From IMG/VR virus record IMGVR_UViG_2778261571_000004: a stretch of DNA of 64,000 nucleotides; one strand, given 5' to 3'. The notes under the pieces were generated by a model. The model did no database searches. It was not told the origin of the DNA and saw only the letters and a list, made by a program, of their open reading frames with translations. This document shows positions 1-64,000 of this stretch, piece by piece. The position numbers were made by a program, and so were the translations under genes. How positions within the stretch are numbered: position 1 is the first letter of the stretch; each line of letters begins with the position of its first letter. The DNA comes from a virus (lineage: Duplodnaviria; Heunggongvirae; Uroviricota; Caudoviricetes).

Positions 1-185
1 ATTATTTATTTAGGGAACACCTTCGACGATCTCGCTTTTATTTCTAGGACTTTCATCCCTGCAGAAAATTTAAAAAAAACACTTGCAATCTTTTTTCACG
101 TATTGATAATTGAACTCGTCGAAAGCGAGCTGGCTAACGACAGTAAAAAATAAATTCATTTTAATTTTTCGTAAGGATGTCCATC

Positions 186-836
186 ATGGCTAACATTATC
201 ATTTCTAAAAAATCCATCATTGAAGCTGCTGCCATTGTATCCGACGAGCTGCGCGAAAAAGCAGATCTGGCAACTCAAACATATAACGAACATTATAAAA
301 ATGGTACGCACACCAAAGCAGACAAAGCAAATATGCAAGCTGCGACCACTAAACTTGCTTACTTCATCAACAACGTCGTAAACGCAGTAGAAGACGAAAA
401 ATTATGCTCTGTTTTCTACTATGCGATTAAAGCAAGCAAACAAGCGCCAGAAGTATTTTTCCGTGATGCAATGACTAATAGTTATTCTCTGGAAAAACTG
501 GTCTATCTGGTCAAATCAATTAAAGCTGGTAAATGCGTTTATTCCATCGCTGATATGTCAGGATCTCGTGTATTCGCTTTAATCGATATGATTAACGACG
601 AGATCGACACGTTCACCAATGGCGCTGTTTTCGATTTAATGAATGAAGCGAAAAAAGCGTGTGAAATTAAATTGGACGCTGGCTATACTCAAGCCAACCA
701 GTTGATCAATCTTTGCGAACGTCTTGGACTTGTTGAAAAAGTCAAAGGAGCTGGGAGCGCGAAAGCTGGTACTCAGCAATATCGCTTTATTAAAAATGAT
801 TTCTATAACTATCTGGCTGATGCTTTCAAAGCGTAA
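186..836 (+). CDS. hypothetical protein (track ORF 177..836; second ATG has better SD spacing)
   Basis: Long ORF; AAGGA about 7 nt upstream of ATG at 186; followed by hairpin terminator. No recognisable family. Confidence 0.5.
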   Translation: MANIIISKKSIIEAAAIVSDELREKADLATQTYNEHYKNGTHTKADKANMQAATTKLAYFINNVVNAVEDEKLCSVFYYAIKASKQAPEVFFRDAMTNSYSLEKLVYLVKSIKAGKCVYSIADMSGSRVFALIDMINDEIDTFTNGAVFDLMNEAKKACEIKLDAGYTQANQLINLCERLGLVEKVKGAGSAKAGTQQYRFIKNDFYNYLADAFKA

Positions 837-845
837 TTAATGGAA

Positions 846-868
846 TCTTGCGCCCACTATGGGCGCTT
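846..868 (+). terminator. rho-independent terminator hairpin (gcgcccactatgggcgc + T-run), approximate
   Basis: GC stem-loop followed by T-run directly after stop of 186..836; same hairpin sequence recurs at about 1121..1146. Confidence 0.5.
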
Positions 869-883
869 TTAAGGAGCTTAATC

Positions 884-1114
884 ATGTTTATTCTTATCGC
901 TGGCGTTAACGTGCGCAATGAATATTTTGTTAATCGCATCGCTGGGATCGCTGGTTACGCTGGGCGCGCAGTCGAGTTCATAAATGAAACAACGCGAAAA
1001 ATTGACTTATTGAACGACCAGGAGCGAAAAAAAGCAGACGTGAATGACGCTGATATATTTTTAATGTTAAAAGCGTTTGTAGAAATGGGATTTAAAATCA
1101 GTTTACACAAATAA
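884..1114 (+). CDS. small hypothetical protein (76 aa from internal ATG of track ORF 848..1114)
   Basis: AAGGAG SD 6-7 nt upstream of ATG at 884 (Met13 of track ORF); terminator copy downstream. Confidence 0.4.
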   Translation: MFILIAGVNVRNEYFVNRIAGIAGYAGRAVEFINETTRKIDLLNDQERKKADVNDADIFLMLKAFVEMGFKISLHK

Positions 1115-1118
1115 AATC

Positions 1119-1146
1119 GAGCGCCCACTATGGGCGCTTTTTTCGT
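1119..1146 (+). terminator. rho-independent terminator, second copy of the same hairpin, approximate
   Basis: gcgcccactatgggcgc followed by tttttt. Confidence 0.5.
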
Positions 1147-1456
1147 TTCCAATACTCCCACCATAACGCGCCAATGATGGCGCTTTTTTATTGTCTTTGA
1201 CTCACTCCAACAACATAAAAATAAGCGCCAAAATAACGCCATAGACGCGCTTTTATATCCTTGTCAGTACATACCCATTACTTAACACATTAACGCGCTT
1301 AAAACGCGTTATATTGCGCTATAGAGTATGGTTAATCATTGGCTTTTAGTCTTGCTATGTGATCCGCGTTTATTTGTCGGCGCGGATCGGCTCTTTGTGT
1401 TGTTTTGTATCCGCTCGCGTATTATGTGCGCGTGATTTTTCACATAATCACACCAC

Positions 1457-1472
1457 TTAATCACATATGTGA
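1457..1472. promoter_or_regulatory. perfect 16-bp palindrome AATCACATATGTGATT in intergenic region (candidate operator), approximate
   Basis: Read directly; lies in a 585-bp ORF-free region with further inverted repeats (gatccgcg...cgcggatc). Confidence 0.35.
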
Positions 1473-1564
1473 TTACGCTACGAAAGAAATCTGGATGTCT
1501 CAGGCGACGAAAGTCATCATAATTTTCCCCGCTCACCTGTCCGACAACCGCTGGTTGGATTCCA

Positions 1565-1640
1565 CCAGCTTCCCGATGTTTTTTCTACATAAAGGCGAAT
1601 GCAGCCGTTTCCCGAAAAAATCCTGGCCGTTCCCCCGTCG
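1565..1640. repeat. direct repeats of motif AGCCGTTTCCCGAAAA-like (about 3 copies), approximate
   Basis: Same unit as the 6-copy array at about 5569..5700. Confidence 0.4.
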
Positions 1641-1730
1641 GCTCATGAATACGTTCCTCGCCGCTTCTGAAAATTTCCCTGCGGCAGCTGGTGGCTATAG
1701 AGAAAGGGCCGTTTCTGGCCCTCTTCTCAG

Positions 1731-2213
1731 TTACACGCCATCAAGGATGTGGATGCGGTTGCTTGCGTATACATTCAGCATAAAGTTAGCGCAAAACAGT
1801 TTCCATGTATCAACGCCAGCGGTATACGTAATGTTTTTGCATTTAATCGCATTGTTGGCGATCCGCATCCCCTGCGATACTGCTTCATCGTCGGAAAATT
1901 TGAACGACGATTGAGTTTTAATCCAGACAGAAATCTGCGTAGCGAACTCAATCAGCTTGGACTGGCAGAATCGCCCGGAGCGCACCGGAAAGACGAACGT
2001 TCCGAATCCAGAATTTACCACATACGCTTTCTCAAATACCCGCGAGTAACGACGATTGCAAATGATGTCGCGTGCAATAATGCATTTTTCTTGTGCTGAC
2101 AGTTCTACCGTCTCATTGTCGCGCCATGCACCAAGTACTCGTTTTTCAATGTCAGAGAACGTTACAGCGATATTGCCATGTGCGGGTGCGTTTACAGTAG
2201 CGATAAAATTCAT
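1731..2213 (-). CDS. hypothetical protein
   Basis: 160-aa ORF with AAGGA SD; motif-1 palindrome just upstream. Confidence 0.5.
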   Translation of the reverse strand: MNFIATVNAPAHGNIAVTFSDIEKRVLGAWRDNETVELSAQEKCIIARDIICNRRYSRVFEKAYVVNSGFGTFVFPVRSGRFCQSKLIEFATQISVWIKTQSSFKFSDDEAVSQGMRIANNAIKCKNITYTAGVDTWKLFCANFMLNVYASNRIHILDGV

Positions 2214-2232
2214 GATTAATTCCTTATCGTAA

Positions 2233-2249
2233 ATAACAAATTGTTTTCT
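2233..2249 (-). promoter_or_regulatory. motif-1 palindrome (AACAAATTGTTTT) upstream of 1731..2213, approximate
   Basis: Member of recurrent AAACAA-N-TTGTTT family; TTGACG-17-TAATTA sigma70-like elements lie just upstream in transcript sense. Confidence 0.45.
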
Positions 2250-2299
2250 TGTTGGTGTTAATTATCGTTGTACGAATAAGGCGTCAAAGTAGAAAGTTA

Positions 2300-2360
2300 C
2301 GGTAGCCGGACGGGAACAGGTGGGTTTGTCGGTTGCCTGGAGGTAAGAGGTTGGTGTTTT
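2300..2360. repeat. about 62-bp element shared with 6308..6370 (cggtagcc...aagaggttggtgtttt), approximate
   Basis: Two loci align over about 60 nt with an internal tandem half-repeat. Confidence 0.4.
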
Positions 2361-2418
2361 TAGCCTGCGGTAAACAGGATGGTCATTTAAGGCCACCAGC
2401 GTAAACTGGTGGCGTTTG

Positions 2419-3117
2419 TCATGCTGGAATCATATCTAATTGAAAAGATTCCATTATATATGTTGGTTCATCGATGTAGTCCTTCAGCCTATTGTCAAAT
2501 GACTCAAGCGGATTGTGTGGCGGATGATACCAGTCCGAGTATTCATTTAAAAAATGACCCATTATCAGTTCGATACCCACCTTTACTCCTGCAACTCCGA
2601 ACCATGCATTGTGCGTTAGTTGCTGGGCGTCTGTATCCAGTACGCGAATGCCATCAACAAGCTTTATTAGATTCCTGTGGTTTTCGTGTACTGTAACCTC
2701 TCCGCTGGTTAAGTCTATTTCAGCGAGAAAATATGGTCTTTTGCTTCCGTCGGACTTTTTGAAATGACAGTCATAAGCGACAGCAAACCACGCTTTACTA
2801 AAGTCTTTGTTGGCGTAAGTGGTACACATGCAACTAGGATAATCATCAATGTTAAACCAATCAGGAAGCGGATCATCTTTAGACGAGCCAGCAAAATCAT
2901 CAGCTAGTTTGTAGTTAATGTCTGGGTTGTACTTGCTGACAAAATCATCCACATCCTCTACATCCTCAACACCTTTCCAAACTTTACATTTCTCCGACCA
3001 AAAGAATCTCGCAATATCCGAAATGACTGGGAAACGTTTTTCAATTGAATTTATCAACTCTGCATGTTCTTTAAGAGATTTACGCTTGTTGATAAGCTTC
3101 TGAAGATGCGTACTCAT
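2419..3117 (-). CDS. hypothetical protein
   Basis: 232-aa ORF, GAGGA SD upstream of ATG. Confidence 0.55.
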   Translation of the reverse strand: MSTHLQKLINKRKSLKEHAELINSIEKRFPVISDIARFFWSEKCKVWKGVEDVEDVDDFVSKYNPDINYKLADDFAGSSKDDPLPDWFNIDDYPSCMCTTYANKDFSKAWFAVAYDCHFKKSDGSKRPYFLAEIDLTSGEVTVHENHRNLIKLVDGIRVLDTDAQQLTHNAWFGVAGVKVGIELIMGHFLNEYSDWYHPPHNPLESFDNRLKDYIDEPTYIMESFQLDMIPA

Positions 3118-3400
3118 TTTTAATTCCTCGTTTGTTTTCGATGTGATAATTATCGCTGAATGAAATAGGCTAAAAAGAAGATTTATAAGGCTACTATCTG
3201 GAAGTAAGGCAAAGTGTTGTCATTTAAGGCCACCAATGCTGATGGCCTTAATAATTATCGCCCGATTACGCTAAGGATCTTTTCCTCAACTGATTTGTTG
3301 TTGCGACTAAACTGCCTTGCGTATCTGATGACAGAAGAGGCGTTTCGCTTTCTGACCATCTCGGCTCTTTCCTTCAGGCGTTTCTTGAAATCGCCCATAT

Positions 3401-3775
3401 TTACCACCAGGCGCAAAACGTCAGTCTGTTATTGTGAAAGTCGTGGTTCTTAATCAGGTCTTCCACAAGCTCTTTCAACTCCCCCACATCATGCCAGTAA
3501 CCTTCATCGTACTCCTGACTGCCGAAGAAAAAACCTTCCCGGGTAGGCAAGTACTCTTCGCAATTACTTTCGTTTATGTGCATCAAATGAGCCTTCAGAA
3601 AACAAATGTCATTCATCGTTAATTCTAAAAGCTCACAATTTTCGACTTCACCTACGTTGCGCTCCATCCACCCAACGAGCGCATTGAACTTACGGAAGTA
3701 AGCAACCCGCTTTCTGGATGCCTCATTATTCAGATCGTTTTTTGGCTGCGTCTCGATGTAGATATCAAGTCCCAT
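3401..3775 (-). CDS. hypothetical protein (start moved to Met15 of track ORF 3401..3817)
   Basis: AAGGAAA SD precedes Met15; the track start is a GTG without SD. Confidence 0.45.
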   Translation of the reverse strand: MGLDIYIETQPKNDLNNEASRKRVAYFRKFNALVGWMERNVGEVENCELLELTMNDICFLKAHLMHINESNCEEYLPTREGFFFGSQEYDEGYWHDVGELKELVEDLIKNHDFHNNRLTFCAWW

Positions 3776-3858
3776 GATGGTTTCCTTATTAAGTTGCTTC
3801 AGTGAAATCATTTTCACAAATCAGATAAGGCAGAAAACAAATTGTTATCGGGCATAAT

Positions 3859-3883
3859 AAAATGGCGCGGTTTGCGCGCCATT
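3859..3883 (-). terminator. hairpin terminator (aaatggcgcg..cgcgccattt) after gene 3893..4288, approximate
   Basis: 10-bp GC-rich stem followed by T-rich run in minus sense. Confidence 0.5.
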
Positions 3884-3892
3884 TAAAGAGGA

Positions 3893-4288
3893 TTAAGCGA
3901 ATACGCTTTCAGGGATTAAGGTGTCGGCAGGAATGCCAGAGGTAATGCGCAGACCGTACTGGCCAATCCAGGTGGTGCTGGTGTTCAGGCTGGAGGCGAA
4001 TACGGTGTTAACCATATTCATCATGGTTTCAAACACCTCTTCATCAACCTGGCGGAAGTAGTTCTCGATTTTCAGCAGCAGCGGGTCAGTTGCATCGAGA
4101 ATGGACTGGTATTGAGTCGCGTACTCGCCGTCGGAGTCATCACCTTTACGCACGATCGTACTGGCCTGTACTTCGGCGCCAGTTTCGGTGTTGTACGTAA
4201 CAACGGTGATTTTTGCCACATTCTTACCTTCGGCGGTTTCAGAGGCATAGTAAACATCAACTGTCAGTTTTTCGCGTTTAATGGTCAT
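3893..4288 (-). CDS. hypothetical protein (start at Met23 of track ORF 3893..4354)
   Basis: GGAGAG SD before Met23; motif-2 palindrome and an upstream-gene terminator precede it. Confidence 0.5.
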   Translation of the reverse strand: MTIKREKLTVDVYYASETAEGKNVAKITVVTYNTETGAEVQASTIVRKGDDSDGEYATQYQSILDATDPLLLKIENYFRQVDEEVFETMMNMVNTVFASSLNTSTTWIGQYGLRITSGIPADTLIPESVFA

Positions 4289-4325
4289 TTCACTCTCCGT
4301 AGTGTATTGGTTATTTTTATATTCT

Positions 4326-4344
4326 ATGATCGTAAGTATGTACT
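4326..4344 (-). promoter_or_regulatory. motif-2 palindrome (GTAAGTA-tg-TACTTAC), approximate
   Basis: Inverted repeat between a terminator and the SD of gene 3893..4288. Confidence 0.4.
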
Positions 4345-4414
4345 TACAATACAAAAAAGCCCCGTAAGGATGGCGGGGCTGTCGTACGGTCGACTAATTA
4401 CCACTTGCACATTA

Positions 4415-4726
4415 TCAGGCTATTGCCATCACTGATGCTCTCTGAATCTCTTGCTGGGCCACGCGGTTAACTTCCATCAAAGCCAGTTCGAGCTGATGTT
4501 CCGGCCACATTCTTTGAAATGCCACCCAGCCTTTTCCACGCTGGCGACGAACATTCATTACATAACGAGTAAAGGTGTTTTTATCGAAAGACACCGCTGT
4601 TTCACGGAACAGACGAATAGAGGTTCCATTGGCAACGATGTCCAGCAAAGTTAATTGAGCAACCAGCGCAGGCTTCTCTTTTCTCTTCTGGTCTTTGTCC
4701 AGACCAAGAACCAATGATTTTTTCAT
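4415..4726 (-). CDS. hypothetical protein (start at Met17 of track ORF)
   Basis: GGAG SD before Met17; motif-1 palindrome about 12 nt upstream. Confidence 0.45.
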   Translation of the reverse strand: MKKSLVLGLDKDQKRKEKPALVAQLTLLDIVANGTSIRLFRETAVSFDKNTFTRYVMNVRRQRGKGWVAFQRMWPEHQLELALMEVNRVAQQEIQRASVMAIA

Positions 4727-4736
4727 CACAACTCCG

Positions 4737-4753
4737 TAAACAACTTGTTTTCT
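4737..4753 (-). promoter_or_regulatory. motif-1 palindrome (AAACAACTTGTTTTC), approximate
   Basis: Recurrent motif immediately 5' of SD. Confidence 0.45.
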
Positions 4754-4879
4754 CAATGGCGTAAATAATACCAATAAGAAAACGGCTACAAAGCATAATG
4801 ATCAGGTGCATGAGCGATATGCAGGTTCCTCCCTGCGGCTATAGAGAAATTAAGCCAGCAATGCTGGCTTTGGTTGGGA

Positions 4880-5209
4880 TTACGCGAATACCTCAAGAAA
4901 CTCCTGAACGTCCCAATGCTGGACGAGGTGAAGATAGACCTTAGAAATCACGTCATTTTCGCTATCGCATGTGAAGTAGTACTTCTGGCTGCGGTTGTAT
5001 GTGTCCACACAAAATTCGCTCATATCCATAAAGTCAGCATCTTCACCCATGTCGCAAATCATCAAAGCAGGTGCGTCATCACGAGTCATCAGCTCAAGCA
5101 CCCACCGCGAATTAATCAGAGTGGAAGACCAACCTTCTAACTCATAAAACTGATCAAACTCTTTTTGAGTTAATTTCTTAATTTGGTTGATGTCGATATT
5201 TGCAAACAT
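4880..5209 (-). CDS. hypothetical protein (start at Met8 of track ORF)
   Basis: AAGGAT SD before Met8; motif-1 about 13 nt upstream. Confidence 0.45.
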   Translation of the reverse strand: MFANIDINQIKKLTQKEFDQFYELEGWSSTLINSRWVLELMTRDDAPALMICDMGEDADFMDMSEFCVDTYNRSQKYYFTCDSENDVISKVYLHLVQHWDVQEFLEVFA

Positions 5210-5220
5210 AAAGCAATCCT

Positions 5221-5237
5221 TAAACAACATGTTTTCT
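5221..5237 (-). promoter_or_regulatory. motif-1 palindrome (AAACAACATGTTTTC), approximate
   Basis: Recurrent motif 5' of SD. Confidence 0.45.
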
Positions 5238-5568
5238 TGATGGTGTTATTATCGCAATAACGCAAAGGCGAAAAAGGATTTTATTCCGGTGAATGTGGTT
5301 TTGGCAGTGAGTTTTCAGGTTCAGTACCGAGTACACTTTTTACATTATTCTGATTTAGTGGCCGAAGGTGGCTGGTGGGCAGAATAATCATCTCCCCGAA
5401 AACCTACTGAAATCGATTGTGACCCGTTGGCTGTCTGGCACAATTACGCTGTAACTGGGCATTCAGAGGGAGTCCAACGGTAAGTTAGTCCGCCTACGTG
5501 AGCGCCTCTCTTCTTCCCGCACATTACAGGTGGATAGCCGCAACTCTCCCTCTCGCTATACCGGTACG

Positions 5569-5700
5569 CCGCCGTTCCTGAACCGGCATCGAGCCTTTTC
5601 CCGAAATCCACACAGGCAACTCGACCGTTTCCCTGAAAACCTCCAGCCGTTCCCCGAAGGCAACCCAGCCGTTTCTGTAGCGGGATGCAGCCTTTTCCCT
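5569..5700. repeat. array of 6 direct repeats (consensus about AGCCGTTTCCCGAAA) at 21-23 bp periodicity, approximate
   Basis: Units at about 5569, 5592, 5623, 5645, 5667, 5688; iteron-like helical phasing. Confidence 0.5.
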
Positions 5701-5849
5701 TATGGACCGGAGGCTGACCGTAGGGGTGTTACGGGGGATAAAATCAGGAGTTGAATAAATACGAAAAAGGAGGCGACACCCCTCCTTCCCTCCCCACTTA
5801 TACATACCTGTCTTGTTCGCTATACATGTTGTGTTTTCTTCGTGTTTTA

Positions 5850-6660
5850 TCTGTCTCAACCTCTCTATAGGCGTTAATGCTCACTCCTTCCAGAACGTTC
5901 TATACGGCGACTAATTCTGTTGGTGAATTGGGTGTGTTGTTCTCTCTGTCGGTGTAAATGGTTTCGTTCGTTTTGCGGTGGTTCTTCTATGGGGTGTTCT
6001 CGTCGTTTTGGTGATTGTTCTTCTCCGTCTATGGAGTAATGGCAGGTGGGCGATTGCTTTCGTTATTGTGTTTGAGTTGTTTGTCTGGAGTGTGTGAAAG
6101 GCTTTTGTAGTTATTCGTGTATTGGGTAATGGCGTTTCCCGTGATTGTTATGTTTCGTGTCTTTTGGGGTTGAGAGAAACCTTGCGGTAACAGGCTTCGT
6201 TGGGGTTTCAGTGATTCTGGTGTTTCTTCGCTGTTTGGGGAATGGCGTGTCGTGGGTATCGCGCGTATGAATGTTTTCGGATTGCCTGTGAAAGTTAGGT
6301 TGGTTGTCCGGTAGCCTGGGAAGAAGAGGTGGGTCTTTTCGGTAGCCTGCCATAAAGAGGTTGGTTGTTTTGGGGAATGGCATATGTGTTATTTAGTTGT
6401 TTTGTTATGCCTGAAAATAAGTTGTTTATATGGTTGTGTAACGCAATGGGAGTGATTTTGAGCGTGTGTTTTTGTTGGTAGTGTGTTGGTCGTCTGTGGT
6501 GAAAATTGGACGCTGTGGCGCTGTCTGCTGCGTAGAATTACGGGTATAAGCAGTGATGTGTGAAAACGTCAATTTTTTAGACCAAATCGGGTGAAAGCGT
6601 TGATGTTTCGTTGATCTGTTATTCAGTTGTTTCCTTGATTGTATAAACAACTATAACTTA
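5850..6660. other. G+T-rich, strand-asymmetric non-coding region with short repeats
   Basis: No credible ORF on either strand; plus strand is strongly G/T-biased; contains the 62-bp element at about 6308..6370. Confidence 0.45.
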
Positions 6661-6781
6661 TTGATATTTAAGGGTGTGATTGCAGGTATGGAAGGAGAGT
6701 AGTGGCGATCAACGGATTCTTATAGAAAAGAATCAAATTGTGACCGCCATTATCAACTGATTGATTTGTTTACTTGTGTAG

Positions 6782-7180
6782 TCAGTTCTCGAAATGAATA
6801 GGGTCAACGTAATGCCGCTCACCGCTTTTACCATTACACAGCACTGTAACTTTCGCCTTTTCACTCCAGGCTGAGTATAGAAAGTTCCCATCAGGTTGAA
6901 CATGGTAACGAGAGAAGTAAACATCGCCGACTGAGGCGTCGAACATGTTCCTATCTTTTTCACTTTGGGCAAGCGAGATGGATATCACCGAATTCCCATT
7001 TGGGGAAACGATTTTAAATTTATTCCCTATATCCATAACAATATTGTAACCAGGTAATTGCTTGTGTGTTTCCGGATCTATTTTCATGCATCGTGGGTAC
7101 ACGATAGTGTTAGGCTCTTCAACTGGCGTGGCATTAGCAGAAAGCACAAAAAATATTAGTGCCAATGGTGCATATTTCAT
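6782..7180 (-). CDS. predicted secreted/periplasmic protein (N-terminal signal peptide)
   Basis: N-terminus MKYAPLALIFFVLSANA is signal-peptide-like; GAGGGA SD. Confidence 0.5.
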   Translation of the reverse strand: MKYAPLALIFFVLSANATPVEEPNTIVYPRCMKIDPETHKQLPGYNIVMDIGNKFKIVSPNGNSVISISLAQSEKDRNMFDASVGDVYFSRYHVQPDGNFLYSAWSEKAKVTVLCNGKSGERHYVDPIHFEN

Positions 7181-7474
7181 TTATCCCTCACAATTTCCAA
7201 TTTTCCAGACCATCGTCTATTTCAGCGTCAGGGTGGAATTGTACCGCATCAAATCCTACATCGAGCACCTTTCGAATGTTCTTGATGGTTTGCTATGTGA
7301 CACCGTAATCACGCAGCTTTTCTTCCCTCCCCTGACTCCCCCATACTCCGTTTCTGTACCCAATTGAGTCCGAGATCGTATGGTGCTCGAAACAGATATT
7401 TGGTAGACACTCAGAGTCATGCTGTGTAACGAGGGTAGGGCTACTAACTGTCGTCTTATACAATTTGGTGAGTT

Positions 7475-7723
7475 TCAGCATTTTACCACCCCGTTCGGAA
7501 ACAACTCATTCGCCGTAGTTGATATAACCTCCCAATTAACGCCGACATCAGCGTTATGGCATTGTCTGATTTTTTGCATCACCTGTACGCATTGTTCATC
7601 AGTGAGATCTGTCCTTACTTCAGCAATATCTTCTTTGTGCCACATAACCATGAGTAAGGGTTCGTCTTCTGGATAGTTTTTCAGTTTCTCGATGATTTCT
7701 TTTGCTGTTCCAAACATCTTCAT
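7475..7723 (-). CDS. hypothetical protein
   Basis: 82-aa ORF, GGAG SD, two motif-1 palindromes upstream. Confidence 0.5.
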   Translation of the reverse strand: MKMFGTAKEIIEKLKNYPEDEPLLMVMWHKEDIAEVRTDLTDEQCVQVMQKIRQCHNADVGVNWEVISTTANELFPNGVVKC

Positions 7724-7727
7724 CTCC

Positions 7728-7744
7728 TAAACAATTTGTTTTCT
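7728..7744 (-). promoter_or_regulatory. motif-1 palindrome (AAACAATTTGTTTTC) abutting the SD, approximate
   Basis: Second copy about 50 nt further upstream (7777..7795), flanking a TTGTTG-17-TATAAG sigma70-like promoter. Confidence 0.45.
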
Positions 7745-7776
7745 TATATGGCTTATTATCTCAATCAACAAAAGGT

Positions 7777-7795
7777 AGAAAACAAATTGTTTTAG
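7777..7795 (-). promoter_or_regulatory. motif-1 palindrome, upstream copy, approximate
   Basis: gaaaacaaattgtttt. Confidence 0.45.
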
Positions 7796-7831
7796 GGCTT
7801 GTGTAAATCAGGAGGGATTGTGTCTATATGA

Positions 7832-7858
7832 AAATGCCCAGCGTATTGCTGGGCATTG
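7832..7858 (-). terminator. metG rho-independent terminator hairpin (gcccagc..gctgggc), approximate
   Basis: Stem-loop followed by T-rich tract immediately after the metG stop. Confidence 0.55.
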
Positions 7859-7876
7859 TGAAGAATGGTTGCTTAA

Positions 7877-9910
7877 TTACTTAACCTGGTGGCCAGGTTT
7901 AGCACCGACATCCGGGCTTAACAGGAAGATATCTTTCCCGCCAGGGCCAGCAGCCATCACCATGCCTTCGGAGATACCGAAGCGCATTTTACGCGGAGCC
8001 AGGTTAGCCACCATAATGGTGTGACGACCAATCAGTGCCTGTGGGTCTGGATAAGCAGAACGGATGCCTGAGAAGACATTGCGTTTTTCACCGCCGAGAT
8101 CCAGTGTCAGACGCAGCAGCTTGTCAGAACCTTCAACAAACTCTGCGTTTTCGATCAGCGCCACGCGCAGGTCAACTTTGGCGAAGTCGTCAAAGGTGAT
8201 GGTTTCCTGAATCGGGTCGTCAGCCAGTGGGCCAGTTACCGGTGCGGCTGTGGCTTTCACTTCTTCTTTGGATGCTTCCACCAGTGCTTCCACCTGTTTC
8301 ATATCGATACGGTTATACAGTGCCTTGAACGGATTCACTTTATGGCCCAGCAGCGGTTGCTGGATACCATCCCAGGTCAGTTCTGTATTCAGGAATGCTT
8401 CTGCACGTTCAGTCAGTTTCGGCAGTACCGGCTTCAGGTACGTCATCAGCACGCGGAACAGGTTAATGCCCATAGAGCAAATCGCCTGCAGATCGGCATC
8501 GCGTCCTTCCTGCTTCGCCACCACCCACGGAGCCTGTTCATCGACATAGCGGTTAGCCAGGTCAGCCAATGCCATGATTTCACGGATAGCTTTACCAAAT
8601 TCGCGGCTTTCCCATGCTTCGCCAATCACTTCAGCGGCATCAGTAAAGGTTTTGTACAGTTGCGGGTCAGCCAGTTCGTTTGCCAGCACGCCGTCAAAAC
8701 GCTTGTTGATAAAGCCTGCATTACGGGAGGCCAGGTTAACCACTTTGTTCACGATATCGGCATTCACGCGCTGAACGAAATCCTCCAGGTTGAGATCGAT
8801 ATCATCAATGCGCGAAGAGAGTTTCGCAGTGTAGTAGTAACGCAGGCTGTCAGCGTCAAAATGATTCAGCCAGGTGCTGGCTTTAATAAAGGTGCCGCGA
8901 GACTTGGACATCTTCGCGCCGTTCACCGTCACATAGCCATGAACAAACAGGTTGGTCGGCTTGCGGAAGTTGCTGCCTTCCAGCATGGCAGGCCAGAACA
9001 GGCTGTGGAAGTAAACGATATCTTTACCGATGAAGTGGTACAGCTCGGCGGTGGAGTCTTTCTTCCAGTATTCATCGAAGCTGGTGGTATCGCCGCGCTT
9101 GTCGCACAGATTCTTGAAGGAACCCATGTAGCCAATCGGCGCGTCCAGCCAGACGTAGAAATATTTGCCCGGCGCGTCCGGAATTTCAAAACCGAAGTAA
9201 GGCGCATCGCGGGAGATATCCCACTGTTGCAGGCCAGATTCAAACCACTCCTGCATTTTGTTTGCCACCTGCTCCTGCAACGCGCCGCTGCGGGTCCATG
9301 CCTGCAACATTTCGCTGAAAGAAGGCAGATCAAAGAAGAAGTGTTCGGAATCACGCATTACCGGGGTAGCGCCAGAAACCACCGATTTCGGCTCGATCAA
9401 TTCAGTCGGGCTATATGTTGCGCCGCAGACTTCACAGTTATCGCCGTATTGATCTGGCGCTTTACATTTCGGGCAGGTGCCTTTTACAAAACGATCCGGC
9501 AGGAACATGCCTTTTTCCGGGTCGTACAACTGAGAGATAGTGCGGTTTTTAATAAAACCGTTCTCTTTCAGGCGAGTATAGATAAGCTCAGACAACTGAC
9601 GGTTCTCTTCGCTGTGCGTCGAGTGATAGTTGTCATAGCTGATGTTAAAGCCTGCGAAATCAGTCTGGTGTTCCTGACTCATTTCGCCAATCATCTGTTC
9701 CGGTGTGATACCAAGCTGCTGTGCTTTCAGCATGATCGGCGTACCGTGGGCATCGTCGGCACAGATGAAATTAACCTCGTGGCCGCGCATTCGCTGGTAA
9801 CGAACCCAGACATCAGCCTGGATGTGCTCCAGCATATGGCCGAGGTGGATTGAGCCGTTAGCGTACGGCAGCGCGCACGTCACCAGAATTTTCTTCGCGA
9901 CTTGGGTCAT
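7877..9910 (-). CDS. metG: methionine--tRNA ligase
   Basis: 677-aa product from Met44 of the track ORF; near-identical over its length to enterobacterial MetG as I recall it (HLGH and KMSKS class-I motifs, CPKC..CEVCG zinc knuckles). Confidence 0.95.
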
Positions 9911-10067
9911 AGTAGGCATTACTTCTTTGTAGTGAAAAGGGGCTTGATAGTAACAAAATGGCCTTATGTCTGCCATGTGATAACAGCATTTCTCATAAAT
10001 GATTAAATGTCGTAGCTGGAGTACACTACAAGGCGACAATTGCGCAAATTAAAATAAAGGAGACGGG

Positions 10068-11168
10068 ATGAGCGAGTCCAAATCGCCGGATGCCCTGAGA
10101 GCAATGGTAGCCGGTACGCTGGCTAATTTTCAGCACCCAACCCTGAAACACAACCTGACTACGCTTAAAGCGTTACACCATGTTGCGTTGATGGATGACA
10201 CACTGCATGTCGAACTAATCATGCCTTTCGTGTGGAATAAGCCTTTTGAAGACCTGAAAGAGCAATGTAGTGGTGATCTGCTCCGTATCACTGGCGCAAA
10301 GGCTATCGACTGGAAGCTGTCGTACAACATTGCCACGCTTAAGCGCGTCAAAAACCAACCAGGCATTAATGGCGTTAAGAACATTATCGCCGTCAGCTCA
10401 GGCAAGGGCGGTGTAGGCAAATCGTCCACAGCAGTAAACTTGGCACTGGCGTTGGCTGCTGAAGGTGCGAAAGTTGGTATTTTGGATGCCGATATCTACG
10501 GTCCATCAATTCCAACCATGCTGGGTGCGGAAAACCAACGTCCAACCTCACCGGACGGCACTCACATGGCACCTATCATGTCTCATGGCCTGGCAACCAA
10601 CTCAATTGGTTATCTGGTCACTGACGACAACGCGATGGTGTGGCGTGGCCCGATGGCGAGCAAGGCGTTGATGCAAATGTTGCAAGAAACCTTATGGCCG
10701 GATCTGGATTATCTGGTGCTCGACATGCCGCCAGGCACCGGTGACATTCAATTGACACTGGCGCAAAACATTCCTGTAACTGGTGCGGTTGTGGTAACTA
10801 CGCCGCAAGACATCGCGCTGATCGATGCGAAGAAAGGCATTGTGATGTTCGAAAAAGTCGAAGTGCCGGTACTAGGTATCGTCGAAAACATGAGTGTGCA
10901 TATTTGCAGTAACTGCGGTCATCACGAGCCAATTTTTGGCACCGGTGGCGCACAGAAACTGGCCGAGAAATACAACACGCAGTTGTTAGGCCAAATGCCA
11001 CTTCATATCTCTCTTCGTGAAGATCTGGATAACGGAACACCAACCGTTATTAGTCGTCCAGATAGCGAATTTACGGCTATTTATCGTGACCTCGCAGATC
11101 GCGTTGCTGCCCAAATGTATTGGCAAGGTGAAGTAATACCTGGCGAAATCGCATTCCGCGCAGTGTGA
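10068..11168 (+). CDS. apbC: Fe-S cluster carrier ATPase ApbC/Mrp
   Basis: P-loop SSGKGGVGKS, ParA/Mrp family, CxxC near C-terminal half; divergent from metG as in enterobacterial chromosomes. Confidence 0.9.
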   Translation: MSESKSPDALRAMVAGTLANFQHPTLKHNLTTLKALHHVALMDDTLHVELIMPFVWNKPFEDLKEQCSGDLLRITGAKAIDWKLSYNIATLKRVKNQPGINGVKNIIAVSSGKGGVGKSSTAVNLALALAAEGAKVGILDADIYGPSIPTMLGAENQRPTSPDGTHMAPIMSHGLATNSIGYLVTDDNAMVWRGPMASKALMQMLQETLWPDLDYLVLDMPPGTGDIQLTLAQNIPVTGAVVVTTPQDIALIDAKKGIVMFEKVEVPVLGIVENMSVHICSNCGHHEPIFGTGGAQKLAEKYNTQLLGQMPLHISLREDLDNGTPTVISRPDSEFTAIYRDLADRVAAQMYWQGEVIPGEIAFRAV

Positions 11169-11205
11169 TAAAAAGGCGGTGCAATGCACCGCCTAATCAG
11201 CTCTC

Positions 11206-11595
11206 CTACATCACGGGACAATCATCAAACTCGCCACTTCTTGCGTCGTTGATAATGTGAGTGATCACACCAAACACGGCATTGCTGCCCGTGCATCCAT
11301 CGTCATCCTTTGGCAATGCTTCCTTCTTACCGGTTCTTAAATCCTCCAGATGCTGACGTGGGTACTTCCGGTATCTTTTTACGCGATATTCCCCATCCAG
11401 AGCGCATACAAGCAGAGAACCATCAACCGGGGTAAGTGAGGAATCGACCACCAGCAATGCACCCTGTAATATTCCCTCACGATGATGACTATCAGCTGCC
11501 CTCATGAAGTAGGTCGCTGAAGGATGTCTAATTATCTGCTGATCAAGAGAAATACGGCTCTCAGCATAATCCGCCGCAGGAGAAGGGAAGCCCAT
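11206..11595 (-). CDS. UmuD'-like S24 peptidase-family protein that begins at the UmuD autocleavage site (no N-terminal arm)
   Basis: Starts M-GFPSPAADY, matching UmuD from Gly25 onward; Ser (ADSHH) and Lys (VKRYRK) of the S24 dyad are present; an in-frame stop lies 4 codons upstream of the ATG. Confidence 0.7.
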   Translation of the reverse strand: MGFPSPAADYAESRISLDQQIIRHPSATYFMRAADSHHREGILQGALLVVDSSLTPVDGSLLVCALDGEYRVKRYRKYPRQHLEDLRTGKKEALPKDDDGCTGSNAVFGVITHIINDARSGEFDDCPVM

Positions 11596-11613
11596 AGCGT
11601 TTTCACCTCAGAA

Positions 11614-11633
11614 TACTGTTTATCCATACAGTA
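11614..11633 (-). promoter_or_regulatory. LexA (SOS) box TACTGTATGGATAAACAGTA upstream of the UmuD'-like gene, approximate
   Basis: Perfect CTGT-N8-ACAG about 20 nt 5' of the GAGGTGA SD. Confidence 0.65.
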
Positions 11634-11759
11634 TACATTAAAGATGCTTGAAGTGTGCAATAGCGCGATGCTTTGCGCTCGCCTGGTGGTGCGTTATTTT
11701 TTGGCTATATCTTCTTTCTGATATACCGGATCGTTTCCTTTTGGCAGCAGGAGGCTTAA

Positions 11760-11957
11760 CTACCGGTAGTGCCGTAGCCGTTCCATGAAATAGGTGCGCA
11801 GGTTCTCAGGTTGCTCACGGGCTACCTGTTCCGCTATGACGGGTATGTTCAATCGCTCTTTGTAGGCAACCCCCCTGGCAGCCAGGTCAACGTTAACTTT
11901 ATTCCTTTCTTCCTGGCTTTTAGCTGCTATGTTCCATTCGTTCATATTAAATCCCAT
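11760..11957 (-). CDS. small hypothetical protein (65 aa)
   Basis: ORF only; no family recognised. Confidence 0.3.
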
Positions 11958-12413
11958 CCAGAATAATTGAATAACGGCTATTATTTAGTCGCCGCAATAT
12001 CTTCAAAGTTTTTTTTCTCACCCCATTGCTTTTTGCGCACAGCTTATCTGGCTTGCGGTGCGCGAAATGTAAATTCGCCTTCAGAGTTATCCACAAAGTT
12101 ATGCACTTGCAACGGGGCCATTTTCCTCATACCGTGTTTGCACACACAGGAAATGGATATTTTATTAATTGAATTTTATTAAATAATAATGATAAGGAGA
12201 AAATTTGAGATGTAATCATGACATTAATAGATAGGGCCTGCATTACAGGCCCCAACTACATCAAGGAATTCACAGTTCCCTGATTTTTATACCGAAAACA
12301 TGTGCCGTAAGTTCACGTTAACGACTTTCTTTCACCGAATCCAACTATATAGAGGTTGGGTTTCTACGTCAACGTGAGAGCACGCAGCTTTACATTAGAC
12401 GAGGATTACCCTG

Positions 12414-12551
12414 ATGATTGTATTTTTTCAGTTTCTAAGTGCATTTTTAAATGCGCCTGTTCTTAGCCAAGTGCTGGCGATTGTCTTCATCGTGGTTCTG
12501 ATATGGTTTTTCAAGTCAGTGATAAACAGAGGCGTGCGCTGGCTTATTTAA
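12414..12551 (+). CDS. candidate small hydrophobic membrane peptide (about 45 aa), approximate
   Basis: ATG with GAGGA SD about 8 nt upstream; product MIVFFQFLSAFLNAPVLSQVLAIVFIVVLIWFFKSVINRGVRWLI; not in ORF track (<60 aa). Confidence 0.3.
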   Translation: MIVFFQFLSAFLNAPVLSQVLAIVFIVVLIWFFKSVINRGVRWLI

Positions 12552-13083
12552 TGTCGCGATGAGATATTAATTCCCTTGCTGTTTAACCATTTTTTGTGTG
12601 TGCTGGTGAGCGTGTGAAGGCTCAATTTGTTGCCCACCAGTATTTACTATTTCTAAGCTCCACAGTGTCACTTCCGCACAAACAACTTAGCGCGGAATCA
12701 GTATTCGGCCCAAGATGTAAAAAGCCAACCTGCGTTATGGTTCGCATTTCCAAATAGTGTTCTGAACGCCCTTGCCGGGCGCGAGATGTAGATTAGCGTT
12801 CACGCTATGCTGATATACGGCTTTAGACTTTCCATATTGCTGACAGGCTTTATCTGCGGTTTTTTGCAGGCTATCCAGCCCATACCAGCCATCAGACTGG
12901 ATGCTTACCTTTTCACCGTCATTGTATTGCACCATCGCGCACCCAAACATGGCTATCATCGCACCGACAATACCACTTTTCCAAAAAGCTCTAATTAGGT
13001 CATTCGTTACCTAATGTCCGAACTGCTAAAGCATCCAAGTTGCTGTAGAATCACCGCCAATTACATAAGCCTGAAATAAGTGG

Positions 13084-14642
13084 ATGAAAATGACAAGTAT
13101 TCAACAACGTGCAGAGCTTCATCGTCAAATCTGGCAAATTGCTAACGATGTCAGGGGTTCGGTCGATGGATGGGATTTTAAGCAATACGTTCTGGGCGCA
13201 CTTTTCTACCGTTTTATCAGCGAAAATTTTTCCAGTTATATTGAAGCCGGTGATGACAGTATCTGTTATGCGAAACTGGATGACAGCGTAATTACTGATG
13301 ACATTAAAGACGATGCCATCAAAACTAAAGGCTACTTCATCTACCCCAGTCAGCTTTTCTGCAACGTAGCTGCGAAAGCAAATACTAATGACAGACTGAA
13401 TGCAGATTTAAACAGCATCTTCGTTGCTATCGAAAGTTCTGCTTACGGTTATCCTTCAGAAGCAGACATCAAAGGTTTGTTTGCTGATTTCGATACCACC
13501 AGTAACCGCCTGGGTAACACCGTTAAAGATAAAAATGCCCGCCTGGCTGCGGTTCTGAAAGGGGTTGAAGGGTTAAAACTTGGTGACTTCAACGAACATC
13601 AGATTGACCTGTTCGGTGATGCCTATGAGTTCCTGATTTCTAACTATGCGGCAAATGCCGGTAAGTCAGGCGGTGAGTTCTTTACACCGCAGCACGTCTC
13701 CAGGCTGATTGCACAACTGGCAATGCATGGCCAGACCCACGTTAACAAAATCTACGACCCGGCAGCGGGTTCCGGCTCACTGTTGTTGCAGGCGAAAAAA
13801 CAGTTTGATAACCACATCATCGAAGAAGGCTTTTTCGGTCAGGAAATCAACCATACGACCTATAACCTGGCGCGTATGAACATGTTTTTGCACAATATCA
13901 ACTACGACAAGTTTGATATCAAGCTGGGTAATACACTGACTGAGCCGCACTTCAGAGATGAAAAACCGTTTGACGCCATCGTATCTAACCCACCGTATTC
14001 GGTGAAATGGATTGGCAGCGATGACCCGACGCTGATTAACGATGAGCGTTTTGCCCCGGCTGGCGTTCTGGCCCCCAAATCCAAAGCTGACTTTGCGTTT
14101 GTATTACATGCACTGAACTATCTTTCTGCCAAAGGTCGTGCTGCGATTGTCTGCTTCCCGGGTATTTTTTACCGTGGCGGCGCGGAGCAGAAAATCCGTC
14201 AGTATCTGGTCGATAATAACTATGTCGAAACCGTGATTTCACTGGCACCGAACCTGTTCTTTGGCACCACCATTGCAGTAAACATTCTGGTGCTGTCTAA
14301 ACATAAAACGGATACCAACGTTCAGTTTATTGACGCCAGCGAACTGTTCAAAAAAGAGACTAACAACAATATCCTGACCGATGCCCATATCGAACAGATT
14401 ATGCAGGTATTTGCCAGCAAGGAAGATGTTGCTCATCTGGCGAAATCTGTCACGTTTGAGACCGTTGTCGCGAATGACTATAACCTGTCGGTAAGCAGCT
14501 ATGTGGAAGCGAAAGATACTCGCGAAATTATCGATATCGCTGAGTTGAATGCAGAACTGAAAACCACGGTCAGCAAAATCGACCAGTTGCGTAAAGATAT
14601 TGATGCGATTGTGGCTGAAATTGAAGGCTGCGAGGTGCAGAA

Positions 14643-14646
<4 letters not shown>
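13084..14646 (+). CDS. hsdM: Type I restriction-modification methyltransferase subunit HsdM (Type IC, EcoR124-family)
   Basis: 520 aa; NPPY catalytic motif (NPPYSVKW), AdoMet motif [10 protein letters not shown]; matches my recollection of EcoR124 HsdM. Confidence 0.9.
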
Positions 14647-15890
<1,244 letters not shown>

Positions 15891-16011
15891 TTGACCATTG
15901 CTACCGACCGGGCCACCTTAACACCCGGTCTGTATATAGACTATTTTTTACGCGCCGGAAGTCACTCTTAACGCCCTTCCGGCCCTTGCCAGGCGGCACA
16001 AAGGATGCGCT

Positions 16012-19000
16012 ATGACTCATCAAACACACACCATTGCTGAATCCAATAACTTTATCGTCCTTGATAAGTACATCAAAGCTGAGCAAACAAGCGACAGCTA
16101 CCAGAGCGAATCGGACCTGGAACGTGAACTGATTCAGGACCTGCGGAATCAGGGTTATGAATTTATTTCCGTAAAATCACAGTCGGCAATGCTGTCCAAT
16201 GTTCGGGAACAGCTTCAGAGCCTCAATGGTGTGATGTTTAATGACAGCGAGTGGCGGCGCTTCACGGAGCAGTATCTGGACAATCCCAGCGATGGTATTC
16301 TGGATAAGACCCGTAAAATCCATATCGACTATATCTGCGACTTTATTTTTGACGACGGGCGTCTTGAGAACATCTATCTGATCGATAAAAAGAATCTCAT
16401 GCGCAACAAAGTGCAGATTATCCAGCAGTTTGAACAGGCAGGTTCTCATGCTAACCGTTATGACGTCACGATCCTGGTTAATGGCTTGCCTCTGGTGCAA
16501 ATCGAACTGAAAAAGCGCGGCGTGGCGATTCGTGAGGCTTTCAACCAGATACATCGTTACAGTAAAGAGAGTTTTAACAGCGAAAACTCCCTGTTTAAGT
16601 ATCTGCAACTGTTTGTCATTTCTAACGGCACCGATACCCGTTATTTTGCCAACACAACAAAGCGCGATAAAAACAGTTTTGATTTCACCATGAACTGGGC
16701 GAAATCAGACAACACGCTGATTAAAGACCTCAAAGACTTTACCGCTACCTTTTTCCAGAAACATACTCTGCTGAATGTTCTGGTGAACTACAGCGTGTTT
16801 GACAGTAGTCAGACGCTACTGGTGATGCGACCGTACCAGATTGCCGCCACCGAGCGCATTCTGTGGAAAATTAAGAGCTCCTTTACAGCGAAGAACTGGT
16901 CAAAACCGGAAAGCGGTGGGTATATCTGGCACACTACCGGTTCTGGTAAAACCCTTACCAGCTTTAAAGCCGCGCGTCTGGCAACAGAGCTGGACTTTAT
17001 TGATAAAGTCTTCTTTGTGGTCGACAGAAAAGACCTCGATTACCAGACCATGAAGGAATATCAGCGTTTTTCGCCAGACAGCGTCAACGGCTCGGAAAAT
17101 ACCGCAGGCCTTAAACGAAATCTGGATAAGGACGATAACAAAATTATCGTCACTACTATTCAGAAACTCAATAACCTGATGAAAGCAGAAAGCGACCTGC
17201 CTGTATATAATCAGCAAGTGGTGTTCATATTTGATGAATGCCACCGCAGCCAGTTTGGAGAAGCGCAGAAAAACCTGAAGAAGAAATTCAAACGCTATTA
17301 TCAGTTTGGTTTTACCGGCACCCCTATTTTCCCGGAAAACGCCTTAGGCTCAGAAACAACCGCCAGCGTATTTGGTCGTGAATTGCATTCGTATGTAATT
17401 ACCGATGCGATTCGTGACGAAAAAGTGCTCAAATTCAAGGTGGACTACAACGATGTGCGGCCACAGTTTAAGTCTTTAGAGACAGAAACTGACGAGAAAA
17501 AACTAAGTGCGGCTGAAAATCAGCAGGCGTTTCTTCATCCCATGCGTATTCAGGAAATCACGCAATATATTCTGAATAATTTCCGCCAGAAAACTCACCG
17601 TACCTTCCCTGGCTCAAAAGGTTTTAATGCTATGTTGGCAGTGAGCAGCGTGGATGCCGCGAAAGCCTATTATGCGACGTTTAAACGGTTACAAGAAGAA
17701 GCCGCTAATAAATCGGCTACCTATAAACCGCTGCGTATTGCGACAATCTTCTCCTTTGCCGCTAATGAAGAACAAAATGCCATTGGTGAAATTTCCGATG
17801 AAACTTTTGATACCAGCGCAATGGACAGCAGTGCTAAAGAGTTTCTGGACGCTGCAATTCGTGAATATAACAGCCATTTTAAAACTAACTTTAGCACCGA
17901 CAGTAACGGTTTTCAGAACTACTATCGTGATTTAGCCCAGCGGGTTAAAAATCAGGATATCGATCTGTTAATTGTCGTTGGGATGTTTTTAACCGGCTTC
18001 GACGCTCCAACATTGAACACGCTATTCGTCGATAAAAACTTGCGTTTTCACGGCCTGATGCAGGCATTTTCCCGCACCAACCGTATTTATGATGCAACTA
18101 AAACCTTCGGTAATATCGTCACTTTCCGGGATCTGGAACGCTCAACCATCGATGCCATAACGCTGTTTGGTGACAAAAACACCAAAAATGTAGTGTTAGA
18201 AAAGAGTTATGCAGAGTATATGGAAGGCTTTACTGATGCTGCTACAGGTGAAGCTAAACGCGGCTTTATGGCAGTAGTTTCAGAACTGGAACAACGGTTC
18301 CCTGACCCTGCCAGTATTGAAAGTGAAAAAGAGAAGAAAGACTTCGTTAAACTGTTTGGCGAATACCTGCGTGCCGAGAACATCCTGCAAAACTATGATG
18401 AATTTGCCACGCTGAAAGCCCTGCAACAAATCGATCTTAGCGATCCTGTTGCGGTAGAAAAATTCAAAGAAGAACATTATGTGGATGATGAAAAGTTCGC
18501 TGAATTGCAAACGATTCGTCTCCCTGCTGAACGCAAGATTCAGGATTATCGTTCTGCCTATAACGATATTCGTGACTGGCAGCGCCGCGAGAAAGAAGCT
18601 GATAAAAAAGAAAAATCAACCACTGACTGGGATGACGTGGTTTTTGAGGTCGATTTGCTGAAGTCTCAGGAAATAAACCTGGATTATATCCTTGGACTGA
18701 TTTTCGAACACAACAGACAAAATAAAGGCAAGGGCGAAATGATCGAAGAGGTCAAACGCTTAATTCGTTCAAGCCTGGGGAACCGGGCGAAAGAGGGCCT
18801 GGTGGTCGATTTTATTCAGCAAACGAACCTGGATGATTTACCAGACAAAGCCAGCATCATTGACGCGTTCTTTACCTTTGCTCAACACGAACAGCTACGT
18901 GAAGCAGAAGCGTTGATTAAAGAAGAAAATCTCAATGAAGAGGCGGCGAAACGCTATATTCGCACGTCTTTAAAACGCGAATACGCCACCGAAAATGGCA

Positions 19001-19128
19001 CAGAATTAAACGAGACATTACCAAAACTTAGTCCGTTAAACCCGCAATATAAAACGAAAAAACAGACGGTTTTCCAGAAAATCGTCACGTTTATTGAAAA
19101 GTTCAAAGGAGTAGGTGGGCAGATATAG
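16012..19128 (+). CDS. hsdR: Type I restriction endonuclease subunit HsdR (Type IC)
   Basis: 1038 aa; SF2 helicase motifs (TGSGKT, DECH) and N-terminal nuclease domain; length matches EcoR124 HsdR as I recall it. Confidence 0.9.
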
Positions 19129-19186
19129 TGTATTAATCTGAACCAGATCTGGCAGATATCTGTGCAAATTGCAGATAGCTGTCAGA

Positions 19187-19663
19187 TCAAGCCATCGTAG
19201 GGATGTCTGTATCCACTTTGAACTCCGGTACACCAACGAACTCTTTAACCTTCATCTGATAGCCGGTTCTGTCAGTTTTGATGACTTCCTGCTTGCCCTC
19301 GATAAATTGCTCACGCCACTCGTCGCGACGGGAAGCTGGCATGATCAGCAAAACGTTAGTCATATCCGTGACCTTCCTCCAGTACTCGGCCCAAATATTC
19401 TGTTTCACCCATTCCAGATCGACTTTATCCAGCCAAGCTCGATTCAAACGTGAGCGTTCTTCATCTGGTCGATGGTTCAGTTGCAGCAGGCGATTAATCA
19501 TGTTGTGGCGTTCGTCGCCATAAACGAAGTCGTGAACCTGATACATGAAGGCGATCTCTTTCTCGCACTCGGCTACGATTTCGTGGATGACGTTCATTTC
19601 CTGACGATAATCGATAGCAGTGTTTGAGTTGGTATCGTCGATGATGGAAAGAGCTGTATTCAT
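19187..19663 (-). CDS. hypothetical protein (158 aa), convergent with hsdR
   Basis: ORF only; weak SD; no motif-1 or motif-2 upstream. Confidence 0.45.
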   Translation of the reverse strand: MNTALSIIDDTNSNTAIDYRQEMNVIHEIVAECEKEIAFMYQVHDFVYGDERHNMINRLLQLNHRPDEERSRLNRAWLDKVDLEWVKQNIWAEYWRKVTDMTNVLLIMPASRRDEWREQFIEGKQEVIKTDRTGYQMKVKEFVGVPEFKVDTDIPTMA

Positions 19664-19766
19664 AATTGCACCATTAAGAAAAGATTTGTTTAATAGTGCA
19701 ATTATTTCAAAAATGAAAAGGTGCTAAATAGAAATTAACAGGCAATCCTTTAAATAAAGGTATTTG

Positions 19767-20381
19767 CTAATCATACTTTGAGGTATTTATAACCAGGATT
19801 TTGTTTGTATAAATCTTCTTAATATCCCATGTGACATTACCGGAATACCATTGACCGTTATATACTTGGTTTCCAGTTGCACCGGTCATAGTTACATAGA
19901 CAGGTCTGTCGTAATCGGTTCGTCTATAGTTATAAACCCCAACCATAGCAGGCATTACTGCGCACGGATACCCCATATCTATTGTAAATTGTGGGTCAGT
20001 AATAGTGATAAGTTTTGCATCAAGGGGCATCATCTCACCGTGATACACCATTGCGCCTGCGCTGTTATACATGGCAATGCCATAGCCAGAATGTGGTAAC
20101 ACCATATCAGAAAAAGCATAAACTGTTATTGTTCCGGGGCTACCATTTACCTGATGCAATCTGAGAGCATTGTATCCGTTACTATGTTCATGAATAAACA
20201 TCATGTTCGCCTTATTGCTGCTTTTTATGAAGAAAAAGCATGATTTGTTTGATGGGATTGATGTTTGAAAAACAGAACCTTTAGATGTAGACATTGTCCC
20301 TTTATTAATCAGATTTTGCGGAGTAAATTCAGGACTCATCCACAAACTTCCATCTGATTGAGTAATTGACATCCCGAACAT
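19767..20381 (-). CDS. hypothetical N/T/Y/G-rich protein (start at Met20 of track ORF 19767..20438)
   Basis: ATG lies 2 nt after the stop of 20384..20665; AT-rich region distinct in composition from neighbours. Confidence 0.4.
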   Translation of the reverse strand: MFGMSITQSDGSLWMSPEFTPQNLINKGTMSTSKGSVFQTSIPSNKSCFFFIKSSNKANMMFIHEHSNGYNALRLHQVNGSPGTITVYAFSDMVLPHSGYGIAMYNSAGAMVYHGEMMPLDAKLITITDPQFTIDMGYPCAVMPAMVGVYNYRRTDYDRPVYVTMTGATGNQVYNGQWYSGNVTWDIKKIYTNKILVINTSKYD

Positions 20382-20383
20382 AA

Positions 20384-20665
20384 TTATCCCCAGTATGTGT
20401 ATATGTAAGAACCAAGCCCCGTATATAAATTTGACCAACTAACCGTATTTCCATTAATAGTAACATTTGGAACAGGTAAATTGATGTAGTTGTCGTTGTT
20501 AAGAGGCATTAATGACCACACGGCATGTAGTGATTTACCCGGTGGCGGATTAGAGTACGTCTTAGAGCCTGATGACGCCGTAAATCGATCAAGAAAAAAA
20601 ATAGGTGTAAGGAAGCCAGTAACGTTAATTCCTTTATTGTTGTAAATCCCTGTACCGTATGCCAT
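20384..20665 (-). CDS. hypothetical N/T/Y/G-rich protein (93 aa)
   Basis: ORF tightly coupled to downstream ORF; AT-rich. Confidence 0.4.
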   Translation of the reverse strand: MAYGTGIYNNKGINVTGFLTPIFFLDRFTASSGSKTYSNPPPGKSLHAVWSLMPLNNDNYINLPVPNVTINGNTVSWSNLYTGLGSYIYTYWG

Positions 20666-20719
20666 TTTTCACCCTTGTTTTTATCAACACAATATGGCCG
20701 ATCATGCGGCCATATCAGA

Positions 20720-21289
20720 TCAATTAGAGCTTTGAAAGACTTTGTGTGGTTGTGTTGCGAGGTTATGTCGATGGCTTAACTCACGCATCATGTCTTCAAG
20801 GCGACTCTTTGTGTCGTCGAGTTGGTCGGCCATTGCTCCCAAAAGCTGACGAACGGCCATCGGATCATCGCTGTTTAGTGATGGCATTTTATAACCCGCC
20901 TGAGAAGACATAAGATTGAACGCAGACATCAACATCGTTAGAGAGGATTTAAGCCCAGCAATTTCACGATCTTTGCTGGCAATAATCGTCTCACTCTTGT
21001 TAGTGTCATCAGTTCGTTGAGTCTCGCTCACCATATCCAAAGTCGCCTGCAACTTATCAGCGCGCTCTTTTTCAGCAAGATAATGAACACCGAAATGATG
21101 TGCTAAAGCTACAACCTGAGTTGGCTCTTCAAAGGTGGACTCAAAATTAAGTGCTGTAACCACTCTCTCAAATATGGAAACGTCTTCTATTCCTCGAAGA
21201 ATGGCTAACATTTTGACCAGTTCATTAGCATCCATTTCTTCGAATAAGGCGTTTTGTTCATCAGCTATCGCTTTGCATTTCTTACACAT
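20720..21289 (-). CDS. hypothetical protein (189 aa)
   Basis: AGGAAAAACAC-ATG initiation context shared by backbone genes; motif-1 upstream. Confidence 0.5.
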   Translation of the reverse strand: MCKKCKAIADEQNALFEEMDANELVKMLAILRGIEDVSIFERVVTALNFESTFEEPTQVVALAHHFGVHYLAEKERADKLQATLDMVSETQRTDDTNKSETIIASKDREIAGLKSSLTMLMSAFNLMSSQAGYKMPSLNSDDPMAVRQLLGAMADQLDDTKSRLEDMMRELSHRHNLATQPHKVFQSSN

Positions 21290-21304
21290 GTGTTTTTCCT
21301 AATT

Positions 21305-21325
21305 CTTAAACAAGTTGTTTTCTTA
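21305..21325 (-). promoter_or_regulatory. motif-1 palindrome (TTAAACAAGTTGTTTTCTTA), approximate
   Basis: Recurrent motif 5' of SD. Confidence 0.45.
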
Positions 21326-21586
21326 TTGGCTTTATTGTGATGTGGCATAAAAGGGGAGCAAGCTAAACGTAAAGGTGCAAACTCTCTATTTCGGTCAACG
21401 AAACACAAGGGCCATTTGGCCCTTGTCATTAACACGTTGCTTTACGGACTAGCGGATAAGCGAAGTAGATCGCCAGACCAATGAGGACGCCATCAGAAAT
21501 GACAGACATCATCTTTCCCGTAAAATCCACCAACACCGCCATCACCAGAAGAGCAATGACGGTCACAAGCCGGAATCTCTCAAGCA

Positions 21587-22012
21587 TTAGAGATAAGCAT
21601 CCAGTGACAACTGAAGCGCCTGGGCGATCTTTTTCAGTGCCTGCTCTTCTTGTTCACCAATGCCGTCCTGGTCGGCAATATCAAGGCACAGACACAGAAC
21701 ATCGACCGCCTCTGGAGTGCCCGCAATATCAGCCAGCTCACGCATAGCCTGCGCATTCGCAGAACGAGGGGACGCTTCGTAACGAGCACGGATATTGGCG
21801 CTCATTTGGGCAATTTCACCAGCAAACGGAGAAAACGCAGGCAGAGCTGCAATTGTCTTCTCAAGAATGGCAATTTCTTTTGCGTCACATGTGCCGTCGG
21901 CATAGGAGATCATGTACGCGCCCCACACGGTGGCCTCAACCGCATCACGGTTCTCCATTTTTTTGACTTCGATAACAGCTTTACGAGTTTTCTTTTTGAA
22001 GAAACCTAACAT
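21587..22012 (-). CDS. TerB-like domain protein (tentative)
   Basis: Segment YADGTCDAKEIAILEKTIAAL resembles TerB-type acidic motif; weak, from memory. Confidence 0.35.
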   Translation of the reverse strand: MLGFFKKKTRKAVIEVKKMENRDAVEATVWGAYMISYADGTCDAKEIAILEKTIAALPAFSPFAGEIAQMSANIRARYEASPRSANAQAMRELADIAGTPEAVDVLCLCLDIADQDGIGEQEEQALKKIAQALQLSLDAYL

Positions 22013-22033
22013 GTGTTTTCCTTTTGTTATTTG

Positions 22034-22052
22034 TCAAAACAAGTTGTTTTAT
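22034..22052 (-). promoter_or_regulatory. motif-1 palindrome (AAAACAAGTTGTTTT), approximate
   Basis: Recurrent motif. Confidence 0.45.
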
Positions 22053-22105
22053 AGTTTCATAAATTGCTTACGCAAAGATGGTCAATGCATATGCACTAAC
22101 AGCCG

Positions 22106-22294
22106 TCAGAAATAACCAAGTACCGAACCGACTGGAAAAACAAAAATCCCTACTACACGAGCCAGAGTCATGCCAGCCTGAAACTTGAGATCACCTGAGC
22201 AAACGAGTTTTATAATGTTGGATACCCAACCGGCGGCCATGAGAGCCAGAATTGCCAGCCAAATTTTCCCAAAGTGATTTGAAAGCCAGTTCAT
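22106..22294 (-). CDS. small membrane protein (62 aa)
   Basis: Hydrophobic segments; AAGGTGG SD; ATGA overlap with stop of 22291..22542. Confidence 0.45.
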   Translation of the reverse strand: MNWLSNHFGKIWLAILALMAAGWVSNIIKLVCSGDLKFQAGMTLARVVGIFVFPVGSVLGYF

Positions 22295-22542
22295 ACAACC
22301 ACCTTAGTCACAACATGATCCTGAGTAACTGGATGAACTTGAGGTATCGCATCCACCGTCATCCCATCCAGAGTGACAGGACGCTCTACTGTAGTGGTGG
22401 TAATTGTCGTCGACGGAGGTGTGGTGATGGATGAACCCGGCATCAAAAGGCTCTGGCCGGCTGGAACGGCTACCGTCGCCAGTGAAACTATAATGAGAAC
22501 GTAGGCCATTGGTTTCAGCCTCTTTCTTTGAAAATTTTCCAT
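22291..22542 (-). CDS. small secreted/membrane-anchored T/P-rich protein (83 aa; possible start at internal Met)
   Basis: Basic N-terminus + hydrophobic core + AVPA-GQS signal-peptidase-like site; AAGGA SD; embedded out of frame in 22304..22798. Confidence 0.35.
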   Translation of the reverse strand: MENFQRKRLKPMAYVLIIVSLATVAVPAGQSLLMPGSSITTPPSTTITTTTVERPVTLDGMTVDAIPQVHPVTQDHVVTKVVV

Positions 22543-22798
22543 TCGAACTGTCCTTGTTGTTTTTCTCCTTCACTAAAGGCCGTGTACTTTTCGCTTCGCG
22601 TGAAGAACCAGAGGCAACAATCGCCCCCACGTTCGCAACAACTGACGCTTGATTATCTAAACGTTCATTCAGCAACCGAACGGTAGTCTCTAGTTCATCA
22701 AGACGTGACATAACACGACCGCTAAACAATTCGGCCAAAATTTGACGTAAAGAACGAGGACGTTTAGTTGCAGAAGTGAAATAGGTTTGACGTGCCAT
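22304..22798 (-). CDS. hypothetical protein; N-terminal about 80 aa coiled-coil-like, C-terminal half low-complexity and overlapping 22291..22542
   Basis: Two long overlapping frames; only one may be real over 22304..22542. Confidence 0.35.
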   Translation of the reverse strand: MARQTYFTSATKRPRSLRQILAELFSGRVMSRLDELETTVRLLNERLDNQASVVANVGAIVASGSSREAKSTRPLVKEKNNKDSSNGKFSKKEAETNGLRSHYSFTGDGSRSSRPEPFDAGFIHHHTSVDDNYHHYSRASCHSGWDDGGCDTSSSSSYSGSCCD

Positions 22799-22943
22799 GT
22801 GGACTCCATCCAGTGTCAGAAAGAGTTGCGGCTGGCGATTGCCAGCCGCCTTTCTCGTTCCATCCTGGAACTGTGTCTTACCGACACATTGTCATCCTGA
22901 CGCTGATAAGATACATGATTTAAAATGATAGGTAAACACTTAC

Positions 22944-23537
22944 TTACCACTTGTTATAAACAAAACCAATATCTTTCTTGTGAGGCATATCTGCTGCTGA
23001 AAAAGCTGCGATCTTCGCGAGTCGATCACATATTTCATTTTCACGATGCCCGGCGTGACCTTTAACCCACTTCCAGCGAACATTATGTCGACTTGCGGCC
23101 TCATCCAGACGCTTCCACAGATCAACATTCTTTACCGGTTTTTTGTCAGAAGTCATCCATCCATTGCGTTTCCACCATTTCATCCACTGTGTCATGCCGT
23201 TTTTCAGATACTGGCTATCAGAGTGCAAAATAACGTTGCATGGATATTTCAAACGCTCCAGCCCGATAAGTGCGCCCATCATCTCCATGCGGTTATTGGT
23301 GGTGCTATGAAAACCATCTGAGAACTCGCGTTCCTCACCACGATACTGGAGAACGATACCGTAACCGCCCGGGCCACCCGGATTTTTAAGGCAAGAGCCA
23401 TCACTAAAGATTTTCACGGTTTTGAGCTGGGGATTGAACTCTACGACAGGCGTTGTGGGATTGGTGCGGGGAGAATTTTTGTTTTTGGCTTTTTTGCGAG
23501 TTTTTGCTTGCGATCGGGCTGGTGTCTTCGTCGTCAT
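22944..23537 (-). CDS. rnhA: ribonuclease HI with lysine-rich N-terminal extension
   Basis: DGSC..GPGGYG..TNNRMEL..HSDSQY..VKGHAGH..NE.CD motifs as in bacterial RNase HI; AGGAG SD before Met18 of the track ORF. Confidence 0.8.
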
Positions 23538-24119
23538 ATAAACTCCTGAATCAAGCGCCGCGCCGATTTTTTCCTCGCGCGTGCGCACACGCGTGCGTGT
23601 TAATAATTATTAAAATAAACAAATTACTTCCCAGAACAGGTTTTTATAAACCTGAACTGAACGAACGAAGTGAGTGAAGTTCACCTCGAACGAAGTGAGA
23701 GGTTGTCTTTTCAGGTAATACTCTCCCAGGGAGGTGAGTATAAAATTCCTCACCAACCTGGTCGTTTCATAACCTGAAAAGCTATGGTCTAAGTCTACTG
23801 CCAGCTTAGACTTGGGAAGTTATGGATGACAGCACCCCAGAACCGAGATCTTCCCACACTTTATGAAGGGGAGTACTGGATTCAACCTCTCGAAACACCC
23901 CAGACTCGACAATCATAAAGTGACCCTTGTCTCTGCTCACTTTGGTTCCCCCTTCCCCGACACCTATACGGCACCGGTTCTACGCTGGTAGTGAGCTTTT
24001 TTAAACCTGACGCCAGTGACGCTTACCCCCACCCATCAGGTCGAGCCTCCAGTCTACGACTGGAAACTATCATATCTTAGCACTTACAATTCACTTTATG
24101 AATAGTTTGTACTTATCTA

Positions 24120-24350
24120 TCATTGTGATTGATTATTTTCTCGACCATGTAGTTGAACATTCAAGGCAAACACCTCATTGATCAACTCACCTAAAAGCTG
24201 TTCAACAAGTTCGCGATGCTCGCCAAGATGCAAGCACTTAATTGCCCACTCGTACAAGTTGAAAGCCTGCTCACGATCTTTCATCATTTCACGAGCCTGG
24301 GCCAGAAAATCGCTCTCTACGAGCGCAACGACATTAGTCGGGTATGACAT
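24120..24350 (-). CDS. small hypothetical protein (start at Met9 of track ORF)
   Basis: AAGGAAA SD before Met9. Confidence 0.4.
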   Translation of the reverse strand: MSYPTNVVALVESDFLAQAREMMKDREQAFNLYEWAIKCLHLGEHRELVEQLLGELINEVFALNVQLHGRENNQSQ

Positions 24351-24535
24351 GTTGGTTTCCTTAAAGTGGTTCATAAAATCGATTTTAAAGCGTCTGGGAA
24401 GGGGTTCTAGTGGATTCTGTAGTGATGTTCAGGTCTGGAGTCTCTGATACAAAACAGCCTGCTTCCGTATATTAATAATTAATATGTAGTTATTTATATA
24501 TACAGAAGCAGGCTAATTACAGACGCCAGAACAAA

Positions 24536-25129
24536 CTAAGCAGCCTTCTTTGATGGTCTTTTTTTCCTGATCACATTCGCAGGATCATACCCTCCCAGAC
24601 TTTTCATGACGTCCAAAGGGATCTTGCTTATAGAGTGCCCAGCGTCCTGACAGAATCCTCGAAAAACAACGAGCATACTGCCACCGGGGTTGATGTTTAC
24701 TTCTACCTGACCCAAATTGACGTCAGGCTCGACAAACGCTACGCGGCCACCAGACAGAATAATCGTCTCATTCGCACACTCTGTTGCACGCTCATACCAC
24801 TTTGTATCGAGGGATTGAGGAATTAGCATCACTGTTGTAACTCCGCGAGCCTGCTCACGTATAGCCGCATCAATCCAGGGGGAGATTTTGGAGTAGGGTG
24901 GATTGAGGAAGGCAATTGTACCTGGCTGTCCCCATTCAGATTTCAAAGCATCACGCTCAACGCCTATGAAATTAGGCAGCTTCGCATTGTCCTTGTTGCA
25001 GGCAACGTCAACATCAAATGTCACTCCAAGATAACGTTGAATGGCAGAAAACAGCCAGTCAGGTGTTCTCCAGAGGTCACGAAGAGAGTTGTCGCGCTTT
25101 CGCTGTTTGATTTTTTCGGCTGCAATCAT
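24536..25129 (-). CDS. DNA N6-adenine methyltransferase, phage Dam family (orphan)
   Basis: WRTPDWLF...FDVDVAC...FLNPPYS signature of small phage Dam-type MTases; no cognate nuclease adjacent. Confidence 0.7.
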   Translation of the reverse strand: MIAAEKIKQRKRDNSLRDLWRTPDWLFSAIQRYLGVTFDVDVACNKDNAKLPNFIGVERDALKSEWGQPGTIAFLNPPYSKISPWIDAAIREQARGVTTVMLIPQSLDTKWYERATECANETIILSGGRVAFVEPDVNLGQVEVNINPGGSMLVVFRGFCQDAGHSISKIPLDVMKSLGGYDPANVIRKKRPSKKAA

Positions 25130-25140
25130 CTTCTTTCTCG

Positions 25141-25160
25141 ATAGGTAAGTGATTACCTAT
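25141..25160 (-). promoter_or_regulatory. motif-2 palindrome (ATAGGTAAG-tg-aTTACCTAT) upstream of Dam-family gene, approximate
   Basis: Inverted repeat about 12 nt 5' of the start. Confidence 0.4.
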
Positions 25161-25312
25161 TTTTGCATTTGATTTTATGTCTGGCAATCAAATAAAACGC
25201 GCCAGAAATGCAAACGAGAAGCTCTCTGGCGCGTTTTTGTGGTGCTGGATATGTGATTGGCTTACCCAGCACTATAAAGCTCTCTATGGGCTTTATTTTC
25301 AGTAGGGGGACG

Positions 25313-26122
25313 TCATCCAATAGTGTACTCCGCTACAAACTTCTTAACGATCGGTGATTCTTCGTTCAATGTTAGATTTCCACCGTCTCTAACGGCAATT
25401 CCTGTCGCTGGAAATACAGCCATCATTTGCCCAGCCTGAGTTGACGCAGTGTTAAGCGGATACGGTTTTTCTGGATTGCTCATTAAAGCAATCTTAATAC
25501 TATTACTTGTAGCCTTCTTTTCTGTGAGAAGGTGTCTCATGGAAATTACCGTGTAAACACTAATATCTGGACCTCCGCTAAACCAATTAAGAAGGTTTAA
25601 TATCTTATCCTTTGCTTTGACAGGCGCGTTATCGTAAGCGTCTAAGAAAATATCTGTTTCTAAGCCTGCTTTATTGAAAAACGAATCATCTTTATCACTT
25701 AAAGTAAAACGAGGACCTCTTGCAGTACGCGCTTTTTTATTTGTGTTGCTATCATTTGACTGTTGAACTTTTAATTCATCATTAACATCAACACACTCTT
25801 CAACCTCAATCAATCCCAATTGTTCTGGCTCATTTTCGGCAACTTCACCACTTTCAGTGTTAATTACGTTTATAGGCTCATGAGCTAACTCCAACTCATT
25901 TAAAGCGGAGCTGAAATCACCTGCTTTTTCTTCATTGAACAGTTCTTTGGCAACATCATCAGAACTCATGGCTACGCCAGCATCGAGGCCGAGAAGCAGA
26001 TCGTCAATATCATCAGTATTTTCAACCTGTGCAGCTTTTTTTACTGGTTCATCAAGTGATTGCAACATGGCTGTCAGCTCATCCAGATCATCATTTGTCA
26101 TTACATTTTCAACCGAACTCAT
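25313..26122 (-). CDS. hypothetical protein with strongly acidic N-terminal half
   Basis: AGGAGA SD; first about 120 aa D/E-rich. Confidence 0.5.
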   Translation of the reverse strand: MSSVENVMTNDDLDELTAMLQSLDEPVKKAAQVENTDDIDDLLLGLDAGVAMSSDDVAKELFNEEKAGDFSSALNELELAHEPINVINTESGEVAENEPEQLGLIEVEECVDVNDELKVQQSNDSNTNKKARTARGPRFTLSDKDDSFFNKAGLETDIFLDAYDNAPVKAKDKILNLLNWFSGGPDISVYTVISMRHLLTEKKATSNSIKIALMSNPEKPYPLNTASTQAGQMMAVFPATGIAVRDGGNLTLNEESPIVKKFVAEYTIG

Positions 26123-26282
26123 GTAAGTCTCCTTCTGTTTAGTTGCATTTGCGTTTCGATGGCTACATTTTGACTAAACCTATCAGGCGGAAAAGTATTA
26201 AATACAGGCAGGAAATGATTGAAAGGCGACTGTTCTTTAAAAGAAAGCCTGCTTCAAACTCTCTTTAAAGCAGGCTTTTGTT

Positions 26283-26840
26283 TTACACAATTTCAGAGGG
26301 TAATTTAAAAAATCCGTATTTATTACGTGCCTTAAAGAAGCATTGCATCATTAAGTTTGTGTCATATAAGGCACTATGTGCTTTGGCATGATCGTATATA
26401 AAGCCAAGAGAGAAGGCCAATTCTTCAAGGCGAGGACGTTTACCGTCTTCTGTGGCCCACAATCCCGATAACATAGTATCTATAACGGGAACGTCTGGCA
26501 GTCTTACTCCATACCCTGAAAACTCGTGTCTAATAAATGGTATATCAAACGCTTCGCCGTTATGAGCAACCCACGCACTACATGCCTCCATATAAGCGCC
26601 AATTTCGCTGGCATGATTTGACAACAAAGGTTCAGCTGCCAGCTGTTCTAATGAAATGCCATGAACGGCTTGAGCTTTCGGATCTATGTTTCTGCGAGGG
26701 TTAAAACGCATCTCCAGACTATCAATATGTCTCTGTGTCTCCAGTTCATAGCGGGTAATTGCGATTTCAATAATTTTATGACCAGCAAGGAAATCCAGTC
26801 CCGTAGACTCGATATCGATGCCTGCAACAATCGTTGTCAT
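26283..26840 (-). CDS. DEDDh-family 3'-5' exonuclease (DnaQ/ExoX-like)
   Basis: IDIESTG (Exo I), HNGEAFD (Exo II), HSALYD (Exo III) motifs. Confidence 0.7.
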   Translation of the reverse strand: MTTIVAGIDIESTGLDFLAGHKIIEIAITRYELETQRHIDSLEMRFNPRRNIDPKAQAVHGISLEQLAAEPLLSNHASEIGAYMEACSAWVAHNGEAFDIPFIRHEFSGYGVRLPDVPVIDTMLSGLWATEDGKRPRLEELAFSLGFIYDHAKAHSALYDTNLMMQCFFKARNKYGFFKLPSEIV

Positions 26841-26849
26841 CAGAACTCC

Positions 26850-27269
26850 TTACAACTTCTTAGCGCCCTTAAGTAGTGCGCTACGTACAAATTGAGCCGC
26901 TTTTTTCAAAGTTTCTTCACTGGTTTCACAGACAATCGGATCTTTCCACTTACCTGACGCAGTGTTGAGAATATTGATTTGGTTGCTATCCAGACAAACA
27001 GAGATATAAAGCACCGTGCCACCAGCCAGCATCAAATGCATAGGAAACAGAGGCTTTTTACTGCCTTCACTGAACTGAGACATGGCGATGTTAATGGCTT
27101 CACCCACTTGTGTACCAACAAGCCCCTGCGCAGTTTCGAATATGGCACGAATAGCCAGACGAGCCTCTCGATCGCTCATAAGCGACCGGGAATGTTCGTC
27201 CGCTACACGAATCAAAGCCTCTGTTGTTTTCCGATCCAGTTCATCTTCAAGCAACATTTCACTAAACAT
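26850..27269 (-). CDS. hypothetical protein
   Basis: ORF with AAGGAT SD. Confidence 0.5.
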   Translation of the reverse strand: MFSEMLLEDELDRKTTEALIRVADEHSRSLMSDREARLAIRAIFETAQGLVGTQVGEAINIAMSQFSEGSKKPLFPMHLMLAGGTVLYISVCLDSNQINILNTASGKWKDPIVCETSEETLKKAAQFVRSALLKGAKKL

Positions 27270-27330
27270 TTTTTATCCTTAACCCATTTTGAGAGTTTTA
27301 TTGTCGCAATGTCGAAGAGGCGAACAATTT

Positions 27331-27975
27331 CTAATGAACGGTTACTCGGCCACAGAACCGGTTTTCTATCTTTTCTACAGCGTTATCTAGCATTCTCATC
27401 ACTGATCTGGCTCTTGCTTCAACCGTGCGATATCGGTTGGAAACGACGAAGGTTTGCAGATCCCCCCTTTGCGGATGCAGGTGAATTTTTGTCAGTTCCC
27501 CGCACATCAACGCATCAATACGAGCGACATACAGACGGTCTAATGATGCTCGTTGTGATCGCAAGTAATCTCGCTCTGAGAGAGCGACTCCCGGGCGTAA
27601 GCCAGCAATGGCGTTAAAGTTTGAAATAGCAGTTTTGTGGCAAAACTTTTCGATATCGAGGGCTAACTCAATACATCGATCTTCATTGGTATGGCCGACC
27701 AAATCCAACGTGTAGGCCATAACATCAGCAGGTGTGCGATCGATAACAAAGCCTTCAACACCACGCGTAAGTAGCTCTATATGCTTTGCTATTTCCATTT
27801 GAATCTGAAGCCGCTCATATAGAGGCATAGACTCACCTACTCGAACACCGAGTCGGCTCATCAAACTTCCGACACCAGCATCCACGTAAGGGATTCCGTA
27901 ATGTTTGTCGATATATTTAGCCAGGGTTGTTTTCCCACTGCCCTGAGCACCAGTGATCCCAATCCGGTAATCCAT
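27331..27975 (-). CDS. P-loop NTPase, probable nucleotide kinase
   Basis: Walker A GAQGSGKTT near N-terminus; TAATG coupling with upstream DHFR gene. Confidence 0.55.
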   Translation of the reverse strand: MDYRIGITGAQGSGKTTLAKYIDKHYGIPYVDAGVGSLMSRLGVRVGESMPLYERLQIQMEIAKHIELLTRGVEGFVIDRTPADVMAYTLDLVGHTNEDRCIELALDIEKFCHKTAISNFNAIAGLRPGVALSERDYLRSQRASLDRLYVARIDALMCGELTKIHLHPQRGDLQTFVVSNRYRTVEARARSVMRMLDNAVEKIENRFCGRVTVH

Positions 27976-28451
27976 TACGACCTTCTGTATACGATCTGCG
28001 AAAAGCCAGGCTCTTCCTCGCTGGCTCGTTGGGTATAAGCTGTTTCAACAGGCACAAAGCCTAAGTTACGCATCATGCTTGCCGGGAAGAATGCATCGGC
28101 GTTTGGTACATCAACGCCGATGTGGGAGAGCCAAATCTCTTCAACATGCGGCATGAATAGCGAGTAAATTTGTTCCCCGCCAATCACCCACACAGGCTCT
28201 GGTAATCGCAACACATCATCCACACCAGCAGGGTAGAATCCATTTGGTACAAAGCCATGAGAGCGCGTCAAAACGAGGTTATGACGCTCTGGAAGAGGGC
28301 GTTTGAGACTTTCCATCGTTTTACGCCCCATAACGACAGTGGCGTTTTTGGTGAGTCTCTTAAATAGCTTCAGATCGGTAGAACAACGCCAGGGCAGTTC
28401 GTTCGCTATGCCGATCTCATAGTTACGGCCAACAGCAGCGATCATCTTCAT
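27975..28451 (-). CDS. dihydrofolate reductase
   Basis: N-terminal IAAVGRNYEIG..LPW, VVMGRKT, PLPERHNLVL, VIGGEQIY motifs typical of DHFR. Confidence 0.85.
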   Translation of the reverse strand: MKMIAAVGRNYEIGIANELPWRCSTDLKLFKRLTKNATVVMGRKTMESLKRPLPERHNLVLTRSHGFVPNGFYPAGVDDVLRLPEPVWVIGGEQIYSLFMPHVEEIWLSHIGVDVPNADAFFPASMMRNLGFVPVETAYTQRASEEEPGFSQIVYRRS

Positions 28452-28861
28452 TTGCTCACCTCATAGATGACCGGTCGATGGTGAGAGTCGGCTAAAGCGG
28501 CACGGAGTCGAGGATCGTGCACCAGCGCAGCGATAAGCAGATCGCCTTTATGCTCCGCTAATGTGCGCTTAATATGCTTCTCATAACTGGTGCCATTCGG
28601 TACGAGATGAAGCCAGTCATAATCAACGCCAAAATCTTTCAGCCATCGTTTAGTTGGCGCTTCAAGAGTTTCAGAGCGGCTACTGATAAGCACCACTTCA
28701 GCCCCTGAGCGAGCAAAACCACGCAACATACGGCTGGTGGGGAAAATGAGTTCATCACCGGCAATGAGCTGGCCTGCATCCGCGTCAGATACTGATTTAC
28801 GATGGCTGGCATTTGCCAGCACACCTTCAATTTCGCATAAGACATACATACCTCTTGCCAT
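28448..28861 (-). CDS. hypothetical protein, possibly HAD-like (start at Met17 of track ORF)
   Basis: ATGA overlap with DHFR start; N-terminal VLCEIEGVL is an atypical DxDG-like motif with Glu in place of Asp. Confidence 0.4.
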   Translation of the reverse strand: MARGMYVLCEIEGVLANASHRKSVSDADAGQLIAGDELIFPTSRMLRGFARSGAEVVLISSRSETLEAPTKRWLKDFGVDYDWLHLVPNGTSYEKHIKRTLAEHKGDLLIAALVHDPRLRAALADSHHRPVIYEVSK

Positions 28862-28862
28862 A

Positions 28863-29966
28863 TCACACCGCCACTGGAACCTTGATCCACGGTAGAGGGT
28901 CATAGCCAAGAATTAAAACCTCGTCCCATTTGAAATCATCCAACTCTGACCATTCATGAGGGAAAATAACGACCGGATCTGAATGCTCTGGAGCCTGTCG
29001 TTTCATTAGCTCACACACACCTTCCATGTGGTTGTTGTACAAATGCACGTCAAAGCCAAAATGCACAAATGCACCGGCCATGTGACCCGTAATCTTCGCG
29101 AGAAAATGAGTGAGAATGCCATAGCCAGCAATATTGAATGGCATACCAACAAAAGTGTCTACGCTACGCTGTACGAGGCAGGAGTTGAGGATGCGTTTGG
29201 GGATTCCAAGTTCATCCAGTTCAGCTTCAGTAACACTGCCGTCCATATCCAGATCGTATAGCATCTTGGTGTAGATAGACTCGTAACCGAGGCGACTGTG
29301 TTGAAGACCAATGTCAGTTGCCATCGTTAAACGGGTTTCAAAATCCAGCTCACGACTCCACAAAGAGAAGACAAAGTGGCAAGGTGGCAGTTTCATATCC
29401 TCAAGCTCGCCTACGTTCCATGCGTTAAGCATGATGCGACGATCGGTAGGGTTCGTGCGCAGTGTATCGACAATACGCTGTAGCTGATCGATTTCACGGG
29501 ACAGCACTACGCGATCTTCACTGATACCCAGGTATCCCTCGACTTTGTACCCGCGTTCACGGAAAGTAGCGATCTTGCTCAGATATTCACTATGGCTCAC
29601 GATGCGGGTATCTTCCCATCGACGCCACTGCTTACCGTAAACCGGCCCCAAATCGCCATTCTCATCGGCCCATGCATCCCAAATCTTAACGCCGTTATCC
29701 TTGAGAAATTGGATGTTGCCCGTGCCTTTCAGATACCACTCAAGTTCGACAAGTAGTGGCTTAAGATTTACCGCCTTTCCAGAAATAAGCGGCACAGTCC
29801 CACCAGTAAGCATGTAGTAAGAGGGAACGTAGCAGGTGCTTAAAGTACCAGTGCCTGTGCGATCATCAGCCTGCACGCCGCTTTTAAGCACCGTCTCAAT
29901 AACTTTTGCATACGATGCGTTTGTTACCTGACCGTTCGTATGCTCTCGATTCAAAAGGAGTGACAC
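28863..29966 (-). CDS. thymidylate synthase (ThyA family) with about 45-aa internal insertion
   Basis: DRTGTGT, catalytic PPCH, QRSVD, PFNIA (Asn = dUMP-type) motifs; insert between PCH and QRS blocks. Confidence 0.8.
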   Translation of the reverse strand: MSLLLNREHTNGQVTNASYAKVIETVLKSGVQADDRTGTGTLSTCYVPSYYMLTGGTVPLISGKAVNLKPLLVELEWYLKGTGNIQFLKDNGVKIWDAWADENGDLGPVYGKQWRRWEDTRIVSHSEYLSKIATFRERGYKVEGYLGISEDRVVLSREIDQLQRIVDTLRTNPTDRRIMLNAWNVGELEDMKLPPCHFVFSLWSRELDFETRLTMATDIGLQHSRLGYESIYTKMLYDLDMDGSVTEAELDELGIPKRILNSCLVQRSVDTFVGMPFNIAGYGILTHFLAKITGHMAGAFVHFGFDVHLYNNHMEGVCELMKRQAPEHSDPVVIFPHEWSELDDFKWDEVLILGYDPLPWIKVPVAV

Positions 29967-29979
29967 AAAAACCTCACAA

Positions 29980-29998
29980 AGATAAGTAATTACTTATT
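29980..29998 (-). promoter_or_regulatory. motif-2 palindrome (GATAAGTA-at-TACTTAT), approximate
   Basis: About 15 nt 5' of the ThyA-like start. Confidence 0.4.
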
Positions 29999-30136
29999 CA
30001 TCGTGTGAGTTTACATTCATTGAGAGAACAAGACCAGACAGATAAAAAAATGGTGGCCATAGGCCACCAAAACGAATAGTCATTCCAGAGTTTTATTACG
30101 CATGTTAAATATACACAGATAGATAACTACCTACAA

Positions 30137-31006
30137 TTATTTTTTGATCATTCCGTACATTGCTGAGGCTTTAGCTTGCTCAACAAAGGAGGATAAATCG
30201 ACATCACTATAGGTTGGAGACTTCAGAATCTTTCCATCGGAAATTCGAAAACCGATCATCTTATCGGTGCCATCAGCATGGCGGAATCCCAGATCTGAAG
30301 AGTCGTATTTGCAGTTGGCCACAGCCTGGCGACGTTCCTCAACATCAGCAGGCCATAATTTTGTCATGTTAGACCGATGAATTTCGCCAACCAGCTCGAC
30401 GACATTGATACCGAGGAAATCAGCCAGTCGATAAGTCATCATGCACGCCACATAGATTTTGTTCATGACACGGCGCAGTTCCTGAATCAGCTCAGAATCC
30501 TTAACAGTCTTGTTCTCAAGTTTATCTGCCAGCTCTTCGAGCATACATGACGCCTCACGAGCTTCCTGAAATGGCATTGCCATATCATCGAAAACAGTGT
30601 TACCGGGCACAAAAATTGTCTGCATAAAGCGATCAATGCTCTGTTCCTGCGTGTAATAGGTCATGCCGGTAGAAATACCACCTTTGATGGCGACCATCGT
30701 ACCAACACCAACGTATAAAAAGTCGGCCATTGCATCCAGCAGTTGCTCAATATCCCCATTCATTGCGGCTGGAATACCTTCCACTACAGCTTCTTCATGA
30801 ATCAGGCTTGCACGGAGACGAAGCAGCTCTGGTGTCGGCATAACGCGTCTCGGATGCTGGAAGAGTTCATGAAACTGATCGACCATCTTGTAAATACTTT
30901 CAGTAGCTACACCATGACCTTCATGCAACTCATATGGTTCTGGCTTAAATCCAATGAGACGATCGGTGGCAAGTTTCAGGTGGTCAGTCAGTTTGGTAAA
31001 GTTCAT
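30137..31006 (-). CDS. hypothetical protein, possibly MazG-like NTP pyrophosphohydrolase (tentative)
   Basis: Two helical repeats with EE..E/D patterns; weak. Confidence 0.3.
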   Translation of the reverse strand: MNFTKLTDHLKLATDRLIGFKPEPYELHEGHGVATESIYKMVDQFHELFQHPRRVMPTPELLRLRASLIHEEAVVEGIPAAMNGDIEQLLDAMADFLYVGVGTMVAIKGGISTGMTYYTQEQSIDRFMQTIFVPGNTVFDDMAMPFQEAREASCMLEELADKLENKTVKDSELIQELRRVMNKIYVACMMTYRLADFLGINVVELVGEIHRSNMTKLWPADVEERRQAVANCKYDSSDLGFRHADGTDKMIGFRISDGKILKSPTYSDVDLSSFVEQAKASAMYGMIKK

Positions 31007-31083
31007 GCTAGTTTTGTTCCTTCTTAATTCTTGTGATCCATTGTGGCCCAGCGTTGCCAGGCCACATAATGCTTTGTATCGGT

Positions 31084-32226
31084 TTACAGGTCTGCAAACT
31101 GGCTTAGAGAAGCCTTATCCACGGTAGAATCGATCTGACCTACCAGATATGTGCTTTGCTCTGCCTCTTGTGGTGCAATTTGCAGTGTGTCGGTTAACAA
31201 CCACTTGTTCATCCAGACCAGCGGATCTGTGGTAACTTCTGGAAATAAAGCCTTCAGGCCAAGACGATTCATAGCCAGATTGGTGCGGTATTTTACATAG
31301 GTCTTCAGAATATCCGCGTTTAAACCAATCATCGAACCGTCTTTGAAGAGATAGTCTGCCCAGTTCATTTCTTGTTCGGCGACTGATTTCATGGTGTCGT
31401 AAATGACGTTTTCTTCATCAGCAGCAATCTCTTTCCACAATAAACCTTCGCGACCGGTACGCATGAAGCGGATCATGCGTTCAGTTCCTTCGCAATGCAG
31501 AGCTTCATCACGGGCAATAAAGCGCATAATTTTGGTGTTACCCTCAAGCAACTTCCGTTCGCCAAAGGCAAACGTACATGCAAAACTTACATAGAAACGG
31601 ATCGCCTCAAGCGCATTAATGGACACCAACGTGCGGAAAAGCTGACGGTGCAAAGGGTATGGCTCCCAGCCATATTCATTTACGTACAGACGTTCAAACT
31701 CTTTCTCACCTAACGACTGGCGCTCGCAGGTCATCCTATAAAGCCTGTCATATTCAGCAGAGATACTGATCGCTCGGTTGATGATTTCTTCATCCGTAAC
31801 AATACCGTCAAAAACAATACTCGGATCGTCCACCATGCCACGAATAATGTGGGTGTAGCTGCGGCTATGGATAGTCTCAGAGAAAGACCATGTTTCAACC
31901 CACGTTTCCAGTTCAGGAATAGAGATAAGCGGCAGCAGCGTTGCATTTGGGCTACGTCCCTGAACTGAATCGAGTAACGTTTGATAACGGAGATTGCTCA
32001 GAAAAATGTGACGTTCGTGGTCCCGCAGCTTCGTGTTGAAGTCGATACGATCGCTCGAAATATCAACTTCTTCCGGCCGCCAGAAGAAAGACAATTGACG
32101 TTCAATCAACTTTTCAAAATCACGGTATTTTTGCTGATCGTAACGTGCCACGTTGACAGATTGTCCGAGGAACATAGGCTCTTTGGTTGCATCATTAGCA
32201 CCCAAACGGAACGTTGAATATGACAT
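31084..32226 (-). CDS. nrdB: ribonucleotide reductase class Ia small subunit
   Basis: Di-iron/tyrosyl-radical family features; adjacent to nrdA. Confidence 0.9.
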
Positions 32227-32254
32227 GTGTTTTTCCTTTTTCTTTTTTGGTGCG

Positions 32255-32277
32255 TTTAAACAAGTTGTTATCTTATG
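32255..32277 (-). promoter_or_regulatory. motif-1 palindrome (TTTAAACAAGTTGTTATCTTA) upstream of nrdB, approximate
   Basis: Recurrent motif; preceded in transcript sense by nrdA terminator hairpin. Confidence 0.45.
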
Positions 32278-32308
32278 TGTTTAAACAAGGCTTACAAATC
32301 AAAGAGAA

Positions 32309-32327
32309 GGTGGGGATATCCCCCACC
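32309..32327 (-). terminator. hairpin terminator after nrdA (ggtgggg..ccccacc + T-rich), approximate
   Basis: Stem-loop then ttctctttgattt in minus sense. Confidence 0.5.
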
Positions 32328-32332
32328 ATATG

Positions 32333-34648
32333 TCAGATTTTGCAGGCTCCGTCGCACTCATCTTCTGGCTCGACGGCTACAGCTTGCGTCAGTGGATTCT
32401 GCGGTTCGTCGTCATCACGCTTTCCTGCCCCATCTCTGGTGTTGTGGTAGTAAAGCGTTTTAACTCCCATCTTGTAGGCGAGAAGCAAATCTGACAGTAG
32501 CGTCATCATTGGGACTTTATCGCCTTCAAAGCGAGAAGGGTCATAGTTGGTATTGGCTGAAATAGCCTGGTCAAAGAACTTCTGGATGATCGCCACCTTT
32601 GTCAGATAGCCGCGGTTGTCCGGCATATCCCACAGGTATTCATACTGTTCCTTCAGTTTTTCAAACTCAGGCACGACCATCTTAACGATGCCGTCCTTAG
32701 AAGATTTCACCGACACCGGGCCACGAGGCGGTTCGATGCCGTTGGTGGAATTAGTGATCTGGCTGGAAGTCTCGCATGGCATTTGTGCCGTCAGTGTGGA
32801 GTTGCGAAGGCCGTATTTTGCAATACGTTCACGCAGTTCTTCCCACGGCATCTTTAACTCAAAGTTGGTTTCGCCACTTTCGTCTAATGAAGAACGGTAA
32901 TGGTCGATCGGCAACTGACCAATTGCGTACTTGGTCTGCTCAAACCAGTCACACTCACCTTTTGCTTCAGCAAGTCGGCAGCTGGCATCAAGAAGGTAAT
33001 ACTGGATAGCTTCGAACGTTTCATGCACCAGTTTATTGCCAGCGGTATCAGAATAACGAACGCCATTCTTTGCCAGGTAATAAGCAAAGTTGGTTACACC
33101 AATTCCCAAGCTACGACGAGCTTTGGCAGGCACTTCGGCTGCCTCCATCGGATAGTCTTGATAATCCAGTAACGAATCCAGTGCAGCAACGGCATAGAAC
33201 GCCACCTCTTTAAGAGACTCCAGTGAACGGATGGCTCCGAGGTTAAAAGCGGATAAAGTGCATAGCGCGATCTCACCGTTCGGGTCGTCGGTAAATGCCA
33301 GTGGACGAGTGGGTAGAGTGATCTCCATGCACAGGTTTGACTGGCGGACAGGTGCAAGAGCAGGAATGAAAGCGCCATGCTCATTAATATGATCGACGTT
33401 CGCAATATAAATTCGGCCCGTGGACGCTCGTTCCTGCATCAGAGATGAGAACAGCTCAATGGCAGGTACTGACTTCTTGCGAATTGAATCATCGGCTTCG
33501 TATTTATGGTACAGCTTTTCAAACAGATCCTGGTCTGTGAAGAAGGCTTCGTACATATCAGGCACATCATGCGGGCTGAACAGAGTGATGTTCTCGCTTC
33601 TGACGAGTCGACGGTACATTAGACGGTTACTCATGACGCCGTAATCAAGATGGCGAACGCGGTTTTCATCAATACCACGGTTATTTTTCACCACCAGCAG
33701 ACTTTCAACTTCAAGATGCCAGATCGGGTAAAACGCTGTTGCTGCGCCACCACGAACACCACCTTGCGAGCAAGATTTAACAGCAGTCTGGAAATGCTTC
33801 AGGAATGGAATAACTCCGGTATGGGTGGCTTCACCATTGCGGATCTCACTGCCCAGCGCACGGATACGGCCAAAACCAATACCAATTCCAGCACGACGTG
33901 AAACGTAGTCGATAATTGCGGCTGAAGCTGCACTAATCCCTTTCAGACTATCGCCAGACTCAATCAGCACACAACTGGAGAACTGACGGGTTGGAGTACG
34001 GACGCCAGCCATGATTGGTGTGGGCAGAGACAGTTTGAACGTACTTGTAACGTCATAGAAACCTTTGACCATCTCCATACGTGTTTTGCCCGCGCAGTCG
34101 TCTTCCCAATTCTGGAACAGACACATGCCCACCAGCATATAGATATGTTGCGGGCCTTCGTGAATCTCACCAGTAACACGGTTTTGAACGAGGTATTTGC
34201 TTTGCAACTGCACCGTAGCTGCATAGCCAAAAAGATCGTCACGTTTCGGCTTAATGTAATTGCCGAGTTCTTCGATCTCTTCAAACGAATAATGTGTCAG
34301 CAAATCCTTGTCATAAACGCCCTTGTTAACGTTCTTGACAATGTGTTGGTAGAAGTTCGGATAGTCGTAACGACCGAAGGCATCTTTGCGGATTTTAAAA
34401 ATGTTCAGGCGGGCAGCCACCTGTGAGTAATTTGGTGCTTCTGGTGAGATCAAATCAGCGGCAGATTTAACCAAAGCCTCATGCAACTGGCTGGTGGTAA
34501 TCCCATCAAAAATGCTGGCCGCAGCTCCCATTGCTACAGCGGATGCGCTTACACCACGAATGCCTTCTACGCCATACATTACGACGCGGTTGTATTTTTC
34601 TTCGGATAACGGCTCTGTTTGGCCGTTACGTTTTACGATGCTTATCAT
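32333..34648 (-). CDS. nrdA: ribonucleotide reductase class Ia large subunit
   Basis: 771 aa; N-terminal ATP-cone-like segment, catalytic Cys/Glu blocks (NLCMEI), C-terminal redox Cys pair. Confidence 0.9.
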   Translation of the reverse strand: MISIVKRNGQTEPLSEEKYNRVVMYGVEGIRGVSASAVAMGAAASIFDGITTSQLHEALVKSAADLISPEAPNYSQVAARLNIFKIRKDAFGRYDYPNFYQHIVKNVNKGVYDKDLLTHYSFEEIEELGNYIKPKRDDLFGYAATVQLQSKYLVQNRVTGEIHEGPQHIYMLVGMCLFQNWEDDCAGKTRMEMVKGFYDVTSTFKLSLPTPIMAGVRTPTRQFSSCVLIESGDSLKGISAASAAIIDYVSRRAGIGIGFGRIRALGSEIRNGEATHTGVIPFLKHFQTAVKSCSQGGVRGGAATAFYPIWHLEVESLLVVKNNRGIDENRVRHLDYGVMSNRLMYRRLVRSENITLFSPHDVPDMYEAFFTDQDLFEKLYHKYEADDSIRKKSVPAIELFSSLMQERASTGRIYIANVDHINEHGAFIPALAPVRQSNLCMEITLPTRPLAFTDDPNGEIALCTLSAFNLGAIRSLESLKEVAFYAVAALDSLLDYQDYPMEAAEVPAKARRSLGIGVTNFAYYLAKNGVRYSDTAGNKLVHETFEAIQYYLLDASCRLAEAKGECDWFEQTKYAIGQLPIDHYRSSLDESGETNFELKMPWEELRERIAKYGLRNSTLTAQMPCETSSQITNSTNGIEPPRGPVSVKSSKDGIVKMVVPEFEKLKEQYEYLWDMPDNRGYLTKVAIIQKFFDQAISANTNYDPSRFEGDKVPMMTLLSDLLLAYKMGVKTLYYHNTRDGAGKRDDDEPQNPLTQAVAVEPEDECDGACKI

Positions 34649-34695
34649 GTATCACCAAATAAAGAGGGCCACTAAATATAGTGGCCCATGTTAAT

Positions 34696-34715
34696 AGATA
34701 AGTACTTACCTATCA
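34696..34715 (-). promoter_or_regulatory. motif-2 palindrome (GATAGGTAAGTACTTATC) upstream of nrdA, approximate
   Basis: Followed in transcript sense by hairpin gggccact..agtggccc. Confidence 0.4.
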
Positions 34716-34721
34716 ATGAAA

Positions 34722-35291
34722 TCAAATGAGAGACTTAAGAACATCGCGCACCTGGCGGAACTGATCTGTTTGCATACCGGTATGGATGGCAGCCACCGCA
34801 TCAGCCAAATGTTCGTTTTTGTTCACGAGAACATCCTGTCCAGATTGCTTACGACGCAGCCACGGTGCTTTAGGGTGTTTTTTCGTAGCCCACTGGATAA
34901 TCTCTTCTTTCGATGTAGTAAGTTTATTGCCGACAAAATGCTTGATTTCGTTTGGAGTAACCTGGATCAATGGCTTATCCACACACGCAAGTACACCGAT
35001 ACAAATACCGTAAGACGTCTGCGAACGAGAGTTTTGGCTCCCAACCGGTAGCTCACAAAAAACCATATTTGCCTTATCAATGATTGGCTTCGCAACACGC
35101 CATATTTCACTGGCGCGGCGCAGATCGTCACTGTTCACACGAACGGTCTTTTTGTTACTCCCCGCTTTAGTCTCAACAAGAGTAAGGCCGTGAATCTCAA
35201 GTTCGTCCGTTTCAAGGTCTAAAGTGCCCACAGCAAGCCCAAAGTTGCTCATAGAGGGATCAACACCAACTACGCTGATTTTTTTACTCAT
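34722..35291 (-). CDS. RuvC-like Holliday-junction resolvase (tentative)
   Basis: N-terminal VVGVDPS and later acidic residues in RuvC-like spacing; AAGGAGA SD. Confidence 0.5.
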   Translation of the reverse strand: MSKKISVVGVDPSMSNFGLAVGTLDLETDELEIHGLTLVETKAGSNKKTVRVNSDDLRRASEIWRVAKPIIDKANMVFCELPVGSQNSRSQTSYGICIGVLACVDKPLIQVTPNEIKHFVGNKLTTSKEEIIQWATKKHPKAPWLRRKQSGQDVLVNKNEHLADAVAAIHTGMQTDQFRQVRDVLKSLI

Positions 35292-35300
35292 ATAGTCTCC

Positions 35301-36044
35301 TTACCATGTTCCCCATATAGGGTTTTCCAATAATCTCGCCTCCAACGAATTGGCTACTATTGCCGTTTGCAACGTTGGTTGGGGATAGTTTGCAAAGTCT
35401 GAATACTCATTTTCCTGCGTGACACGTTTATCTGCGGCATGTTTAACACCACTTGCTATGAAATGACGCATGATGCCCAACAGCCTCCGACTGTCTGCAC
35501 TATCGTTTGCTAAAACATGAGGGAGCTGAAGTTCGATTTCTACCATTTCTCCATACTTACCAACAAACTGTAGTTTGTCCGCACTGTACTTTTTATCCCT
35601 CCTTTGGATAAGGAAACCAGTAAAAGCATCACCTGGCGATGCCAAACTATCCACCCGCTTATTGGCAAGTCGAATAAGGTTCGTGAAAGCCATACAGAGA
35701 TGCGCATCCATTGCCCCAAAGAACCCTTCGCTATCAATGTTAAGATCTTCAGTTTCATGGGTTGCGATAAACCCAGGCCCGACGTTGGGGAGATATCCCC
35801 CCTCAACAAAAGGATTAATCAGGATCGGCGCAATACATCCAGGTGGTAGTGATTTCAAACTTTGCATCAATGGTGTCTCGGATATTAGACCAAGCAACGC
35901 GGCGAATTGTACTCCGTCAATATTGTTGCTGCCCCACAGAATACGTGGAGCCGCACCATTGGAAGTATGCCCATTGATCAGTTTTATCGACTGCATCACT
36001 GCAAATACCTGCAAAAACTGCGAGCGGCTTAATTTAAACGACAT
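35301..36044 (-). CDS. hypothetical protein
   Basis: 247-aa ORF overlapping stop of sbcC-like gene. Confidence 0.5.
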   Translation of the reverse strand: MSFKLSRSQFLQVFAVMQSIKLINGHTSNGAAPRILWGSNNIDGVQFAALLGLISETPLMQSLKSLPPGCIAPILINPFVEGGYLPNVGPGFIATHETEDLNIDSEGFFGAMDAHLCMAFTNLIRLANKRVDSLASPGDAFTGFLIQRRDKKYSADKLQFVGKYGEMVEIELQLPHVLANDSADSRRLLGIMRHFIASGVKHAADKRVTQENEYSDFANYPQPTLQTAIVANSLEARLLENPIWGTW

Positions 36045-37950
36045 AGCTGCGCCCCTCTTTAACTTCCAGCGTAATAGTTTCCCGGAACCATGACTTCATC
36101 TCTTTATGGGAGATAATCAGCACAGTACCTCGCTCGCGAGCTTTGGACTCCAGAATACCCATGAGGCGTTCAAGACCGGCTGTATCGAGTGCATCGTCAA
36201 TTTCGTCGCCGATAAACAAATCGATGTTTTTACTCGCCCGGTTACTAACCAGATCCTGCAATGCCAAAGAACACGCAATGCGAACCTTCCGCTTCTCACC
36301 ACCAGAGAGGGTTTGGAACGACTTACTTGAACCTTTCTTCTGCACACTAATGTTGAATTTGTCGCGATACTCACCTTTTTTAGTGGTATCCATCGTCGAC
36401 CACTCAGCAGTAATATTCCCGTCAGACAACGTATTGAGATACTCGGCAGTGCGTGTATTCAGGAAAGGCGTAACAGACGTCAAAATATGAGAACGCACCC
36501 CGGCAGGAGAGTAGACCTGACGAGCTTTTTCCAATAGCAACGTTTGTTCCTGAATAGCCTTCAACTCATCTTTTAAGGACTTGAAGGTAGACTTACTGGA
36601 TACCAAGTTATCTTCGTGTCTGGCGATAAGAGCAATAAACGGATTAATCTCTTTTGATATACGATCGACCTCAGTACGAGCACGAGTCACAAGAGACTCA
36701 ATAGCAACAACCTCCTTCTCACGATGACGCAAAGATGAGAGTTGTTTCGTAAGCTCTTCAATCCGGGCAATGATAGCCGTTACATCAGGTGTCGTTTTAA
36801 CAAGGGCAGACTCAATGCTTAACGCTTTCTCAAGATTCGTTTTGTGTTTAGCCATTGCCTCTGCAAGTGTCTTCGCCTGACCAATTTCCTGACGTGCTTG
36901 TTCAATGAAATTCTCCTTCACCGTTGATAGATCTTCTTCGCAGTAGGCTTTGCCACAAGTAGGGCATGGTGATCCCACTTTAGTACCAACCTCTTCTGCT
37001 TTGGTCTTAAAATTACGCGCGCGGTTCATTGCATCAGCCTGACTATTTTCTGTAGCTTTGATGCTTGCCCGAATATCAGTTATCGCACCACGAACTTTGA
37101 GCAACTTGGCGTCATGTTCTTCTTTTGAGGCTAACTTTTTGCGCTCACTTTCGATTGCCTTCTCGGTATCACGTATCTGTTCGGGAAGAGTGCGGATCTC
37201 AAGTTCAACTTCCGTTAACTCAACTTCGGCACTGGCCAGCCCAGCCAGGGCATCGTCATAACGTTTAGAACGCTCTTGCTCCCATGATTCAGAGGAGGCT
37301 TTCGCTGACTCAATTTCTGACTGTGTTGCCTCAATGGTCGAGATTGTCGACTCCAATTTGGTTTTAACCACATCCATACGTGCGGCAGCTGCATTAGCTC
37401 GCTCACGAGCAATAGCGTAGGCGCGTGTCAGTCTGTCAACGCCAGCGGCTTCTTCTACGATGGTTTTGAGGTTTTTGTCGGACATTCCAGGTAAATCTGG
37501 CATAGCTTCTTGGCTCGCATAGATGGAAGCCATGAAAACCTCTTTAGATGCACCGATCAGACGCTCGACGAACTCCTGCGTCAGCGCATCTTTGCCTTTC
37601 GTCATATCGCCATCTTCACCACGAACGATAAGACGATTTTTGAACTCTTTGTGTTTACGGTGACGAATGATTGCGTATCTCTTGCCTTCATCCTCGATGG
37701 TTACTGCAACACGACAGTTCTTTTCATGGTCGGTAGACAACACATCGTCACCCTTCACACCATGAGCTGTTTCGCCATAAAGACACCACATCAGGCTATT
37801 CATTAGAGTTGACTTTCCAGAGCCATTACTTGATGCGGAACTATCATCACTATTAACACCCTGAATGAGCACTAAACCACGCTGATCTAACTCGACCTCC
37901 GCGCTGGCGATAGCCATAAAATTCTCAACCTGGAGCTTTAAAAACTTCAT
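36034..37950 (-). CDS. SbcC/Rad50-like ATPase (phage gp46-like)
   Basis: Walker A GSGKST, long coiled coil, central CPTCG zinc hook, signature/D-loop at C-terminus. Confidence 0.8.
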   Translation of the reverse strand: MKFLKLQVENFMAIASAEVELDQRGLVLIQGVNSDDSSASSNGSGKSTLMNSLMWCLYGETAHGVKGDDVLSTDHEKNCRVAVTIEDEGKRYAIIRHRKHKEFKNRLIVRGEDGDMTKGKDALTQEFVERLIGASKEVFMASIYASQEAMPDLPGMSDKNLKTIVEEAAGVDRLTRAYAIARERANAAAARMDVVKTKLESTISTIEATQSEIESAKASSESWEQERSKRYDDALAGLASAEVELTEVELEIRTLPEQIRDTEKAIESERKKLASKEEHDAKLLKVRGAITDIRASIKATENSQADAMNRARNFKTKAEEVGTKVGSPCPTCGKAYCEEDLSTVKENFIEQARQEIGQAKTLAEAMAKHKTNLEKALSIESALVKTTPDVTAIIARIEELTKQLSSLRHREKEVVAIESLVTRARTEVDRISKEINPFIALIARHEDNLVSSKSTFKSLKDELKAIQEQTLLLEKARQVYSPAGVRSHILTSVTPFLNTRTAEYLNTLSDGNITAEWSTMDTTKKGEYRDKFNISVQKKGSSKSFQTLSGGEKRKVRIACSLALQDLVSNRASKNIDLFIGDEIDDALDTAGLERLMGILESKARERGTVLIISHKEMKSWFRETITLEVKEGRSYVV

Positions 37951-38225
37951 ATAACACCTCTGATACCGTGTGTTAGCTTTTGGCCTTCTTTCAATCTGAA
38001 CTCCGTATGCGCCGGGAAGGATCTGCGCCTCAATACGCCTTTTCTTGTTAACCTTCCAAGATAAAACGCTACGGGATTTCCTTGTGGCGGGTAGGGCTTG
38101 TGAAACATCACCGTCTGGCCTCGTTCAAGTCTTTTCATCGTGATGGCAAAGTCTCGAAAGCTCCCATAACGACTTTGCTTCACACTGCCTCCGAACTCTC
38201 CGCTTCGGTGAGGATTTCCTGACAC
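37947..38225 (-). CDS. small basic hypothetical protein (true start probably internal)
   Basis: Stop overlaps sbcC-like ATG (ATGA); 5' part overlaps sbcD-like gene. Confidence 0.3.
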   Translation of the reverse strand: MSGNPHRSGEFGGSVKQSRYGSFRDFAITMKRLERGQTVMFHKPYPPQGNPVAFYLGRLTRKGVLRRRSFPAHTEFRLKEGQKLTHGIRGVI

Positions 38226-39265
38226 AAAATATCCAATTTGCTCAGATCAAATCCGCCGTCAGTATCGTGGACAATCTTGCAATAAGCAGATACCGACTCT
38301 CCCAGGCTATCGATTTTGCTGGTTTCAGTTGTGCTGGCTGTCCCTTCCATCATTGATGACTTACGGATGAAGTTGCACACGACACCTTTTGCACCCATTG
38401 TTTTGAGGATGTTCTGGTACTTAATGCCTTCTTCATCGTTCTCAATTACGGCGCGGAAACGCACGTAGTTGCCGCGAATTTGGTCATCAGCAACATCATC
38501 TTCCAGGTTAATGAATTTAGGCGCACTGGTTTCGTAGTGACTGAAACTGCCGTCCGGGTTTACGATCATGTAGCCAGCCAGAGATCCAACATCTCCCCAA
38601 TTTTGATGAGTCAGTGCACCGACACTGATAACTCCAGGAATGACCTCTTTGTGGTTGTGGTAATGCCCACTAAGCACGAGACGAAAGCCGATATCCTTTA
38701 ACTCCTGCGCATCGATACCGACGTCAGGCATTGTTGGAATGGCTTTGTTAATGGATGTATGGATAACAACGTCATGATTATCACCTTCTACGCTCTTACG
38801 TAATGCTTTCAGATCGCTGATAAGCTCCGCATGATTGTTACGCCAGCTAATCAGGTGGACAGTCACATCACCAATTTTTATTGAGTGTGGGCGCTTGCCA
38901 CATACGATTACCACGCCGATAGAACTCAGCGATGCTGCTGCGTTGGCGCTATATACTGAATCGTTGGTTTCAAGATCGTGATTACCGGCCAGCATTACTA
39001 CTGTCAGATCAAGCTCGTTGATAATCCACTTGTACGTTTCAGTTACGTAATGCAAAACAGAAGGGGACACAGTTCCTCGGACGTGAAATGTATCACCGGC
39101 AACCAACATGTACTTACAACCGGCCTTCTTCATGGCGATGGCTGCTTCTTTCGTTGCTTCCAACTGTATTTCAAGTCTGGAGTTAAGCCCCTCAGCGTTC
39201 GTCGTGGAGAACGCATCCCATTTGTGGTAGTGGCAGTCAGAAATGACGCCGTATGGCAAAGTCAT
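38180..39265 (-). CDS. SbcD/Mre11-like nuclease (phage gp47-like)
   Basis: Calcineurin-like phosphoesterase motifs (DCHY, GDTFH, GNHD, GHYH). Confidence 0.8.
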   Translation of the reverse strand: MTLPYGVISDCHYHKWDAFSTTNAEGLNSRLEIQLEATKEAAIAMKKAGCKYMLVAGDTFHVRGTVSPSVLHYVTETYKWIINELDLTVVMLAGNHDLETNDSVYSANAAASLSSIGVVIVCGKRPHSIKIGDVTVHLISWRNNHAELISDLKALRKSVEGDNHDVVIHTSINKAIPTMPDVGIDAQELKDIGFRLVLSGHYHNHKEVIPGVISVGALTHQNWGDVGSLAGYMIVNPDGSFSHYETSAPKFINLEDDVADDQIRGNYVRFRAVIENDEEGIKYQNILKTMGAKGVVCNFIRKSSMMEGTASTTETSKIDSLGESVSAYCKIVHDTDGGFDLSKLDILCQEILTEAESSEAV

Positions 39266-39519
39266 GTGTTTTTCCTTTGTGGTTATTTTGATACAAATTC
39301 TAAGAGCAATGAGGAGGTAAACAACTATGCATAACGGTATGTTAGGAATGAAACGAGCGCCTTAATATACAAAATTTATAAGTAAGTATATACCTATTTA
39401 TCGTGGCGTAACTTTGCTTGTCTGTATGACTAAAAATAAGACAGGATCACTGTAGAACGCTATGAGAGCTATTTTGAGGGGGCGTAGATTCTATCTACGC
39501 CAATATACGATCTGGAGGG

Positions 39520-40164
39520 TTACAGCGCGTCAGTGGGCTTTTTACGCGCTGCGTTTATGCTTATGACGCCAGCTTTTGGACGTGGGTCAACAAGGTTAAG
39601 CTCTTCTTCGCTGTGGTATTCGAGGTCGAACTCACGTTTTACGTGTCTGATGTAGATTGCGGTGAGCAGGCTATCTTTGGTCAGAAAGTGTCCGTAGGAT
39701 TTGCGGATCACTTCTTCTACCTTCTCGATTTTCTCACCACCCATACAGAGATGATTAAACCGGCTGTGTTTCCGCAACATTTCGTCTACTGGGCCTGAGT
39801 AAACCTTGTCTACTTTCCCAAAACGGATGATTTTCCCTGTGTCTGCGGATACGAGGCAAATCAGCTTGTCTGGTGATAAACGATCTCGCCACGTCATACC
39901 TGAACGGAGTGTGTTGAAGTAGGGAGCATCCAATCCGATGATCGGTTTACGAAATGCGAGTAATGGAACGTACCTGATGCAACTGTTTAAATGAAAATTC
40001 ACACCAGCCTTATCAAGTTTAATTCTGGTTTCGTAGATCGGGCACTTCGCCGCTATACCGCAGATGTCACAAAGCAACTTCTGCTTATTCAGGTTGGAAT
40101 TTGATTCGATAGTGTAGGAGCCGTCTTCAAGACGACGAACCCAGCGCGTGCGTTTTAGATCCAT
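39520..40164 (-). CDS. hypothetical protein, divergent from rep
   Basis: 214-aa ORF. Confidence 0.5.
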   Translation of the reverse strand: MDLKRTRWVRRLEDGSYTIESNSNLNKQKLLCDICGIAAKCPIYETRIKLDKAGVNFHLNSCIRYVPLLAFRKPIIGLDAPYFNTLRSGMTWRDRLSPDKLICLVSADTGKIIRFGKVDKVYSGPVDEMLRKHSRFNHLCMGGEKIEKVEEVIRKSYGHFLTKDSLLTAIYIRHVKREFDLEYHSEEELNLVDPRPKAGVISINAARKKPTDAL

Positions 40165-40363
40165 ATGTCATTTTTCTGTGATTGTTAGCCGAGGCAACGA
40201 TAACCCACCAGGTGCGCCGAAGGTAGTAAATGCCTGTTTTAATTATTCACATATCCACAGGATAGATCCTAATAAAGAGATCCATAGATAGATCCTTGTA
40301 TAGATCAAATAAGATCCCCGATCGCTGTAAGCCGCGCCACGACTGGTCTGAAGCCATGTTCAT

Positions 40364-40467
40364 GTATGCTGCCAGCGGTAATTGATAGTCTGTCAACGGT
40401 TCGCCGTATGCTGCCAACTGTTTTTGGTATGCTGCCAGCGGCAAATCAAGTATGCTGTCAGCGGTTG
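40364..40467. repeat. iterons upstream of rep (about 5 copies of GTATGCTGYCAGCGGT-like 16-mer), approximate
   Basis: Direct repeats read in sequence. Confidence 0.7.
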
Positions 40468-40485
40468 AATGACAAAGGTGTCCAC

Positions 40486-41580
40486 ATGTCCACAAAAAAT
40501 AAAAAAGGTAAAAATAACAAAGAAGTAGAAGATAATCTCGACAACTTTGAAGAAGGCTCCCTTGAATTGTACACAGGGGAACTTGTCCCTAATAGCAACA
40601 ATACAGTCCAACCAATTGCGTTGATGCGGCTGGGGTTGTTCGTGCCCACGCTCAAGGGTACAAAATACAGCAAGCGTAACAAGCCAAATGAGATTGATGC
40701 TTCAAAGGAGCTTGTTCAGCTCGAAGTAGCCCGTTCTGAAGGCTATTCCGATATCAAGATAACCGGTCCTCGTCTCGACATGGATCATGATTTCAAAACG
40801 TGGGTGGGCGTTGTGCGTTCGCTGGCAGAATACGGCGAACCTAACGGTCGTGTCGAGTTAAGCATCACGAAATTTGCGAAGTTTTGTGGCTATCCATCGT
40901 CACAGATCCGCAAAACACTCCGCGACCGGCTTACAAACAGTCTTTTGAAGATCATGCGTACAACTCTGTCTTTCCAGAGAACGTATGAAGAAAAGAACGT
41001 CGACGGCTCTAACAAGATCTCGCTTCTGATGGTGCACCTCATCAATAGCGTGGACTACAACGAGCAGAAAGATACGGTGGTGTTCTATGCAGAACCGAAG
41101 CTGGCCGAACTATATCGCTTTGACCATAAGGTTCTTTTGCAGTTAAAGGTTATCAATAAGCTACCACGCAAAGAAACAGCACAGGCTCTGTACACCTTCA
41201 TCGAAAGTCTTCCAACCAAGCCTGCGCCGGTATCGCTTGCTCGATTGCGTGCGCGACTCAATTTGAGTAGCAGGAATGTCAGCTCGCAGAATCAGACTAT
41301 ACGCAACGGCTTAAAAGCTCTCCAAGATTTGGGTTATCTCGAATACAGCGAGATTAAGCGTGGGCGGTCGATCTATATCCAGATTCACAGCCGCAATCCA
41401 AAACTCAAAGTCGCACCGCCAAAACCTGAAGACATCGAACCCAAAAAACCAGATGAGAAAGCCGGGGAAATTGATGCCAAACAGAACATTATCAATAAGA
41501 TAACCGAACTTTCGCAGAATTTGACGCCTGAAAATATCAAGATGATTGAGATCCTTTCCAATAGTCTCAAACTGCTTTGA
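40486..41580 (+). CDS. replication initiator protein (iteron-binding Rep)
   Basis: Gene flanked on both sides by iteron arrays; AAGGTG SD before Met41 of the track ORF; basic protein. Confidence 0.65.
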   Translation: MSTKNKKGKNNKEVEDNLDNFEEGSLELYTGELVPNSNNTVQPIALMRLGLFVPTLKGTKYSKRNKPNEIDASKELVQLEVARSEGYSDIKITGPRLDMDHDFKTWVGVVRSLAEYGEPNGRVELSITKFAKFCGYPSSQIRKTLRDRLTNSLLKIMRTTLSFQRTYEEKNVDGSNKISLLMVHLINSVDYNEQKDTVVFYAEPKLAELYRFDHKVLLQLKVINKLPRKETAQALYTFIESLPTKPAPVSLARLRARLNLSSRNVSSQNQTIRNGLKALQDLGYLEYSEIKRGRSIYIQIHSRNPKLKVAPPKPEDIEPKKPDEKAGEIDAKQNIINKITELSQNLTPENIKMIEILSNSLKLL

Positions 41581-42112
41581 TATGCTGTCAGCGGTGAAAT
41601 GTATGCTATCAGCGGCTATTTTTCTGAAAAGTATGCTGTGAACGGTTAAAGATATGCTACCAGCGGTATAGTGAGATAAACGTATGCTGTGAGCGGTAAA
41701 TCATCTATCACCACTCAATGCTCTTTTATACCTCCCCAGTGGTTACTAACCTCGAAGAGTGCATTCCATATAGGTTTGCGCTCACTAACATTCTATTCCC
41801 ATTGCGCTGATTACTTGTAGTGAAAGGTATTTATTGCCTGCTGCTCCCTGATAGAACGTATGCTGTCAGCGGTGTTTTATTGAGGAATTTTTGTTTGGAT
41901 ATGCTATCAGCGGTAATTAATGGCATATGTCAGACCTTCGTATGCTGCCAGCGGTAATTTTGTTCTGGTTATACCCATACCGGTACACATTATTCATGCA
42001 ATGTCTTAAGTATGCTGTCAGCGGTAAAAAATCGAGTAAAGTATGCTGTGAGCGGTGAGATAGACTCTCGATATGCTATCAGCGGCAGTTGATTGTGTAT
42101 GCTGTCAGCGGT
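41581..42112. repeat. iterons downstream of rep (about 13 copies in two clusters separated by an AT-rich segment), approximate
   Basis: tatgctgtcagcggt and variants at about 41581, 41601, 41631, 41652, 41682, 41858, 41899, 41940, 42010, 42040, 42071, 42097. Confidence 0.7.
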
Positions 42113-42159
42113 GACGACTATGAAATATGACTGCGGAACGTGCCGCAGTCAGTTTGCAT

Positions 42160-42372
42160 TTAGTGTATTTTCTTCAACAGACCCCAAAGTGTTCCGGCTT
42201 TTGTAGTCAGTTTTCCTGTTTCTGGATCGTACATACGCCATTCACGCCGCTGGTGGACGATATACCCATCTTCACGTTCCAGACGCTCAAGAATGCCAGG
42301 CTGCTTGAAACCCTTAGCACGCCAGTATCCGCTTGTTTTCTCGATTTCCAGACCTGCCAGTGTTAATGCCAT
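42160..42372 (-). CDS. small hypothetical protein (70 aa)
   Basis: Start overlaps stop of upstream gene (TAATG). Confidence 0.4.
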   Translation of the reverse strand: MALTLAGLEIEKTSGYWRAKGFKQPGILERLEREDGYIVHQRREWRMYDPETGKLTTKAGTLWGLLKKIH

Positions 42373-42707
42373 TATCCAACCTCCTTGCAGTCATCGAAAA
42401 GGTAGCTTTGCTGAGAAGCGTGAACGCCATAGAAGCCCTTGTATTTGTTGTATACGAAGTGGTCTTCTCCGACGCCGGTTAATTTGCCATTACGATTTGT
42501 GAGATATGGGGATGACAATACTCGATCGTCACGCACAACATAGAACTGGTCGCCGCTGTCTACGACCATCGCTCCATATGGTGCTTTTATGACGTCGGTA
42601 AGAGCGCCATTCTTAACGTCGGCTACAGACATTTCACACTGATAAACAGTGGTGTCGGCCACAACGATCGAGGAAAGGAACAACAGAGCGAATGGGATGG
42701 CCTTCAT
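42372..42707 (-). CDS. predicted secreted protein (signal peptide)
   Basis: N-terminus MKAIPFALLFLSSIVVA. Confidence 0.5.
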   Translation of the reverse strand: MKAIPFALLFLSSIVVADTTVYQCEMSVADVKNGALTDVIKAPYGAMVVDSGDQFYVVRDDRVLSSPYLTNRNGKLTGVGEDHFVYNKYKGFYGVHASQQSYLFDDCKEVG

Positions 42708-42883
42708 GCTGCCACCTCTTTGATTACATCAAATGCTGAATTAAATACGAGCACGATAGCCAAAGCGTTTATGACTACGTCGTTCACCGGGGAAAAGACT
42801 TTACGAATGACACCAGTGAAAATGCAGTCGATGACAAAAGCTATTGAAACGATGAGTAACAAGTATTCAATAAAAATCTTCAT
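42704..42883 (-). CDS. small membrane protein (about 59 aa), approximate
   Basis: Hydrophobic product; stop overlaps ATG of 42372..42707 (ATGA); not in ORF track. Confidence 0.35.
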   Translation of the reverse strand: MKIFIEYLLLIVSIAFVIDCIFTGVIRKVFSPVNDVVINALAIVLVFNSAFDVIKEVAA

Positions 42884-42922
42884 GATAGGTAGATACTAAC
42901 TTATATAAATTTTACTGTAAAC

Positions 42923-43198
42923 TCACTCAAAAGTGCTGATGCTTAAAATACGCTCAAGATGTTCGGCATCTTCATCACTGATTTGTTGAGTCTCTTCTAC
43001 GTACCAACAGTTGCCGTTATGCCAACAAACACCATCATCATCAACCATCACTGAATCAGCGTCATGACCTGTATATTCAACGAGAATACGCTGGATCAGC
43101 GCGTCAGTTTCTTCGTCGTTAAGGCCATCGGCTTTGACCATAAAAAGCGGAAACACGTCATAGACAGTGCTGGTAACGATTCGAACTAAAACTCTCAT
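42923..43198 (-). CDS. acidic hypothetical protein (91 aa)
   Basis: ORF with conserved AGGAAAAACAC-ATG context. Confidence 0.4.
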   Translation of the reverse strand: MRVLVRIVTSTVYDVFPLFMVKADGLNDEETDALIQRILVEYTGHDADSVMVDDDGVCWHNGNCWYVEETQQISDEDAEHLERILSISTFE

Positions 43199-43253
43199 GT
43201 GTTTTTCCTTTTGTGGTTAGTGTTTACTTATTTTGTTAGTTATGAATAGGCGA

Positions 43254-43679
43254 TCAATCTTCTTGTTTAGGGAAAAACTGTTCAATAACTCTGTCAACGG
43301 CTGTGTCTATATGGAGTAGATGCCACACAACCATATCTTTGCTTCCCATGCCTTGTGTGAATATCACGTCATACTTACGCCATGCGCAGTGGAACCAATA
43401 TGCTGAGTCATCAATTGGTAAATCCTCTCCCGCCTCTTTGAAGTATTTCAGCAGCATTGCCTGCTCTGCCGTTGGCGTTGGACCTATTTCCTGAGCGTAC
43501 ATACGGATGAATCGCTGCCAGTCTGTCTCGTCGGGGGTTGGATCTGGTGGGGTCATTTCTGCGATAGCGTTTCGTAGCTGATGCGCCCAATCAGGTTCAG
43601 GAAAGCCTTTTGCTACTTCATCATCAATAACATCCAGAGCCACGTTTGCGGCATCGTAGAGTTTCTTAATAGCTGCCAT
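43254..43679 (-). CDS. hypothetical protein (141 aa)
   Basis: Motif-1 palindrome upstream. Confidence 0.5.
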   Translation of the reverse strand: MAAIKKLYDAANVALDVIDDEVAKGFPEPDWAHQLRNAIAEMTPPDPTPDETDWQRFIRMYAQEIGPTPTAEQAMLLKYFKEAGEDLPIDDSAYWFHCAWRKYDVIFTQGMGSKDMVVWHLLHIDTAVDRVIEQFFPKQED

Positions 43680-43690
43680 GTTTTCTTATC

Positions 43691-43718
43691 CTTTTAAACA
43701 AATTGTTTTCTTAATAAG
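43691..43718 (-). promoter_or_regulatory. motif-1 palindrome (TTTTAAACAAATTGTTTTCTTAA), approximate
   Basis: Recurrent motif. Confidence 0.45.
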
Positions 43719-43758
43719 ATAATTGCGATAAAAAAGGCGTCCTGTGGACGCCTTGTGT

Positions 43759-46098
43759 TTACTCTTCTACTGACTCGGTGGGGGTATCTTTTGCTCTCCG
43801 GTCATCGATTGCCTGCAAAGCCGCAATGATTTCAGCCAGTGGCTTCTCCCGATACATCTCGACGATCTGCGATTTGGTGTATTTCTTGTCACCAATTTCA
43901 ACTCGCCCGCTGGCGTTCTTTGGCAGGTATCCTTCTTCCAGCATGTACTCGACGAGCGATTCGATAACGTCGAGGCCACGAGTAGGATCGAAGTAGAATT
44001 TCCAGGTGCATTTGCCATACGGTGGTGCAACTTTGTTTTTGATGCATTCTGCGCCTACGTCCTGGCCGATCTTCTCTTTACCATCCTTCATCACCGATGC
44101 ACCAAGACGGATACGTACAGAAGCGTAGAACTTCGGTGAATCTCCACCTGGCGACGTAGTAGGGTCGCCAAACATTACACCGATTTTTGTGCGAACCTGA
44201 TTCAAGAAGATGATGCAGGCGTTGTATTTGCGTGCCCACAAAGCCAGAGTAGGGAAGTTCGCACTCGTCGCACGAGCCAGTGCCGTATTGTCGTTCATGT
44301 TTAGCTGATCTTTGTCTTTGGCTGTGCCTTCAGCCATCTTTTCGAACTTCTCGGCTTTGGAGTTCGGAACCATAGACGCAAGAGAGTCAGCCACGATACA
44401 GATAGGTGCTGATTCGGGGATAAGCTCTTCATCACGAACCAATTTAAGTATTGTGCCGATCAACTCTACAGAGTCTTCGAAGGTATCTGGCTGCTTGTAT
44501 ACCCACTGACCGTCATCCTCATCTGCGTTCAGGCCATTGGCTACAGCCAGGCCAACGTCAAAACTGTTTTCATGATCGAGGAATACCGCCAGACCATCTT
44601 GTTTTTGAGCGGAGATCATCGCTGCTGTTGCAAGGAATGTGTTGTGGCTGATAATCCCGTTAGACCAGAAAGAGTGTGTTTCCGGCATCGCTACGTCGAA
44701 CGTTGGTGCTTCACCTTCCTCAATAGCCACGACTTCGTCGTAGAACAAGTTAGAGCCAATTACCGCTGCCAGTTGTGCAAACAGATGCTCGTTAAAACGA
44801 TTCTTTCTGCCAATGAAGGAGACATAGATTTCTCGCAGTTTGTCTATTCCGACACGATCGCCGCGGCCAATAACGTGGTCTACCAGAGCGTAGTCTTCAC
44901 GGGTGGTCTTGGTGAGCGACTCGTAGAGTGATTTCACTAAGCCGCTGATGTGCGGAACATAGCCTGAGTAAGTGCGGTCAAAACCAATGTCCCGTTTGGT
45001 TGCCACTGATAAACGTGCCGGAGATTCGAAACCAATCGTTGACAGAAAAAGGTCGTAATTAGAGCCACTGAATGACAGCCGGTAATATGTATTTTCATAA
45101 CCCGCGACGTGTTTTTCAGAGATAGTTGACGTAATCCCCAGATTCAGGAGCATGAGGCGAATTTGCTGTAGCAGCAGCCCACTCGCGCTCACAACCTCAA
45201 TGCAGCGACCATCATTGACGTGGCATTCCAGCTCAAAGTAGCCGCGAAGGAATGCAATTTGAGCCTCGCTATTGGCGCGACGCACACTCAACGGAACCTG
45301 CTTGCCAGCAGCTTTCTCATACTCCAGACCATATTCTTTAAAAAGCAGCGAACGCACCTCTTTGCTAAACAGCACATGGTCTTCCGAGCCGTTATGTTTT
45401 CTCGTAACTGGCATCTTGTCTGATACCAGCGAAATGAGGCGGTAGTACTCATCCTTGATGAAAGGATCTGTGTTAGAAAAATTCACTGAATTTTCAGAGG
45501 CCACGTATCCGTCAGCAATTAAATAGCCCATCAGTTTTGCGATATTGGCATCCAGGTGCTGATCGCCGAATTGATGTGTGCCAACCATTGAAGGAATCGT
45601 GTCGCCTACACTGATTTTTTCAGCATGTCGCCAGACGACATTACCTAAGTCGTCAACCACACGGATTGGGTGACGGAACGTAGCCTCGATATAACCGCCT
45701 GATGCCAGCTTAATACGCTTGAATTTGCGACGGTTGTTCCATGTCAGGTGTGAGGTCTTCTCTATCACGCCATTTTCATTGATGAGTCCAACGTTATGCT
45801 CTACATCGCGAGTAGTGCATGTCGCTTTGTACCCTTCAATCTCAAACAACTCTTTCACTGTTACCATTCCACGCTCCGTCAGCAGCATGGTGTCTGCGGT
45901 AACACATTTCCCCGCGCTTGGTGGCCCGAATACTTCTACGATACGACCACATGGGAAACCGCCATCGTAACGACCGGAAATAGCTTTGTTTAACGGAGGA
46001 AAGCCTGTGTCAATCCAATGAGTTACTTTCTGAATTTCGTCGTTGCTACCGATTTTCTTTTTCAGAGCAAGTGCCAGTGCGGATTTTCCTTTTGCCAT
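43759..46098 (-). CDS. RecA-family recombinase interrupted by an in-frame intein
   Basis: N-extein ...GRIVEVFGPPSAGK (Walker A) then Cys; C-extein resumes TFLATAAM...; exteins total 357 aa, RecA-sized. Confidence 0.8.
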   Translation of the reverse strand: MAKGKSALALALKKKIGSNDEIQKVTHWIDTGFPPLNKAISGRYDGGFPCGRIVEVFGPPSAGKCVTADTMLLTERGMVTVKELFEIEGYKATCTTRDVEHNVGLINENGVIEKTSHLTWNNRRKFKRIKLASGGYIEATFRHPIRVVDDLGNVVWRHAEKISVGDTIPSMVGTHQFGDQHLDANIAKLMGYLIADGYVASENSVNFSNTDPFIKDEYYRLISLVSDKMPVTRKHNGSEDHVLFSKEVRSLLFKEYGLEYEKAAGKQVPLSVRRANSEAQIAFLRGYFELECHVNDGRCIEVVSASGLLLQQIRLMLLNLGITSTISEKHVAGYENTYYRLSFSGSNYDLFLSTIGFESPARLSVATKRDIGFDRTYSGYVPHISGLVKSLYESLTKTTREDYALVDHVIGRGDRVGIDKLREIYVSFIGRKNRFNEHLFAQLAAVIGSNLFYDEVVAIEEGEAPTFDVAMPETHSFWSNGIISHNTFLATAAMISAQKQDGLAVFLDHENSFDVGLAVANGLNADEDDGQWVYKQPDTFEDSVELIGTILKLVRDEELIPESAPICIVADSLASMVPNSKAEKFEKMAEGTAKDKDQLNMNDNTALARATSANFPTLALWARKYNACIIFLNQVRTKIGVMFGDPTTSPGGDSPKFYASVRIRLGASVMKDGKEKIGQDVGAECIKNKVAPPYGKCTWKFYFDPTRGLDVIESLVEYMLEEGYLPKNASGRVEIGDKKYTKSQIVEMYREKPLAEIIAALQAIDDRRAKDTPTESVEE
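44641..45906 (-). mobile_element. intein (about 422 aa) with LAGLIDADG homing-endonuclease domain inside the recA-like P-loop
   Basis: Starts CVTADTMLL, ends ...ISHN followed by Thr+1; LMGYLIADGYV and FLRGYFELECHV LAGLIDADG-type motifs; coordinates from residue counting. Confidence 0.7.
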
Positions 46099-46100
46099 GA

Positions 46101-46367
46101 TCAGGCTCCTTTTGTTTCGTTGATTCGTTTTAAAGCGGCGGATTCGTCGAATACAATCGCATCGTGATTAAGGAGTCTGGATACACGAGCGAGGATTTTT
46201 ACGACCTGCTCGCTGACTAATCCAAACTCGCGATCTGTCGCTTTCATTCCGGCAGCGCCTAGAATTGACGGCAGTGCGATGACAGCGTACTCACCGTGAT
46301 AAAAGACAATCTCTTTTGCCAGTTGGGTGGGGGTGGTTGTAGCGCCATTAATAATCGATTTAAGCAT
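46101..46367 (-). CDS. small hypothetical protein (start at Met3 of track ORF)
   Basis: TAATG coupling with upstream FEN gene. Confidence 0.4.
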   Translation of the reverse strand: MLKSIINGATTTPTQLAKEIVFYHGEYAVIALPSILGAAGMKATDREFGLVSEQVVKILARVSRLLNHDAIVFDESAALKRINETKGA

Positions 46368-47311
46368 TAGCAATACCTTTCGAATGGAAGAACAAACACT
46401 TCAAGGTCTTCAAGGAACGAACGGAAATTCAGCTCGTAGCACAGTTGCTCGAATGCTTTCACGTCACGATTGCCTTTGATTGTTTCGATTTCGGTAGGCG
46501 GAAACTTCGTCTCAATCAGGTTCATTAGCGTGATGTTTCTCTTGAACGCTTCGAGCATTCGACAGCCTGTTTTCTCGTTGAAGGCATTCTTCGCTAGTTT
46601 GTTGAAGGCGGTCTTATGGCGTCCTTTGTCAACCACGATTGAGCCGTCGTTGATGCCGCGTACCATCGTTGCGACACTTCCCCATTCATGCAGCAGCTCT
46701 TTCGCACCGCCAGCACCAATGCCACCAACACCGCTAATGTTGTCCGATTTATCGCCTTGTAATGCTTTTGCTTCCAAAAATGCGCGAGGAGTAGCGAATC
46801 CTGTCAGCTCCGCAAATTGCTCAAAATTAACCTGCTTGTTTTTGGCGTCTTCACGCAGGCTGACCCAGCTTACGTTTTCACGAACTAACTGAAGCCAGTC
46901 GCTATCGCCTGTTAACAGATAGATGTGTTCAACGGTTGGCTGCGGTGCCATGCGGGATACCAGCAGCCCGGCCAGATCATCCGCTTCTGCATCTTTTGCA
47001 ATGAGTTGGGTAACTCCAAGCGCGGTCATCATTTTGAGGATGTATGGCTTCTGGATAGCAAAGCCTTCCTTCATCTTTTTCATATCAGGATCGTCGTCGC
47101 GATTTGCTTTGTAGTCCGGGTAAAAGTCGCGACGCTTGTCACTAAATCCATCCCAAAGAATCATAGGTCGGGCATGGAGGATGGAGGCATAACGACGGAC
47201 GTTCTTAACAAAGCCGAAAGCAGCCTGTACTTCCATTTCGCCGTTGTGCAATTTGTCAGATTGTTGGTGGTAATAACCCAGGCTATTGCCATCTACGAAG
47301 AGATAATTCAC
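46367..47311 (-). CDS. 5'-3' exonuclease / flap endonuclease (T4 RNase H / Pol I 5'-exo family)
   Basis: YLFVDGNSLGYY, LTGDSD, GDKSDNI, GVGGIG motifs; GTG start with GGAAGGA SD assumed after an upstream terminator. Confidence 0.7.
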   Translation of the reverse strand: MNYLFVDGNSLGYYHQQSDKLHNGEMEVQAAFGFVKNVRRYASILHARPMILWDGFSDKRRDFYPDYKANRDDDPDMKKMKEGFAIQKPYILKMMTALGVTQLIAKDAEADDLAGLLVSRMAPQPTVEHIYLLTGDSDWLQLVRENVSWVSLREDAKNKQVNFEQFAELTGFATPRAFLEAKALQGDKSDNISGVGGIGAGGAKELLHEWGSVATMVRGINDGSIVVDKGRHKTAFNKLAKNAFNEKTGCRMLEAFKRNITLMNLIETKFPPTEIETIKGNRDVKAFEQLCYELNFRSFLEDLEVFVLPFERYC

Positions 47312-47371
47312 CGGTACATTCCTTCCAAAAAGTAAGGCGTCCGTAGACGCCTTACTGGTCACGTAATGGGA

Positions 47372-48400
47372 TTACAGAGAGTCCAGCTCTCTCAGTAGGT
47401 CATCCAGACCTTCATCTTCCGTCGCAGATGCGGTTGCTACAGATGTCGCTGCGACTGCTTCAGACTCTTTGACTGATACGGCAACGGCAGCGGAACTTGC
47501 CTCTGGTTTAAATTCAGTTTCAACGGCACGGAGGATTTCTTCATCAACCAGACTGGTTGGTTCAGAAGCCGGTGTGTGCGCGGTTGCTACAGCCGTCGCT
47601 CCTTCTGTATGACCAGTGACAGAGCCAAATCCAGGTAGTGCCGCAGCCGATGTTTTCGCGGTTGAGGAAATTGCTGGTGCAGATGCTGCGGCAGTTGGTG
47701 CAGCGATGCCAATCAGACGACCCATAGTGCGAACTGTCGACAGAAGACGAGTTTCATCAGCCTGATTTGCGTATGCGATCAGATCATGCTGGGTGTTCCA
47801 GAATTTATCTTCGATATCGCCTTTGTAGACTTTACGCTTAGGCGAGACGTCATATTTGGTATCGCGACCAGAGCCAGTACGTTTAATCAGGAATGCGTAG
47901 CCTTCCTCTTTGCTCAGTGGATTGCCGATATCATCAGCGATGTCTTCGGTGATTGCTTTGCAGATATCATCGAATACAGTAGACGGCAGCTCGATTAACT
48001 GGCATTTCTCAGCATCTGCGAAATCCTCACGAGCAGAAAGAATGCCGTTGACCAGGTAGCGAGGAGTGGCACGCATTTGACCGATGCGTTCTTCCATTGC
48101 TTTGTTACCCTTGTGACGAGCGCGACCTTCCATAACCATTTCGCATAGCTGACAAGCGCGACCGTGAGTATGTTGCTCACAAATATAAGCGTTGGTTGCT
48201 TCTTTACCTTCCTCGTTCTGATACTTAACGTAGTGCATACCGAAAGTCTGGAAGAACTTACCGTTTGGGTCGTCCTTATTCGGGAAGATACGGATATAGT
48301 TGACGCCATCTTTTAAGCGAGTCAGATCAACGTTGTTACCACGTTTGGCGGCAATGTCTTCACGAGTTTTGTTAAGCAAATCAAGTAATGTCTTAGACAT
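47372..48400 (-). CDS. single-stranded DNA-binding protein, T4 gp32-like (tentative)
   Basis: Zn-site-like C..H..C..C (ICEQHTHGRACQLCE), Ala/Ser-rich linker, acidic C-terminal tail EDEGLDDLLRELDSL. Confidence 0.55.
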   Translation of the reverse strand: MSKTLLDLLNKTREDIAAKRGNNVDLTRLKDGVNYIRIFPNKDDPNGKFFQTFGMHYVKYQNEEGKEATNAYICEQHTHGRACQLCEMVMEGRARHKGNKAMEERIGQMRATPRYLVNGILSAREDFADAEKCQLIELPSTVFDDICKAITEDIADDIGNPLSKEEGYAFLIKRTGSGRDTKYDVSPKRKVYKGDIEDKFWNTQHDLIAYANQADETRLLSTVRTMGRLIGIAAPTAAASAPAISSTAKTSAAALPGFGSVTGHTEGATAVATAHTPASEPTSLVDEEILRAVETEFKPEASSAAVAVSVKESEAVAATSVATASATEDEGLDDLLRELDSL

Positions 48401-48517
48401 GTGTTTCTCCTTATTGTGATTTGGCCGATGGCGCTATGCGCGTTGGGCTTTCGTTCATTCGTGGCTCTTTCGAGCTGTTAAATGATAGATCAGTACTTAC
48501 TTATTATCTATCAAAAA

Positions 48518-48949
48518 TCAACGGGGAGTAATAAAGCGTTCAGAGCCTAATCGCTCTAATTCAACGATAGCCATCTTCGACGCCTGAACGATCATGTCTC
48601 GGCGATGCGAAAAGGCGGCGACAGCATGTTTGTATATGTCTGCGATGTGCCGTGCTTCATCCAACTTCTGCCGTTTAGACAGATACTGTGGGTTTGTTTT
48701 AACCTTAGCGTCCAGTACAGACTCATTGAACTTAATGCCGTTCATACTCAAGTTCTTACGCTCTGTGTCGTATAGCTTTGCTTCAACAGCTTCAAGGTTA
48801 AGTTTTGCTTCTGCGACATCTCGATCTGCCTGCGCTAGTTTTGACCCATACTCCATTAAAAGCCGTGGCTGTTTACGCCATACTTCCTCAAGGTTGTCGC
48901 GGTCGAACTCCAGATCGGCCATGATTTTAGAAAAAATATCAGTGTTCAC
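48518..48949 (-). CDS. hypothetical protein, possibly UvsY-like recombination mediator (weak)
   Basis: Size and helical character only. Confidence 0.3.
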   Translation of the reverse strand: MNTDIFSKIMADLEFDRDNLEEVWRKQPRLLMEYGSKLAQADRDVAEAKLNLEAVEAKLYDTERKNLSMNGIKFNESVLDAKVKTNPQYLSKRQKLDEARHIADIYKHAVAAFSHRRDMIVQASKMAIVELERLGSERFITPR

Positions 48950-49157
48950 TCTAATAGGTTCCTACTTATAAAATCTGTATCAATTATATCAAACAGAGAA
49001 CGGGTTTATGGCGTCATGTCAACTTTGTTCAGGGGAAGATATTGAGATCACCGAAGATAATTAGTTGTCTTATTTTGGTAAGCTGTGCTGACCATCTTTA
49101 GGTCACATACATGAGATGGATGGGGGTGTGGCATGAACGGATGAAATTCAGTCGCCG

Positions 49158-49186
49158 TTGACAGATGTCAACACTGTGAATAGAAT
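49158..49186 (+). promoter_or_regulatory. sigma70-type promoter TTGACA-17-TAGAAT, approximate
   Basis: Consensus -35 and near-consensus -10 with 17-bp spacer about 20 nt upstream of the 49204 ATG. Confidence 0.55.
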
Positions 49187-49203
49187 ACTATTATCGGAGG
49201 CGA

Positions 49204-49428
49204 ATGAAGCAACATCCGAATAAGCATATTCAAGCAGCCATTGACTATGCATTAAGTAAAGGCTGGATCTGGGTAGCAGCTGGTGGTGCTGCACATTGTT
49301 TTTGCAGACTGCGATGCGGTAATCCAGAAGGTGAACACAAAACTCACCAAATGAGCGTATGGTCGACTCCGGGTAATCCCGAAAACCATGCCAAACAGAT
49401 CAAACGAATGGTTGATCGTTGTAAATGA
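49204..49428 (+). CDS. small protein, HicA-like toxin candidate (tentative)
   Basis: 74 aa; GW.WV..GG.AH pattern resembling YcfA/HicA; plus-strand in a minus-strand block. Confidence 0.35.
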   Translation: MKQHPNKHIQAAIDYALSKGWIWVAAGGAAHCFCRLRCGNPEGEHKTHQMSVWSTPGNPENHAKQIKRMVDRCK

Positions 49429-49488
49429 TTTCAAGGCGGCATTAGCCGCCTTTTGCAGAAACTGTCCAACTATCTTCAAAGGAAAACT

Positions 49489-50052
49489 ATGGCGCTTTAT
49501 AACTTCACTCTGACGCTCTCAGGCGTATCGTATGAGACGGAAGGACTGGAAGACGCGCTGTACCAAAACGGCTGTGACGATGCGCTAATTTGCGCATATG
49601 GAAACTCCGTCTATGTAGAATTTGACCGCGAAGCACAATCACTTGATGCAGCTATCGCATCTGCGGTCGACAATATTGAATCAGCCGGTATCGGTGCAAT
49701 TGTTGAATCCGTCGACTCGGCTCTTGTGGGCTTAAGCGATATCGCGGAACTGACAGACCTGTCTCGCCAGGCAGTGGCGTTGCTCAAAGACGGTAAGCGC
49801 GGAAGCGGCGACTTCCCTTGCCCTGTACAACGCATAAAAGGCCAGTCTCCTCTCTGGGATTGGGCTGATGTGGCTGAATGGCTCATGAATAACGGACGAC
49901 TTAAAGAGGGCGATCAAATTGTCCAAAATGCCCGAACTTTGAGTAAATGGAATCTGGCGCTTCGAAACAGCGTCTCGAAAGATTTCAACGAAATAGAGCA
50001 AATTGCGGAGAAACTGATTAAACGCCGCAAAGATATTGCGAAATGCGCATAA
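49489..50052 (+). CDS. HTH-containing protein, candidate antitoxin/regulator partner (start at Met13 of track ORF)
   Basis: AAGGAAA SD; C-terminal LSDIAELTDLSRQAVALL helix-turn-helix-like segment. Confidence 0.4.
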   Translation: MALYNFTLTLSGVSYETEGLEDALYQNGCDDALICAYGNSVYVEFDREAQSLDAAIASAVDNIESAGIGAIVESVDSALVGLSDIAELTDLSRQAVALLKDGKRGSGDFPCPVQRIKGQSPLWDWADVAEWLMNNGRLKEGDQIVQNARTLSKWNLALRNSVSKDFNEIEQIAEKLIKRRKDIAKCA

Positions 50053-50381
50053 TGATGCCCGCCAATTGGCGGGCATCTGTTCTCTGTAAAGGTGTCTGGC
50101 ATCGTCTGGTTCGTTAACGTTTACTAAACCAATGGTGACAAAAATTAGTTATCTTTGAAAAATAAAGGTTGCATGAAAAGAAGGGGTATGCGTTAATAGC
50201 ATCGTTGGTTTGCAAGACAGACCTTATGTAAGCAGTTTTAGTAAAGCAGTCTCAGTTCAGTGTTATCTTCTGATTTCCCTTCTTCGTGAGTCTCCTCCTT
50301 AAGTGCCTAAGTAAGTCCCAATCTATACAGATCAAATTCTCGCCGCACTATGTGGCTCACAAAATTAAGAAGGTAATATCT

Positions 50382-50597
50382 ATGTCTAATAAAATGACTG
50401 GTTTAGTAAAATGGTTTAACTCTGATAAAGGCTTTGGCTTTATTTCTCCTGCTGATGGCAGTAAAGATGTTTTTGTACATTTTTCGGCAATTCAGAGTAA
50501 TAATTTCCGCACTTTGGAAGAAGGCCAGCAGGTCGAATTCTCTATCGAGAATGGTGCTAAAGGCCCAGCAGCAGCAAATGTCGTTGCTCTAAGCTGA
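50382..50597 (+). CDS. cold-shock protein, CspA family
   Basis: [20 protein letters not shown]...[11 protein letters not shown]1/RNP2 motifs; long 5' leader. Confidence 0.85.
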
Positions 50598-50873
50598 TTC
50601 AACGCTGATGATCCTCATTTCTACAATAACGAAGACGGTGTAAGCCTGAGTGGATAGATTTGTAGGATTGTACAAGTTGAATAAATTAGCATGGTAAGGC
50701 CATGCTAATTAAATCGACACAACGGCCAGTTTATTCCATAAAAGTGAATTGCCCATTGTGGCGAAATGCGGGGTTGCCGCATGAATAGTCAAAGGCAGAA
50801 GCTAACTGCCGGCATGGCAAAACAAAGTGCGTAAGAGGAGTGACTTCCTCAACAAGCGCCATAATTCTTTATA

Positions 50874-50896
50874 AACCCGCCAACAGGCGGGTTTTC
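50874..50896. terminator. bidirectional rho-independent terminator (cccgcc..ggcggg + T-run), approximate
   Basis: Between convergent csp and dnaE-like genes. Confidence 0.6.
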
Positions 50897-50900
50897 TTTA

Positions 50901-53900
50901 TTACTTATTTATTGTCTCCGCGATATCAGCCAGAATGGCCTCCAGTCGCTCTCCTTCTTCCGGTCGGAAGTACAGGATATTCGGGTTAAATCCGTAGAAG
51001 ACGGTTGCATCAAGCTCTGGGAAGTACTCCTTACGACCAATCAGATCTGATGGTTTACTCTTATTGTTAAATAGTGCGGTTGAACGACTACCACACGTCA
51101 AAATGTAGGTCGGACGCACCAGATTGATCTCTTCACGTATAAAGTCGGTGAACTGGCCGATCTCGTCTTTGGTATAGTCTTTCTCTTTGTCCTTAACCTT
51201 CTTACAAACACCCGTGACATAAAGATCGCCCATGCGCAGATCTCCAACTGTCAGTAGTTTTGCCTTAAAGTCGTCGTATCCGTTCTCCATGAAGTAGCCG
51301 GTACGAGCGTCATTGCCGTTCGCATTGTCCAGAATGATCATGATTTTGGGTTTAATACCAATAGTCGGGCGTATCAACTCCTCACCCAAGCCCATTTCAG
51401 CCGCCATACGTGTCATGAGTACGTTGATTTCGGCAGAACGCTTAGGATTCATTTCGAACGGACGTGATGCTTTAACAGCGTCAATGATGAGATTGCCCAT
51501 CAGCTCAGCCTGGTCGCGCAGTCGTTCAGGATCAGTTGCTGGCAGACTGCCTGGCTCAATTGACGCAAAAGCCCCTACTTTATGAAGCGACTCGCGTACA
51601 CGACTGTTACATGCACGCTTCTCGACCGCTTCATCGAATTGTGCCACTGACTCGAATTTGCCACCAACTTTCTCACGCGCACGCATAATTGCCTGACAAC
51701 CATTTTCAGAACAGCCTTTCACAGCAGAGAATGGCGCATACAGTGCCTGACTGCCGTCTTCGAGTGTGCGGATCTCAATTCGGTTAGATGACACATTAAC
51801 GTCTGGTGGCAATACGCGAATGCCATAGGTCAGCGCATCCTTCACCAGCCCCTGATGCTTATCCTCGCCCAGAATGGTGAGCGCAGCTGCGAAGAACTCA
51901 GCAGGGTAGTGCGTCTTTAGCCACATAGACTGATAACTGATTAAAGAATAAGCAACGGAGTGTGATTTATTGAAGGCATATCCACCGAACTTCTCAAAGG
52001 CGTCCCATATTTCTTGGGCTTTTTCCTTACTGAGACCTTCTTGTTCAGAGACGATCTCCACGTAGTCTATGCCGTCACTAATAGCCTCGCTGTAGCTTCT
52101 ACGCTTACCGTCTGAGCAATCCAGTTTTGCGTGTTTGTGAACCTCTACAGTACCTCCATTTTTGAGTGACAGTGTCACCCAGCCTGCTTGTGCTCGTTCT
52201 ACAAAATCGCTGCCGATCGCTTTCATCTTATCCATGTTCTTTTTACCGATAGCGGAACGCAGAGCGTCTGCTTCGGCCATAGAGAACCCGGCAAGTACTC
52301 GGGAACTTTGCATGATTTGTTCCTGATAGAGCAAAACACCATTAGTCTCCCGGGTGACTTCCTCAAGACGCGGATGAATTGAATGTGGAGCCATGAAGCC
52401 TTTGGCCACGGAGACATAGTCGTCCAACATGCCGGATTGGATCGGGCCAGGTCGGAAGAGTGCGGTCGTGGCGACAACGGTTTTAAAGCTCATTGGCTCA
52501 ATGCCACCGCCTAGATCTTTAAGCAGCTTGCGCATGGGGCCGGACTCCAGCTGGAATACGCCCTGTGTATACCCTGCAGCAAAACCATCCAGCACCTTGC
52601 GATCTTCAAGAGAAATGGCATCAAGATTGATATCTTCACCTGTGTTCTCTTTTATGTAGCGTTTTGCACTATCGAGCAAATCGAGAGTTGCCAGGCCAAG
52701 CACGTCCAGCTTAATTAGGCCCATAGCCTCGCAGTAACGCTTATCAAATGCGATACAACGCGCGTCACCACGGCGCTCAACCGGTGTACGTTCTGTCAGA
52801 GGAACACCTGCTACAATCATCCCTGCCGCATGTCTACCAAAGCCACGCATAAGGCTTTGTAACTTGCAGGCTGCATTGAATGCATCAGGATATTTTGTTG
52901 CGTATTTGTCGAGACTTGCCAGTTGTTCGCGCAGCTCTTCCAATGGAAGGCTATCATCCTCGACGTTCTTCAGTTCTTTTGATACCGCCATATCTGCGGA
53001 CTCCACACCATAAATACGAGCGGTGTCACGTAGTGCAGAGGCTGCGCCCAGGTAGGTGAAGTTCGGAATGCCTGCAACGTAATCTTCGCCGTAGCGTTCA
53101 TTCAGATACTCGATCACCTCATGGCGACGTGCCTGGCTGAAGTCCAAGTCCGCATCCGGCAAGTCGAGACGCTCAGGGTTGATGAAACGCTCAAACAGAA
53201 GACCGTGACGGATTGGGTCGACGTTGGTTATGCCTATGCACCACGCCACCAGAGAACCGGCAGAGGAACCACGACCAGGCCCGACAGGAATGCCAGTTTC
53301 ACGGCTGTGATTCATCAGATCGCGTACCATCAGGAAGTAACCACAAAATCCCAGGCGAGTCAGCGTGTTCATTTCGTACTTTAGCCGCTCAACATAAACC
53401 CTGTTCTCAGAAGCAGGTGGTGTGTATCCAAACTCTTTTGTGGTAAGACGTTTACGCAGCCCTGCAACAGCCAGTTTCATCAGCGTTGCAGGTTCGTCGT
53501 CTGCCATCTTGGGCAGTGCTGGTGGCAATTCATGCCAGCGCCATGTGCAGGCATCGATAATGGAGTCCTGCGTTGTTGAGGCCATTGCAGCTGTTACCGG
53601 CACATCCATGCGAACGGAGAAGGCTTTAAGCGCCTCAAGGAGATGGCGACGACCATTGATGGCGTTATCTCGCTGGTGGGGGATACGCAGACGATGCGGC
53701 TGGTCGATTTTTATGTTGTTCGTAACCATGTGCGCAATGTCTTTAATGTCTGCATCGTCGATCGATTCGTAATAAGCGGGATAGAACGCTACTGGCTCTA
53801 TTTTCAGTGCGCTGGCGACTTTCATCGCCCGGACGTTAATCTGGTCGTAGAATGGGGTAGGGTGCGGATAGACCACACTATAGAAGTTGTCTTTTCCACC

Positions 53901-54407
53901 CGCTGTAATCAGTGTGCTTATGATTTTTGCAAAATCGTTGCGTTGGAACACGCTACCGATGTCGGAAGTAAGCAGGATGATGTTGCCTTTGGCATATGTA
54001 GAAACCAACTGTTCGAGCGAGAGACGCGGTACAAAGTAGAACTGTTCTCGTGTGTTGGCCACCGTCATTAGTTCGCAGATGTCGCGATATCCTTGCTCAT
54101 TTTTAATTAGAGCGGTAAATGAGTAGTTACGTCCCCGCTCTAATGATTCCATACATCTCATAGATTCTTTAGCAAGTTTAGCCCGGTGCTCGTATGTGGG
54201 ATCATCAACAATGTTTAGTTTCACACCACAAATAACCGCCATGTCGTCACCAGCGGCACGTTGTAGTGGAATAACGCTCGCAATATTCATGCTATCTGCT
54301 GAAATTACAGCGGTGTAGCCAGCTTCTCTGGCAATCTTCACCGCGTTTTCTGCTTTTAGAGCCGACTCCCCAAGTGAGAAGTCAGTTCGAACCATCAGTG
54401 CCTTCAT
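50901..54407 (-). CDS. dnaE: DNA polymerase III alpha subunit homolog (DnaE-type, PHP domain)
   Basis: 1168 aa; Pol III alpha signature GRGSSAGSLVAWCIGIT and PHP N-terminus. Confidence 0.9.
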   Translation of the reverse strand: MKALMVRTDFSLGESALKAENAVKIAREAGYTAVISADSMNIASVIPLQRAAGDDMAVICGVKLNIVDDPTYEHRAKLAKESMRCMESLERGRNYSFTALIKNEQGYRDICELMTVANTREQFYFVPRLSLEQLVSTYAKGNIILLTSDIGSVFQRNDFAKIISTLITAGGKDNFYSVVYPHPTPFYDQINVRAMKVASALKIEPVAFYPAYYESIDDADIKDIAHMVTNNIKIDQPHRLRIPHQRDNAINGRRHLLEALKAFSVRMDVPVTAAMASTTQDSIIDACTWRWHELPPALPKMADDEPATLMKLAVAGLRKRLTTKEFGYTPPASENRVYVERLKYEMNTLTRLGFCGYFLMVRDLMNHSRETGIPVGPGRGSSAGSLVAWCIGITNVDPIRHGLLFERFINPERLDLPDADLDFSQARRHEVIEYLNERYGEDYVAGIPNFTYLGAASALRDTARIYGVESADMAVSKELKNVEDDSLPLEELREQLASLDKYATKYPDAFNAACKLQSLMRGFGRHAAGMIVAGVPLTERTPVERRGDARCIAFDKRYCEAMGLIKLDVLGLATLDLLDSAKRYIKENTGEDINLDAISLEDRKVLDGFAAGYTQGVFQLESGPMRKLLKDLGGGIEPMSFKTVVATTALFRPGPIQSGMLDDYVSVAKGFMAPHSIHPRLEEVTRETNGVLLYQEQIMQSSRVLAGFSMAEADALRSAIGKKNMDKMKAIGSDFVERAQAGWVTLSLKNGGTVEVHKHAKLDCSDGKRRSYSEAISDGIDYVEIVSEQEGLSKEKAQEIWDAFEKFGGYAFNKSHSVAYSLISYQSMWLKTHYPAEFFAAALTILGEDKHQGLVKDALTYGIRVLPPDVNVSSNRIEIRTLEDGSQALYAPFSAVKGCSENGCQAIMRAREKVGGKFESVAQFDEAVEKRACNSRVRESLHKVGAFASIEPGSLPATDPERLRDQAELMGNLIIDAVKASRPFEMNPKRSAEINVLMTRMAAEMGLGEELIRPTIGIKPKIMIILDNANGNDARTGYFMENGYDDFKAKLLTVGDLRMGDLYVTGVCKKVKDKEKDYTKDEIGQFTDFIREEINLVRPTYILTCGSRSTALFNNKSKPSDLIGRKEYFPELDATVFYGFNPNILYFRPEEGERLEAILADIAETINK

Positions 54408-54586
54408 GTGTTTTTACCTTTCTGGTTTTTTTTGATTTTGTCATTGGGGAAGCCTACGAACTTCCCATGCATCGAAATCGCAACTTCTTTTGCTGATTGG
54501 TGACAATCGGGCTTGTCTGGACACACCAGACAAGCCTTACCAGTTTCAGAAGCAGCGATAAGAGAGCCGAAACATCCTTTACGCAC
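54404..54586 (-). CDS. possible small zinc-ribbon protein (60 aa), doubtful
   Basis: C-x13-C-x2-C-x5-C; GTG start without SD; Cys codons lie in a perfect 11-bp inverted repeat. Confidence 0.2.
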   Translation of the reverse strand: MRKGCFGSLIAASETGKACLVCPDKPDCHQSAKEVAISMHGKFVGFPNDKIKKNQKGKNT

Positions 54587-54588
54587 GA

Positions 54589-55824
54589 TTAACCAAATAT
54601 TTTTTGAACAACTTCACGAGCCGCTTGTGCAGAAGCTGAAGGGAGTTTGTTAATGAAAGAACGCTCAATACCTGTCACAAAGTCGCCTCGCATCATTCCA
54701 ATCTTGGCCGACAACAAAAGTTCACGAGGGCCAATTGGCTGACTAATAAGGTGTTCTTCGTATCCATCGCGAACGATACCGGCAAACTTAACCATCTTTT
54801 CAGCGTATTCATCCACGATGCCTGCATTTGTCAACATGTTGATCTCTGCGTCTTTGCTCATGTATTTCACATTCGAAACGATGCCAAAACGCGAAAAGTT
54901 CGCGGCGTTCTGGATGTTTGTACCCTGGTACAAGCCGGTTTCATCACCAGATCCGTTCGTGTTGCCAGTGCCAATGAAAGCAAACCGTTCATGCGGAGTA
55001 ATGCGACGCCATTCTGGAGTTGCCTCTTTGATGACCAACGCTTCACCTTCCAGCACTGGCTGATACACGCCAAGAATCTGTGGAAACGCAAAGTCGTATT
55101 CATCCGCGAGGTAAACCCAGCCATGCTTCATTGCGAGCGCAAGCAAGCCAGGCTCGAAATACGTAGAGCCATCACGCGCCAGAATTTGCCCCGTAACATG
55201 TGCCTCTTCCATTGATGCTGTATGTTGGGCACGGATCAACGGACGATTGAGCAAAGCACATAGTTGTGTAGGCAATGACGATTTGCCTGTTCCTGCATGA
55301 CCCCACAAATAGCCAGGTATGCCAAGTTCAAGCATCATGAAAATGTCTTTGATCAGTTCGAAGTCGCCATATACGTAGCCCTTCTTCACTTCTGGAACGA
55401 ACTCTGGAAACGGCGTATTGACGTTGACGCTAACCATGAGCGGCGTCCCACGTTTTGTTCCGAGTTCTTTCACCGTTACATTTAGCAGTTCGTGAGCTGC
55501 GACCAGATCTGTCTTGTACTCAACTGTGCCTGTGTAGCCTGGGCTACTGGTCACGCCAGATGATTTGGCCATTTCGCTTTTTTGCTCGGCACGTTTAGCT
55601 TGAATTGCATCAAGTGCCTTTTTCGATAGCGTTGGCTCATCTGGAAACTGTGTTGTGTACATTTTCAGTACGGTGTCAGGATCGGCATCTTTTACTGACT
55701 CAGGAATGCCCTCGCAATTACCATTGGCTACATGGGACTTAAAATAGTGAAATGATTTTCCGCACCACTTGCAAACAAGGTAATCAGAAGGATTTTTTTC
55801 ATTTTGCAGTGCAGTAGTCGTCAT
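54589..55824 (-). CDS. AAA+ ATPase, CobS/MoxR-like
   Basis: Walker A GHAGTGKS, Walker B VYLADE; paired with downstream vWA protein. Confidence 0.65.
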   Translation of the reverse strand: MTTTALQNEKNPSDYLVCKWCGKSFHYFKSHVANGNCEGIPESVKDADPDTVLKMYTTQFPDEPTLSKKALDAIQAKRAEQKSEMAKSSGVTSSPGYTGTVEYKTDLVAAHELLNVTVKELGTKRGTPLMVSVNVNTPFPEFVPEVKKGYVYGDFELIKDIFMMLELGIPGYLWGHAGTGKSSLPTQLCALLNRPLIRAQHTASMEEAHVTGQILARDGSTYFEPGLLALAMKHGWVYLADEYDFAFPQILGVYQPVLEGEALVIKEATPEWRRITPHERFAFIGTGNTNGSGDETGLYQGTNIQNAANFSRFGIVSNVKYMSKDAEINMLTNAGIVDEYAEKMVKFAGIVRDGYEEHLISQPIGPRELLLSAKIGMMRGDFVTGIERSFINKLPSASAQAAREVVQKIFG

Positions 55825-55882
55825 GCGTTTTTCCTTTGTTCTCTAATGAGCGTTCAACTTCTTATATAAATATATCATCATC

Positions 55883-55903
55883 TATCGTAAGTGGTTACTT
55901 ATC
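55883..55903 (-). promoter_or_regulatory. motif-2 palindrome (GTAAGT-ggt-TACTTATC) upstream of CobS-like gene, approximate
   Basis: Inverted repeat in intergenic region. Confidence 0.35.
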
Positions 55904-55919
55904 ATTAAGGCTGTTTTGT

Positions 55920-58028
55920 TCACTTTAAAATGATACGAGATAGTTCAGTAACTACAGATGAACCAAGACTATCAACGCTCGTTACCAGGGCATGATTTGA
56001 GTAAAATCTCTCCGGTGCGTCAGTCATGATGCCAATTGCCATCAAATCAATATCAGTCTGCGTTTCAATTTGCTTCGCAACTGAACGCAAATGAGCGTCA
56101 AAACCTCTCCCAACAGCCCACGGCGCGCCATCACTCAGAACAAGCATGATCTTCCTGTCCTCCATGCGACCGGAAAATAACGATGCAAGGCTGGCTATGC
56201 TTTCACCATCCACGTTATTAAGAAGTGGGAATGTGTACCCTACGCACCCCATACGTGAGCGAACTTCGCGAGAATTTACCTTTTCATTCCAATTTTTGAT
56301 GATAGGTAGCATTAAAGATTCAAAGCGAGAGAACTCATACTTGACAGCCTTAAGTTCTCCTGCCGCCATATGACTACCAAATGTAGTGAAGCCGGTGATA
56401 ATGTTGGGAACATTTATTCGATCAAGGGCATCGGCGATGGTATATGCACTTGCAAGAGCCAGTTTAATCGTTATACCACTCATTGAACCTGATAAATCAA
56501 TCACTTGTTGAACACAGGCGTTAACGGCTTTAGATTCTTCTTTTTTACGAAACACGCGAGCATCATTCATTGCTAATCTGTAGATACTAGAACCATGAAT
56601 GCGCCCCCGACGCTGGCCCGGTATAAACTGAACTCTGTTTCTGCTTGCTATTGCTCGCTCCAGGTCTTTTGCCAGCGTCGACGAAACACCTGACGAAAGA
56701 TGCTTTTCAATATATTTGTCGAAGAGCTGGTTGCCTTCAGAAACGATGCGATAGCGGCTGATTGGACATCCTCCTAAATCAATATCGGAGAATGTTTTAA
56801 TAAGCCGTTTGATATGGGCTTCTGCCTGATCAATCGAGCCGATGAAGTCGTATGAGCGATTGTATGGCCTGTATTCGCTTTTCGAGCTTTCTGTTAACTC
56901 GCTTTTAATCGTTTCGGATAGAGCATCTTCTGTCATGCCTCCGACTTCATCTTCTATGCTATCCAGCTCCTCTAAAGCCTCTTCCAGACTCATTTTTGAC
57001 GGAGTTGGAATATCTGAAGAGCCGTCTTCTGTCGTTTTTCTTTTTTCGTGGTCAGCGGTTAATGATTCTGACGCCGCGTTATCAGAAGCATCAGAATCTG
57101 ATACCTCTTTATCATTTTCTGTATCATCGAATATTGTTTCTGATGATTCAGAATTATCTGAATCATCGCTGTCGTTATTATCATGTTTGTGCTTACTGTG
57201 TGATTCTGATTTGATAGATTTGTGATTATCTAACGCTGAGGGTGTCTCATGATCTTCGTTGTCTTCATTGTTTTCTCCAGAGGCATCCGTCTGGTCAGCG
57301 TCTGAAGGATCGGAAGTTTTTCCCGGAGCTGACTCCTTACCTTTGCTTTCACTTTCAGTGTCTTTGAGGATCTTAGCTATGGTCGCAGCCACCTTTACAC
57401 AATCCTCGGTGCAAGACATGTTACGCACGGCCACATCGATACCATGTTCTTTTAATAATGAAATTGGTTTCTCAATGACAGGCCAATATTCATCCATGAA
57501 ATCTACGAACGGTGCTTGGCCATCCCAGGCTCTTACAACCGGACAGAGAAAGAAGTTTAGAAAAAGCGCGCGCTGATCTTTGCCACAATAAGCAATAGCC
57601 TCTGAAGCCTTTGGTTTAAAGACTTTTTCGATTATAAGGCGCTGAGTTGCCATCAGATTACGTCTTGTTCCGTTAAAGATCTGACCCATTTTTCGCTCGA
57701 TGAACACGTCTTCTAAGGCATTCCATAGCGACCAGGAAGGAACGCGTCCTTTTTCTCTCATTTTGTTGGACACACGAATATCGGTAAACAAAATGTGAGC
57801 AACCTCATGATCGAGAAATCCGCGCACAGCATTCATCAATGCCGGTGTTGCGTTATCCGGGATTGATGGGATGTTTACGAGAATTGGCTCTCCATCATCG
57901 TTATAGCGTACATAAGCGTCGTCCCCTCGTTCTGCAACAGGGATGTTTTTACCTGAAAGGAGAGCGACTACTCGTTTTACACTGTCACGGAAGTCCTGAA
58001 CCTCTTTGATGGAACGTTTTTTAGACAT
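55920..58028 (-). CDS. von Willebrand factor A domain protein, CobT-like, with acidic low-complexity central region
   Basis: MIDAS-like DLSGSMSG near C-terminal third; D/E/S-rich stretch. Confidence 0.6.
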   Translation of the reverse strand: MSKKRSIKEVQDFRDSVKRVVALLSGKNIPVAERGDDAYVRYNDDGEPILVNIPSIPDNATPALMNAVRGFLDHEVAHILFTDIRVSNKMREKGRVPSWSLWNALEDVFIERKMGQIFNGTRRNLMATQRLIIEKVFKPKASEAIAYCGKDQRALFLNFFLCPVVRAWDGQAPFVDFMDEYWPVIEKPISLLKEHGIDVAVRNMSCTEDCVKVAATIAKILKDTESESKGKESAPGKTSDPSDADQTDASGENNEDNEDHETPSALDNHKSIKSESHSKHKHDNNDSDDSDNSESSETIFDDTENDKEVSDSDASDNAASESLTADHEKRKTTEDGSSDIPTPSKMSLEEALEELDSIEDEVGGMTEDALSETIKSELTESSKSEYRPYNRSYDFIGSIDQAEAHIKRLIKTFSDIDLGGCPISRYRIVSEGNQLFDKYIEKHLSSGVSSTLAKDLERAIASRNRVQFIPGQRRGRIHGSSIYRLAMNDARVFRKKEESKAVNACVQQVIDLSGSMSGITIKLALASAYTIADALDRINVPNIITGFTTFGSHMAAGELKAVKYEFSRFESLMLPIIKNWNEKVNSREVRSRMGCVGYTFPLLNNVDGESIASLASLFSGRMEDRKIMLVLSDGAPWAVGRGFDAHLRSVAKQIETQTDIDLMAIGIMTDAPERFYSNHALVTSVDSLGSSVVTELSRIILK

Positions 58029-58039
58029 GGCTAATCCTT

Positions 58040-58056
58040 TGTTATGAAAACAAATT
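58040..58056 (-). promoter_or_regulatory. degenerate motif-1 (AAAACAAATTATTT), approximate
   Basis: 5' of CobT-like start. Confidence 0.3.
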
Positions 58057-58126
58057 ATTTACTAGTGTGTTTAATGTAGCACTGCGCGAACAGGGAACTA
58101 AGCCATTCGCGCAGGGAGAAGAGGGG

Positions 58127-58339
58127 TTAACAGATTCTGACGGCTAAAGACCCGGAGCCGGTATTGAGAAGCGTGAAGCGTTTGTTGTTAAGTTCGAATA
58201 TAAATCCAGTTGTGTCATTCACACCAACCTGAATCTGCTCATTCGGTAGATCGGTGAGGATGTCAGCTACACACTCATCAGCTAATTTCTGTACGTGTCC
58301 GATCTCAAGAGCGATTAGGCTGGAAATAGTGGTGTTCAT
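58127..58339 (-). CDS. small hypothetical protein (70 aa)
   Basis: Divergent from HTH regulator; weak SD. Confidence 0.3.
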   Translation of the reverse strand: MNTTISSLIALEIGHVQKLADECVADILTDLPNEQIQVGVNDTTGFIFELNNKRFTLLNTGSGSLAVRIC

Positions 58340-58545
58340 TCAATCAATCCATTCTAACTTATACTATGGTAAGGAATACTACTAAAATTTGTATCAATAC
58401 TGAATACATTCATATCATATGCAAGTTGATTTTCTTACCTGTTTTGGGCTAATTTTTCTCCGTGCAATGGCCTTTAACCGGTCTTTTAAGTGCCTATCGA
58501 AAAAAATGATAATAGCTTTACAACCCTAACCTTTGATGTAATATC

Positions 58546-58561
58546 GGTAAGCACTTACCAG
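58546..58561 (+). promoter_or_regulatory. motif-2 palindrome (GGTAAG-ca-CTTACC) about 30 nt upstream of the HTH regulator gene, approximate
   Basis: Perfect 6-bp arms. Confidence 0.45.
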
Positions 58562-58590
58562 AGAGAATTGAACGCGCAAAGGTTGTAACC

Positions 58591-58977
58591 ATGTCTGATA
58601 ACAAGATTGAATTTATAGAAAGTCGCTACGCTGCTTTTATCGCAGGGTTGATTGAATCCTCACCTATGAGCCAGGCCCAGATAGCCAAAACAATTGGGTA
58701 TAAAAACGCCAACAACCTTTCTTTAATTAAAAGCGGCAAAATTCCTTTGCCTATCGATAAGGTTCGTCCGCTGGCGCTGGCACTGGGTATTGAGCCAAGT
58801 CGTCTTATGATGATGGTGCTGGAAGAACGCCAACCTGAACTCGCAGCATTTTTATACAAAGAAGGCACCGCTCCTCTTAACGAGGACGAAAAACAGGTTC
58901 TTGCTGCATATAACGAGCGATTCGGTAAAGAGAAAGGCGCATCACAAAAGGTTGTTGAGGCCATAAAGTCTCTATGA
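58591..58977 (+). CDS. HTH (XRE-family) transcriptional regulator, repressor-like
   Basis: SQAQIAKTIGYKNANNLSLIKSGK helix-turn-helix; plus-strand, convergent with integrase. Confidence 0.6.
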   Translation: MSDNKIEFIESRYAAFIAGLIESSPMSQAQIAKTIGYKNANNLSLIKSGKIPLPIDKVRPLALALGIEPSRLMMMVLEERQPELAAFLYKEGTAPLNEDEKQVLAAYNERFGKEKGASQKVVEAIKSL

Positions 58978-60075
58978 AAAATTTACACGAATAAGCTCTG
59001 TTGATAGACGATCTCCCTTAAATTTGTGGTCAATTTCGTCTAAATCCGGTTGCTCTACGATTGATGCGATGTACGTCGAGAAACTTTCTAAGGCGTCTCG
59101 CATCTCGTCCATATAATCGTGCCGGTCGTAGACCCGATCTATCCCCTCAAGACTGTGGTTCATGATTTTACGTGATACCTCCTGGCTTATGCCTAATGCT
59201 GGGAAGTAACTACGCGCAGTACGGCGCAAATCTCGGGGTGTAAATGGCTCAAGCTCCATCAGTTCTGGTCGTTCCAGAATACGACGTAATGCCTGGGCTA
59301 TTGCCACTTTAGACATAGGAAGGTCTTTCCCGATTTTTTTATTCGAAGGCACGAGCCACTGGCTGTCTTTACCATATTCGAACAACTCTTCAATACAAGT
59401 GCGCATTAATGAGCTTAAAGGCAGAGAATGCTCACGGGCAGATTTGTTCCTCTTGCCTTGATTCCAAACCCCACGCTTAAGATTGAACTCACTTTTTTTA
59501 GCCCGCAGTACTTCGTCAGGTCGTCTTGCGGATACAAGACATAGCCTGGCAGCCCATTTTGTACCAGCACACACATTGAAGTAGTCCCATATATTCCAGA
59601 ACACCCATACCTCTGCGTCGGTCAGCTTCCGCTCGCGAGGTGTGGGCTTTGCGCCACCGGCAACTTTGTTAAGTGACATATCGTTTAACGGTGACACGTC
59701 TATCATCCCCTGGAAGGCGCACCAGCTAAGGAACTGCTTCATCAGAGAGAAAACGCGGCGGCCCATAACAATTTTGCCATCCAGTATTAGTGGGTTGACC
59801 AGTTGGTTCACCATGAACCTATTAATGTCACTTACTTTTACATCGGCAATGTGCGGCAAAACATGTATCAAAATACAATGAACAGCGATCTCTGGCCGAC
59901 GTCTGGTTATCAGCAGAGATAAGCGAGTGAATAACATGAATGCGTCCGAGAATCTCATGTCATTGCTAACCTGCGAGATCATAACGGCCTGCATTTGAGA
60001 TGCTCTTTCGAGATACTCTATCGCCTCTTTTGAGGTGTTCTCCGCAGCGCGTGCTCTGTCAAAGCTATTTTTCAT
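58972..60075 (-). CDS. tyrosine recombinase / integrase
   Basis: C-terminal catalytic blocks (ARRPDE, RDLRRTA, NHS, VYDRHDY). Confidence 0.65.
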   Translation of the reverse strand: MKNSFDRARAAENTSKEAIEYLERASQMQAVMISQVSNDMRFSDAFMLFTRLSLLITRRRPEIAVHCILIHVLPHIADVKVSDINRFMVNQLVNPLILDGKIVMGRRVFSLMKQFLSWCAFQGMIDVSPLNDMSLNKVAGGAKPTPRERKLTDAEVWVFWNIWDYFNVCAGTKWAARLCLVSARRPDEVLRAKKSEFNLKRGVWNQGKRNKSAREHSLPLSSLMRTCIEELFEYGKDSQWLVPSNKKIGKDLPMSKVAIAQALRRILERPELMELEPFTPRDLRRTARSYFPALGISQEVSRKIMNHSLEGIDRVYDRHDYMDEMRDALESFSTYIASIVEQPDLDEIDHKFKGDRLSTELIRVNFS

Positions 60076-60171
60076 ATGACAATCACCGAGTTACGCCGAT
60101 GCACTGTATAAGTAAACAGTATATTAGGCATAGATTCTTATAGGATCAAGAGTAAAAGTAACTCATTTTCA

Positions 60172-60206
60172 GCAATGATTCCATACATAGTAGGTATGGA
60201 ATCATT
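60172..60206. promoter_or_regulatory. perfect 12-bp-arm palindrome ATGATTCCATAC-N7-GTATGGAATCAT upstream of integrase, approximate
   Basis: Half-site ATGTATGGAATCATTT recurs at about 61987..62007 and 62997..63017. Confidence 0.4.
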
Positions 60207-60285
60207 TTGACGTTGTTTTTTGAATTTTAAGGGAAACGGGAGTGAGTTTGGTGGGAATAAAAACGGCTCCTGTGAGCCGTTAAAA

Positions 60286-60531
60286 TCAGAGGGTGCTGAC
60301 GTATGCAGCCAGTTCTGTGTATCCGCCAATCGGCTGGCCATCGATCAGCACTTGGGGGATAGTCTCTACCGGTTTACCAACAATTTCACTTAGTTTTTCC
60401 TTGTCGATACCGGCAGTGGTGATGTCGATGTACTCATAATCACCGTAGCCATGTCCCTTTAGTTGCTTCGCCAGCTCGACCGCACGTTTGCAGTATGAGC
60501 AGTTATCTCGTCCGTAGATAGTGATCGTCAT
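60286..60531 (-). CDS. glutaredoxin (phage NrdC-like)
   Basis: CSYC active site, PQVLIDGQPIGGY glutathione-binding-type motif; ATGA coupling with upstream gene. Confidence 0.75.
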   Translation of the reverse strand: MTITIYGRDNCSYCKRAVELAKQLKGHGYGDYEYIDITTAGIDKEKLSEIVGKPVETIPQVLIDGQPIGGYTELAAYVSTL

Positions 60532-60878
60532 TGCTTTGCCTCATGCCACTTTTGCTTCAGGAGATAGCCTTCCAGGGGCCAGATTTGATCGATAGCATCT
60601 TTTCGAGCGTACTCGCGACCAACATCAAAGTTGAAGATTTCTGGTCTTACGCACGCAGATTTTCCCGTTACGGTATATCCATTTTTGAGAACCATAACGC
60701 AGAACGTTAAGAGTTTTAACGACTCATGACATTTGTCGATATCTGTTTTTGAATTGTAAACGGAGATGAAGTTATCCCCGTGGCTGGCATCATATGCAGT
60801 GAAATAATGTTCACTTTGAATGAGTTGTTCAATGTGTTCAGGGGTGACTTTTAGTGGTGTGTTATCTTTGCTGGTCAT
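60528..60878 (-). CDS. hypothetical protein (116 aa)
   Basis: AGGAAG SD. Confidence 0.5.
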   Translation of the reverse strand: MTSKDNTPLKVTPEHIEQLIQSEHYFTAYDASHGDNFISVYNSKTDIDKCHESLKLLTFCVMVLKNGYTVTGKSACVRPEIFNFDVGREYARKDAIDQIWPLEGYLLKQKWHEAKQ

Positions 60879-60921
60879 TATTTCTTCCTACAAAGTTCGT
60901 AGACTTGACTCTTTCAGTTGC

Positions 60922-60950
60922 AAAAAAGGGGCCGAAGCCCCTTTGAATTT
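60922..60950. terminator. hairpin terminator (ggggcc gaa gcccc flanked by A-run and T-run), approximate
   Basis: Direct reading. Confidence 0.5.
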
Positions 60951-61100
60951 TGCGCTGAAAAAAAGTGTTGCTAGGATGTTAGCAAGCTATGGTTAAGAAC
61001 GTCTGCCGTAATTGTCTATCACAGCGTTGAGCGGTCTGGTTTATGTTAGCGGAGTCTTAATCTGGGTGATTAAAAGGCCAAACCGCTCAACGCTGTGTCT

Positions 61101-61186
61101 GGCGGAGAGTAATGGAATCGAACCATCATCGCTTGCGCAATGGGACGGTTTTCAAGACCGCTTGAGCACCATGCTCCCTACTCTCC
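61101..61186 (-). tRNA. tRNA-Ser (anticodon UGA), type II with long variable arm, approximate
   Basis: GGTTCGATTCC T-loop, CUUGAAA anticodon loop, 7-bp acceptor pairing, encoded CCA; hand-folded. Confidence 0.55.
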
Positions 61187-61550
61187 GGCCGTTGTGGTGG
61201 CCGGTACTGAATCTCCGGCATACGGTGCAGCCAATTAGGACTACGGACGATCACCGCTCGCGAAAGGGAAGATTTGCGGCCGCATTTCCCTAACATCCAA
61301 GAAAGCTATCGCATCAGTCTGCGAATCCACCACAACGGTAAGATCACTACCTTTCGACCAGTCATTGTGCACATGAACGACGATTAACCGTAATGATCTT
61401 ATCGTTGTGTTGTGAAGCCAGATGCTTATCTTCTGGTTGCTTCAAAGAGCTGCACTTCCTCACAACGGTAAGAGCACTGGTCTGACTCTATCGATTTACG
61501 GGCTTGTGGGTCAGTATCGCCGATTCGCCCAATGCTCTTACCTGTTGTGT

Positions 61551-61626
61551 TGGTGCCGGTTAACGGGATCGAACCGCTGACATCCTGCTTACAAGGCAGA
61601 CGCTCTACCAACTGAGCTAAACCGGC
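61551..61626 (-). tRNA. tRNA-Thr (anticodon UGU), approximate
   Basis: GCCGGTT acceptor, D-arm GCTCAGTTGGTAGAGC, anticodon loop CUUGUAA, GGTTCGATCC, CCA. Confidence 0.65.
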
Positions 61627-61630
61627 AATT

Positions 61631-61717
61631 TGGTGGGGAGTGATGGAGTCGAACCACCCGAGTCGCAATGACAGTAGATTTACAGTCTACCCCGCTGCCC
61701 CTACGGACTAACTCCCC
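61631..61717 (-). tRNA. tRNA-Tyr (anticodon GUA), type II, approximate
   Basis: Anticodon loop CUGUAAA, long variable arm, GGTTCGACTCC, CCA. Confidence 0.6.
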
Positions 61718-61722
61718 TAAAT

Positions 61723-61797
61723 TGGCGATGGTGGGTGGATTCGAACCACCGACCAGTTGGTTAACAGCCAACTGCTCTACCGCTGAGCTACACCATC
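61723..61797 (-). tRNA. tRNA-Asn (anticodon GUU), approximate
   Basis: GATGGTG acceptor, GCTCAGCGGTAGAGC D-arm, anticodon loop CUGUUAA, GGTTCGAATCC, CCA; sequence differs from E. coli tRNA-Asn as I recall it. Confidence 0.7.
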
Positions 61798-62546
61798 AAT
61801 TCAGCACTGCCAGTATTTATTACTCAACAGTGCCAATCGCGACGGTTTAGTTTCTGCCAGGAAACGCACCGCTACTTGCACTTTTCGTTAGTGCCAGACG
61901 CTTTCGACTTCGCTCAATAGTAGAAGGCAAAATCTTTAAGTAGATGATGTTTCTGAGGACAGCACCTACTTTGTAATTTATACAATGTGATGTATGGAAT
62001 CATTTGTTGTGAAAACAGGCACCAATGGCAACAGTGGTTAAACCTACACAACAATCCTGTCTTCACAACGTTGAGGCCACTACTCCGATTGAATGTTTGC
62101 CCAACATGTTACATATCAACGCTCGCCGGTATCTCTGTGAATAGAACCTTAGAATTGATAAAAATGTAATGGCCTCAACGTTGTGTGCTGGCTAACCATA
62201 CCAGCCGGGCTACGTCGCCGCTTTTTAACCCAGTATAAACGACATAATTGAACAAAATGACGTAACAGGATGGGCGGTCAGTGGCTAAGAATCCGGGAGT
62301 CATATGGAGTTGAAAATATACCAACCGCCCATTCTGTTACTTCATCGGAGGGAACATGAATGTTCCCTCCTGCGTTCTGCAATCACACTCGCTCAGTGTG
62401 TCCCATTTCGGTAACGAGGCTGGAAACTGACCTCGCTGGTGTTTGGCTTATTAGGCTACTGCCAGATAGACTTCTTCGTTTGCACTTGTATTTAAGTTCA
62501 AACAGTCGCGTCTCAACGAAAACAAAGTCATCTTATATATAAAAGA

Positions 62547-62570
62547 TAAGTAAGTAAATACTTATCACCA
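62547..62570 (-). promoter_or_regulatory. motif-2 palindrome (GATAAGTA-agtaaa-TACTTATC), approximate
   Basis: Perfect 8-bp arms. Confidence 0.4.
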
Positions 62571-62575
62571 TGTTT

Positions 62576-62866
62576 TTATTCGGTTGTGACTTTTTTGATC
62601 AAGGCCACTCTACGACTAGGTGTTCTTGTGATGGTGGCAGTGAATCGTTTCGCTTGGATAGTAATGGTTTCGTTCTCCTTAAGTTGCCCGTAGCGAGTTT
62701 CCACCAGGGTGCCAAGACGCCACAGACCATCATCGATACGTTTATGACTGGCAAATTTAATCAGCAGCAGTTTTACAACTAACTGACCTACGTAAAAGGC
62801 GAATGCGACTCCGGCCGCTAAGAAATAGGTGGCCAACCACCAGTCCCAAGAAGTTAAATTGCTCAT
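62576..62866 (-). CDS. membrane protein (N-terminal TM helix), hypothetical
   Basis: 96-aa ORF with hydrophobic N-terminus. Confidence 0.45.
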   Translation of the reverse strand: MSNLTSWDWWLATYFLAAGVAFAFYVGQLVVKLLLIKFASHKRIDDGLWRLGTLVETRYGQLKENETITIQAKRFTATITRTPSRRVALIKKVTTE

Positions 62867-63011
62867 TTTCTAACCTTTGTTTCATGAACTACCCGATACA
62901 CACGCTTTCCGATGCACAGTGTTTTGGTTTTAAGTTCCTGCTTAATTAAATCACGACAGATGCCGAAGCCGATAAGGAAGCCACCCATAAAAGCTAATGA
63001 GATGTATGGAA

Positions 63012-63227
63012 TCATTTTAACGCTCCTGATTCTACTAATTGCTGTAGCAATACTTTCCCTTTATCAGTTAACTGGTAGTTGGCCGAACACCACGTTTCAG
63101 AAACGTTTGCAACCAACCCTAACCGCTCTAACTTAGCTCGCGTTTTAGGCTTCCAGTACTCAGGGAACTCCGGCCACTTACTTATTTCATGAAGCGTTTC
63201 TTTCTCCCGTTTACTTAATACGATCAT
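63012..63227 (-). CDS. small hypothetical protein (71 aa)
   Basis: ATGA coupling with ligase stop. Confidence 0.45.
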   Translation of the reverse strand: MIVLSKREKETLHEISKWPEFPEYWKPKTRAKLERLGLVANVSETWCSANYQLTDKGKVLLQQLVESGALK

Positions 63228-64000
63228 TCTTTATCTCCGATTCGATCTTCGGTATCGCGTAAGCAACGCGGCCATTTCAGTCGTGGGTGGCGTAAGCTGC
63301 CATCCGGCGTTTTCTCGTGACAATGAACCTCGACAATACGACCACGGTACTTCTCTTTGTTGTTCCAGATCTCGTCCAGATATTTATGCTTAATGCCGCT
63401 CGCACGAACAATCACACCGTTTTCAAGGCGAATAACAATTTTTCCAAGCGTGTTGGCAAAACCAGAGTCCGGGTCGCCAGGCTCAAAGTCGATAATTTCA
63501 CCATCTTCTGAATCTTCGTCTTTTAACTTCCACCAGCTGCGGGTACGTTTAAACTCGTAAACAGAGTTCGGATCTTTGCCCATCTCCCCTTCTTCGTTAT
63601 CGTCCAGGCGTTTCATGAAGCGTTCGATGAAGTCTTCGTGGCTATGGATGATATAGAACGGATGCAGGTGAATGTCTTGTGCGTAGCCTTCACTGCGATC
63701 GTTTTTAAACAACGCCACCAGCATAGCCAGGCGCTCTTTCAGCTTCATACCTGTCTTTGCATACTCTTTGGATTTAGCCTGTGCCCGCCATTCCGGTAGG
63801 AAGAAGTCGAAAACATGATAAATAGCGCCAATTGCCTGCACGTTCTTTTTGCGCAATGCAGATACGGACTGGTTAAATGAACCGGCTGTTCCTTCACCAT
63901 CGAAGAAGATGTGTTTGTGGCCTGAAAGTTTGCCTAATTCGAGCATTGCTGGCTTTAGGTGATCGAGAGACGTGATTGGATTACCAGTACGAGAAAGGAA
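63224..64000 (-). CDS. ATP-dependent DNA ligase, C-terminal part (5' end lies beyond window)
   Basis: OB-fold/C-terminal ligase motifs (EGEIID, VEVHCHEKTPDGSLRHPR); reading frame continues past position 64000. Confidence 0.6.
   Translation of the reverse strand, partial: FLSRTGNPITSLDHLKPAMLELGKLSGHKHIFFDGEGTAGSFNQSVSALRKKNVQAIGAIYHVFDFFLPEWRAQAKSKEYAKTGMKLKERLAMLVALFKNDRSEGYAQDIHLHPFYIIHSHEDFIERFMKRLDDNEEGEMGKDPNSVYEFKRTRSWWKLKDEDSEDGEIIDFEPGDPDSGFANTLGKIVIRLENGVIVRASGIKHKYLDEIWNNKEKYRGRIVEVHCHEKTPDGSLRHPRLKWPRCLRDTEDRIGDKE

Follow-up and report, generated by a model that had tools for sequence, protein, structure and literature searches.

A conserved palindrome in two fixed registers at predicted sigma70 promoters of SSU5-type phage-plasmids: a candidate dispersed operator set

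A 13-base palindrome, AAACAA-N-TTGTTT (motif E), recurs at about a dozen bacterial-type promoters of an SSU5-type phage-plasmid. Relative to these predicted sigma70 promoters it keeps two fixed registers, about +14 and about -38, both inside the RNA polymerase footprint. With moderate confidence, we read these sites as a dispersed set of DNA operators for a phage-encoded repressor, like the operators of P1 C1 or of IncP KorB.

Results

The window, the 64,000-nt stretch of DNA analysed here, is an E. coli phage-plasmid of the SSU5/pHCM2/pLF82 (Cyrano) type. Counted as AAACAANTTGTTT with one mismatch allowed, the palindrome has 12 matches, all of them intergenic (Table 1), against 0.47 ± 0.67 expected from 100 dinucleotide-preserving shuffles, the largest of which gave 3. 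An earlier sequence-only reading had proposed such a recurrent palindrome, and this excess confirms it; the positions it listed fall within 0–7 nt of the core starts, and the site at 6415 is an addition. A 20-mer, TTAAACAAGTTGTTTTCTTA, is exact at 21306–21325 and has five further copies at ≤3 mismatches, where 0 are expected. The motif was also said to be absent from the cargo region (metG, apbC, S24 peptidase and type I R-M), which holds because no copy lies between 7792 and 21308.

Table 1. Copies of the palindrome in the window and one half-site (3121..3154), with predicted promoter elements and the genes behind them.
Site	Strand	Type and sequence	Promoter element	Gene behind site
2234..2246	-	downstream type (dyad ~+14); AAGAAAACAATTTGTTA on minus strand; orthologous footprint of 42 unique sequences	-10 GATAAT, 2261-2266, ends 14 nt upstream of core	1731..2213, 160 aa, phrog_1641
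3121..3154	-	same-family promoter with only the well-conserved half-site GATAATtatcacatcgAAAACAAAcgagg		2419..3117
3835..3847	+	upstream type (dyad ~-38, inverted)	exactly 19 nt upstream of TGtGAAAAT, -10 at 3810-3815	gene ending at 3401, in-frame ATG near 3775
4738..4750	-	downstream type, perfect core	extended -10 TGgTATTAT, hexamer 4765-4770	4415..4726, ATG at 4726, phrog_5125
5222..5234	-	downstream type, AAACATGTTGTTT	extended -10 TGcGATAAT, hexamer 5248-5253	4880..5209, ATG at 5209, phrog_7645
6415..6427	.	one-mismatch copy, AAACAACTTATTT on minus strand		
7729..7741	-	downstream type, perfect core	extended -10 TGaGATAAT, hexamer 7755-7760	7475..7723, SD AGGAG adjoins core
7780..7792	+	upstream type, same promoter as 7729	19 nt upstream of GATAAT 7755-7760	
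21308..21320	-	downstream type, perfect core; best match to 25-nt matrix	-10-like CACAAT at 21334-21339	20720..21289, phrog_5508
22037..22049	.	nearly symmetric copy, ATAAAACAACTTGTTTTGA	TTGACC ~40 nt upstream; no clear -10	21587..22012, TciA/TerB-like, ATG 24 nt from copy
32258..32270	-	copy between nrdA and nrdB, TAACAACTTGTTT	preceded by TTTAAAcacataaga	nrdB, 31084..32226, ATG 31 nt from copy
43696..43708	-	perfect core directly after intrinsic terminator (ggcgtcc..ggacgccTTTTTT)		43254..43679, ATG 16 nt downstream of site, phrog_1451
58048..58060	.	one-mismatch copy, AAATAATTTGTTT on minus strand	TGcTACATT ends 12 nt upstream	CobT-like, 55920..58028, ATG 19 nt downstream of site

In the downstream type, the dyad is centred at about +14 of a predicted sigma70 promoter, often one with an extended -10 (TGnGATAAT). 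Of 41 unique sites from five genomes, 30 have a -10-like hexamer that ends 13–14 nt before the core, and 23 have TG at the extended -10 position; the spacing between core and ATG ranges from 1 to 35 nt. The position of the dyad is thus fixed relative to the promoter, not to the ribosome-binding site. In the upstream type, an inverted copy centred at about -38 lies exactly 19 nt upstream of the -10, a spacing found before GATAAT or GAAAAT in 50 unique contexts. These copies cannot be part of the transcript of that promoter. Sites 7729 and 7780 bracket one promoter core, 51 bp centre to centre.

The sequence-only reading had placed all copies in one orientation, 6–30 nt upstream of Shine-Dalgarno (SD) sequences, with sigma70-like hexamers at two loci. 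Orientation is partly right: the core is palindromic, but the flank AGAAAACAA puts 3835 and 7780 on the plus strand, where 6415 and 58048 likewise score better. The SD spacing stands for 10 of the 12 sites (core-to-ATG 5–31 nt) and breaks down at 3835 and 7780, which precede a -10 hexamer by 19 nt and so lie before the promoter itself. Two loci proved an undercount, with a -10-like hexamer 12–14 nt upstream of the core at six of the 12 window sites. A strict two-hexamer promoter scan calls none of the predicted module promoters.

What repeats is a module of ~70 bp (a GCC-TTTT block, the -10, CCA and AAGAAAACAA). Many copies precede a lone small ORF closed off by a terminator-like hairpin, and the dyad also heads core operons (nrdB, cobT-like, helicase and terminase). 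The dyad is found in other contexts as well: after terminators, inverted at -38, in tandem ahead of the small terminase gene and, in the nrdA–nrdB interval, following a different -10. Its arms are unequal, the promoter-proximal arm carrying 3 mismatches and the distal arm 32 among 80 promoter-anchored downstream-type copies. The RNA hairpin of the dyad is negligible (-0.7 kcal/mol), and for six of seven predicted leaders folding is no stronger than in shuffled sequences (z -1.8 to +1.2; the best case is equalled by 14 of 200 shuffles). RNA folding does not account for the dyad symmetry.

The motif is unchanged across the whole supercluster, comprising SSU5, Klebsiella and Enterobacter elements, pMT1 and 79 related IMG/VR viral loci, the last with 589 sites in 1.41 Mb. 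About 20 sites occur in the full 110-kb relative pGD31-F25, none inside the structural operon or cargo. Among 42 unique orthologous promoters, whose downstream proteins are 67–100% identical, CGATAAT, AGAAAACAA and TTGTT are invariant or nearly so, while spacer and leader vary. The central base is free and both arms are kept across lineages with marker proteins only 52–57% identical. Orthologous upstream-type copies are likewise kept while their flanks diverge: site 3835, which directly follows a terminator-like hairpin and serves a promoter that has no downstream copy, is retained in pKPHS1 and L143. Site 6415 has no -10 at either standard distance and heads a ~650-nt C/A-rich stretch without a convincing ORF, ending at a terminator (5790-5764); its position is kept in SSU5, pKPHS1 and L143. 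SSU5 and pMT1 have a perfect core at the position matching site 58048.

Published RNA-seq of the Cyrano lysogen (PMC9928086, S1 Table; median 9.8) gives the expression of these genes in the plasmid state. Lytic genes preceded by the motif read 5.7–25 despite good-looking promoters, with nrdB (12.9) and nrdA (7.6) both close to the median. Site-free genes (repA, the HTH gene, toxin-antitoxin genes and cargo) read 90–590, and one ~7000. The parA operon bears a site and is nonetheless expressed, at 50–89 or 5–9 times above background, while two ParB-like (ParB_N) genes are at background.

Discussion

The general reading of the palindrome as an operator set and/or promoter class of co-regulated backbone genes, excluding cargo, is the best supported, by the two registers at predicted sigma70 promoters, the phylogenetic footprint and the near-silent downstream genes in the lysogen. 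Its alternative form, a dedicated phage promoter, is not supported: the promoter elements resemble those of ordinary extended -10 sigma70 promoters, with the palindrome placed either downstream or upstream of them. Against operators, the marked arm asymmetry is not predicted for a simple symmetric dimer, and the parA operon is site-bearing yet expressed.

We could link no conserved protein to the motif. The window has one recognisable HTH protein (58591..58977), which had been suggested as the binder; this is unlikely because SSU5, with 20 motif copies, has no homologue in its complete genome. Its own control region has a different palindrome, GGTAAGCACTTACC, and no motif copy. The remaining candidate binders are all encoded outside the window, a FljA-family protein among them.

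That protein brings in the strongest alternative, which we consider unlikely: the motif would act in the mRNA 5′ leader, where the FljA-family protein would bind its single-stranded A-rich (AAGAAAACAA) and U-rich (UUGUUUA) halves beside the SD, blocking translation and accelerating mRNA decay as reported for Salmonella FljA and fliC mRNA. FljA-type proteins are reported to prevent fliC mRNA translation (PMC2652032; bioRxiv 10.1101/2025.10.27.684867). Over its full length the 174-aa protein matches Pfam PF03614 (repressor of phase-1 flagellin, FljA; E = 1.5e-84), it also matches phrog_1444, and it is found in every relative examined, pMT1 included. In pGD31 its gene, at 69618-70142, falls ~0.6 kb to the left of the window and runs opposite to the lytic genes. 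In the Cyrano lysogen the gene is expressed (log2 ~7–8 in most conditions; PMC9928086). An AlphaFold2 model (pLDDT 77) shows two tandem helix-plus-five-strand units, and the top Foldseek PDB matches are all Hfq (probability 1.00, TM to target 0.7–0.87), predicting a tandem Hfq-like fold. Most motif copies lie within a predicted leader adjoining the SD, arm asymmetry is natural for an RNA site, and low lysogen RNA would also follow from translational repression and then mRNA decay. Against this, the -38 copies are conserved though outside the regulated transcript, the fixed distance is to the -10 rather than to the SD or ATG, and, with so weak a hairpin, recognition as RNA would not explain the dyad symmetry. 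The Salmonella/Citrobacter fliC leader does share the 8-mer CAAGTTGT with the motif, beside its SD, but this 8-mer was chosen after the fact and is missing from the E. coli K-12 leader; fliC leaders scored with the full matrix are unlike the motif, with an empirical P of 0.13 in Salmonella and of 0.20 in E. coli. The element would also have ~20 putative targets, compared with one for FljA. The FljA-like protein could instead be a lysogenic-conversion gene silencing host flagellin.

Less plausible still is a palindrome with no dedicated binder, forming part of a conserved promoter/leader cassette, made up of an initial transcribed sequence and an A/U-rich translation enhancer, that duplication and recombination have spread before many small ORFs. 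Repetition of the whole module, the small hairpin-bounded ORFs and the better-kept promoter-proximal arm fit such a cassette, but the dyad is detached from this context at the post-terminator, -38, terminase and nrdA/nrdB sites, both arms are kept around a free centre across distant lineages, and good-looking promoters that are near-silent in the lysogen call for a repressor. The PeSL (promoter-early stem-loop) cassettes of T4-type phages are likewise promoter-containing repeats, set in a plastic genome region ahead of many small ORFs without known function, and our element has T4-like DNA metabolism genes (UvsW, UvsY and gp32-like); its repeat, however, is a protein-type dyad without a stable RNA stem and also heads core operons. 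We regard as improbable a role in partition. In this reading the dyads would be centromere/operator sites scattered over the element and bound by a small basic protein whose gene, outside the window, follows that of a ParA-like ATPase (SSU5_033/034, CYRAN_28/29). The protein would control the expression of its own operon and, as a secondary effect, silence phage promoters. Omega of pSM19035 is one precedent, and prophage N15, whose centromere consists of four separate IR sites (PMC7205306), is another. A downstream-type copy precedes the parA-like operon in every lineage checked, with diverging surroundings, and this operon is expressed in the lysogen while the ParB-like genes stay at background. 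In the 117–130-aa protein, an invariant RPQGRPTRGK..I.SRTMS.EDE segment and an invariant FTRSDVIRAAI helix, with the rest down to 48% identity, parallel the invariance of the motif. Type Ib centromere-binding proteins combine a flexible N-terminus with a ribbon-helix-helix domain (PMC5016525). For our protein only the sequence suggests this candidate fold: Pfam, a PDB profile search, hhalign against ParG and a Foldseek search with the monomer model found nothing, and the Cyrano record labels the protein a RelE/ParE-like toxin. As with the ribbon-helix-helix centromere-binding regulators omega and ParG (TP228), the gene of the small protein follows that of a small ParA, its promoter carries a site, the protein could double as a global regulator, and a half-site spacing of ~7 bp fits heptad-type recognition. 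However, the element has single dyads genome-wide, one of them upstream of parA, rather than arrays of 7–10 repeats, and pMT1 keeps the motif but has lost the parA operon. Least probable of all is a conserved enterobacterial transcription factor through which the phage-plasmid senses host state. The sequence is identical in elements carried by Escherichia, Salmonella, Klebsiella, Enterobacter, Cronobacter and Yersinia, which would be compatible with a conserved host protein, but string searches of the searchable literature found no description of the motif. No E. coli regulator is known to us with this consensus; of KdgR, PhoP, NrdR, PurR and IHF, none fits.

Dispersed DNA operators have close parallels. 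The plasmid prophage P1 has more than a dozen copies of one short asymmetric C1 operator, ATTGCTCTAATAAATTT, over ~100 kb, overlapping or abutting lytic-operon promoters, some of which carry two. Our element shares the plasmid lifestyle, the dispersed asymmetric sites at lytic promoters, the occasional doubling and P1-like genes (Cra, TciA/TciB and S24 peptidase in the window). It differs in an unrelated operator sequence and in two strict registers with clear dyad symmetry, and no C1 homologue was recognised in it. KorB, the ParB-family global repressor of IncP plasmids, binds OB (TTTAGCSGCTAAA), a 13-bp palindrome with the same 6-1-6 layout and free centre. Each replicon has about a dozen of these, one class sitting directly ahead of the -35 (~-39) and others elsewhere, and the backbone regulon similarly excludes cargo. 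The sequences are unrelated, most of our sites are downstream of the predicted start, and the two ParB_N proteins of the element, at background expression in the lysogen, have no demonstrated DNA-binding domain.

We infer the following operator model, including its transcription starts, DNA-level binding, repressor role and binder. Each module would join a host sigma70 promoter to the dyad AGAAAACAA-N-TTGTTT at about +14, to an inverted copy at about -38, or to both. In the plasmid (lysogenic) state the phage would produce a putative DNA-binding protein that occupies the dyads and blocks RNA polymerase binding or escape. Some 15–20 lytic-cycle transcription units would thereby be kept off, including nucleotide and DNA metabolism genes, many small ORFs and the terminase/late operon, and plasmid and cargo genes, which lack the site, would escape. 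The palindrome is most likely a switch site that silences the virus genes during plasmid life.

A conserved palindrome marks backbone control regions

The 13-base palindrome AAACAA-N-TTGTTT (motif 1) is a real cis-element whose occurrence is strongly non-random and whose conservation runs deep. Allowing one mismatch, AAACAANTTGTTT occurs 12 times in the window against 0.47 expected from shuffles, in agreement with the sequence-only reading, which had described a recurrent palindrome. Its coordinates were off by only a few bases, its 20-mer matches exactly at 21306, and a copy at 6415 (sites are named by the start of the core) lies beyond its list. The claim that the motif is absent from the cargo island also holds, with zero copies there. 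The full genome of the relative pGD31-F25 carries ~20 copies, none in cargo and none within operons; its 28-kb structural operon has no internal copy. As in a dispersed operator set, copies far exceed chance and are confined to the intergenic control regions of backbone genes.

Over one 6-kb piece, the window shares 98–99% identity with ~110-kb E. coli plasmids, including pGD31-F25 (NZ_CP031294.1) and pLF82, and 685 PLSDB records match one such piece. Among phage records pLF82 appears as Escherichia phage Cyrano (OV696614), an SSU5-like siphovirus maintained in plasmid form (PMC9928086). The backbone genes lie nearly all on the minus strand and include T4-like DNA-metabolism functions (NrdAB, ThyX, DHFR, DnaE, gp32-like SSB, UvsY and SbcCD), many small ORFs of unknown function and a plasmid RepA. 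Three of the four genes in the tRNA cluster are called by Rfam at gathering score. A match to the cspA thermoregulator suggests that a cold-shock-protein gene and its 5′ UTR are carried on the strand opposite the backbone genes.

Salmonella phage SSU5 (20 copies), Klebsiella pKPHS1, an Enterobacter plasmid, Yersinia pestis pMT1 and the most divergent relatives found all carry the motif unchanged. Across 79 IMG/VR loci (1.41 Mb) we count 589 copies, ~60 times chance. When 42 unique orthologous promoters of one gene are aligned, the CGATAAT, AGAAAACAA and TTGTT blocks are invariant or near-invariant, and the spacer, central base and leader vary.

Features of the window and of the relative pGD31-F25
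Feature	Location	Strand	Remarks
Second repeat family, CCAGGCTACCGAA.AACCC.CC-like units	window ~2290-2350, ~6300-6360	-	
C/A-rich, G/T-poor stretch	window 5764-6500	-	~650-700 nt, no convincing ORF
Cargo block	window ~7.9-19.1 kb		metG, apbC, S24 peptidase, type I R-M
Inverted repeat, ATAATTGCAC ... GTGCAATTAT	window 19661-19710	+	10 bp; boundary of type I R-M cargo and backbone
cspA thermoregulator match	window 50204-50622	+	Rfam RF01766, full-length, 188 bits
HTH-gene control region	window 58340-58590		perfect GGTAAGCACTTACC palindrome at 58546-58559
tRNA cluster, four genes	window 61100-61797	-	Ser-tga, Thr-tgt, Tyr-gta, Asn-gtt
Extra motif copy	pGD31-F25, beyond window		5′ of ParA-like operon
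Extra motif copy	pGD31-F25, beyond window		5′ of DnaB-like helicase
Extra motif copies, tandem pair	pGD31-F25, beyond window		5′ of small terminase gene, head of 28-kb structural operon
ParA-like ATPase and 117-130-aa basic protein	pGD31-F25 33250-34277	-	SSU5_033/034, CYRAN_28/29
92-aa protein (CYRAN_117)	pGD31-F25 68844-69122	+	after UvsW helicase
FljA-family protein, 174 aa	pGD31-F25 69618-70142	+	CYRAN_114 in Cyrano; ~0.6 kb left of window position 1

The motif is held in register with predicted promoters

Read on the coding (minus) strand, the element, here called E, usually forms part of a fixed layout in which a -10 hexamer, mostly GATAAT and often after TGn, is followed by 13/14 nt (aaCaCCAaC), AAGAAAACAA-N-TTGTTTA, an SD sequence and ATG. 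Among 41 unique copies from five genomes, the interval from hexamer end to core is 13–14 nt in 30, TG occupies the extended -10 position (-15/-14) in 23, the hexamer is GATAAT in 18, and the distance from core to ATG runs from 1 to 35 nt. TGn thus directly precedes a TATAAT-like hexamer whose position relative to the gene is consistent, as in sigma70 extended -10 promoters. With a predicted start ~7 nt past the hexamer, the dyad would span +8 to +20, centered near +14. In a second class E is inverted and lies exactly 19 nt 5′ of such a hexamer, centered near -38, an arrangement seen in 50 unique contexts across related loci and at window sites 3835 and 7780. Dyads would therefore sit at ~+14 (30/41) or ~-38 (50 contexts), where they may overlap the RNA polymerase footprint of promoters and starts that are themselves predicted. 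The 7729/7780 promoter has both copies, 51 bp apart; the 3835 promoter has the upstream copy only. In related genomes, orthologous -38 copies are kept although their flanks diverge. A generic strict two-hexamer scan makes no call for the E promoters, which it misses because their -35 is weak.

The two arms are unequal. Counted over 80 promoter-anchored copies, mismatches number 3 in the promoter-proximal arm, which includes the AGA flank, and 32 in the distal arm. The -38 copies show the same bias, with 14 mismatches in the arm that adjoins the promoter core and 28 in the other. The functional unit is thus more accurately given as AGAAAACAA-N-TTGTTT, one half being strong and the other weaker. 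A T4 MotA box needs ~12 nt to the -10, and the TTTGCGTTA block lies ~4 nt away, the wrong spacing for that reading. As a -35 element, the upstream arm TTGTTT would leave a 19-nt spacer, which is too long, and a center at -38 is unfit for an activator position at -41.5. The best reading of the motif is as an operator within a repeated promoter-operator module of the sigma70 type.

Lytic genes behind the motif are near-silent in the lysogen

Transcriptomes of LF82 cover every Cyrano gene, with a median of 9.8 in the lysogen (PMC9928086, S1 Table). Genes directly behind the motif range from 5.7 to 25, including terS (7.1), cobT-like (7.8), nrdB (12.9), CYRAN_58 (5.7), CYRAN_85/87 (7) and CYRAN_101-111 (7-25), and motif-free plasmid or lysogeny genes, among them repA (133), the HTH gene (96) and toxin-antitoxin genes, reach 90–590 (PMC9928086, S1 Table). 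One hypothetical gene, CYRAN_43, stands at ~7000 (PMC9928086, S1 Table). Across two of the sites lysogen reads change slightly, from nrdA (7.6) to nrdB (12.9) and from CYRAN_31 (6.2) to the helicase (21) (PMC9928086, S1 Table). The target genes are thus silent in the carrier state, with the exception of the ParA-like operon, which bears the motif yet reaches 50–89 (PMC9928086, S1 Table). This pattern fits repression, and these RNA levels alone would look the same under transcriptional repression or under translational repression with mRNA decay.

A DNA-level operator is favored over an RNA-level one

Several features favor a site that is read on DNA. The distance of the dyad is fixed to the predicted promoter and not to the ribosome-binding site, and the conserved -38 copies would lie beyond the regulated transcript. 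RNA folding cannot account for the palindrome: its hairpin is worth -0.7 kcal/mol, 6 of 7 predicted leaders are no more structured than shuffles (z-scores -1.8 to +1.2), and Rfam gives no match at the motif sites. We accordingly reject an RNA hairpin or terminator, as no structured element more stable than shuffled controls was found. The strong asymmetry of E cuts the other way. If the predicted starts are right, the downstream-type copies lie in the mRNA leader close to the SD, as an FljA-type operator would; the -38 copies do not. On balance, a repressor operator acting at the DNA level, with binding and transcription starts both predicted, is somewhat better than an even bet. An RNA-level operator served by an FljA/Hfq-like protein is unlikely, and smaller weights still fall to a promoter cassette without a binder, a partition-linked role and a host factor.

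Candidate binders lie outside the window

The helix-turn-helix (HTH) protein at 58591-58977, which the sequence-only reading had put forward as a candidate binder, is unlikely to be the reader of the site. It has a weak HTH_19 match, the complete SSU5 genome encodes no homologue of it despite carrying 20 sites, and its own control region lacks motif 1 and carries a different palindrome; we reject it on these grounds. That palindrome, GGTAAGCACTTACC, together with extra GGTAAG and CTTACC half-sites at 58368 and 58434, probably forms a separate operator system for the HTH regulator.

The candidates conserved in all relatives are located beyond the window. One is the FljA-family protein on the same replicon, which matches PF03614 ('repressor of phase-1 flagellin') over its full length (E = 1.5e-84), lies on the strand opposite the lytic genes, is present in all relatives examined and is expressed in the lysogen (PMC9928086, S1 Table). 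Within IMG/VR, the family occurs in SSU5-like contigs only. An AlphaFold2 model has two tandem helix-plus-five-strand units, and its top Foldseek matches in the PDB are all Hfq, so that the FljA family is predicted to consist of two tandem Hfq/Sm-like domains. Resemblance of the motif to the known FljA target, the fliC leader, was not found: with the full matrix the best leader scores are not unusual (Salmonella P = 0.13, E. coli P = 0.20), and the one 8-mer shared by motif and Salmonella leader was picked post hoc. It is unlikely, though conceivable, that this protein reads the site on the nascent leader, on DNA or on both, or, in a variant, that the small protein associated with ParA does so.

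The ParA-like gene, with Pfam matches to MipZ/CbiA/ParA, heads an operon with a single dyad at its 5′ side, where a type Ib partition centromere (ParG/omega type) would have arrays of repeats, and the motif is always present there. Its small basic partner has an invariant core, RPQGRPTRGK..SRTMS.EDE..FTRSDVIRAAI, a putative DNA-reading part, with the remainder falling to 48% identity; the Cyrano record labels it a RelE/ParE-like toxin. The operon is expressed in the lysogen, and two annotated ParB-like genes are silent (PMC9928086, S1 Table); ATPase and partner are probably the real partition system. Values of 5.0 and 9.5 against the median of 9.8 for the two ParB_N proteins (PMC9928086, S1 Table) leave no ParB-family protein expressed in the plasmid state, contrary to what KorB/ParB-type global regulator sites would require.

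CYRAN_117 is a candidate lysogeny regulator, among the phage genes most expressed in the lysogen (114 against the median of 9.8; PMC9928086, S1 Table). Its N-terminus looks by eye like a ribbon-helix-helix (TTYCQVALSDKANDKL...SKAEVINTILEQL), and no family was detected for it. Such a fold, which we conjecture for both CYRAN_117 and the ParA partner, receives no support for either protein from Pfam, PDB sequence search, hhalign or Foldseek. An 88-aa protein 5′ of terS shows weak LexA-type winged-helix similarity (E = 0.07) and is at background level in the lysogen (PMC9928086, S1 Table). The motif is invariant even where the ParA partner is only 48% and the FljA-like protein only 52–53% identical. 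Because it never changes, co-variation cannot tell the candidates apart.

Neighboring sequence features

A C/A-rich stretch begins just 3′ of motif copy 6415 and stops at a strong intrinsic terminator (5790-5764). Its head, cacgctca.aa.cgctcc..ttgcgtta, is kept in SSU5, pKPHS1 and a further related locus (L143), and the pGD31-F25 annotation has no gene there; the stretch may encode a long non-coding RNA or represent an origin-like region. Units of the CCAGGCTACCGAA repeat family occur 5′ of the promoter of a 160-aa gene and within this stretch, and are conserved in the orthologous alignment. The inverted repeat at the cargo boundary encloses AAGAAAAGATTTGTTTAA, a degenerate opposite-strand look-alike of motif 1, after CATAAT.

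Implications for SSU5-type phage-plasmids

Literature searches with motif strings returned no description of it, and we found nothing on promoters or operators in the literature on SSU5/pHCM2 regulation, nor a description of how SSU5-type elements, while plasmids, keep their ~60 kb of lytic genes switched off. On the best reading of our data, the promoter-operator module defines the lytic regulon of these phage-plasmids, with scattered sites comparable to the dispersed C1 operators of P1 and to the KorB operators of IncP plasmids. Clinical Escherichia, Klebsiella, Salmonella, Enterobacter and Yersinia very commonly harbor SSU5/pHCM2/pMT1-type phage-plasmids, which have been reported as carriers of resistance genes. 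An invariant site at essentially every lytic transcription unit offers an experimental handle, as bait for the master regulator and as the mark of a defined regulon, and it predicts gene classes in new genomes, separating site-bearing lytic genes from site-free plasmid and cargo genes. A link to the FljA/Hfq-like protein and the ParA partner, both conserved and both expressed in the lysogen, also becomes testable. Should the former prove to read the site, an RNA-binding repressor of the flagellin-switch type would have been adopted as a genome-wide silencer of ~20 lytic transcription units; should the ParA-associated small protein do so instead, the same dispersed sites would tie plasmid partition to the silencing of the prophage.

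Follow-up and report, generated by a model that had tools for sequence, protein, structure and literature searches.

A conserved palindrome at the head of nearly every lytic-cycle operon of an SSU5-type phage-plasmid: probable recognition site of an element-encoded regulator

Phage P1, like the element described here, is a phage-plasmid, and in both a single immunity repressor (C1 in P1) is thought to control scattered operators in front of DNA-metabolism and other lytic genes. In the P1 record, C1 operators are annotated at ref, mat, ssb, c4, kilA/repL and lpa. Operators of phage 434 have the form ACAA-N6-TTGT, and in temperate mycobacteriophages of the L5 type the repressor has dozens of sites, called stoperators, within short gaps between genes of early as well as late regions. 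Operator control of this kind is known in other phages and is undescribed for the SSU5-type family. The 64,000-nt stretch of viral DNA analysed here (the window) belongs to an SSU5-type phage-plasmid with 98.7% identity to Escherichia phage Cyrano, and 81% of it is coding. We find that a palindrome heads nearly every lytic-cycle operon of this phage-plasmid, and we give about an even chance to the reading that it is the recognition site of an element-encoded regulator, most likely the XRE-fold protein encoded at 58591..58977 acting as the lysogeny repressor. The identity of the binder, repression as its effect and the position of the sites relative to real transcription starts are inferred.

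A preliminary description of the window had named eight copies of a palindrome with the consensus GTAAGT-N(1-6)-ACTTAC. A related palindrome is present at all eight positions, but this consensus is mis-registered and matches the window only once. The copies fit a fixed register of 14 bases, TARGT-N4-ACYTA (or TARG-N6-CYTA), as in TAAGT-N4-ACTTA. The N(1-6) spacing seems variable only because of the wrong register: between TARGT and ACYTA the spacer is always 0, 4 or 8, and nested 4-nt repeats, (TARG)(TAAG)T/A(CTTA)(CYTA), create the impression of variability. Beyond the original eight, seven more copies fit this register, two of them exact (22929 and 48955) and the others degenerate (24483, 30120, 42886/42890, 43217 and 48486/48490). 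Enrichment over background, a check that the preliminary description had called for, is pronounced: nine exact matches were observed against 0.11 expected, a number reached by none of 100 shuffles, and 19 sites with one mismatch against 4.3 expected. A 24-nt matrix, trained on sites from SSU5 and the Klebsiella relative pJN2-26 only, recovered ~15 loci in the window, all intergenic, with everything above ~13 bits in non-coding DNA; the best score in shuffled sequence was at most 13.5 in 19 of 20 shuffles and 20.6 in the remaining one. We regard the motif as an enriched, intergenic recognition site of the protein-bound type.

Apart from the copy preceding the helix-turn-helix (HTH) gene, the copies given here lie on the minus strand. 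The exact copy at 4333..4346 (TAAGTACATACTTA; orthologous copies at SSU5 93170 and pJN2-26 28036) follows a terminator-like hairpin, with a hypothetical gene (CYRAN_107 homolog) starting 44 nt further on, while that at 22929..22942 (TAAGTGTTTACCTA; orthologs at SSU5 79909 and pJN2-26 16847) lies 1 nt past the RNase H stop codon with the next gene 130 nt on. Further exact copies precede the genes for a Dam-type adenine methyltransferase (25146..25159, TAGGTAATCACTTA within ATAGGTAATCACTTACCTAT, 16 nt from the start), ThyX (29983..29996, TAAGTAATTACTTA, forming the 16-bp perfect palindrome ATAAGTAATTACTTAT, 16 nt away), NrdA (34699..34712, GATAGGTAAGTACTTATCTAT, the top-scoring copy at 30.2 bits, 50 nt away), SbcD (39383..39396, TAGGTATATACTTA, 117 nt away), a UvsY-like protein (48955..48968, TAAGTAGGAACCTA, 32 nt away) and a CobS-like protein (55888..55901, TAAGTAACCACTTA, in the gap after the CobT-like gene and 63 nt from the CobS-like start). 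The last exact copy (62551..62564) lies inside a 22-bp palindrome, GATAAGTATTTACTTACTTATC (62545-62566), 11 nt past a gene stop, and opens a 750-nt non-coding stretch toward four tRNA genes. The gene classes originally assigned to the eight copies were borne out, except that the ThyA-like gene is in fact ThyX. A one-mismatch copy at 30120..30133 (TAGGTAGTTATCTA, 16.9 bits) lies 3 nt past the stop codon of a MazG-like gene and is followed by a terminator-like hairpin; the orthologous positions hold exact copies (SSU5 72362, pJN2-26 9627). Two overlapping one-mismatch copies occur both at 42886..42903 (TATAAGTTAGTATCTACCTATC, 19.4 bits), ending 2 nt ahead of a 59-aa gene in a sequence type that recurs at Cyrano 59408, SSU5 58083 and pJN2-26 104814, and at 48486..48503 (22.3 bits), 89 nt from a gp32-like SSB gene. 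Weak members are a degenerate copy between a methyltransferase gene and the next gene (24483..24496, 15.2 bits, only marginally over the typical shuffle maximum) and a marginal one-mismatch copy 18 nt from a 91-aa gene (43217..43230, 13.6 bits).

These placements, between co-directional genes and often 1-24 nt past a stop codon, with GC-rich hairpins after some copies, would also suit an RNA or single-strand hairpin acting in mRNA processing, stability or translational control. Moreover, the enterobacterial members encode a protein resembling FljA, a post-transcriptional repressor. We nevertheless consider it very improbable that the palindrome is such a hairpin, a host-factor box or a repeat spread by duplication. 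The variable arm pair among 33 distinct 14-mers is A/T in 15, A/C in 10, G/T in eight and G/C in none, and mismatches on the sense strand are as frequent as wobble pairs. Arm changes are thus never compensatory, which indicates that sequence rather than pairing is kept and argues against a hairpin. In addition, tblastn detected no FljA-like gene in the Acinetobacter plasmid, where an Hfq-annotated protein aligns weakly, in its C-terminal part. Passive repeats are argued against by eight orthologous sites of the window and SSU5, whose specified core positions are 92.5% identical compared with 45% for the ungapped flanks, so that positions have been kept while their surroundings diverged.

Whole genomes contain 17 (Cyrano), 20 (SSU5) and 22 (pJN2-26) loci, and there the palindrome also lies upstream of portal/head, tail, tail-fibre, holin, parB-like and tRNA units. 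The accessory and maintenance block of the window (5.2-22.8 kb) contains no matrix match. A regulon specific to replication and nucleotide metabolism, as originally proposed, is therefore too narrow; the occurrence of the motif before structural, lysis and parB-like operons indicates that the regulon is the lytic programme. A conserved LexA box lies upstream of the convergent integrase gene, and Cyrano is inducible by ciprofloxacin (PMC9928086).

Our leading candidate for the binder, on comparative evidence, is the product of the plus-strand gene at 58591..58977, a 128-aa XRE / lambda-434-repressor-like HTH protein homologous to CYRAN_45. Pfam returned a weak HTH_19 match, and the AF2 model (mean pLDDT 75, 84-92 across the HTH) gave Foldseek matches to Stl, the lambda and 434 repressors, C-proteins and HigA. 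The geometry of the sites is likewise 434-like (4-6-4). A study of the LF82 lysogen named CYRAN_45 a putative repressor and found its expression 10-fold over background (PMC9928086). A palindrome does occur about 30 nt upstream of the HTH gene, as first described, but it is an atypical member of the family. Located at 58546..58559 on the plus strand (GGTAAGCACTTACC), it reads TcGGT-AAGC-ACTTA in the common register, with one mismatch, and is really a narrower TAAG-N2-CTTA. It ends 31 nt before the ATG (58591) and begins 2 nt past the -10 hexamer of a promoter-like TTTACA-16-TAATAT (58517..58544, plus strand), placing its centre near the expected transcription start. Among 42 distinct HTH-gene upstream regions (proteins 56-100% identical), both hexamers are kept in 42/42 and TAAG(C/T)ACTTACCA is invariant. 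The N2 spacing at this promoter counts against the candidate, as one rigid dimer could not read it and the N6 sites elsewhere alike.

Related elements carry different palindromes. In Acinetobacter NZ_CP035046, TCAG-N6-CTGA occurs at 26 loci and likewise obeys the 0/4/8 spacing rule, Acinetobacter NZ_CP094284 has 22 sites of ATTAGTAAGC/GCTTACTAAT (TAAG-N2-CTTA) and Klebsiella NZ_CP125183 has GATAAG-N6-CTTATC. The two Acinetobacter lineages share the gene order of the window and bear different palindromes at the same intergenic places: each has its own in the CobT/CobS gap, and TCAG-N6-CTGA loci at matching gaps include this one and that ahead of SbcD. That each lineage has its own palindrome at the same gaps indicates an element-encoded binder that co-evolves with the site it reads, and a host factor is ruled out by the presence of two different motifs in a single host species. 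Between these lineages the HTH protein shares 30% identity, against 98% for the integrase next to it, and the HTH protein is the second most diverged of 20 proteins compared across lineages with different motifs. Its recognition helix is KNANN in the lineages with TAAG sites and KRPNV in the one with TCAG sites, an Asn-to-Arg change that accompanies the A:T-to-C:G change in the half-site, and in each lineage the HTH promoter region contains a perfect or imperfect copy of that lineage's own motif. Two observations count against the XRE-type protein: a sigma-like ORF, which has no homolog in the enterobacterial genomes, is even more diverged (27%), and the CYRAN_123 family, small conserved winged-helix proteins of 88 aa encoded just upstream of the terminase genes outside the window, is also strongly diverged (36%).

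Another element protein, such as one of two ParB-like proteins, could be a global silencer in the manner of RK2 KorB, which binds 12 dispersed palindromes. All lineages, SSU5 and Acinetobacter among them, have kept both ParB-like genes, and in the ParB-like operon, outside the window, the motif comes immediately after a TATAAT or TAGAAT hexamer, the place expected for autoregulation. We think this unlikely, as the ParB-like proteins remain 56-65% identical between Acinetobacter lineages whose motifs differ in both half-site and spacing, compared with 30% for the HTH protein.

The position of the sites relative to promoter-like elements varies. They lie in the spacer for nrdA (TTGATA-17-TAACAT) and SSB (TAGATA-17-TATCAT), abut the -10 at Dam, where TTGCCA-17-AAAAAT ends on the first base of the copy, and fall at +1 at the HTH gene. 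Promoter-like signals beside the sites show only a modest sense-over-antisense excess in a matrix scan (sense ~51%, antisense 19%), and canonical sigma-70 promoters (at least 9/12 matches) overlap only 4 of the ~15 window sites; both results count against the repressor reading. It is possible, though not probable, that the palindrome is instead bound by a positive factor that the element encodes and defines a class of promoters specific to the phage, substituting for the -35 just upstream of or overlapping the -10 hexamer by analogy with the P1 Lpa -22 box or the T4 MotA box. At the HTH promoter such a factor, sitting on the start site, would shut off repressor synthesis in Cro-like fashion. 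The CYRAN_123-family protein is the obvious candidate; the family also occurs in Acinetobacter, with 36% identity between the two lineages there. Many Acinetobacter sites have a near-consensus -10 at a fixed distance after the palindrome (palindrome-C-TATACT or palindrome-C-TATAAT) with a weak -35, which also fits a promoter-specificity element, and enterobacterial sites often have a TATCAT or TATGAT that opens with the last TA of the right arm. The half-sites of P1 late promoters are identical (AAGTnACTT, 4 nt upstream of the -10), and the genes served resemble the T4 middle-gene set. SSU5 lacks the HTH gene yet has a CYRAN_123 homolog and retains all 20 loci with arms exactly matching the consensus. 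This fits an activator encoded elsewhere as well as it fits recent loss of the repressor; SSU5 could be a derivative that has no repressor, and the observation adds no support to the XRE-type protein as binder. On the other hand, several copies end only 2-18 nt before start codons (Dam, ThyX and the genes at 42883 and 43198), so that transcripts starting beyond the palindrome would have no leader for ribosome binding, and the copies keep no constant place with respect to the best promoter-like hexamers (spacer, -35 edge, +1). Most of the -10-like flanking sequence is mirror-symmetric and belongs to a longer palindrome, and antisense hexamers score at least as well as sense ones there, making the flanks weak evidence for a directional promoter. 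Furthermore, tblastn found no Lpa homolog, and the putative recognition helix of CYRAN_123 is nearly the same in TAAG (TKQSIQFSIR) and TCAG (TKQALQFSIR) lineages.

Almost every lytic-cycle transcription unit is headed by a single copy or by two copies nested 4 bp apart, and according to the repressor reading, which we prefer, the XRE-fold protein would shut lytic genes off in the lysogenic (plasmid) state. A repressor dimer would read two arms of 4-5 bp with centres 10 bp apart (TARG-N6-CYTA), as in 434-type operators, and bound sites overlapping or abutting promoters would leave host RNA polymerase unable to start or clear. Negative autoregulation may come from the related site located where transcription from the repressor's own promoter would start, and upon loss or inactivation of the repressor all units would fire.

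The sites resemble 434/lambda-type operators in a 14-bp core with conserved 4-bp arms 6 bp apart and at most one arm off consensus per copy, and the candidate protein has the same (XRE) fold. Those phages have two clusters of three sites, whereas each genome here has 15-26 sites, the arms repeat every 4 bp and so create overlapping registers, and the candidate is without a peptidase domain. L5-type stoperators are asymmetric 13-mers of strict orientation that act on elongation, while the core here is symmetric and the flanks alone are oriented. The Lpa-dependent late promoters of P1 share AAGT/ACTT half-sites and a palindrome placed shortly before a -10-like hexamer that lacks a good -35, but their half-sites are 1 nt apart, compared with 0, 4 or 8 between 5-nt arms here, and the -10 lies at a different distance, which varies among the enterobacterial copies. 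Finally, the C1 operators of P1 are 17-bp, asymmetric and read by a C1-family protein, in contrast to a 14-22 bp palindrome with an XRE-fold candidate, and the late operons of P1 are run by Lpa and not by C1 operators, whereas in the present element structural and lysis operons, too, have the motif in front of them.

At 98.7% identity, the window matches Escherichia phage Cyrano (OV696614), the SSU5-type phage-plasmid of E. coli LF82, and corresponds to Cyrano bases at about 37–101 kb on the opposite strand, with most genes on the window minus strand; it differs from Cyrano in segments at 11.6–19.2 kb and 40.4–42.2 kb and in some smaller ones. The palindromes had been described as GTAAGT-N(1–6)-ACTTAC with a variable gap, a consensus that matches the window only once. 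On direct reading, all eight positions named in the preliminary description are related palindromes that align without gaps in a single register, TARGT-N4-ACYTA, which we substituted for the original consensus. In this register the motif is indeed enriched, with 9 exact copies against 0.11 expected and none of 100 shuffles reaching 9; allowing one mismatch gives 19 copies against 4.3 expected. Exact copies at 22929 and 48955 and degenerate copies at 24483, 30120, 42886/90, 43217 and 48486/90 had not been listed before. Relaxing the search to TARG-N6-CYTA adds only one further match in the window, which is intragenic; we therefore count T5 and A10 as motif positions for this lineage.

The arms repeat with a 4-nt period, (TARG)(TAAG)T/A(CTTA)(CYTA), where the slash marks the centre, and the long consensus is ATAGGTAAGT/ACTTACCTAT. 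As a result of this reiteration the spacer between TARGT and ACYTA is 0, 4 or 8, with no other value observed in the window and three full enterobacterial genomes, which also accounts for the spacing that had appeared variable. The N6 register is found in 13 of the 17 loci of the full Cyrano genome, 16 of 20 in Salmonella phage SSU5, 16 of 22 in Klebsiella phage pJN2-26 and 24 of 26 in an Acinetobacter plasmid. TARG-N6-CYTA is palindromic, and its short conserved arms have centres 10 bp apart, about one helical turn. Such nesting could reflect binding by two overlapping dimers, or several modes of binding. A 24-nt matrix for which only SSU5 and pJN2-26 sites served as training set recovered about 15 window loci over the shuffle range, and 100% of these are intergenic though 81% of the window is coding. 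The site thus recurs at many separate intergenic places, with about 15 loci in the window and 17–22 in each of the three full genomes. No matrix locus falls in the accessory and maintenance block of the window at 5.2–22.8 kb. Within this block, the 11635–19183 segment is absent from Cyrano and contains three large plus-strand ORFs (13084–14646, 14643–15890 and 16012–19128; 520, 415 and 1038 aa, respectively), with no motif copy in or near it.

Read on the gene strand, the window copies lie between co-directional genes, often 1–24 nt past the upstream stop codon and 2–130 nt ahead of the next start codon. The genes served in this way are a hypothetical gene (CYRAN_107 homolog), the gene after RNase H, those for an adenine methyltransferase, ThyX, NrdA, SbcD, a gp32-like SSB, a UvsY-like and a CobS-like protein, two small genes, and the HTH gene (58591–58977, plus strand), which encodes a 128-aa homolog of CYRAN_45. 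A further copy precedes a non-coding stretch leading to four tRNA genes, where ∼750 nt between 62545 and tRNA-Asn (61797) carry no annotated gene. Within this stretch, ∼57 nt downstream of the motif copy at 62551, lies the 12-mer GACTGTTTGAAC (about 62470–62500, minus strand), which occurs once each in Cyrano, SSU5, pJN2-26 and a distant Acinetobacter plasmid (L088, 19492–19503), each time in non-coding DNA ahead of the tRNA/CobT block; this may represent a conserved RNA or a sequence resembling an origin. The nrdA leader contains a GC-rich hairpin followed by a T-run (GGGCCACTATATTTAGTGGCCC TCTTTATTTG; 34666–34687, minus strand), located between the nrdA motif and promoter and the nrdA start and conserved in SSU5 and pJN2-26, that looks like a leader terminator or attenuator. 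On the strand opposite most genes, an Rfam cspA thermoregulator match (187.6 bits, 50204–50622, plus) covers a cold-shock-protein-like gene.

The preliminary description had tied the palindromes to a DNA-metabolism regulon. In the full genomes they also stand ahead of portal/head, tail, tail-fibre, holin, helicase/primase and parB-like operons. This genome-wide placement before structural, lysis and other operons indicates that the regulon is the lytic programme and not a DNA-metabolism subset. Between the window and SSU5, the specified core positions of 8 orthologous sites are 92.5% identical, as compared with 45% for the ungapped flanks. A more distant relative in IMG/VR (40–60% amino-acid identity) has TTAAGTAAGT/ACTTACTTAA, with one copy before the terminase genes. 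The exact 18-mer scan of IMG/VR in which this relative was found returned mostly SSU5-like contigs, together with isolated, chance-like palindromes in unrelated contigs.

A palindrome could act as a structured RNA or REP-like hairpin, in which case changes in one arm should be compensated in the other. Among 33 distinct 14-mers, the variable arm position is paired as A/T in 15, A/C in 10, G/T in 8 and G/C in none. Changes are single, occur on either arm and are never compensated, which is the opposite of selection for base pairing, and on this basis we consider the hairpin explanation very unlikely. The pattern fits a dimer that requires at least one perfect half-site. The window begins within a FljA-like gene (1–384, plus strand), whose Cyrano counterpart CYRAN_114 matches Pfam Flag1_repress (E = 1e-80) and has a weak Hfq/LSM-like C-terminus; by its family name this protein would be a post-transcriptional repressor. 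As an RNA-level binder of the motif it was rejected, given the lack of pairing covariation and its absence from an Acinetobacter plasmid in tblastn searches.

In relatives from other lineages that share the gene order, comparable positions are occupied by a different palindrome. The TAAGT motif is absent from Acinetobacter plasmid NZ_CP035046, which has 26 loci of (TCAG)(TCAG)T/A(CTGA)(CTGA), spaced by the 0/4/8 rule of the enterobacterial genomes; among them are the gap between CobT and CobS and the region ahead of SbcD. In a second A. baumannii lineage (NZ_CP094284) the palindrome is ATTAGTAAGC/GCTTACTAAT, of the form TAAG-N2-CTTA, and is present at 22 sites, and a third enterobacterial lineage (Klebsiella NZ_CP125183) has GATAAG-N6-CTTATC. 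Two motifs within one host species exclude a box for LexA, Fur or a similar host transcription factor; true LexA boxes are present elsewhere in the window, apart from the motif. These comparisons require a binder that the element itself encodes and that co-evolves with its sites. We consider it highly probable that the palindromes are functional DNA sites for an element-encoded, co-evolving regulator of lytic operons.

In tblastn searches Cyrano and the Acinetobacter plasmid share four kinds of DNA-binding candidate: the XRE-type HTH protein (48% identity), the CYRAN_123 family of 88-aa winged-helix proteins encoded just upstream of the terminase genes (45%), two ParB-like proteins, and the small terminase subunit. 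Neither the FljA-like protein nor CYRAN_37 is shared. Between the Acinetobacter lineages the HTH protein is 30% identical, the CYRAN_123 family 36% and the ParB-like proteins 56–65%, and the integrase whose gene adjoins the HTH gene is 98% identical. Both Acinetobacter lineages also encode a sigma-like ORF of 221–227 aa between the CobS-like and PolIII genes (L172, 15110–15775; L088, 14900–15583), 27% identical between them, with weak Sigma70_r2 matches of 17.9 and 15.4 bits. These scores are below the Pfam cut-off of 24 and the motif-bearing enterobacterial genomes have no homolog, and these ORFs were rejected as readers of the motif.

The HTH protein and the CYRAN_123 family are the two strongest candidates. 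Over four lineages the HTH protein co-varies with the motif, which is indirect evidence for it as the binder. Its recognition helix reads KNANN or KNPNI in the TAAG lineages and KRPNV in the TCAG lineage, and is distinct and shorter in the N2 lineage. The Asn-to-Arg change coincides with replacement of A:T by C:G in the half-site; contacts of Asn with adenine and of Arg with guanine are classic. The putative recognition helix of CYRAN_123 is almost the same in the TAAG and TCAG lineages. Sequence-level support for the fold of the HTH protein is weak, with a Pfam HTH_19 match (E = 7.8e-4) below the curated cut-off and PDB profile matches at E = 0.035–0.07. The AF2 model has a pLDDT of 84–92 over the HTH, and Foldseek pairs it with lambda, 434, Stl, C.AhdI (a restriction-modification controller) and HigA at a probability of 0.9–1.0, though with E values of only 0.04–0.4. 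The candidate binder is thus predicted to have the five-helix XRE/lambda-repressor DNA-binding fold. In LF82 lysogens CYRAN_45 is transcribed 10-fold above prophage background and has been listed as a putative repressor, and ciprofloxacin induces Cyrano (PMC9928086).

The preliminary description had also placed a perfect palindrome before the HTH gene and proposed autoregulation. A conserved palindrome does follow the TTTACA-16-TAATAT promoter, with GGTAAGCACTTACC within 2 nt after it, but its spacing is N2 and not the N6 of other copies. Across 42 distinct upstream regions, from genes whose proteins are 56–100% identical, the block TAATAT-C-R-R-TAAG-Y-ACTTACCA does not vary. The Acinetobacter lineages have a copy of their own motif before this gene, perfect (N6) in the first and imperfect in the second. 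In the HTH promoter/leader (58523–58590), the −10 hexamer and palindrome are bracketed by the inverted repeats ACAACCCTAACCTTTG ... CAAAGGTTGTAACC, and ahead of the divergent small gene there are half-sites AGGTAAG ... CCTTACC at a distance from each other (about 58437 and 58370). The integrase gene (58972–60075, minus strand) is convergent with the HTH gene, their 3' ends overlapping, and 29 nt ahead of it is a near-consensus LexA box, CTGTATAAGTAAACAG (60104–60119). A CTGT-N8-ACAG box with varying inner bases is present at this place in 69 of 74 homologous IMG/VR loci. From this arrangement, SOS-induced antisense transcription through the HTH gene would be a plausible induction route. A second LexA-type box, CTGTTTATCCATACAG (11616–11631), lies 21 nt upstream of the gene for a 129-aa protein (11206–11595, minus strand), which has an S24 peptidase domain only and resembles UmuD/HumD, not a repressor.

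Homologs of the HTH gene, the integrase and the neighbouring small gene are all missing from phage SSU5, which still has its 20 loci, with arms of exact consensus. We do not take this as a refutation of the HTH protein as binder, as its gene stands beside an integrase gene in 865 plasmids of PLSDB, found in Klebsiella, Escherichia, Enterobacter, Yersinia, Salmonella and Acinetobacter (the gene by itself is in about 865–1000). As the gene is ubiquitous elsewhere, SSU5 could be a derivative without a repressor, and it neither supports nor refutes the assignment.

We propose that the palindromes would serve as operators for the XRE-fold lysogeny repressor of the element. With operators at the head of each lytic transcription unit, one protein could silence the whole programme in the plasmid state, and would also limit its own synthesis. 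This operator network is the most likely mechanism, and we put its chance of being correct at about even. A serious rival is that the palindrome is an activator site or promoter class. Sigma-70-like promoter calls (at least 9/12 match, gene strand) overlap four window sites, those of nrdA and SSB in the spacer, of Dam abutting the −10 and of the HTH gene at +1. In a matrix scan over 89 sites from five genomes, promoter-like signals 8–30 nt downstream of the centre show only a moderate excess, ∼0.51 sense versus 0.19 antisense per site. Around these 89 sites, positional information and the sigma-70 matrix scan gave no sharp fixed-offset −35/−10 beyond what the palindrome itself explains. Many Acinetobacter sites are followed by TATACT or TATAAT at a fixed distance, and P1 late promoters carry the half-sites AAGT/ACTT beside the −10, which keeps this rival serious. 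Against it, several copies end 2–18 nt before a start codon, too close for a leader if transcription began beyond the palindrome, and no Lpa homolog is detectable. The P1 Lpa late promoter has a 9-bp AAGTnACTT near −22, 4 nt upstream of a TAnnnT hexamer. Our motif shares its half-sites but was rejected as a promoter of this type, the spacing being 0/4/8 versus 1 with no constant 4-nt gap to a hexamer. TARGT-N4-ACYTA has no match in P1 bases 1–50000, and no tblastn match of Lpa in the window or in SSU5 had an E value below 0.7, leaving room for a remote homolog.

We regard as unlikely a specific form of the activator explanation, in which the palindrome would mark, in place of a repressor operator, a private promoter class of early and late lytic genes read by the small CYRAN_123-family protein. 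If true, this activator would recruit host RNA polymerase to promoters lacking a −35 element, its specificity would have shifted three or more times within the SSU5/Acinetobacter supergroup of phage-plasmids, and the period-4 nested arms would permit two overlapping dimers. Such a system would be analogous to P1 Lpa or T4 MotA and homologous to neither.

SSU5/pHCM2-type phage-plasmids and their Klebsiella, Yersinia (pMT1) and Acinetobacter relatives are common in clinical Enterobacterales and A. baumannii, and published work reports that phage-plasmids carry resistance genes. The choice between plasmid life and lytic growth is essentially uncharacterised for them in the literature searched. 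One recognisable site per lytic transcription unit and a named candidate protein give an immediate operon map, and the candidate repressor, its sites and the LexA-controlled convergent integrase promoter together offer a model of the switch. The lineage motifs and helix substitutions are natural specificity variants for the study of immunity and heteroimmunity where phage-plasmids share a host. No description of the site turned up in full-text searches on SSU5 regulation, promoters and repressors or on the literal motif strings. Systems of this kind are known; the present case, with its nested period-4 architecture and its lineage variants, appears not to have been described. The proposed network resembles that of the P1 C1 operators in having one repressor and many operators, and the mycobacteriophage stoperators in mode, but it is not of the same family, and site and protein type differ from both. 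In geometry TARG-N6-CYTA is the same as the operators of phage 434, which are organized 4-6-4.

Follow-up and report, generated by a model that had tools for sequence, protein, structure and literature searches.

What could a phage-plasmid gain from a stretch of 1.57 kb that carries no gene? This question is raised by positions 5210-6781 of the window, by which is meant the whole 64,000-nucleotide stretch of DNA that was analysed. The window is an SSU5/pHCM2-type phage-plasmid, to which the E. coli LF82 phage Cyrano is 97% identical, and positions 5210-6781 are a real, conserved control region that is common to all SSU5/pHCM2-type phage-plasmids of enterobacteria. In the databases this boundary region is unannotated or carries spurious ORF calls, and no description of it was found in the literature. 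The explanation put forward here, tentatively, is that it is a conserved non-coding cis-acting boundary, a leftward transcription barrier that would shield a repeat array (array 1, Table 1) and the early genes.

Extent, conservation and coding potential

The preliminary description began the gene-free stretch at 5231, but its left edge is better placed at 5210 because gene 4880-5209 most probably begins with the ATG at 5209; an AAGGA ribosome-binding site serves this start codon, and the resulting gene is 330 nt long, like the PGAP homologue. All genes flanking the region run leftward on the minus strand, and a variable accessory island begins right at it. The region is syntenic, of equal length and CDS-free in at least 258 plasmids and in SSU5-family phages, and is matched by 833 PLSDB records. 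It is 66-67% identical to its counterparts in SSU5-type and pKpn-type relatives, with blocks above 90%, whereas third codon positions of the flanking orthologous genes are only 50-55% identical; its conservation thus exceeds that of third codon positions in the neighbouring genes. Seemingly partial matches, considered as natural deletion variants, proved to be divergent copies of full length. A partial match beside psiA in a large Klebsiella plasmid had prompted the idea of a leading region or single-stranded DNA promoter, which was rejected because the match covers no more than 470 bp at the right-hand end, taken up along with the neighbouring DUF262 and type I restriction-modification module.

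A functionless remnant, such as a pseudogene or a recombination scar, would account for two poorly conserved parts of the left third (5280-5560 and 5800-5890), which are replaced in the pHCM2-type lineage. However, length, order and many blocks above 90% have been kept where third codon positions have diverged so far, and the region is present in every lineage examined, a 51.6-kb deletion derivative included, which makes decay very improbable.

That the stretch holds no credible ORF was confirmed. It lacks 3-nt periodicity (z = -0.9, compared with 7.1 and 3.4 in neighbouring genes), none of the ORFs of the window in this region is full-length in divergent relatives, and a coding region is therefore ruled out. 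PGAP places no CDS here in most records of relatives, and the two hypothetical proteins annotated in Cyrano and PhiR41_1 are artefacts of a stop-codon-poor strand. Likewise, an ATG-led 90-aa ORF at 6111-6383, downstream of an internal operator copy, is not conserved in relatives. Rfam gave no match at E <= 1 for positions 1-10000 nor at E <= 10 for 5200-6800, and no conserved secondary structure was found on either strand, with consensus fold energies of about 0 in sliding windows and minimum free energy z-scores of -1.43 and +0.38.

Table 1. Features of the gene-free region and of related sites in the window
Feature	Coordinates	Strand	Remarks
Array 2, AGCCGTTTCCC units at 1603, 1625 and 1659	1565-1694	+	Same units as array 1
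Small G+T-skewed cluster: three ~30-bp units, then hairpin 2393-2416	2265-2416		Outside 5210-6781
Promoter and operator of leftward gene 4880-5209	5217-5275	-	Architecture and conservation
Chi octamer GCTGGTGG	5371-5378	+	Exact match
Candidate rightward sigma-70 promoter: TTGTGA, 16 nt, TGgCACAAT (extended -10)	5417-5444	+	Hexamers kept
Array 1, six direct repeats, core AGCCKTTTCCC	5566-5700	+	Cores conserved, spacers variable
Conserved block GGCTGACCG...GTTACGGGGGAT...CTTGAATAAATACG	5711-5763		Conservation 0.75-0.99, 45 relatives
Hairpin with polypurine and polypyrimidine arms, then U tract	5764-5790	-	Terminator scan
G+T-skewed body	5880-6650		Composition, skew conservation
Dispersed direct repeat TTCTCCGYnTATGGRGTAATGGC, copy 1	6019-6043	+	Further copies end at 6133, 6246 and 6381
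Two tandem ~30-bp units, CGGTAGCCTG-N6-AGAGGTKGGT-TTTT	6306-6366	+	Homologous to three units at 2297-2388
Regulon operator copy, half-site and promoter-like flanks	6396-6450	-	Palindrome 6415-6427
Highly conserved ~100-bp block	6540-6646		Conservation mostly 0.9-1.0
Two-part hairpin/inverted repeat GGCGATCA...TGACCGCC around GATTCTT-ATAGA-AAGAATC	6704-6748	-	Conserved

Left-hand control elements and the two repeat arrays

At the left edge, gene 4880-5209 is preceded by a promoter with the -10 hexamer GATAAT at 5253-5248 and by an operator at 5222-5234, the palindrome AAACAACATGTTT; among 12 relatives, conservation of columns 5231-5260 is 96%. The same order of GATAAT-like hexamer, 13 nt, palindrome, ribosome-binding site and ATG stands before at least eight other minus-strand genes of the window. 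The C1 operators of phage P1 are similarly scattered, each an asymmetric 17-mer. As there, one operator (AAACAAnTTGTTT) is found at many promoters, with copies at the left edge of the region and inside it, although here the operator is a palindrome just downstream of the -10 and its repressor is putative. Further right, the candidate rightward promoter has kept both hexamers at a distance of 16 nt, with a spacer of varying sequence, in 30 of 45 non-redundant relatives; in pHCM2-type relatives an 80-aa plus-strand ORF replaces this stretch. The Chi octamer reported at about 5371 is present and is kept amid variable sequence in all relatives without the small ORF. Chi is frequent across the window, however, with 17 copies against 1.45 expected (12-fold over-representation), so this copy is not special in itself. 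An array of Chi-like sites in the skewed body was ruled out, as only one single-mismatch variant was found there.

Array 1 had been described as six direct repeats at 21-23-bp spacing. All six are present, with cores at 5571-5580, 5592-5602, 5623-5633, 5645-5655, 5667-5677 and 5689-5699, but the spacing holds only in part (22, 31, 22, 22 and 22 bp); an outlying copy of the core lies at ~5392-5405. The phasing is real, with an 11-nt periodicity of z = 3.1, and the repeats are conserved in relatives. TRF reported no tandem repeats at score 30, the repeats being dispersed and degenerate. Two relatives (L002 and L011) show exact deletions of 22-nt units. Repeats are gained and lost as whole 22-bp units, as one would expect where DNA repeats serve as protein-binding sites, which suggests that array 1 binds a protein.

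Of the three further copies placed at 1565-1640, two were found there (1603-1613 and 1625-1635), whereas the third, at 1659-1669, is weaker and lies outside those limits. This second array is 74-98% identical in relatives, is flanked by inverted Chi sites at 1562-1569 (minus strand) and 1687-1694 (plus strand), and lies just downstream, that is leftward, of the terminator of gene 1731-2213. The two arrays are the only clusters of AGCCKTTTCCC in ~100 kb of the element scanned. They stand 4 kb apart in the same orientation, bracketing genes 1731-5209, and both are immediately downstream of a leftward terminator.

Such a layout could mean that both arrays, and possibly the dispersed motifs of the body, are DNA-level binding sites for a protein, either as dispersed centromere-like sites or as a pair that silences the 4-kb cluster of early genes between them by looping it out. 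The presence of exactly two arrays of one orientation around genes 1731-5209, the terminators that would shield each array's zone from transcription, the helical phasing and the whole-unit indels are all consistent with this reading, which we nevertheless consider unlikely. The plasmid prophage N15 has dispersed centromere sites, inverted repeats bound by SopB, and there too the site clusters lie among phage genes, away from the partition genes; the repeats here are direct, however, and nothing was found to connect them with the par-like locus. This locus, which encodes a par-like ATPase and a small protein, lies ~40 kb away in a homologous plasmid (L082 19657-20684), and its upstream region has the regulon operator but not the AGCCKTTTCCC repeats. 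A parS-like centromere beside the partition operon is ruled out. Moreover, no candidate binding protein was found, the neighbouring proteins having no Pfam match and all falling into uncharacterised PHROG families; this reading would leave the skewed body unexplained; and the genes between the two arrays are not fully silent in lysogeny (PMC9928086).

Phased repeats of this kind also recall replication origins, as was pointed out earlier. They are not the iterons of a plasmid origin of the Rep3/RepA type, since RepA (40366-41580; Pfam Rep3_N) has its own iterons, TATGCTGYCAGCGGT, at 40360-42130 (at least 20 copies, elsewhere given as about 20), which are unrelated to AGCCKTTTCCC and 35 kb away from array 1. 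Phage P4 ori and crr, lambda ori and P1 oriR/incA are iteron origins, and the present arrays resemble them in being two clusters of direct repeats a few kb apart that are helically phased and evolve by whole units; they differ in that the region has no adjacent initiator gene and no A+T-rich unwinding element, and in that the known initiator of the element uses other iterons.

A lytic origin is a separate proposal and, in our judgement, another improbable one. A phage initiator would bind array 1, array 2 would be an auxiliary site like crr of phage P4, and transcription into the strand-asymmetric zone would prime replication or open the duplex beside the iteron array, for which ColE1 RNA II, T4 oriF/oriG/oriE and lambda ori offer likenesses. 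An origin would suit the phased iterons, which differ from those of RepA, the presence of array 2 at a distance of 4 kb, the polypurine RNA tract and hairpin at the junction with array 1, and the silence of the region in lysogeny. The element also encodes T4-like replication and recombination proteins (gp32-like SSB, RecA/UvsX-like protein, 5'-3' exonuclease, UvsW-like helicase, DnaB-like helicase and primase) with no known origin for them. Against this, the helicase and primase cluster, where an origin would be expected, is ~40 kb away. No A+T-rich unwinding element lies beside array 1 (GC content 0.48-0.56 around the array and 45-56% for the region), and there is no conserved DnaA box, since the only DnaA-box-like sequence, AAATCCACA at ~5606, is not kept in relatives. 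Furthermore, a keto (G+T) skew does not stabilise RNA-DNA hybrids, as purine-rich RNA does, and no G-quadruplex motifs were found in the region. The nearest IHF-like sequence noted, at 6749-6761, stands 1 kb away from array 1. A packaging site (pac or cos), which would be expected at or close to the small-terminase gene, finds no support here, the terminase genes lying ~13 kb left of the repeats.

The G+T-skewed body and its flanking hairpins

Most of the right-hand part of the region is strongly biased towards G and T, as reported earlier for 5850-6650. Over ~5850-6750 the GC skew is +0.27 to +0.50 and the AT skew -0.25 to -0.51, the extreme of the whole 64-kb window. A leftward transcript of this body would have ~33% C, 38% A and 12% G and would be unstructured and untranslated. 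Nowhere else in the window is the minus-sense RNA so strongly C-rich and G-poor: when the 64 kb were scanned in 100-nt windows, 21 of the 37 with C >= 30% and G <= 14% in the minus sense fell in 5901-6481, and others at 2241-2281. Every relative keeps the skew, even in variable and inserted columns, exchanges between G and T are as frequent as transitions, and the length of the body is conserved at 771-852 nt.

Several conserved motifs are embedded in the body. The dispersed direct repeat occurs in four copies in the window and in six to seven in relatives, always in one orientation, with cores conserved at 0.9 or more and at intervals of 41-142 nt without helical phasing. The 62-bp element said to be shared with 2300-2360 is real, since 2317-2383 aligns with 6296-6365 at a local score of 54, compared with 16.3 +/- 2.4 for shuffled sequences, and both clusters of ~30-bp units are highly conserved in relatives. 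At the internal operator copy, the palindrome is a perfect AAACAAnTTGTTT in relatives, and neither a recognisable -10 nor a gene accompanies it. The block at 6540-6646 holds three CGTTGAY/GTCAAY sites, a degenerate operator/promoter copy (6616-6646) and a candidate leftward promoter composed of an A tract, TTGACG (6572-6567), 17 nt and TTATAC (6549-6544). The spacing of 17 nt never changes, whereas the sequence between the hexamers does, in 34 of 45 relatives; promoter status is uncertain, as the -10 is without its usual final T. A similar layout to that of the right end of the region is found in the small skewed cluster, where the hairpin adjoins the stop codon of gene 2419-3117 and mean column identity across divergent relatives is 83%.

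The hairpin at 5790-5764, next to array 1, was matched by the terminator scan on the minus strand only and consists there of 10 pairs followed by TTTTTCGTATTTATT. In all 29 of the 29 sequence variants the minus-strand fold is the more stable (for example, -20.1 against -9.7 kcal/mol), and by sequence this is a leftward intrinsic terminator just before the array. Covariation is weak, with a covariation term of -0.28 and one compensatory pair, and the U tract is poorer in SSU5-type relatives. Between hairpin and array, the block at 5711-5763 is one of three pieces that can still be aligned with Klebsiella pKpn-type elements. The right-hand hairpin, which has an invariant centre, TCTTATAG, lies 34 nt past the stop codon of gene 6782-7180, its upstream neighbour on the minus strand. 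Its minus fold is favoured over the plus fold in SSU5-type (-17.4 against -12.0) and pKpn-type (-13.2 against -10.0) relatives but not in the window type (-19.1 against -21.0).

Other classes of site were also considered. Intrinsic bending of the body was ruled out, as T-tract periodicity of 10-11 bp is not significant. The occurrence of TCTTATAG also upstream of the integrase at 60136 is probably a chance match, absent at that position in a Cronobacter relative. Repeats that read yyCGGTAGCCTG match only the core of the RfaH ops site (GGCGGTAGnnTG), with the first two G missing, and no plus-strand genes lie downstream of them; ops was therefore rejected. GGTGCGCAGGA-TTACGG-GTATAAGAAGT resembles only the XerC arm of dif, and a comparison by eye with the known consensus sequences gave no conserved match to a Tus Ter site, matS, KOPS or dif in the region.

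The layout of the body is like that of neighbouring transcription units, with operator- and promoter-like elements, a body of conserved length and a minus-strand terminator, and it could therefore be the gene of a lytic-cycle non-coding RNA, made when the element-wide repressor is lifted. Our confidence in this reading is low, below that in the barrier. The RNA would run leftward for ~0.65-0.9 kb from a start near 6537, or from operator-linked elements at ~6440 or ~6640, to the terminator at 5790-5764. With four to seven motifs of the GCCAUUAC type and two or three of the ACCCACCUCUU type, it could titrate in trans, as a sponge or decoy, either a factor that binds single-stranded RNA, most obviously Rho, or small RNAs rich in G and U. 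Conserved motifs that all point one way and show no helical phasing are easier to reconcile with RNA than with wrapped DNA, and silence in lysogeny is consistent with repressor control. On the other side, a canonical -10 is missing: a C replaces the nearly invariant T in the candidate, and the 6415 element has no -10 of any kind. Such an RNA would itself be an excellent substrate for Rho and exonucleases. A-R-N and A-A-N runs are not enriched, which counts against an RNA of this kind and rules out a sponge for the distal face of Hfq. The protein-sponge RNAs CsrB/RsmZ and CrcZ likewise hold many copies of a short motif in one non-coding unit, but they are abundant, have clear promoters and display their motifs in hairpin loops, whereas the RNA proposed here is putative and has no conserved fold.

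For the long non-coding RNA suggested earlier, terminator-like hairpins stable on the minus strand, together with an internal regulon operator, leave room in the form of a leftward transcript that may be made only in the lytic cycle. A more specific and unlikely form of this idea is that, on induction, ~0.75 kb of unstructured C/A-rich RNA has one of two roles. It would either titrate Rho or another host factor that binds single-stranded RNA, so that transcription of host and phage is reprogrammed, or provide the pre-primer for a lytic origin that starts from RNA beside the iteron array. To our knowledge, an RNA of this composition has no described bacterial or phage counterpart.

Leftward transcription and its possible termination

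Gene-level RNA-seq of the Cyrano lysogen bears on these readings. CYRAN_102, the upstream gene, has 50-64 FPKM with a maximum log2 of 9.2 (~590), while CYRAN_103, which corresponds to window positions 6298-6654, has log2(fpkm+5) = 2.32, i.e. 0 FPKM (PMC9928086, S1 Table). The signal in Cyrano thus drops to about 0 across the right-hand hairpin, with the reservation that the published counts may lack strand specificity. Since no signal remains by 6654, RNA polymerase either fails to reach the body or transcribes it only transiently.

The barrier reading follows the elements in leftward order. First comes a conserved hairpin, directly past the stop codon that ends the variable accessory island's last gene; it is followed by ~750 nt of untranslated, C/A-rich, G-poor RNA that would not fold, the composition that Rho needs to load, then by the predicted terminator, by the array of six or seven phased sites for a putative DNA-binding protein, and by the early-gene promoter, which would be repressor-controlled. 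Transcripts from accessory genes expressed in lysogeny would lose their ribosomes at the stop codon, and those from weak internal promoters would share the fate of this read-through. Rho would load on the unstructured C-rich RNA and cause termination, exonucleases would trim the RNA back to the protective hairpin, and any RNA polymerase that escaped would be halted at the intrinsic terminator at 5790-5764. The outcome would be that array 1 and the repressed early genes are kept free of read-through.

Several observations argue for this barrier. The region is syntenic, of constant length and better conserved than flanking third codon positions; it has no coding signal; and its minus-sense RNA is C-rich and G-poor without a conserved fold, with a skew that persists at variable columns. 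Hairpins at both ends favour the minus strand, each array sits right after a leftward terminator, and the lysogen signal falls from CYRAN_102 to CYRAN_103. Moreover, a miniature of the layout follows another variable gene at 2265-2416, with stop codon, hairpin without U tract, C-rich spacer and promoter in that order. Some features fit less well. Insulation alone leaves the dispersed motifs, the 6540-6646 block and the internal operator copy unexplained, and the RNA-seq signal is already lost by 6654, in counts that are perhaps not strand-specific. In SSU5-type relatives the left terminator has a weak U tract, covariation in the hairpin is weak, and the skew at variable columns could in part descend from decayed G/T-rich repeat units rather than from selection.

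Among known systems, the closest likeness is to Rho-dependent terminators with an upstream protective stem-loop, such as lambda tR1 with its rut sites. By its sequence, the region would qualify as one: C-rich, G-poor, unstructured and untranslated RNA comes right after a stop codon, a hairpin without U tract precedes it, and steady-state RNA ends at that hairpin. However, a Rho terminator needs only ~100 nt of C-rich RNA, whereas the body has ~750 nt of conserved length, along with conserved repeat motifs, a repressor operator and an intrinsic terminator as backup. Anatomy, conservation, composition, strand asymmetry of the hairpins and loss of RNA-seq signal are observations, while the role of Rho and the purpose of insulation are what we infer from them.

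Phage-plasmids of the SSU5/pHCM2/pKpn type occur commonly in clinical E. coli, Klebsiella, Salmonella and Enterobacter, and the variable island that starts at the region carries resistance and accessory genes. Near that island, no conserved non-coding element is larger than positions 5210-6781. Should the region instead produce a lytic RNA or hold a lytic origin, it would fill a gap in the account of the switch from plasmid to phage replication. If the region is an insulator, it would explain how often-exchanged cargo that is expressed in lysogeny can sit beside repressed early lytic genes without switching them on, and it would represent a portable barrier module.

A gene-free junction and its conservation

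In ~190 E. coli plasmids, non-mobilizable and some 110 kb in size, the 1.55-kb stretch is 96-98% identical, as it is in PhiR41_1 and in Escherichia phage Cyrano, the phage-plasmid known as pLF82 in strain LF82. Full-length matches of 65-73% identity lie at the equivalent position in Salmonella phage SSU5, S. Typhi pHCM2 and phage-plasmids of Klebsiella, Enterobacter and Cronobacter, and by these matches the window is classed as an SSU5/pHCM2-type phage-plasmid. The genes for structural proteins and terminase are found ~13 kb leftward of the region; on its right comes an accessory island of variable content, with metG, apbC, a type I R-M system and others, and then the replication genes. The region sits exactly where this island, which is often exchanged and is expressed in lysogeny, meets the conserved early genes. 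Elsewhere in the window, a gene for a RecA/UvsX-like recombinase (43759-46098, minus strand) is split by an intein that contains a homing-endonuclease domain of the LAGLIDADG type, and it adjoins genes for a gp32-like SSB (47372-48400) and a 5'-3' exonuclease (46367-47362).

The preliminary description of a stretch without credible ORFs holds, with the left edge moved from 5231 to 5210 because the neighbouring gene most likely begins at 5209. Three-nucleotide periodicity is absent (z = -0.9, compared with 7.1 and 3.4 in neighbouring genes), no ORF of the region is conserved at full length in divergent relatives, and PGAP places no CDS there in most records. In Cyrano and PhiR41_1, ORFs are annotated on the C/A-rich strand, which has few stop codons.

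Homologues were aligned in sets of 12 and then 45 non-redundant sequences, with extra loci from an IMG/VR scan using the invariant motif GGCGATCAACGNNNTCTTATAG. SSU5-type and pKpn-type relatives share ~66% identity with the region as a whole, with blocks above 90% at 5624-33, 5726-5805, 5895-6050, 6120-40, 6235-47, 6306-65, 6396-6470, 6540-6640 and 6700-60, whereas four orthologous genes on its flanks reach only 50-55% at third codon positions in these relatives. By this comparison, purifying selection acts on much of the region. Every lineage, a 51.6-kb deletion derivative among them, keeps the module order and the length, and apparent natural partial copies proved to be divergent full-length ones. 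Separately, a Klebsiella IncFIB/HI1B plasmid (K. pneumoniae pC51_001, 217 kb; locus L007, 5600-6470) holds only the right-hand 470 bp, skew included, joined to a DUF262 and type I R-M module as in Klebsiella phage-plasmids and 2.4 kb from psiA. It is a captured fragment and gives evidence for module exchange between phage-plasmids and large plasmids with a breakpoint inside the region.

Features of the region and copies of the operator palindrome
Feature	Position	Strand	Remarks
Left-edge operator copy	5222-5234		In promoter of gene 4880-5209
Candidate rightward extended -10 promoter	5417-5444		TTGTGA-16-TGgCACAAT
Array 1	5566-5700		Conserved cores, variable spacers, 11-nt periodicity
Left hairpin with U tract	5764-5790	-	Polypurine/polypyrimidine; from terminator scan; preceded by conserved block
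Direct motif of ~25 nt ending GTAATGGC	Skewed body		Four copies in window, six to seven in relatives; irregular spacing
Two ~30-nt units, CGGTAGCCTG...AGAGGTKGGT	Skewed body		Homologous to three units at 2297-2388
Internal operator copy	6415-6427		No usable -10, no gene
Nearly invariant 100-bp block	6540-6646	-	Includes A-tract, TTGACG, 17 nt, TTATAC (minus strand)
Right two-part hairpin	6704-6748		Invariant TCTTATAG centre; 34 nt from stop codon of upstream gene; conserved
AAACAAnTTGTTT sites	2234, 3835, 4738, 5222, 6415, 7729, 7780, 21308, 22037, 32258, 43696, 58048		Also 20720-20735 of L082, a homologous plasmid (par-like ATPase gene)

Repeat arrays and operator copies

All six direct repeats reported earlier are present in array 1, with AGCCKTTTCCC cores at 5571, 5592, 5623, 5645, 5667 and 5689; their spacing is 22, 31, 22, 22 and 22 bp, and so not always 21-23 bp as described. 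Where three further copies were placed at 1565-1640, units lie at 1603 and 1625, and a weaker one lies at 1659. In ~100 kb scanned, the unit forms just two clusters, array 1 and array 2 (~1565-1694), in equal orientation and bracketing the small-gene cluster 1731-5209. Two relatives show exact 22-nt unit deletions in array 1. Divergent relatives also conserve array 2 and, at 2265-2416, a small cluster with skewed composition. Array 2 is flanked by inverted Chi sites (1562-1569, minus; 1687-1694, plus) and lies in a second non-coding gap of ~600 bp (1115-1730) between convergent genes, a region with twin terminators of near-identical stems (839-870, 1110-1141) and a perfect 18-bp palindrome, TAATCACATATGTGATTA, at 1458-1475.

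In every reading considered, the arrays are putative DNA sites for a protein. An iteron role for array 1 in the plasmid origin, as proposed earlier, is ruled out since the initiator RepA (Rep3_N) is surrounded at its own locus by iterons of different sequence. That origin spans 40360-42130, where the Rep3-type repA (40366-41580) has at least 20 iterons TATGCTGYCAGCGGT on either side of its start and across it. A parS-like role next to partition genes fails as well: in a closely related plasmid the par-like ATPase locus is far off, and its control region carries the regulon operator and none of the array repeats. As to the packaging site that was also suggested, the terminase genes are ~13 kb distant. 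That the two arrays act together as a dispersed centromere or as looping sites is improbable.

The window has 14 copies of the palindrome AAACAAnTTGTTT, nearly all of them 13 nt 3' of a GATAAT-like hexamer (-10) and just 5' of the RBS of a minus-strand gene. It is predicted to be an element-wide operator and probably marks a master-repressor regulon, by a logic analogous to that of the scattered C1 operators of P1; the label 'putative repressor' is carried by Cyrano gene CYRAN_45 (Misson et al., PMC9928086).

The Chi octamer noticed near 5371 is found at 5371-5378 and is conserved. Chi (GCTGGTGG) has 17 copies in 64 kb against 1.45 expected from shuffles (e.g. 1562, 1687, 2393, 5371, 9080 ... 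63715), in both orientations, with 87 single-mismatch variants against 37 expected, a density equal to that of the E. coli chromosome. The candidate rightward promoter keeps its spacing and hexamers in 30/45 relatives, with variable spacer sequence. In pHCM2-type and Cronobacter-type relatives (L009, L010, L011, L014; e.g. L014 2105-2347), the stretch ~5280-5500 holding Chi and this promoter is replaced by an acidic 80-aa plus-strand ORF (WP_016051703.1 / WP_000104663.1) with a good RBS, making rightward transcription towards the array probable in those lineages.

Composition and possible RNA of the skewed body

The G/T bias of the skewed body (~5880-6650) is confirmed as the extreme of the entire 64 kb, with GC skew up to +0.50 and AT skew down to -0.51, and it recurs in every lineage (0.28-0.41 and -0.34 to -0.40). 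Variable columns are still skewed (G 0.31 vs C 0.20; T 0.32 vs A 0.17), as are lineage-specific insertions (G 0.42 vs C 0.11), and G<->T is the leading pair at 149 variable columns, a number equal to that of each transition class, as opposed to 26 columns for A<->C. Together, these observations suggest constraint on the composition of one strand, i.e. a single-stranded nucleic acid, and part of the skew could be inherited from decayed G/T-rich repeat units. The body does share an element with ~2300-2390, as first noted (local alignment score 54 vs 16 +/- 2.4 in shuffles). An invariant 8-bp inverted pair, GGTATAAG, reads outward at 5797-5803 (minus) and 6544-6550 (plus), ~747 bp apart, bracketing the body; it has no target-site duplication, and no relative carries the segment inverted.

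A leftward transcript of the body, if made, would be ~33% C, 38% A and 12% G. Minus-sense 100-nt windows with C >= 30% and G <= 14% number 37 over the 64 kb, of which 21 fall at 5901-6481 and 3 in the small skewed cluster, at 2241-2281. Such an RNA would be unstructured, as the region has no Rfam match even at E <= 10, the MFE z-score is -1.43 for the minus and +0.38 for the plus strand, and RNAalifold consensus energies in sliding windows are close to zero on both strands. The body shows no periodic bending signal and no G-quadruplex motif; Chi-like sequences form no cluster, and A-R-N runs of the Hfq type are not enriched. The candidate promoter in the 6540-6646 block has an invariant 17-nt spacing in 34/45 relatives, a variable spacer and a non-canonical -10.

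A repressor-controlled non-coding RNA of the lytic phase, which would fit the motif repeats, the operator inside the body and the conservation of a 750-nt length, is unlikely, if somewhat less so than an RNA-primed lytic origin. The origin is a doubtful reading that fits the iterons, the presence of T4-like replication genes and the polypurine junction.

Transcription across the region and a possible barrier

Published RNA-seq of LF82, re-analysed with Cyrano as reference (Misson et al., PMC9928086, S1 Table), gives CYRAN_102, the leftward gene immediately upstream, 50-64 normalised counts in LB and up to log2(fpkm+5) = 9.2, and lists it as a 'moron' whose expression is 6 times background. Within the skewed body, CYRAN_103 (6298-6654) stands at log2(fpkm+5) = 2.32 (0 FPKM) in LB with a maximum of 4.27 over samples. 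CYRAN_104 (5404-5808, the repeat array) has 11-17; the source does not say that counts are strand-specific. Accessory-gene transcription therefore ends at or just past the right hairpin and the body is silent in lysogeny, as read from counts that are possibly not stranded. In the same data, the top Cyrano locus in lysogeny by far is CYRAN_43, annotated as a 555-nt hypothetical protein beside the integrase and putative repressor (log2 11.5-14.9, 723 times background). In its putative equivalent at ~60.1-60.8 kb of the window (Cyrano 40268-40822, placed by collinearity), no plus-strand ORF reaches 150 aa, so the locus could be a small gene or encode a non-coding RNA.

The left hairpin was found by the terminator scan on the minus strand only, and its minus-strand fold is the more stable in 29/29 sequence variants because its G-U pairs are replaced by C-A mismatches when the opposite strand folds; formal covariation is weak.

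The best-supported reading, itself tentative, is that the region is a leftward transcription barrier. A stop codon and then a protective hairpin without a U tract would be its first parts, the long untranslated, C-rich, unstructured RNA would offer a loading zone for Rho, and a back-up intrinsic terminator would stand directly ahead of the repeat array and of the early genes under repressor control. A miniature of the same layout follows another variable gene at 2265-2416. Confidence in a barrier is limited because it leaves unexplained why a length of 750 nt is conserved, why specific motifs are repeated and why an operator lies inside the body; the barrier, lytic RNA, lytic origin and centromere or looping readings are not mutually exclusive.

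The single parts (operator, terminators, rut-like RNA, iterons, Chi) are of known kinds. Their assembly, a keto skew this extreme over 750 bp together with dispersed motifs that are conserved, and the universal presence in the phage-plasmid family have no description in Rfam, database annotations or the literature searched. Insulation would be useful exactly at such a junction of accessory island and early genes.
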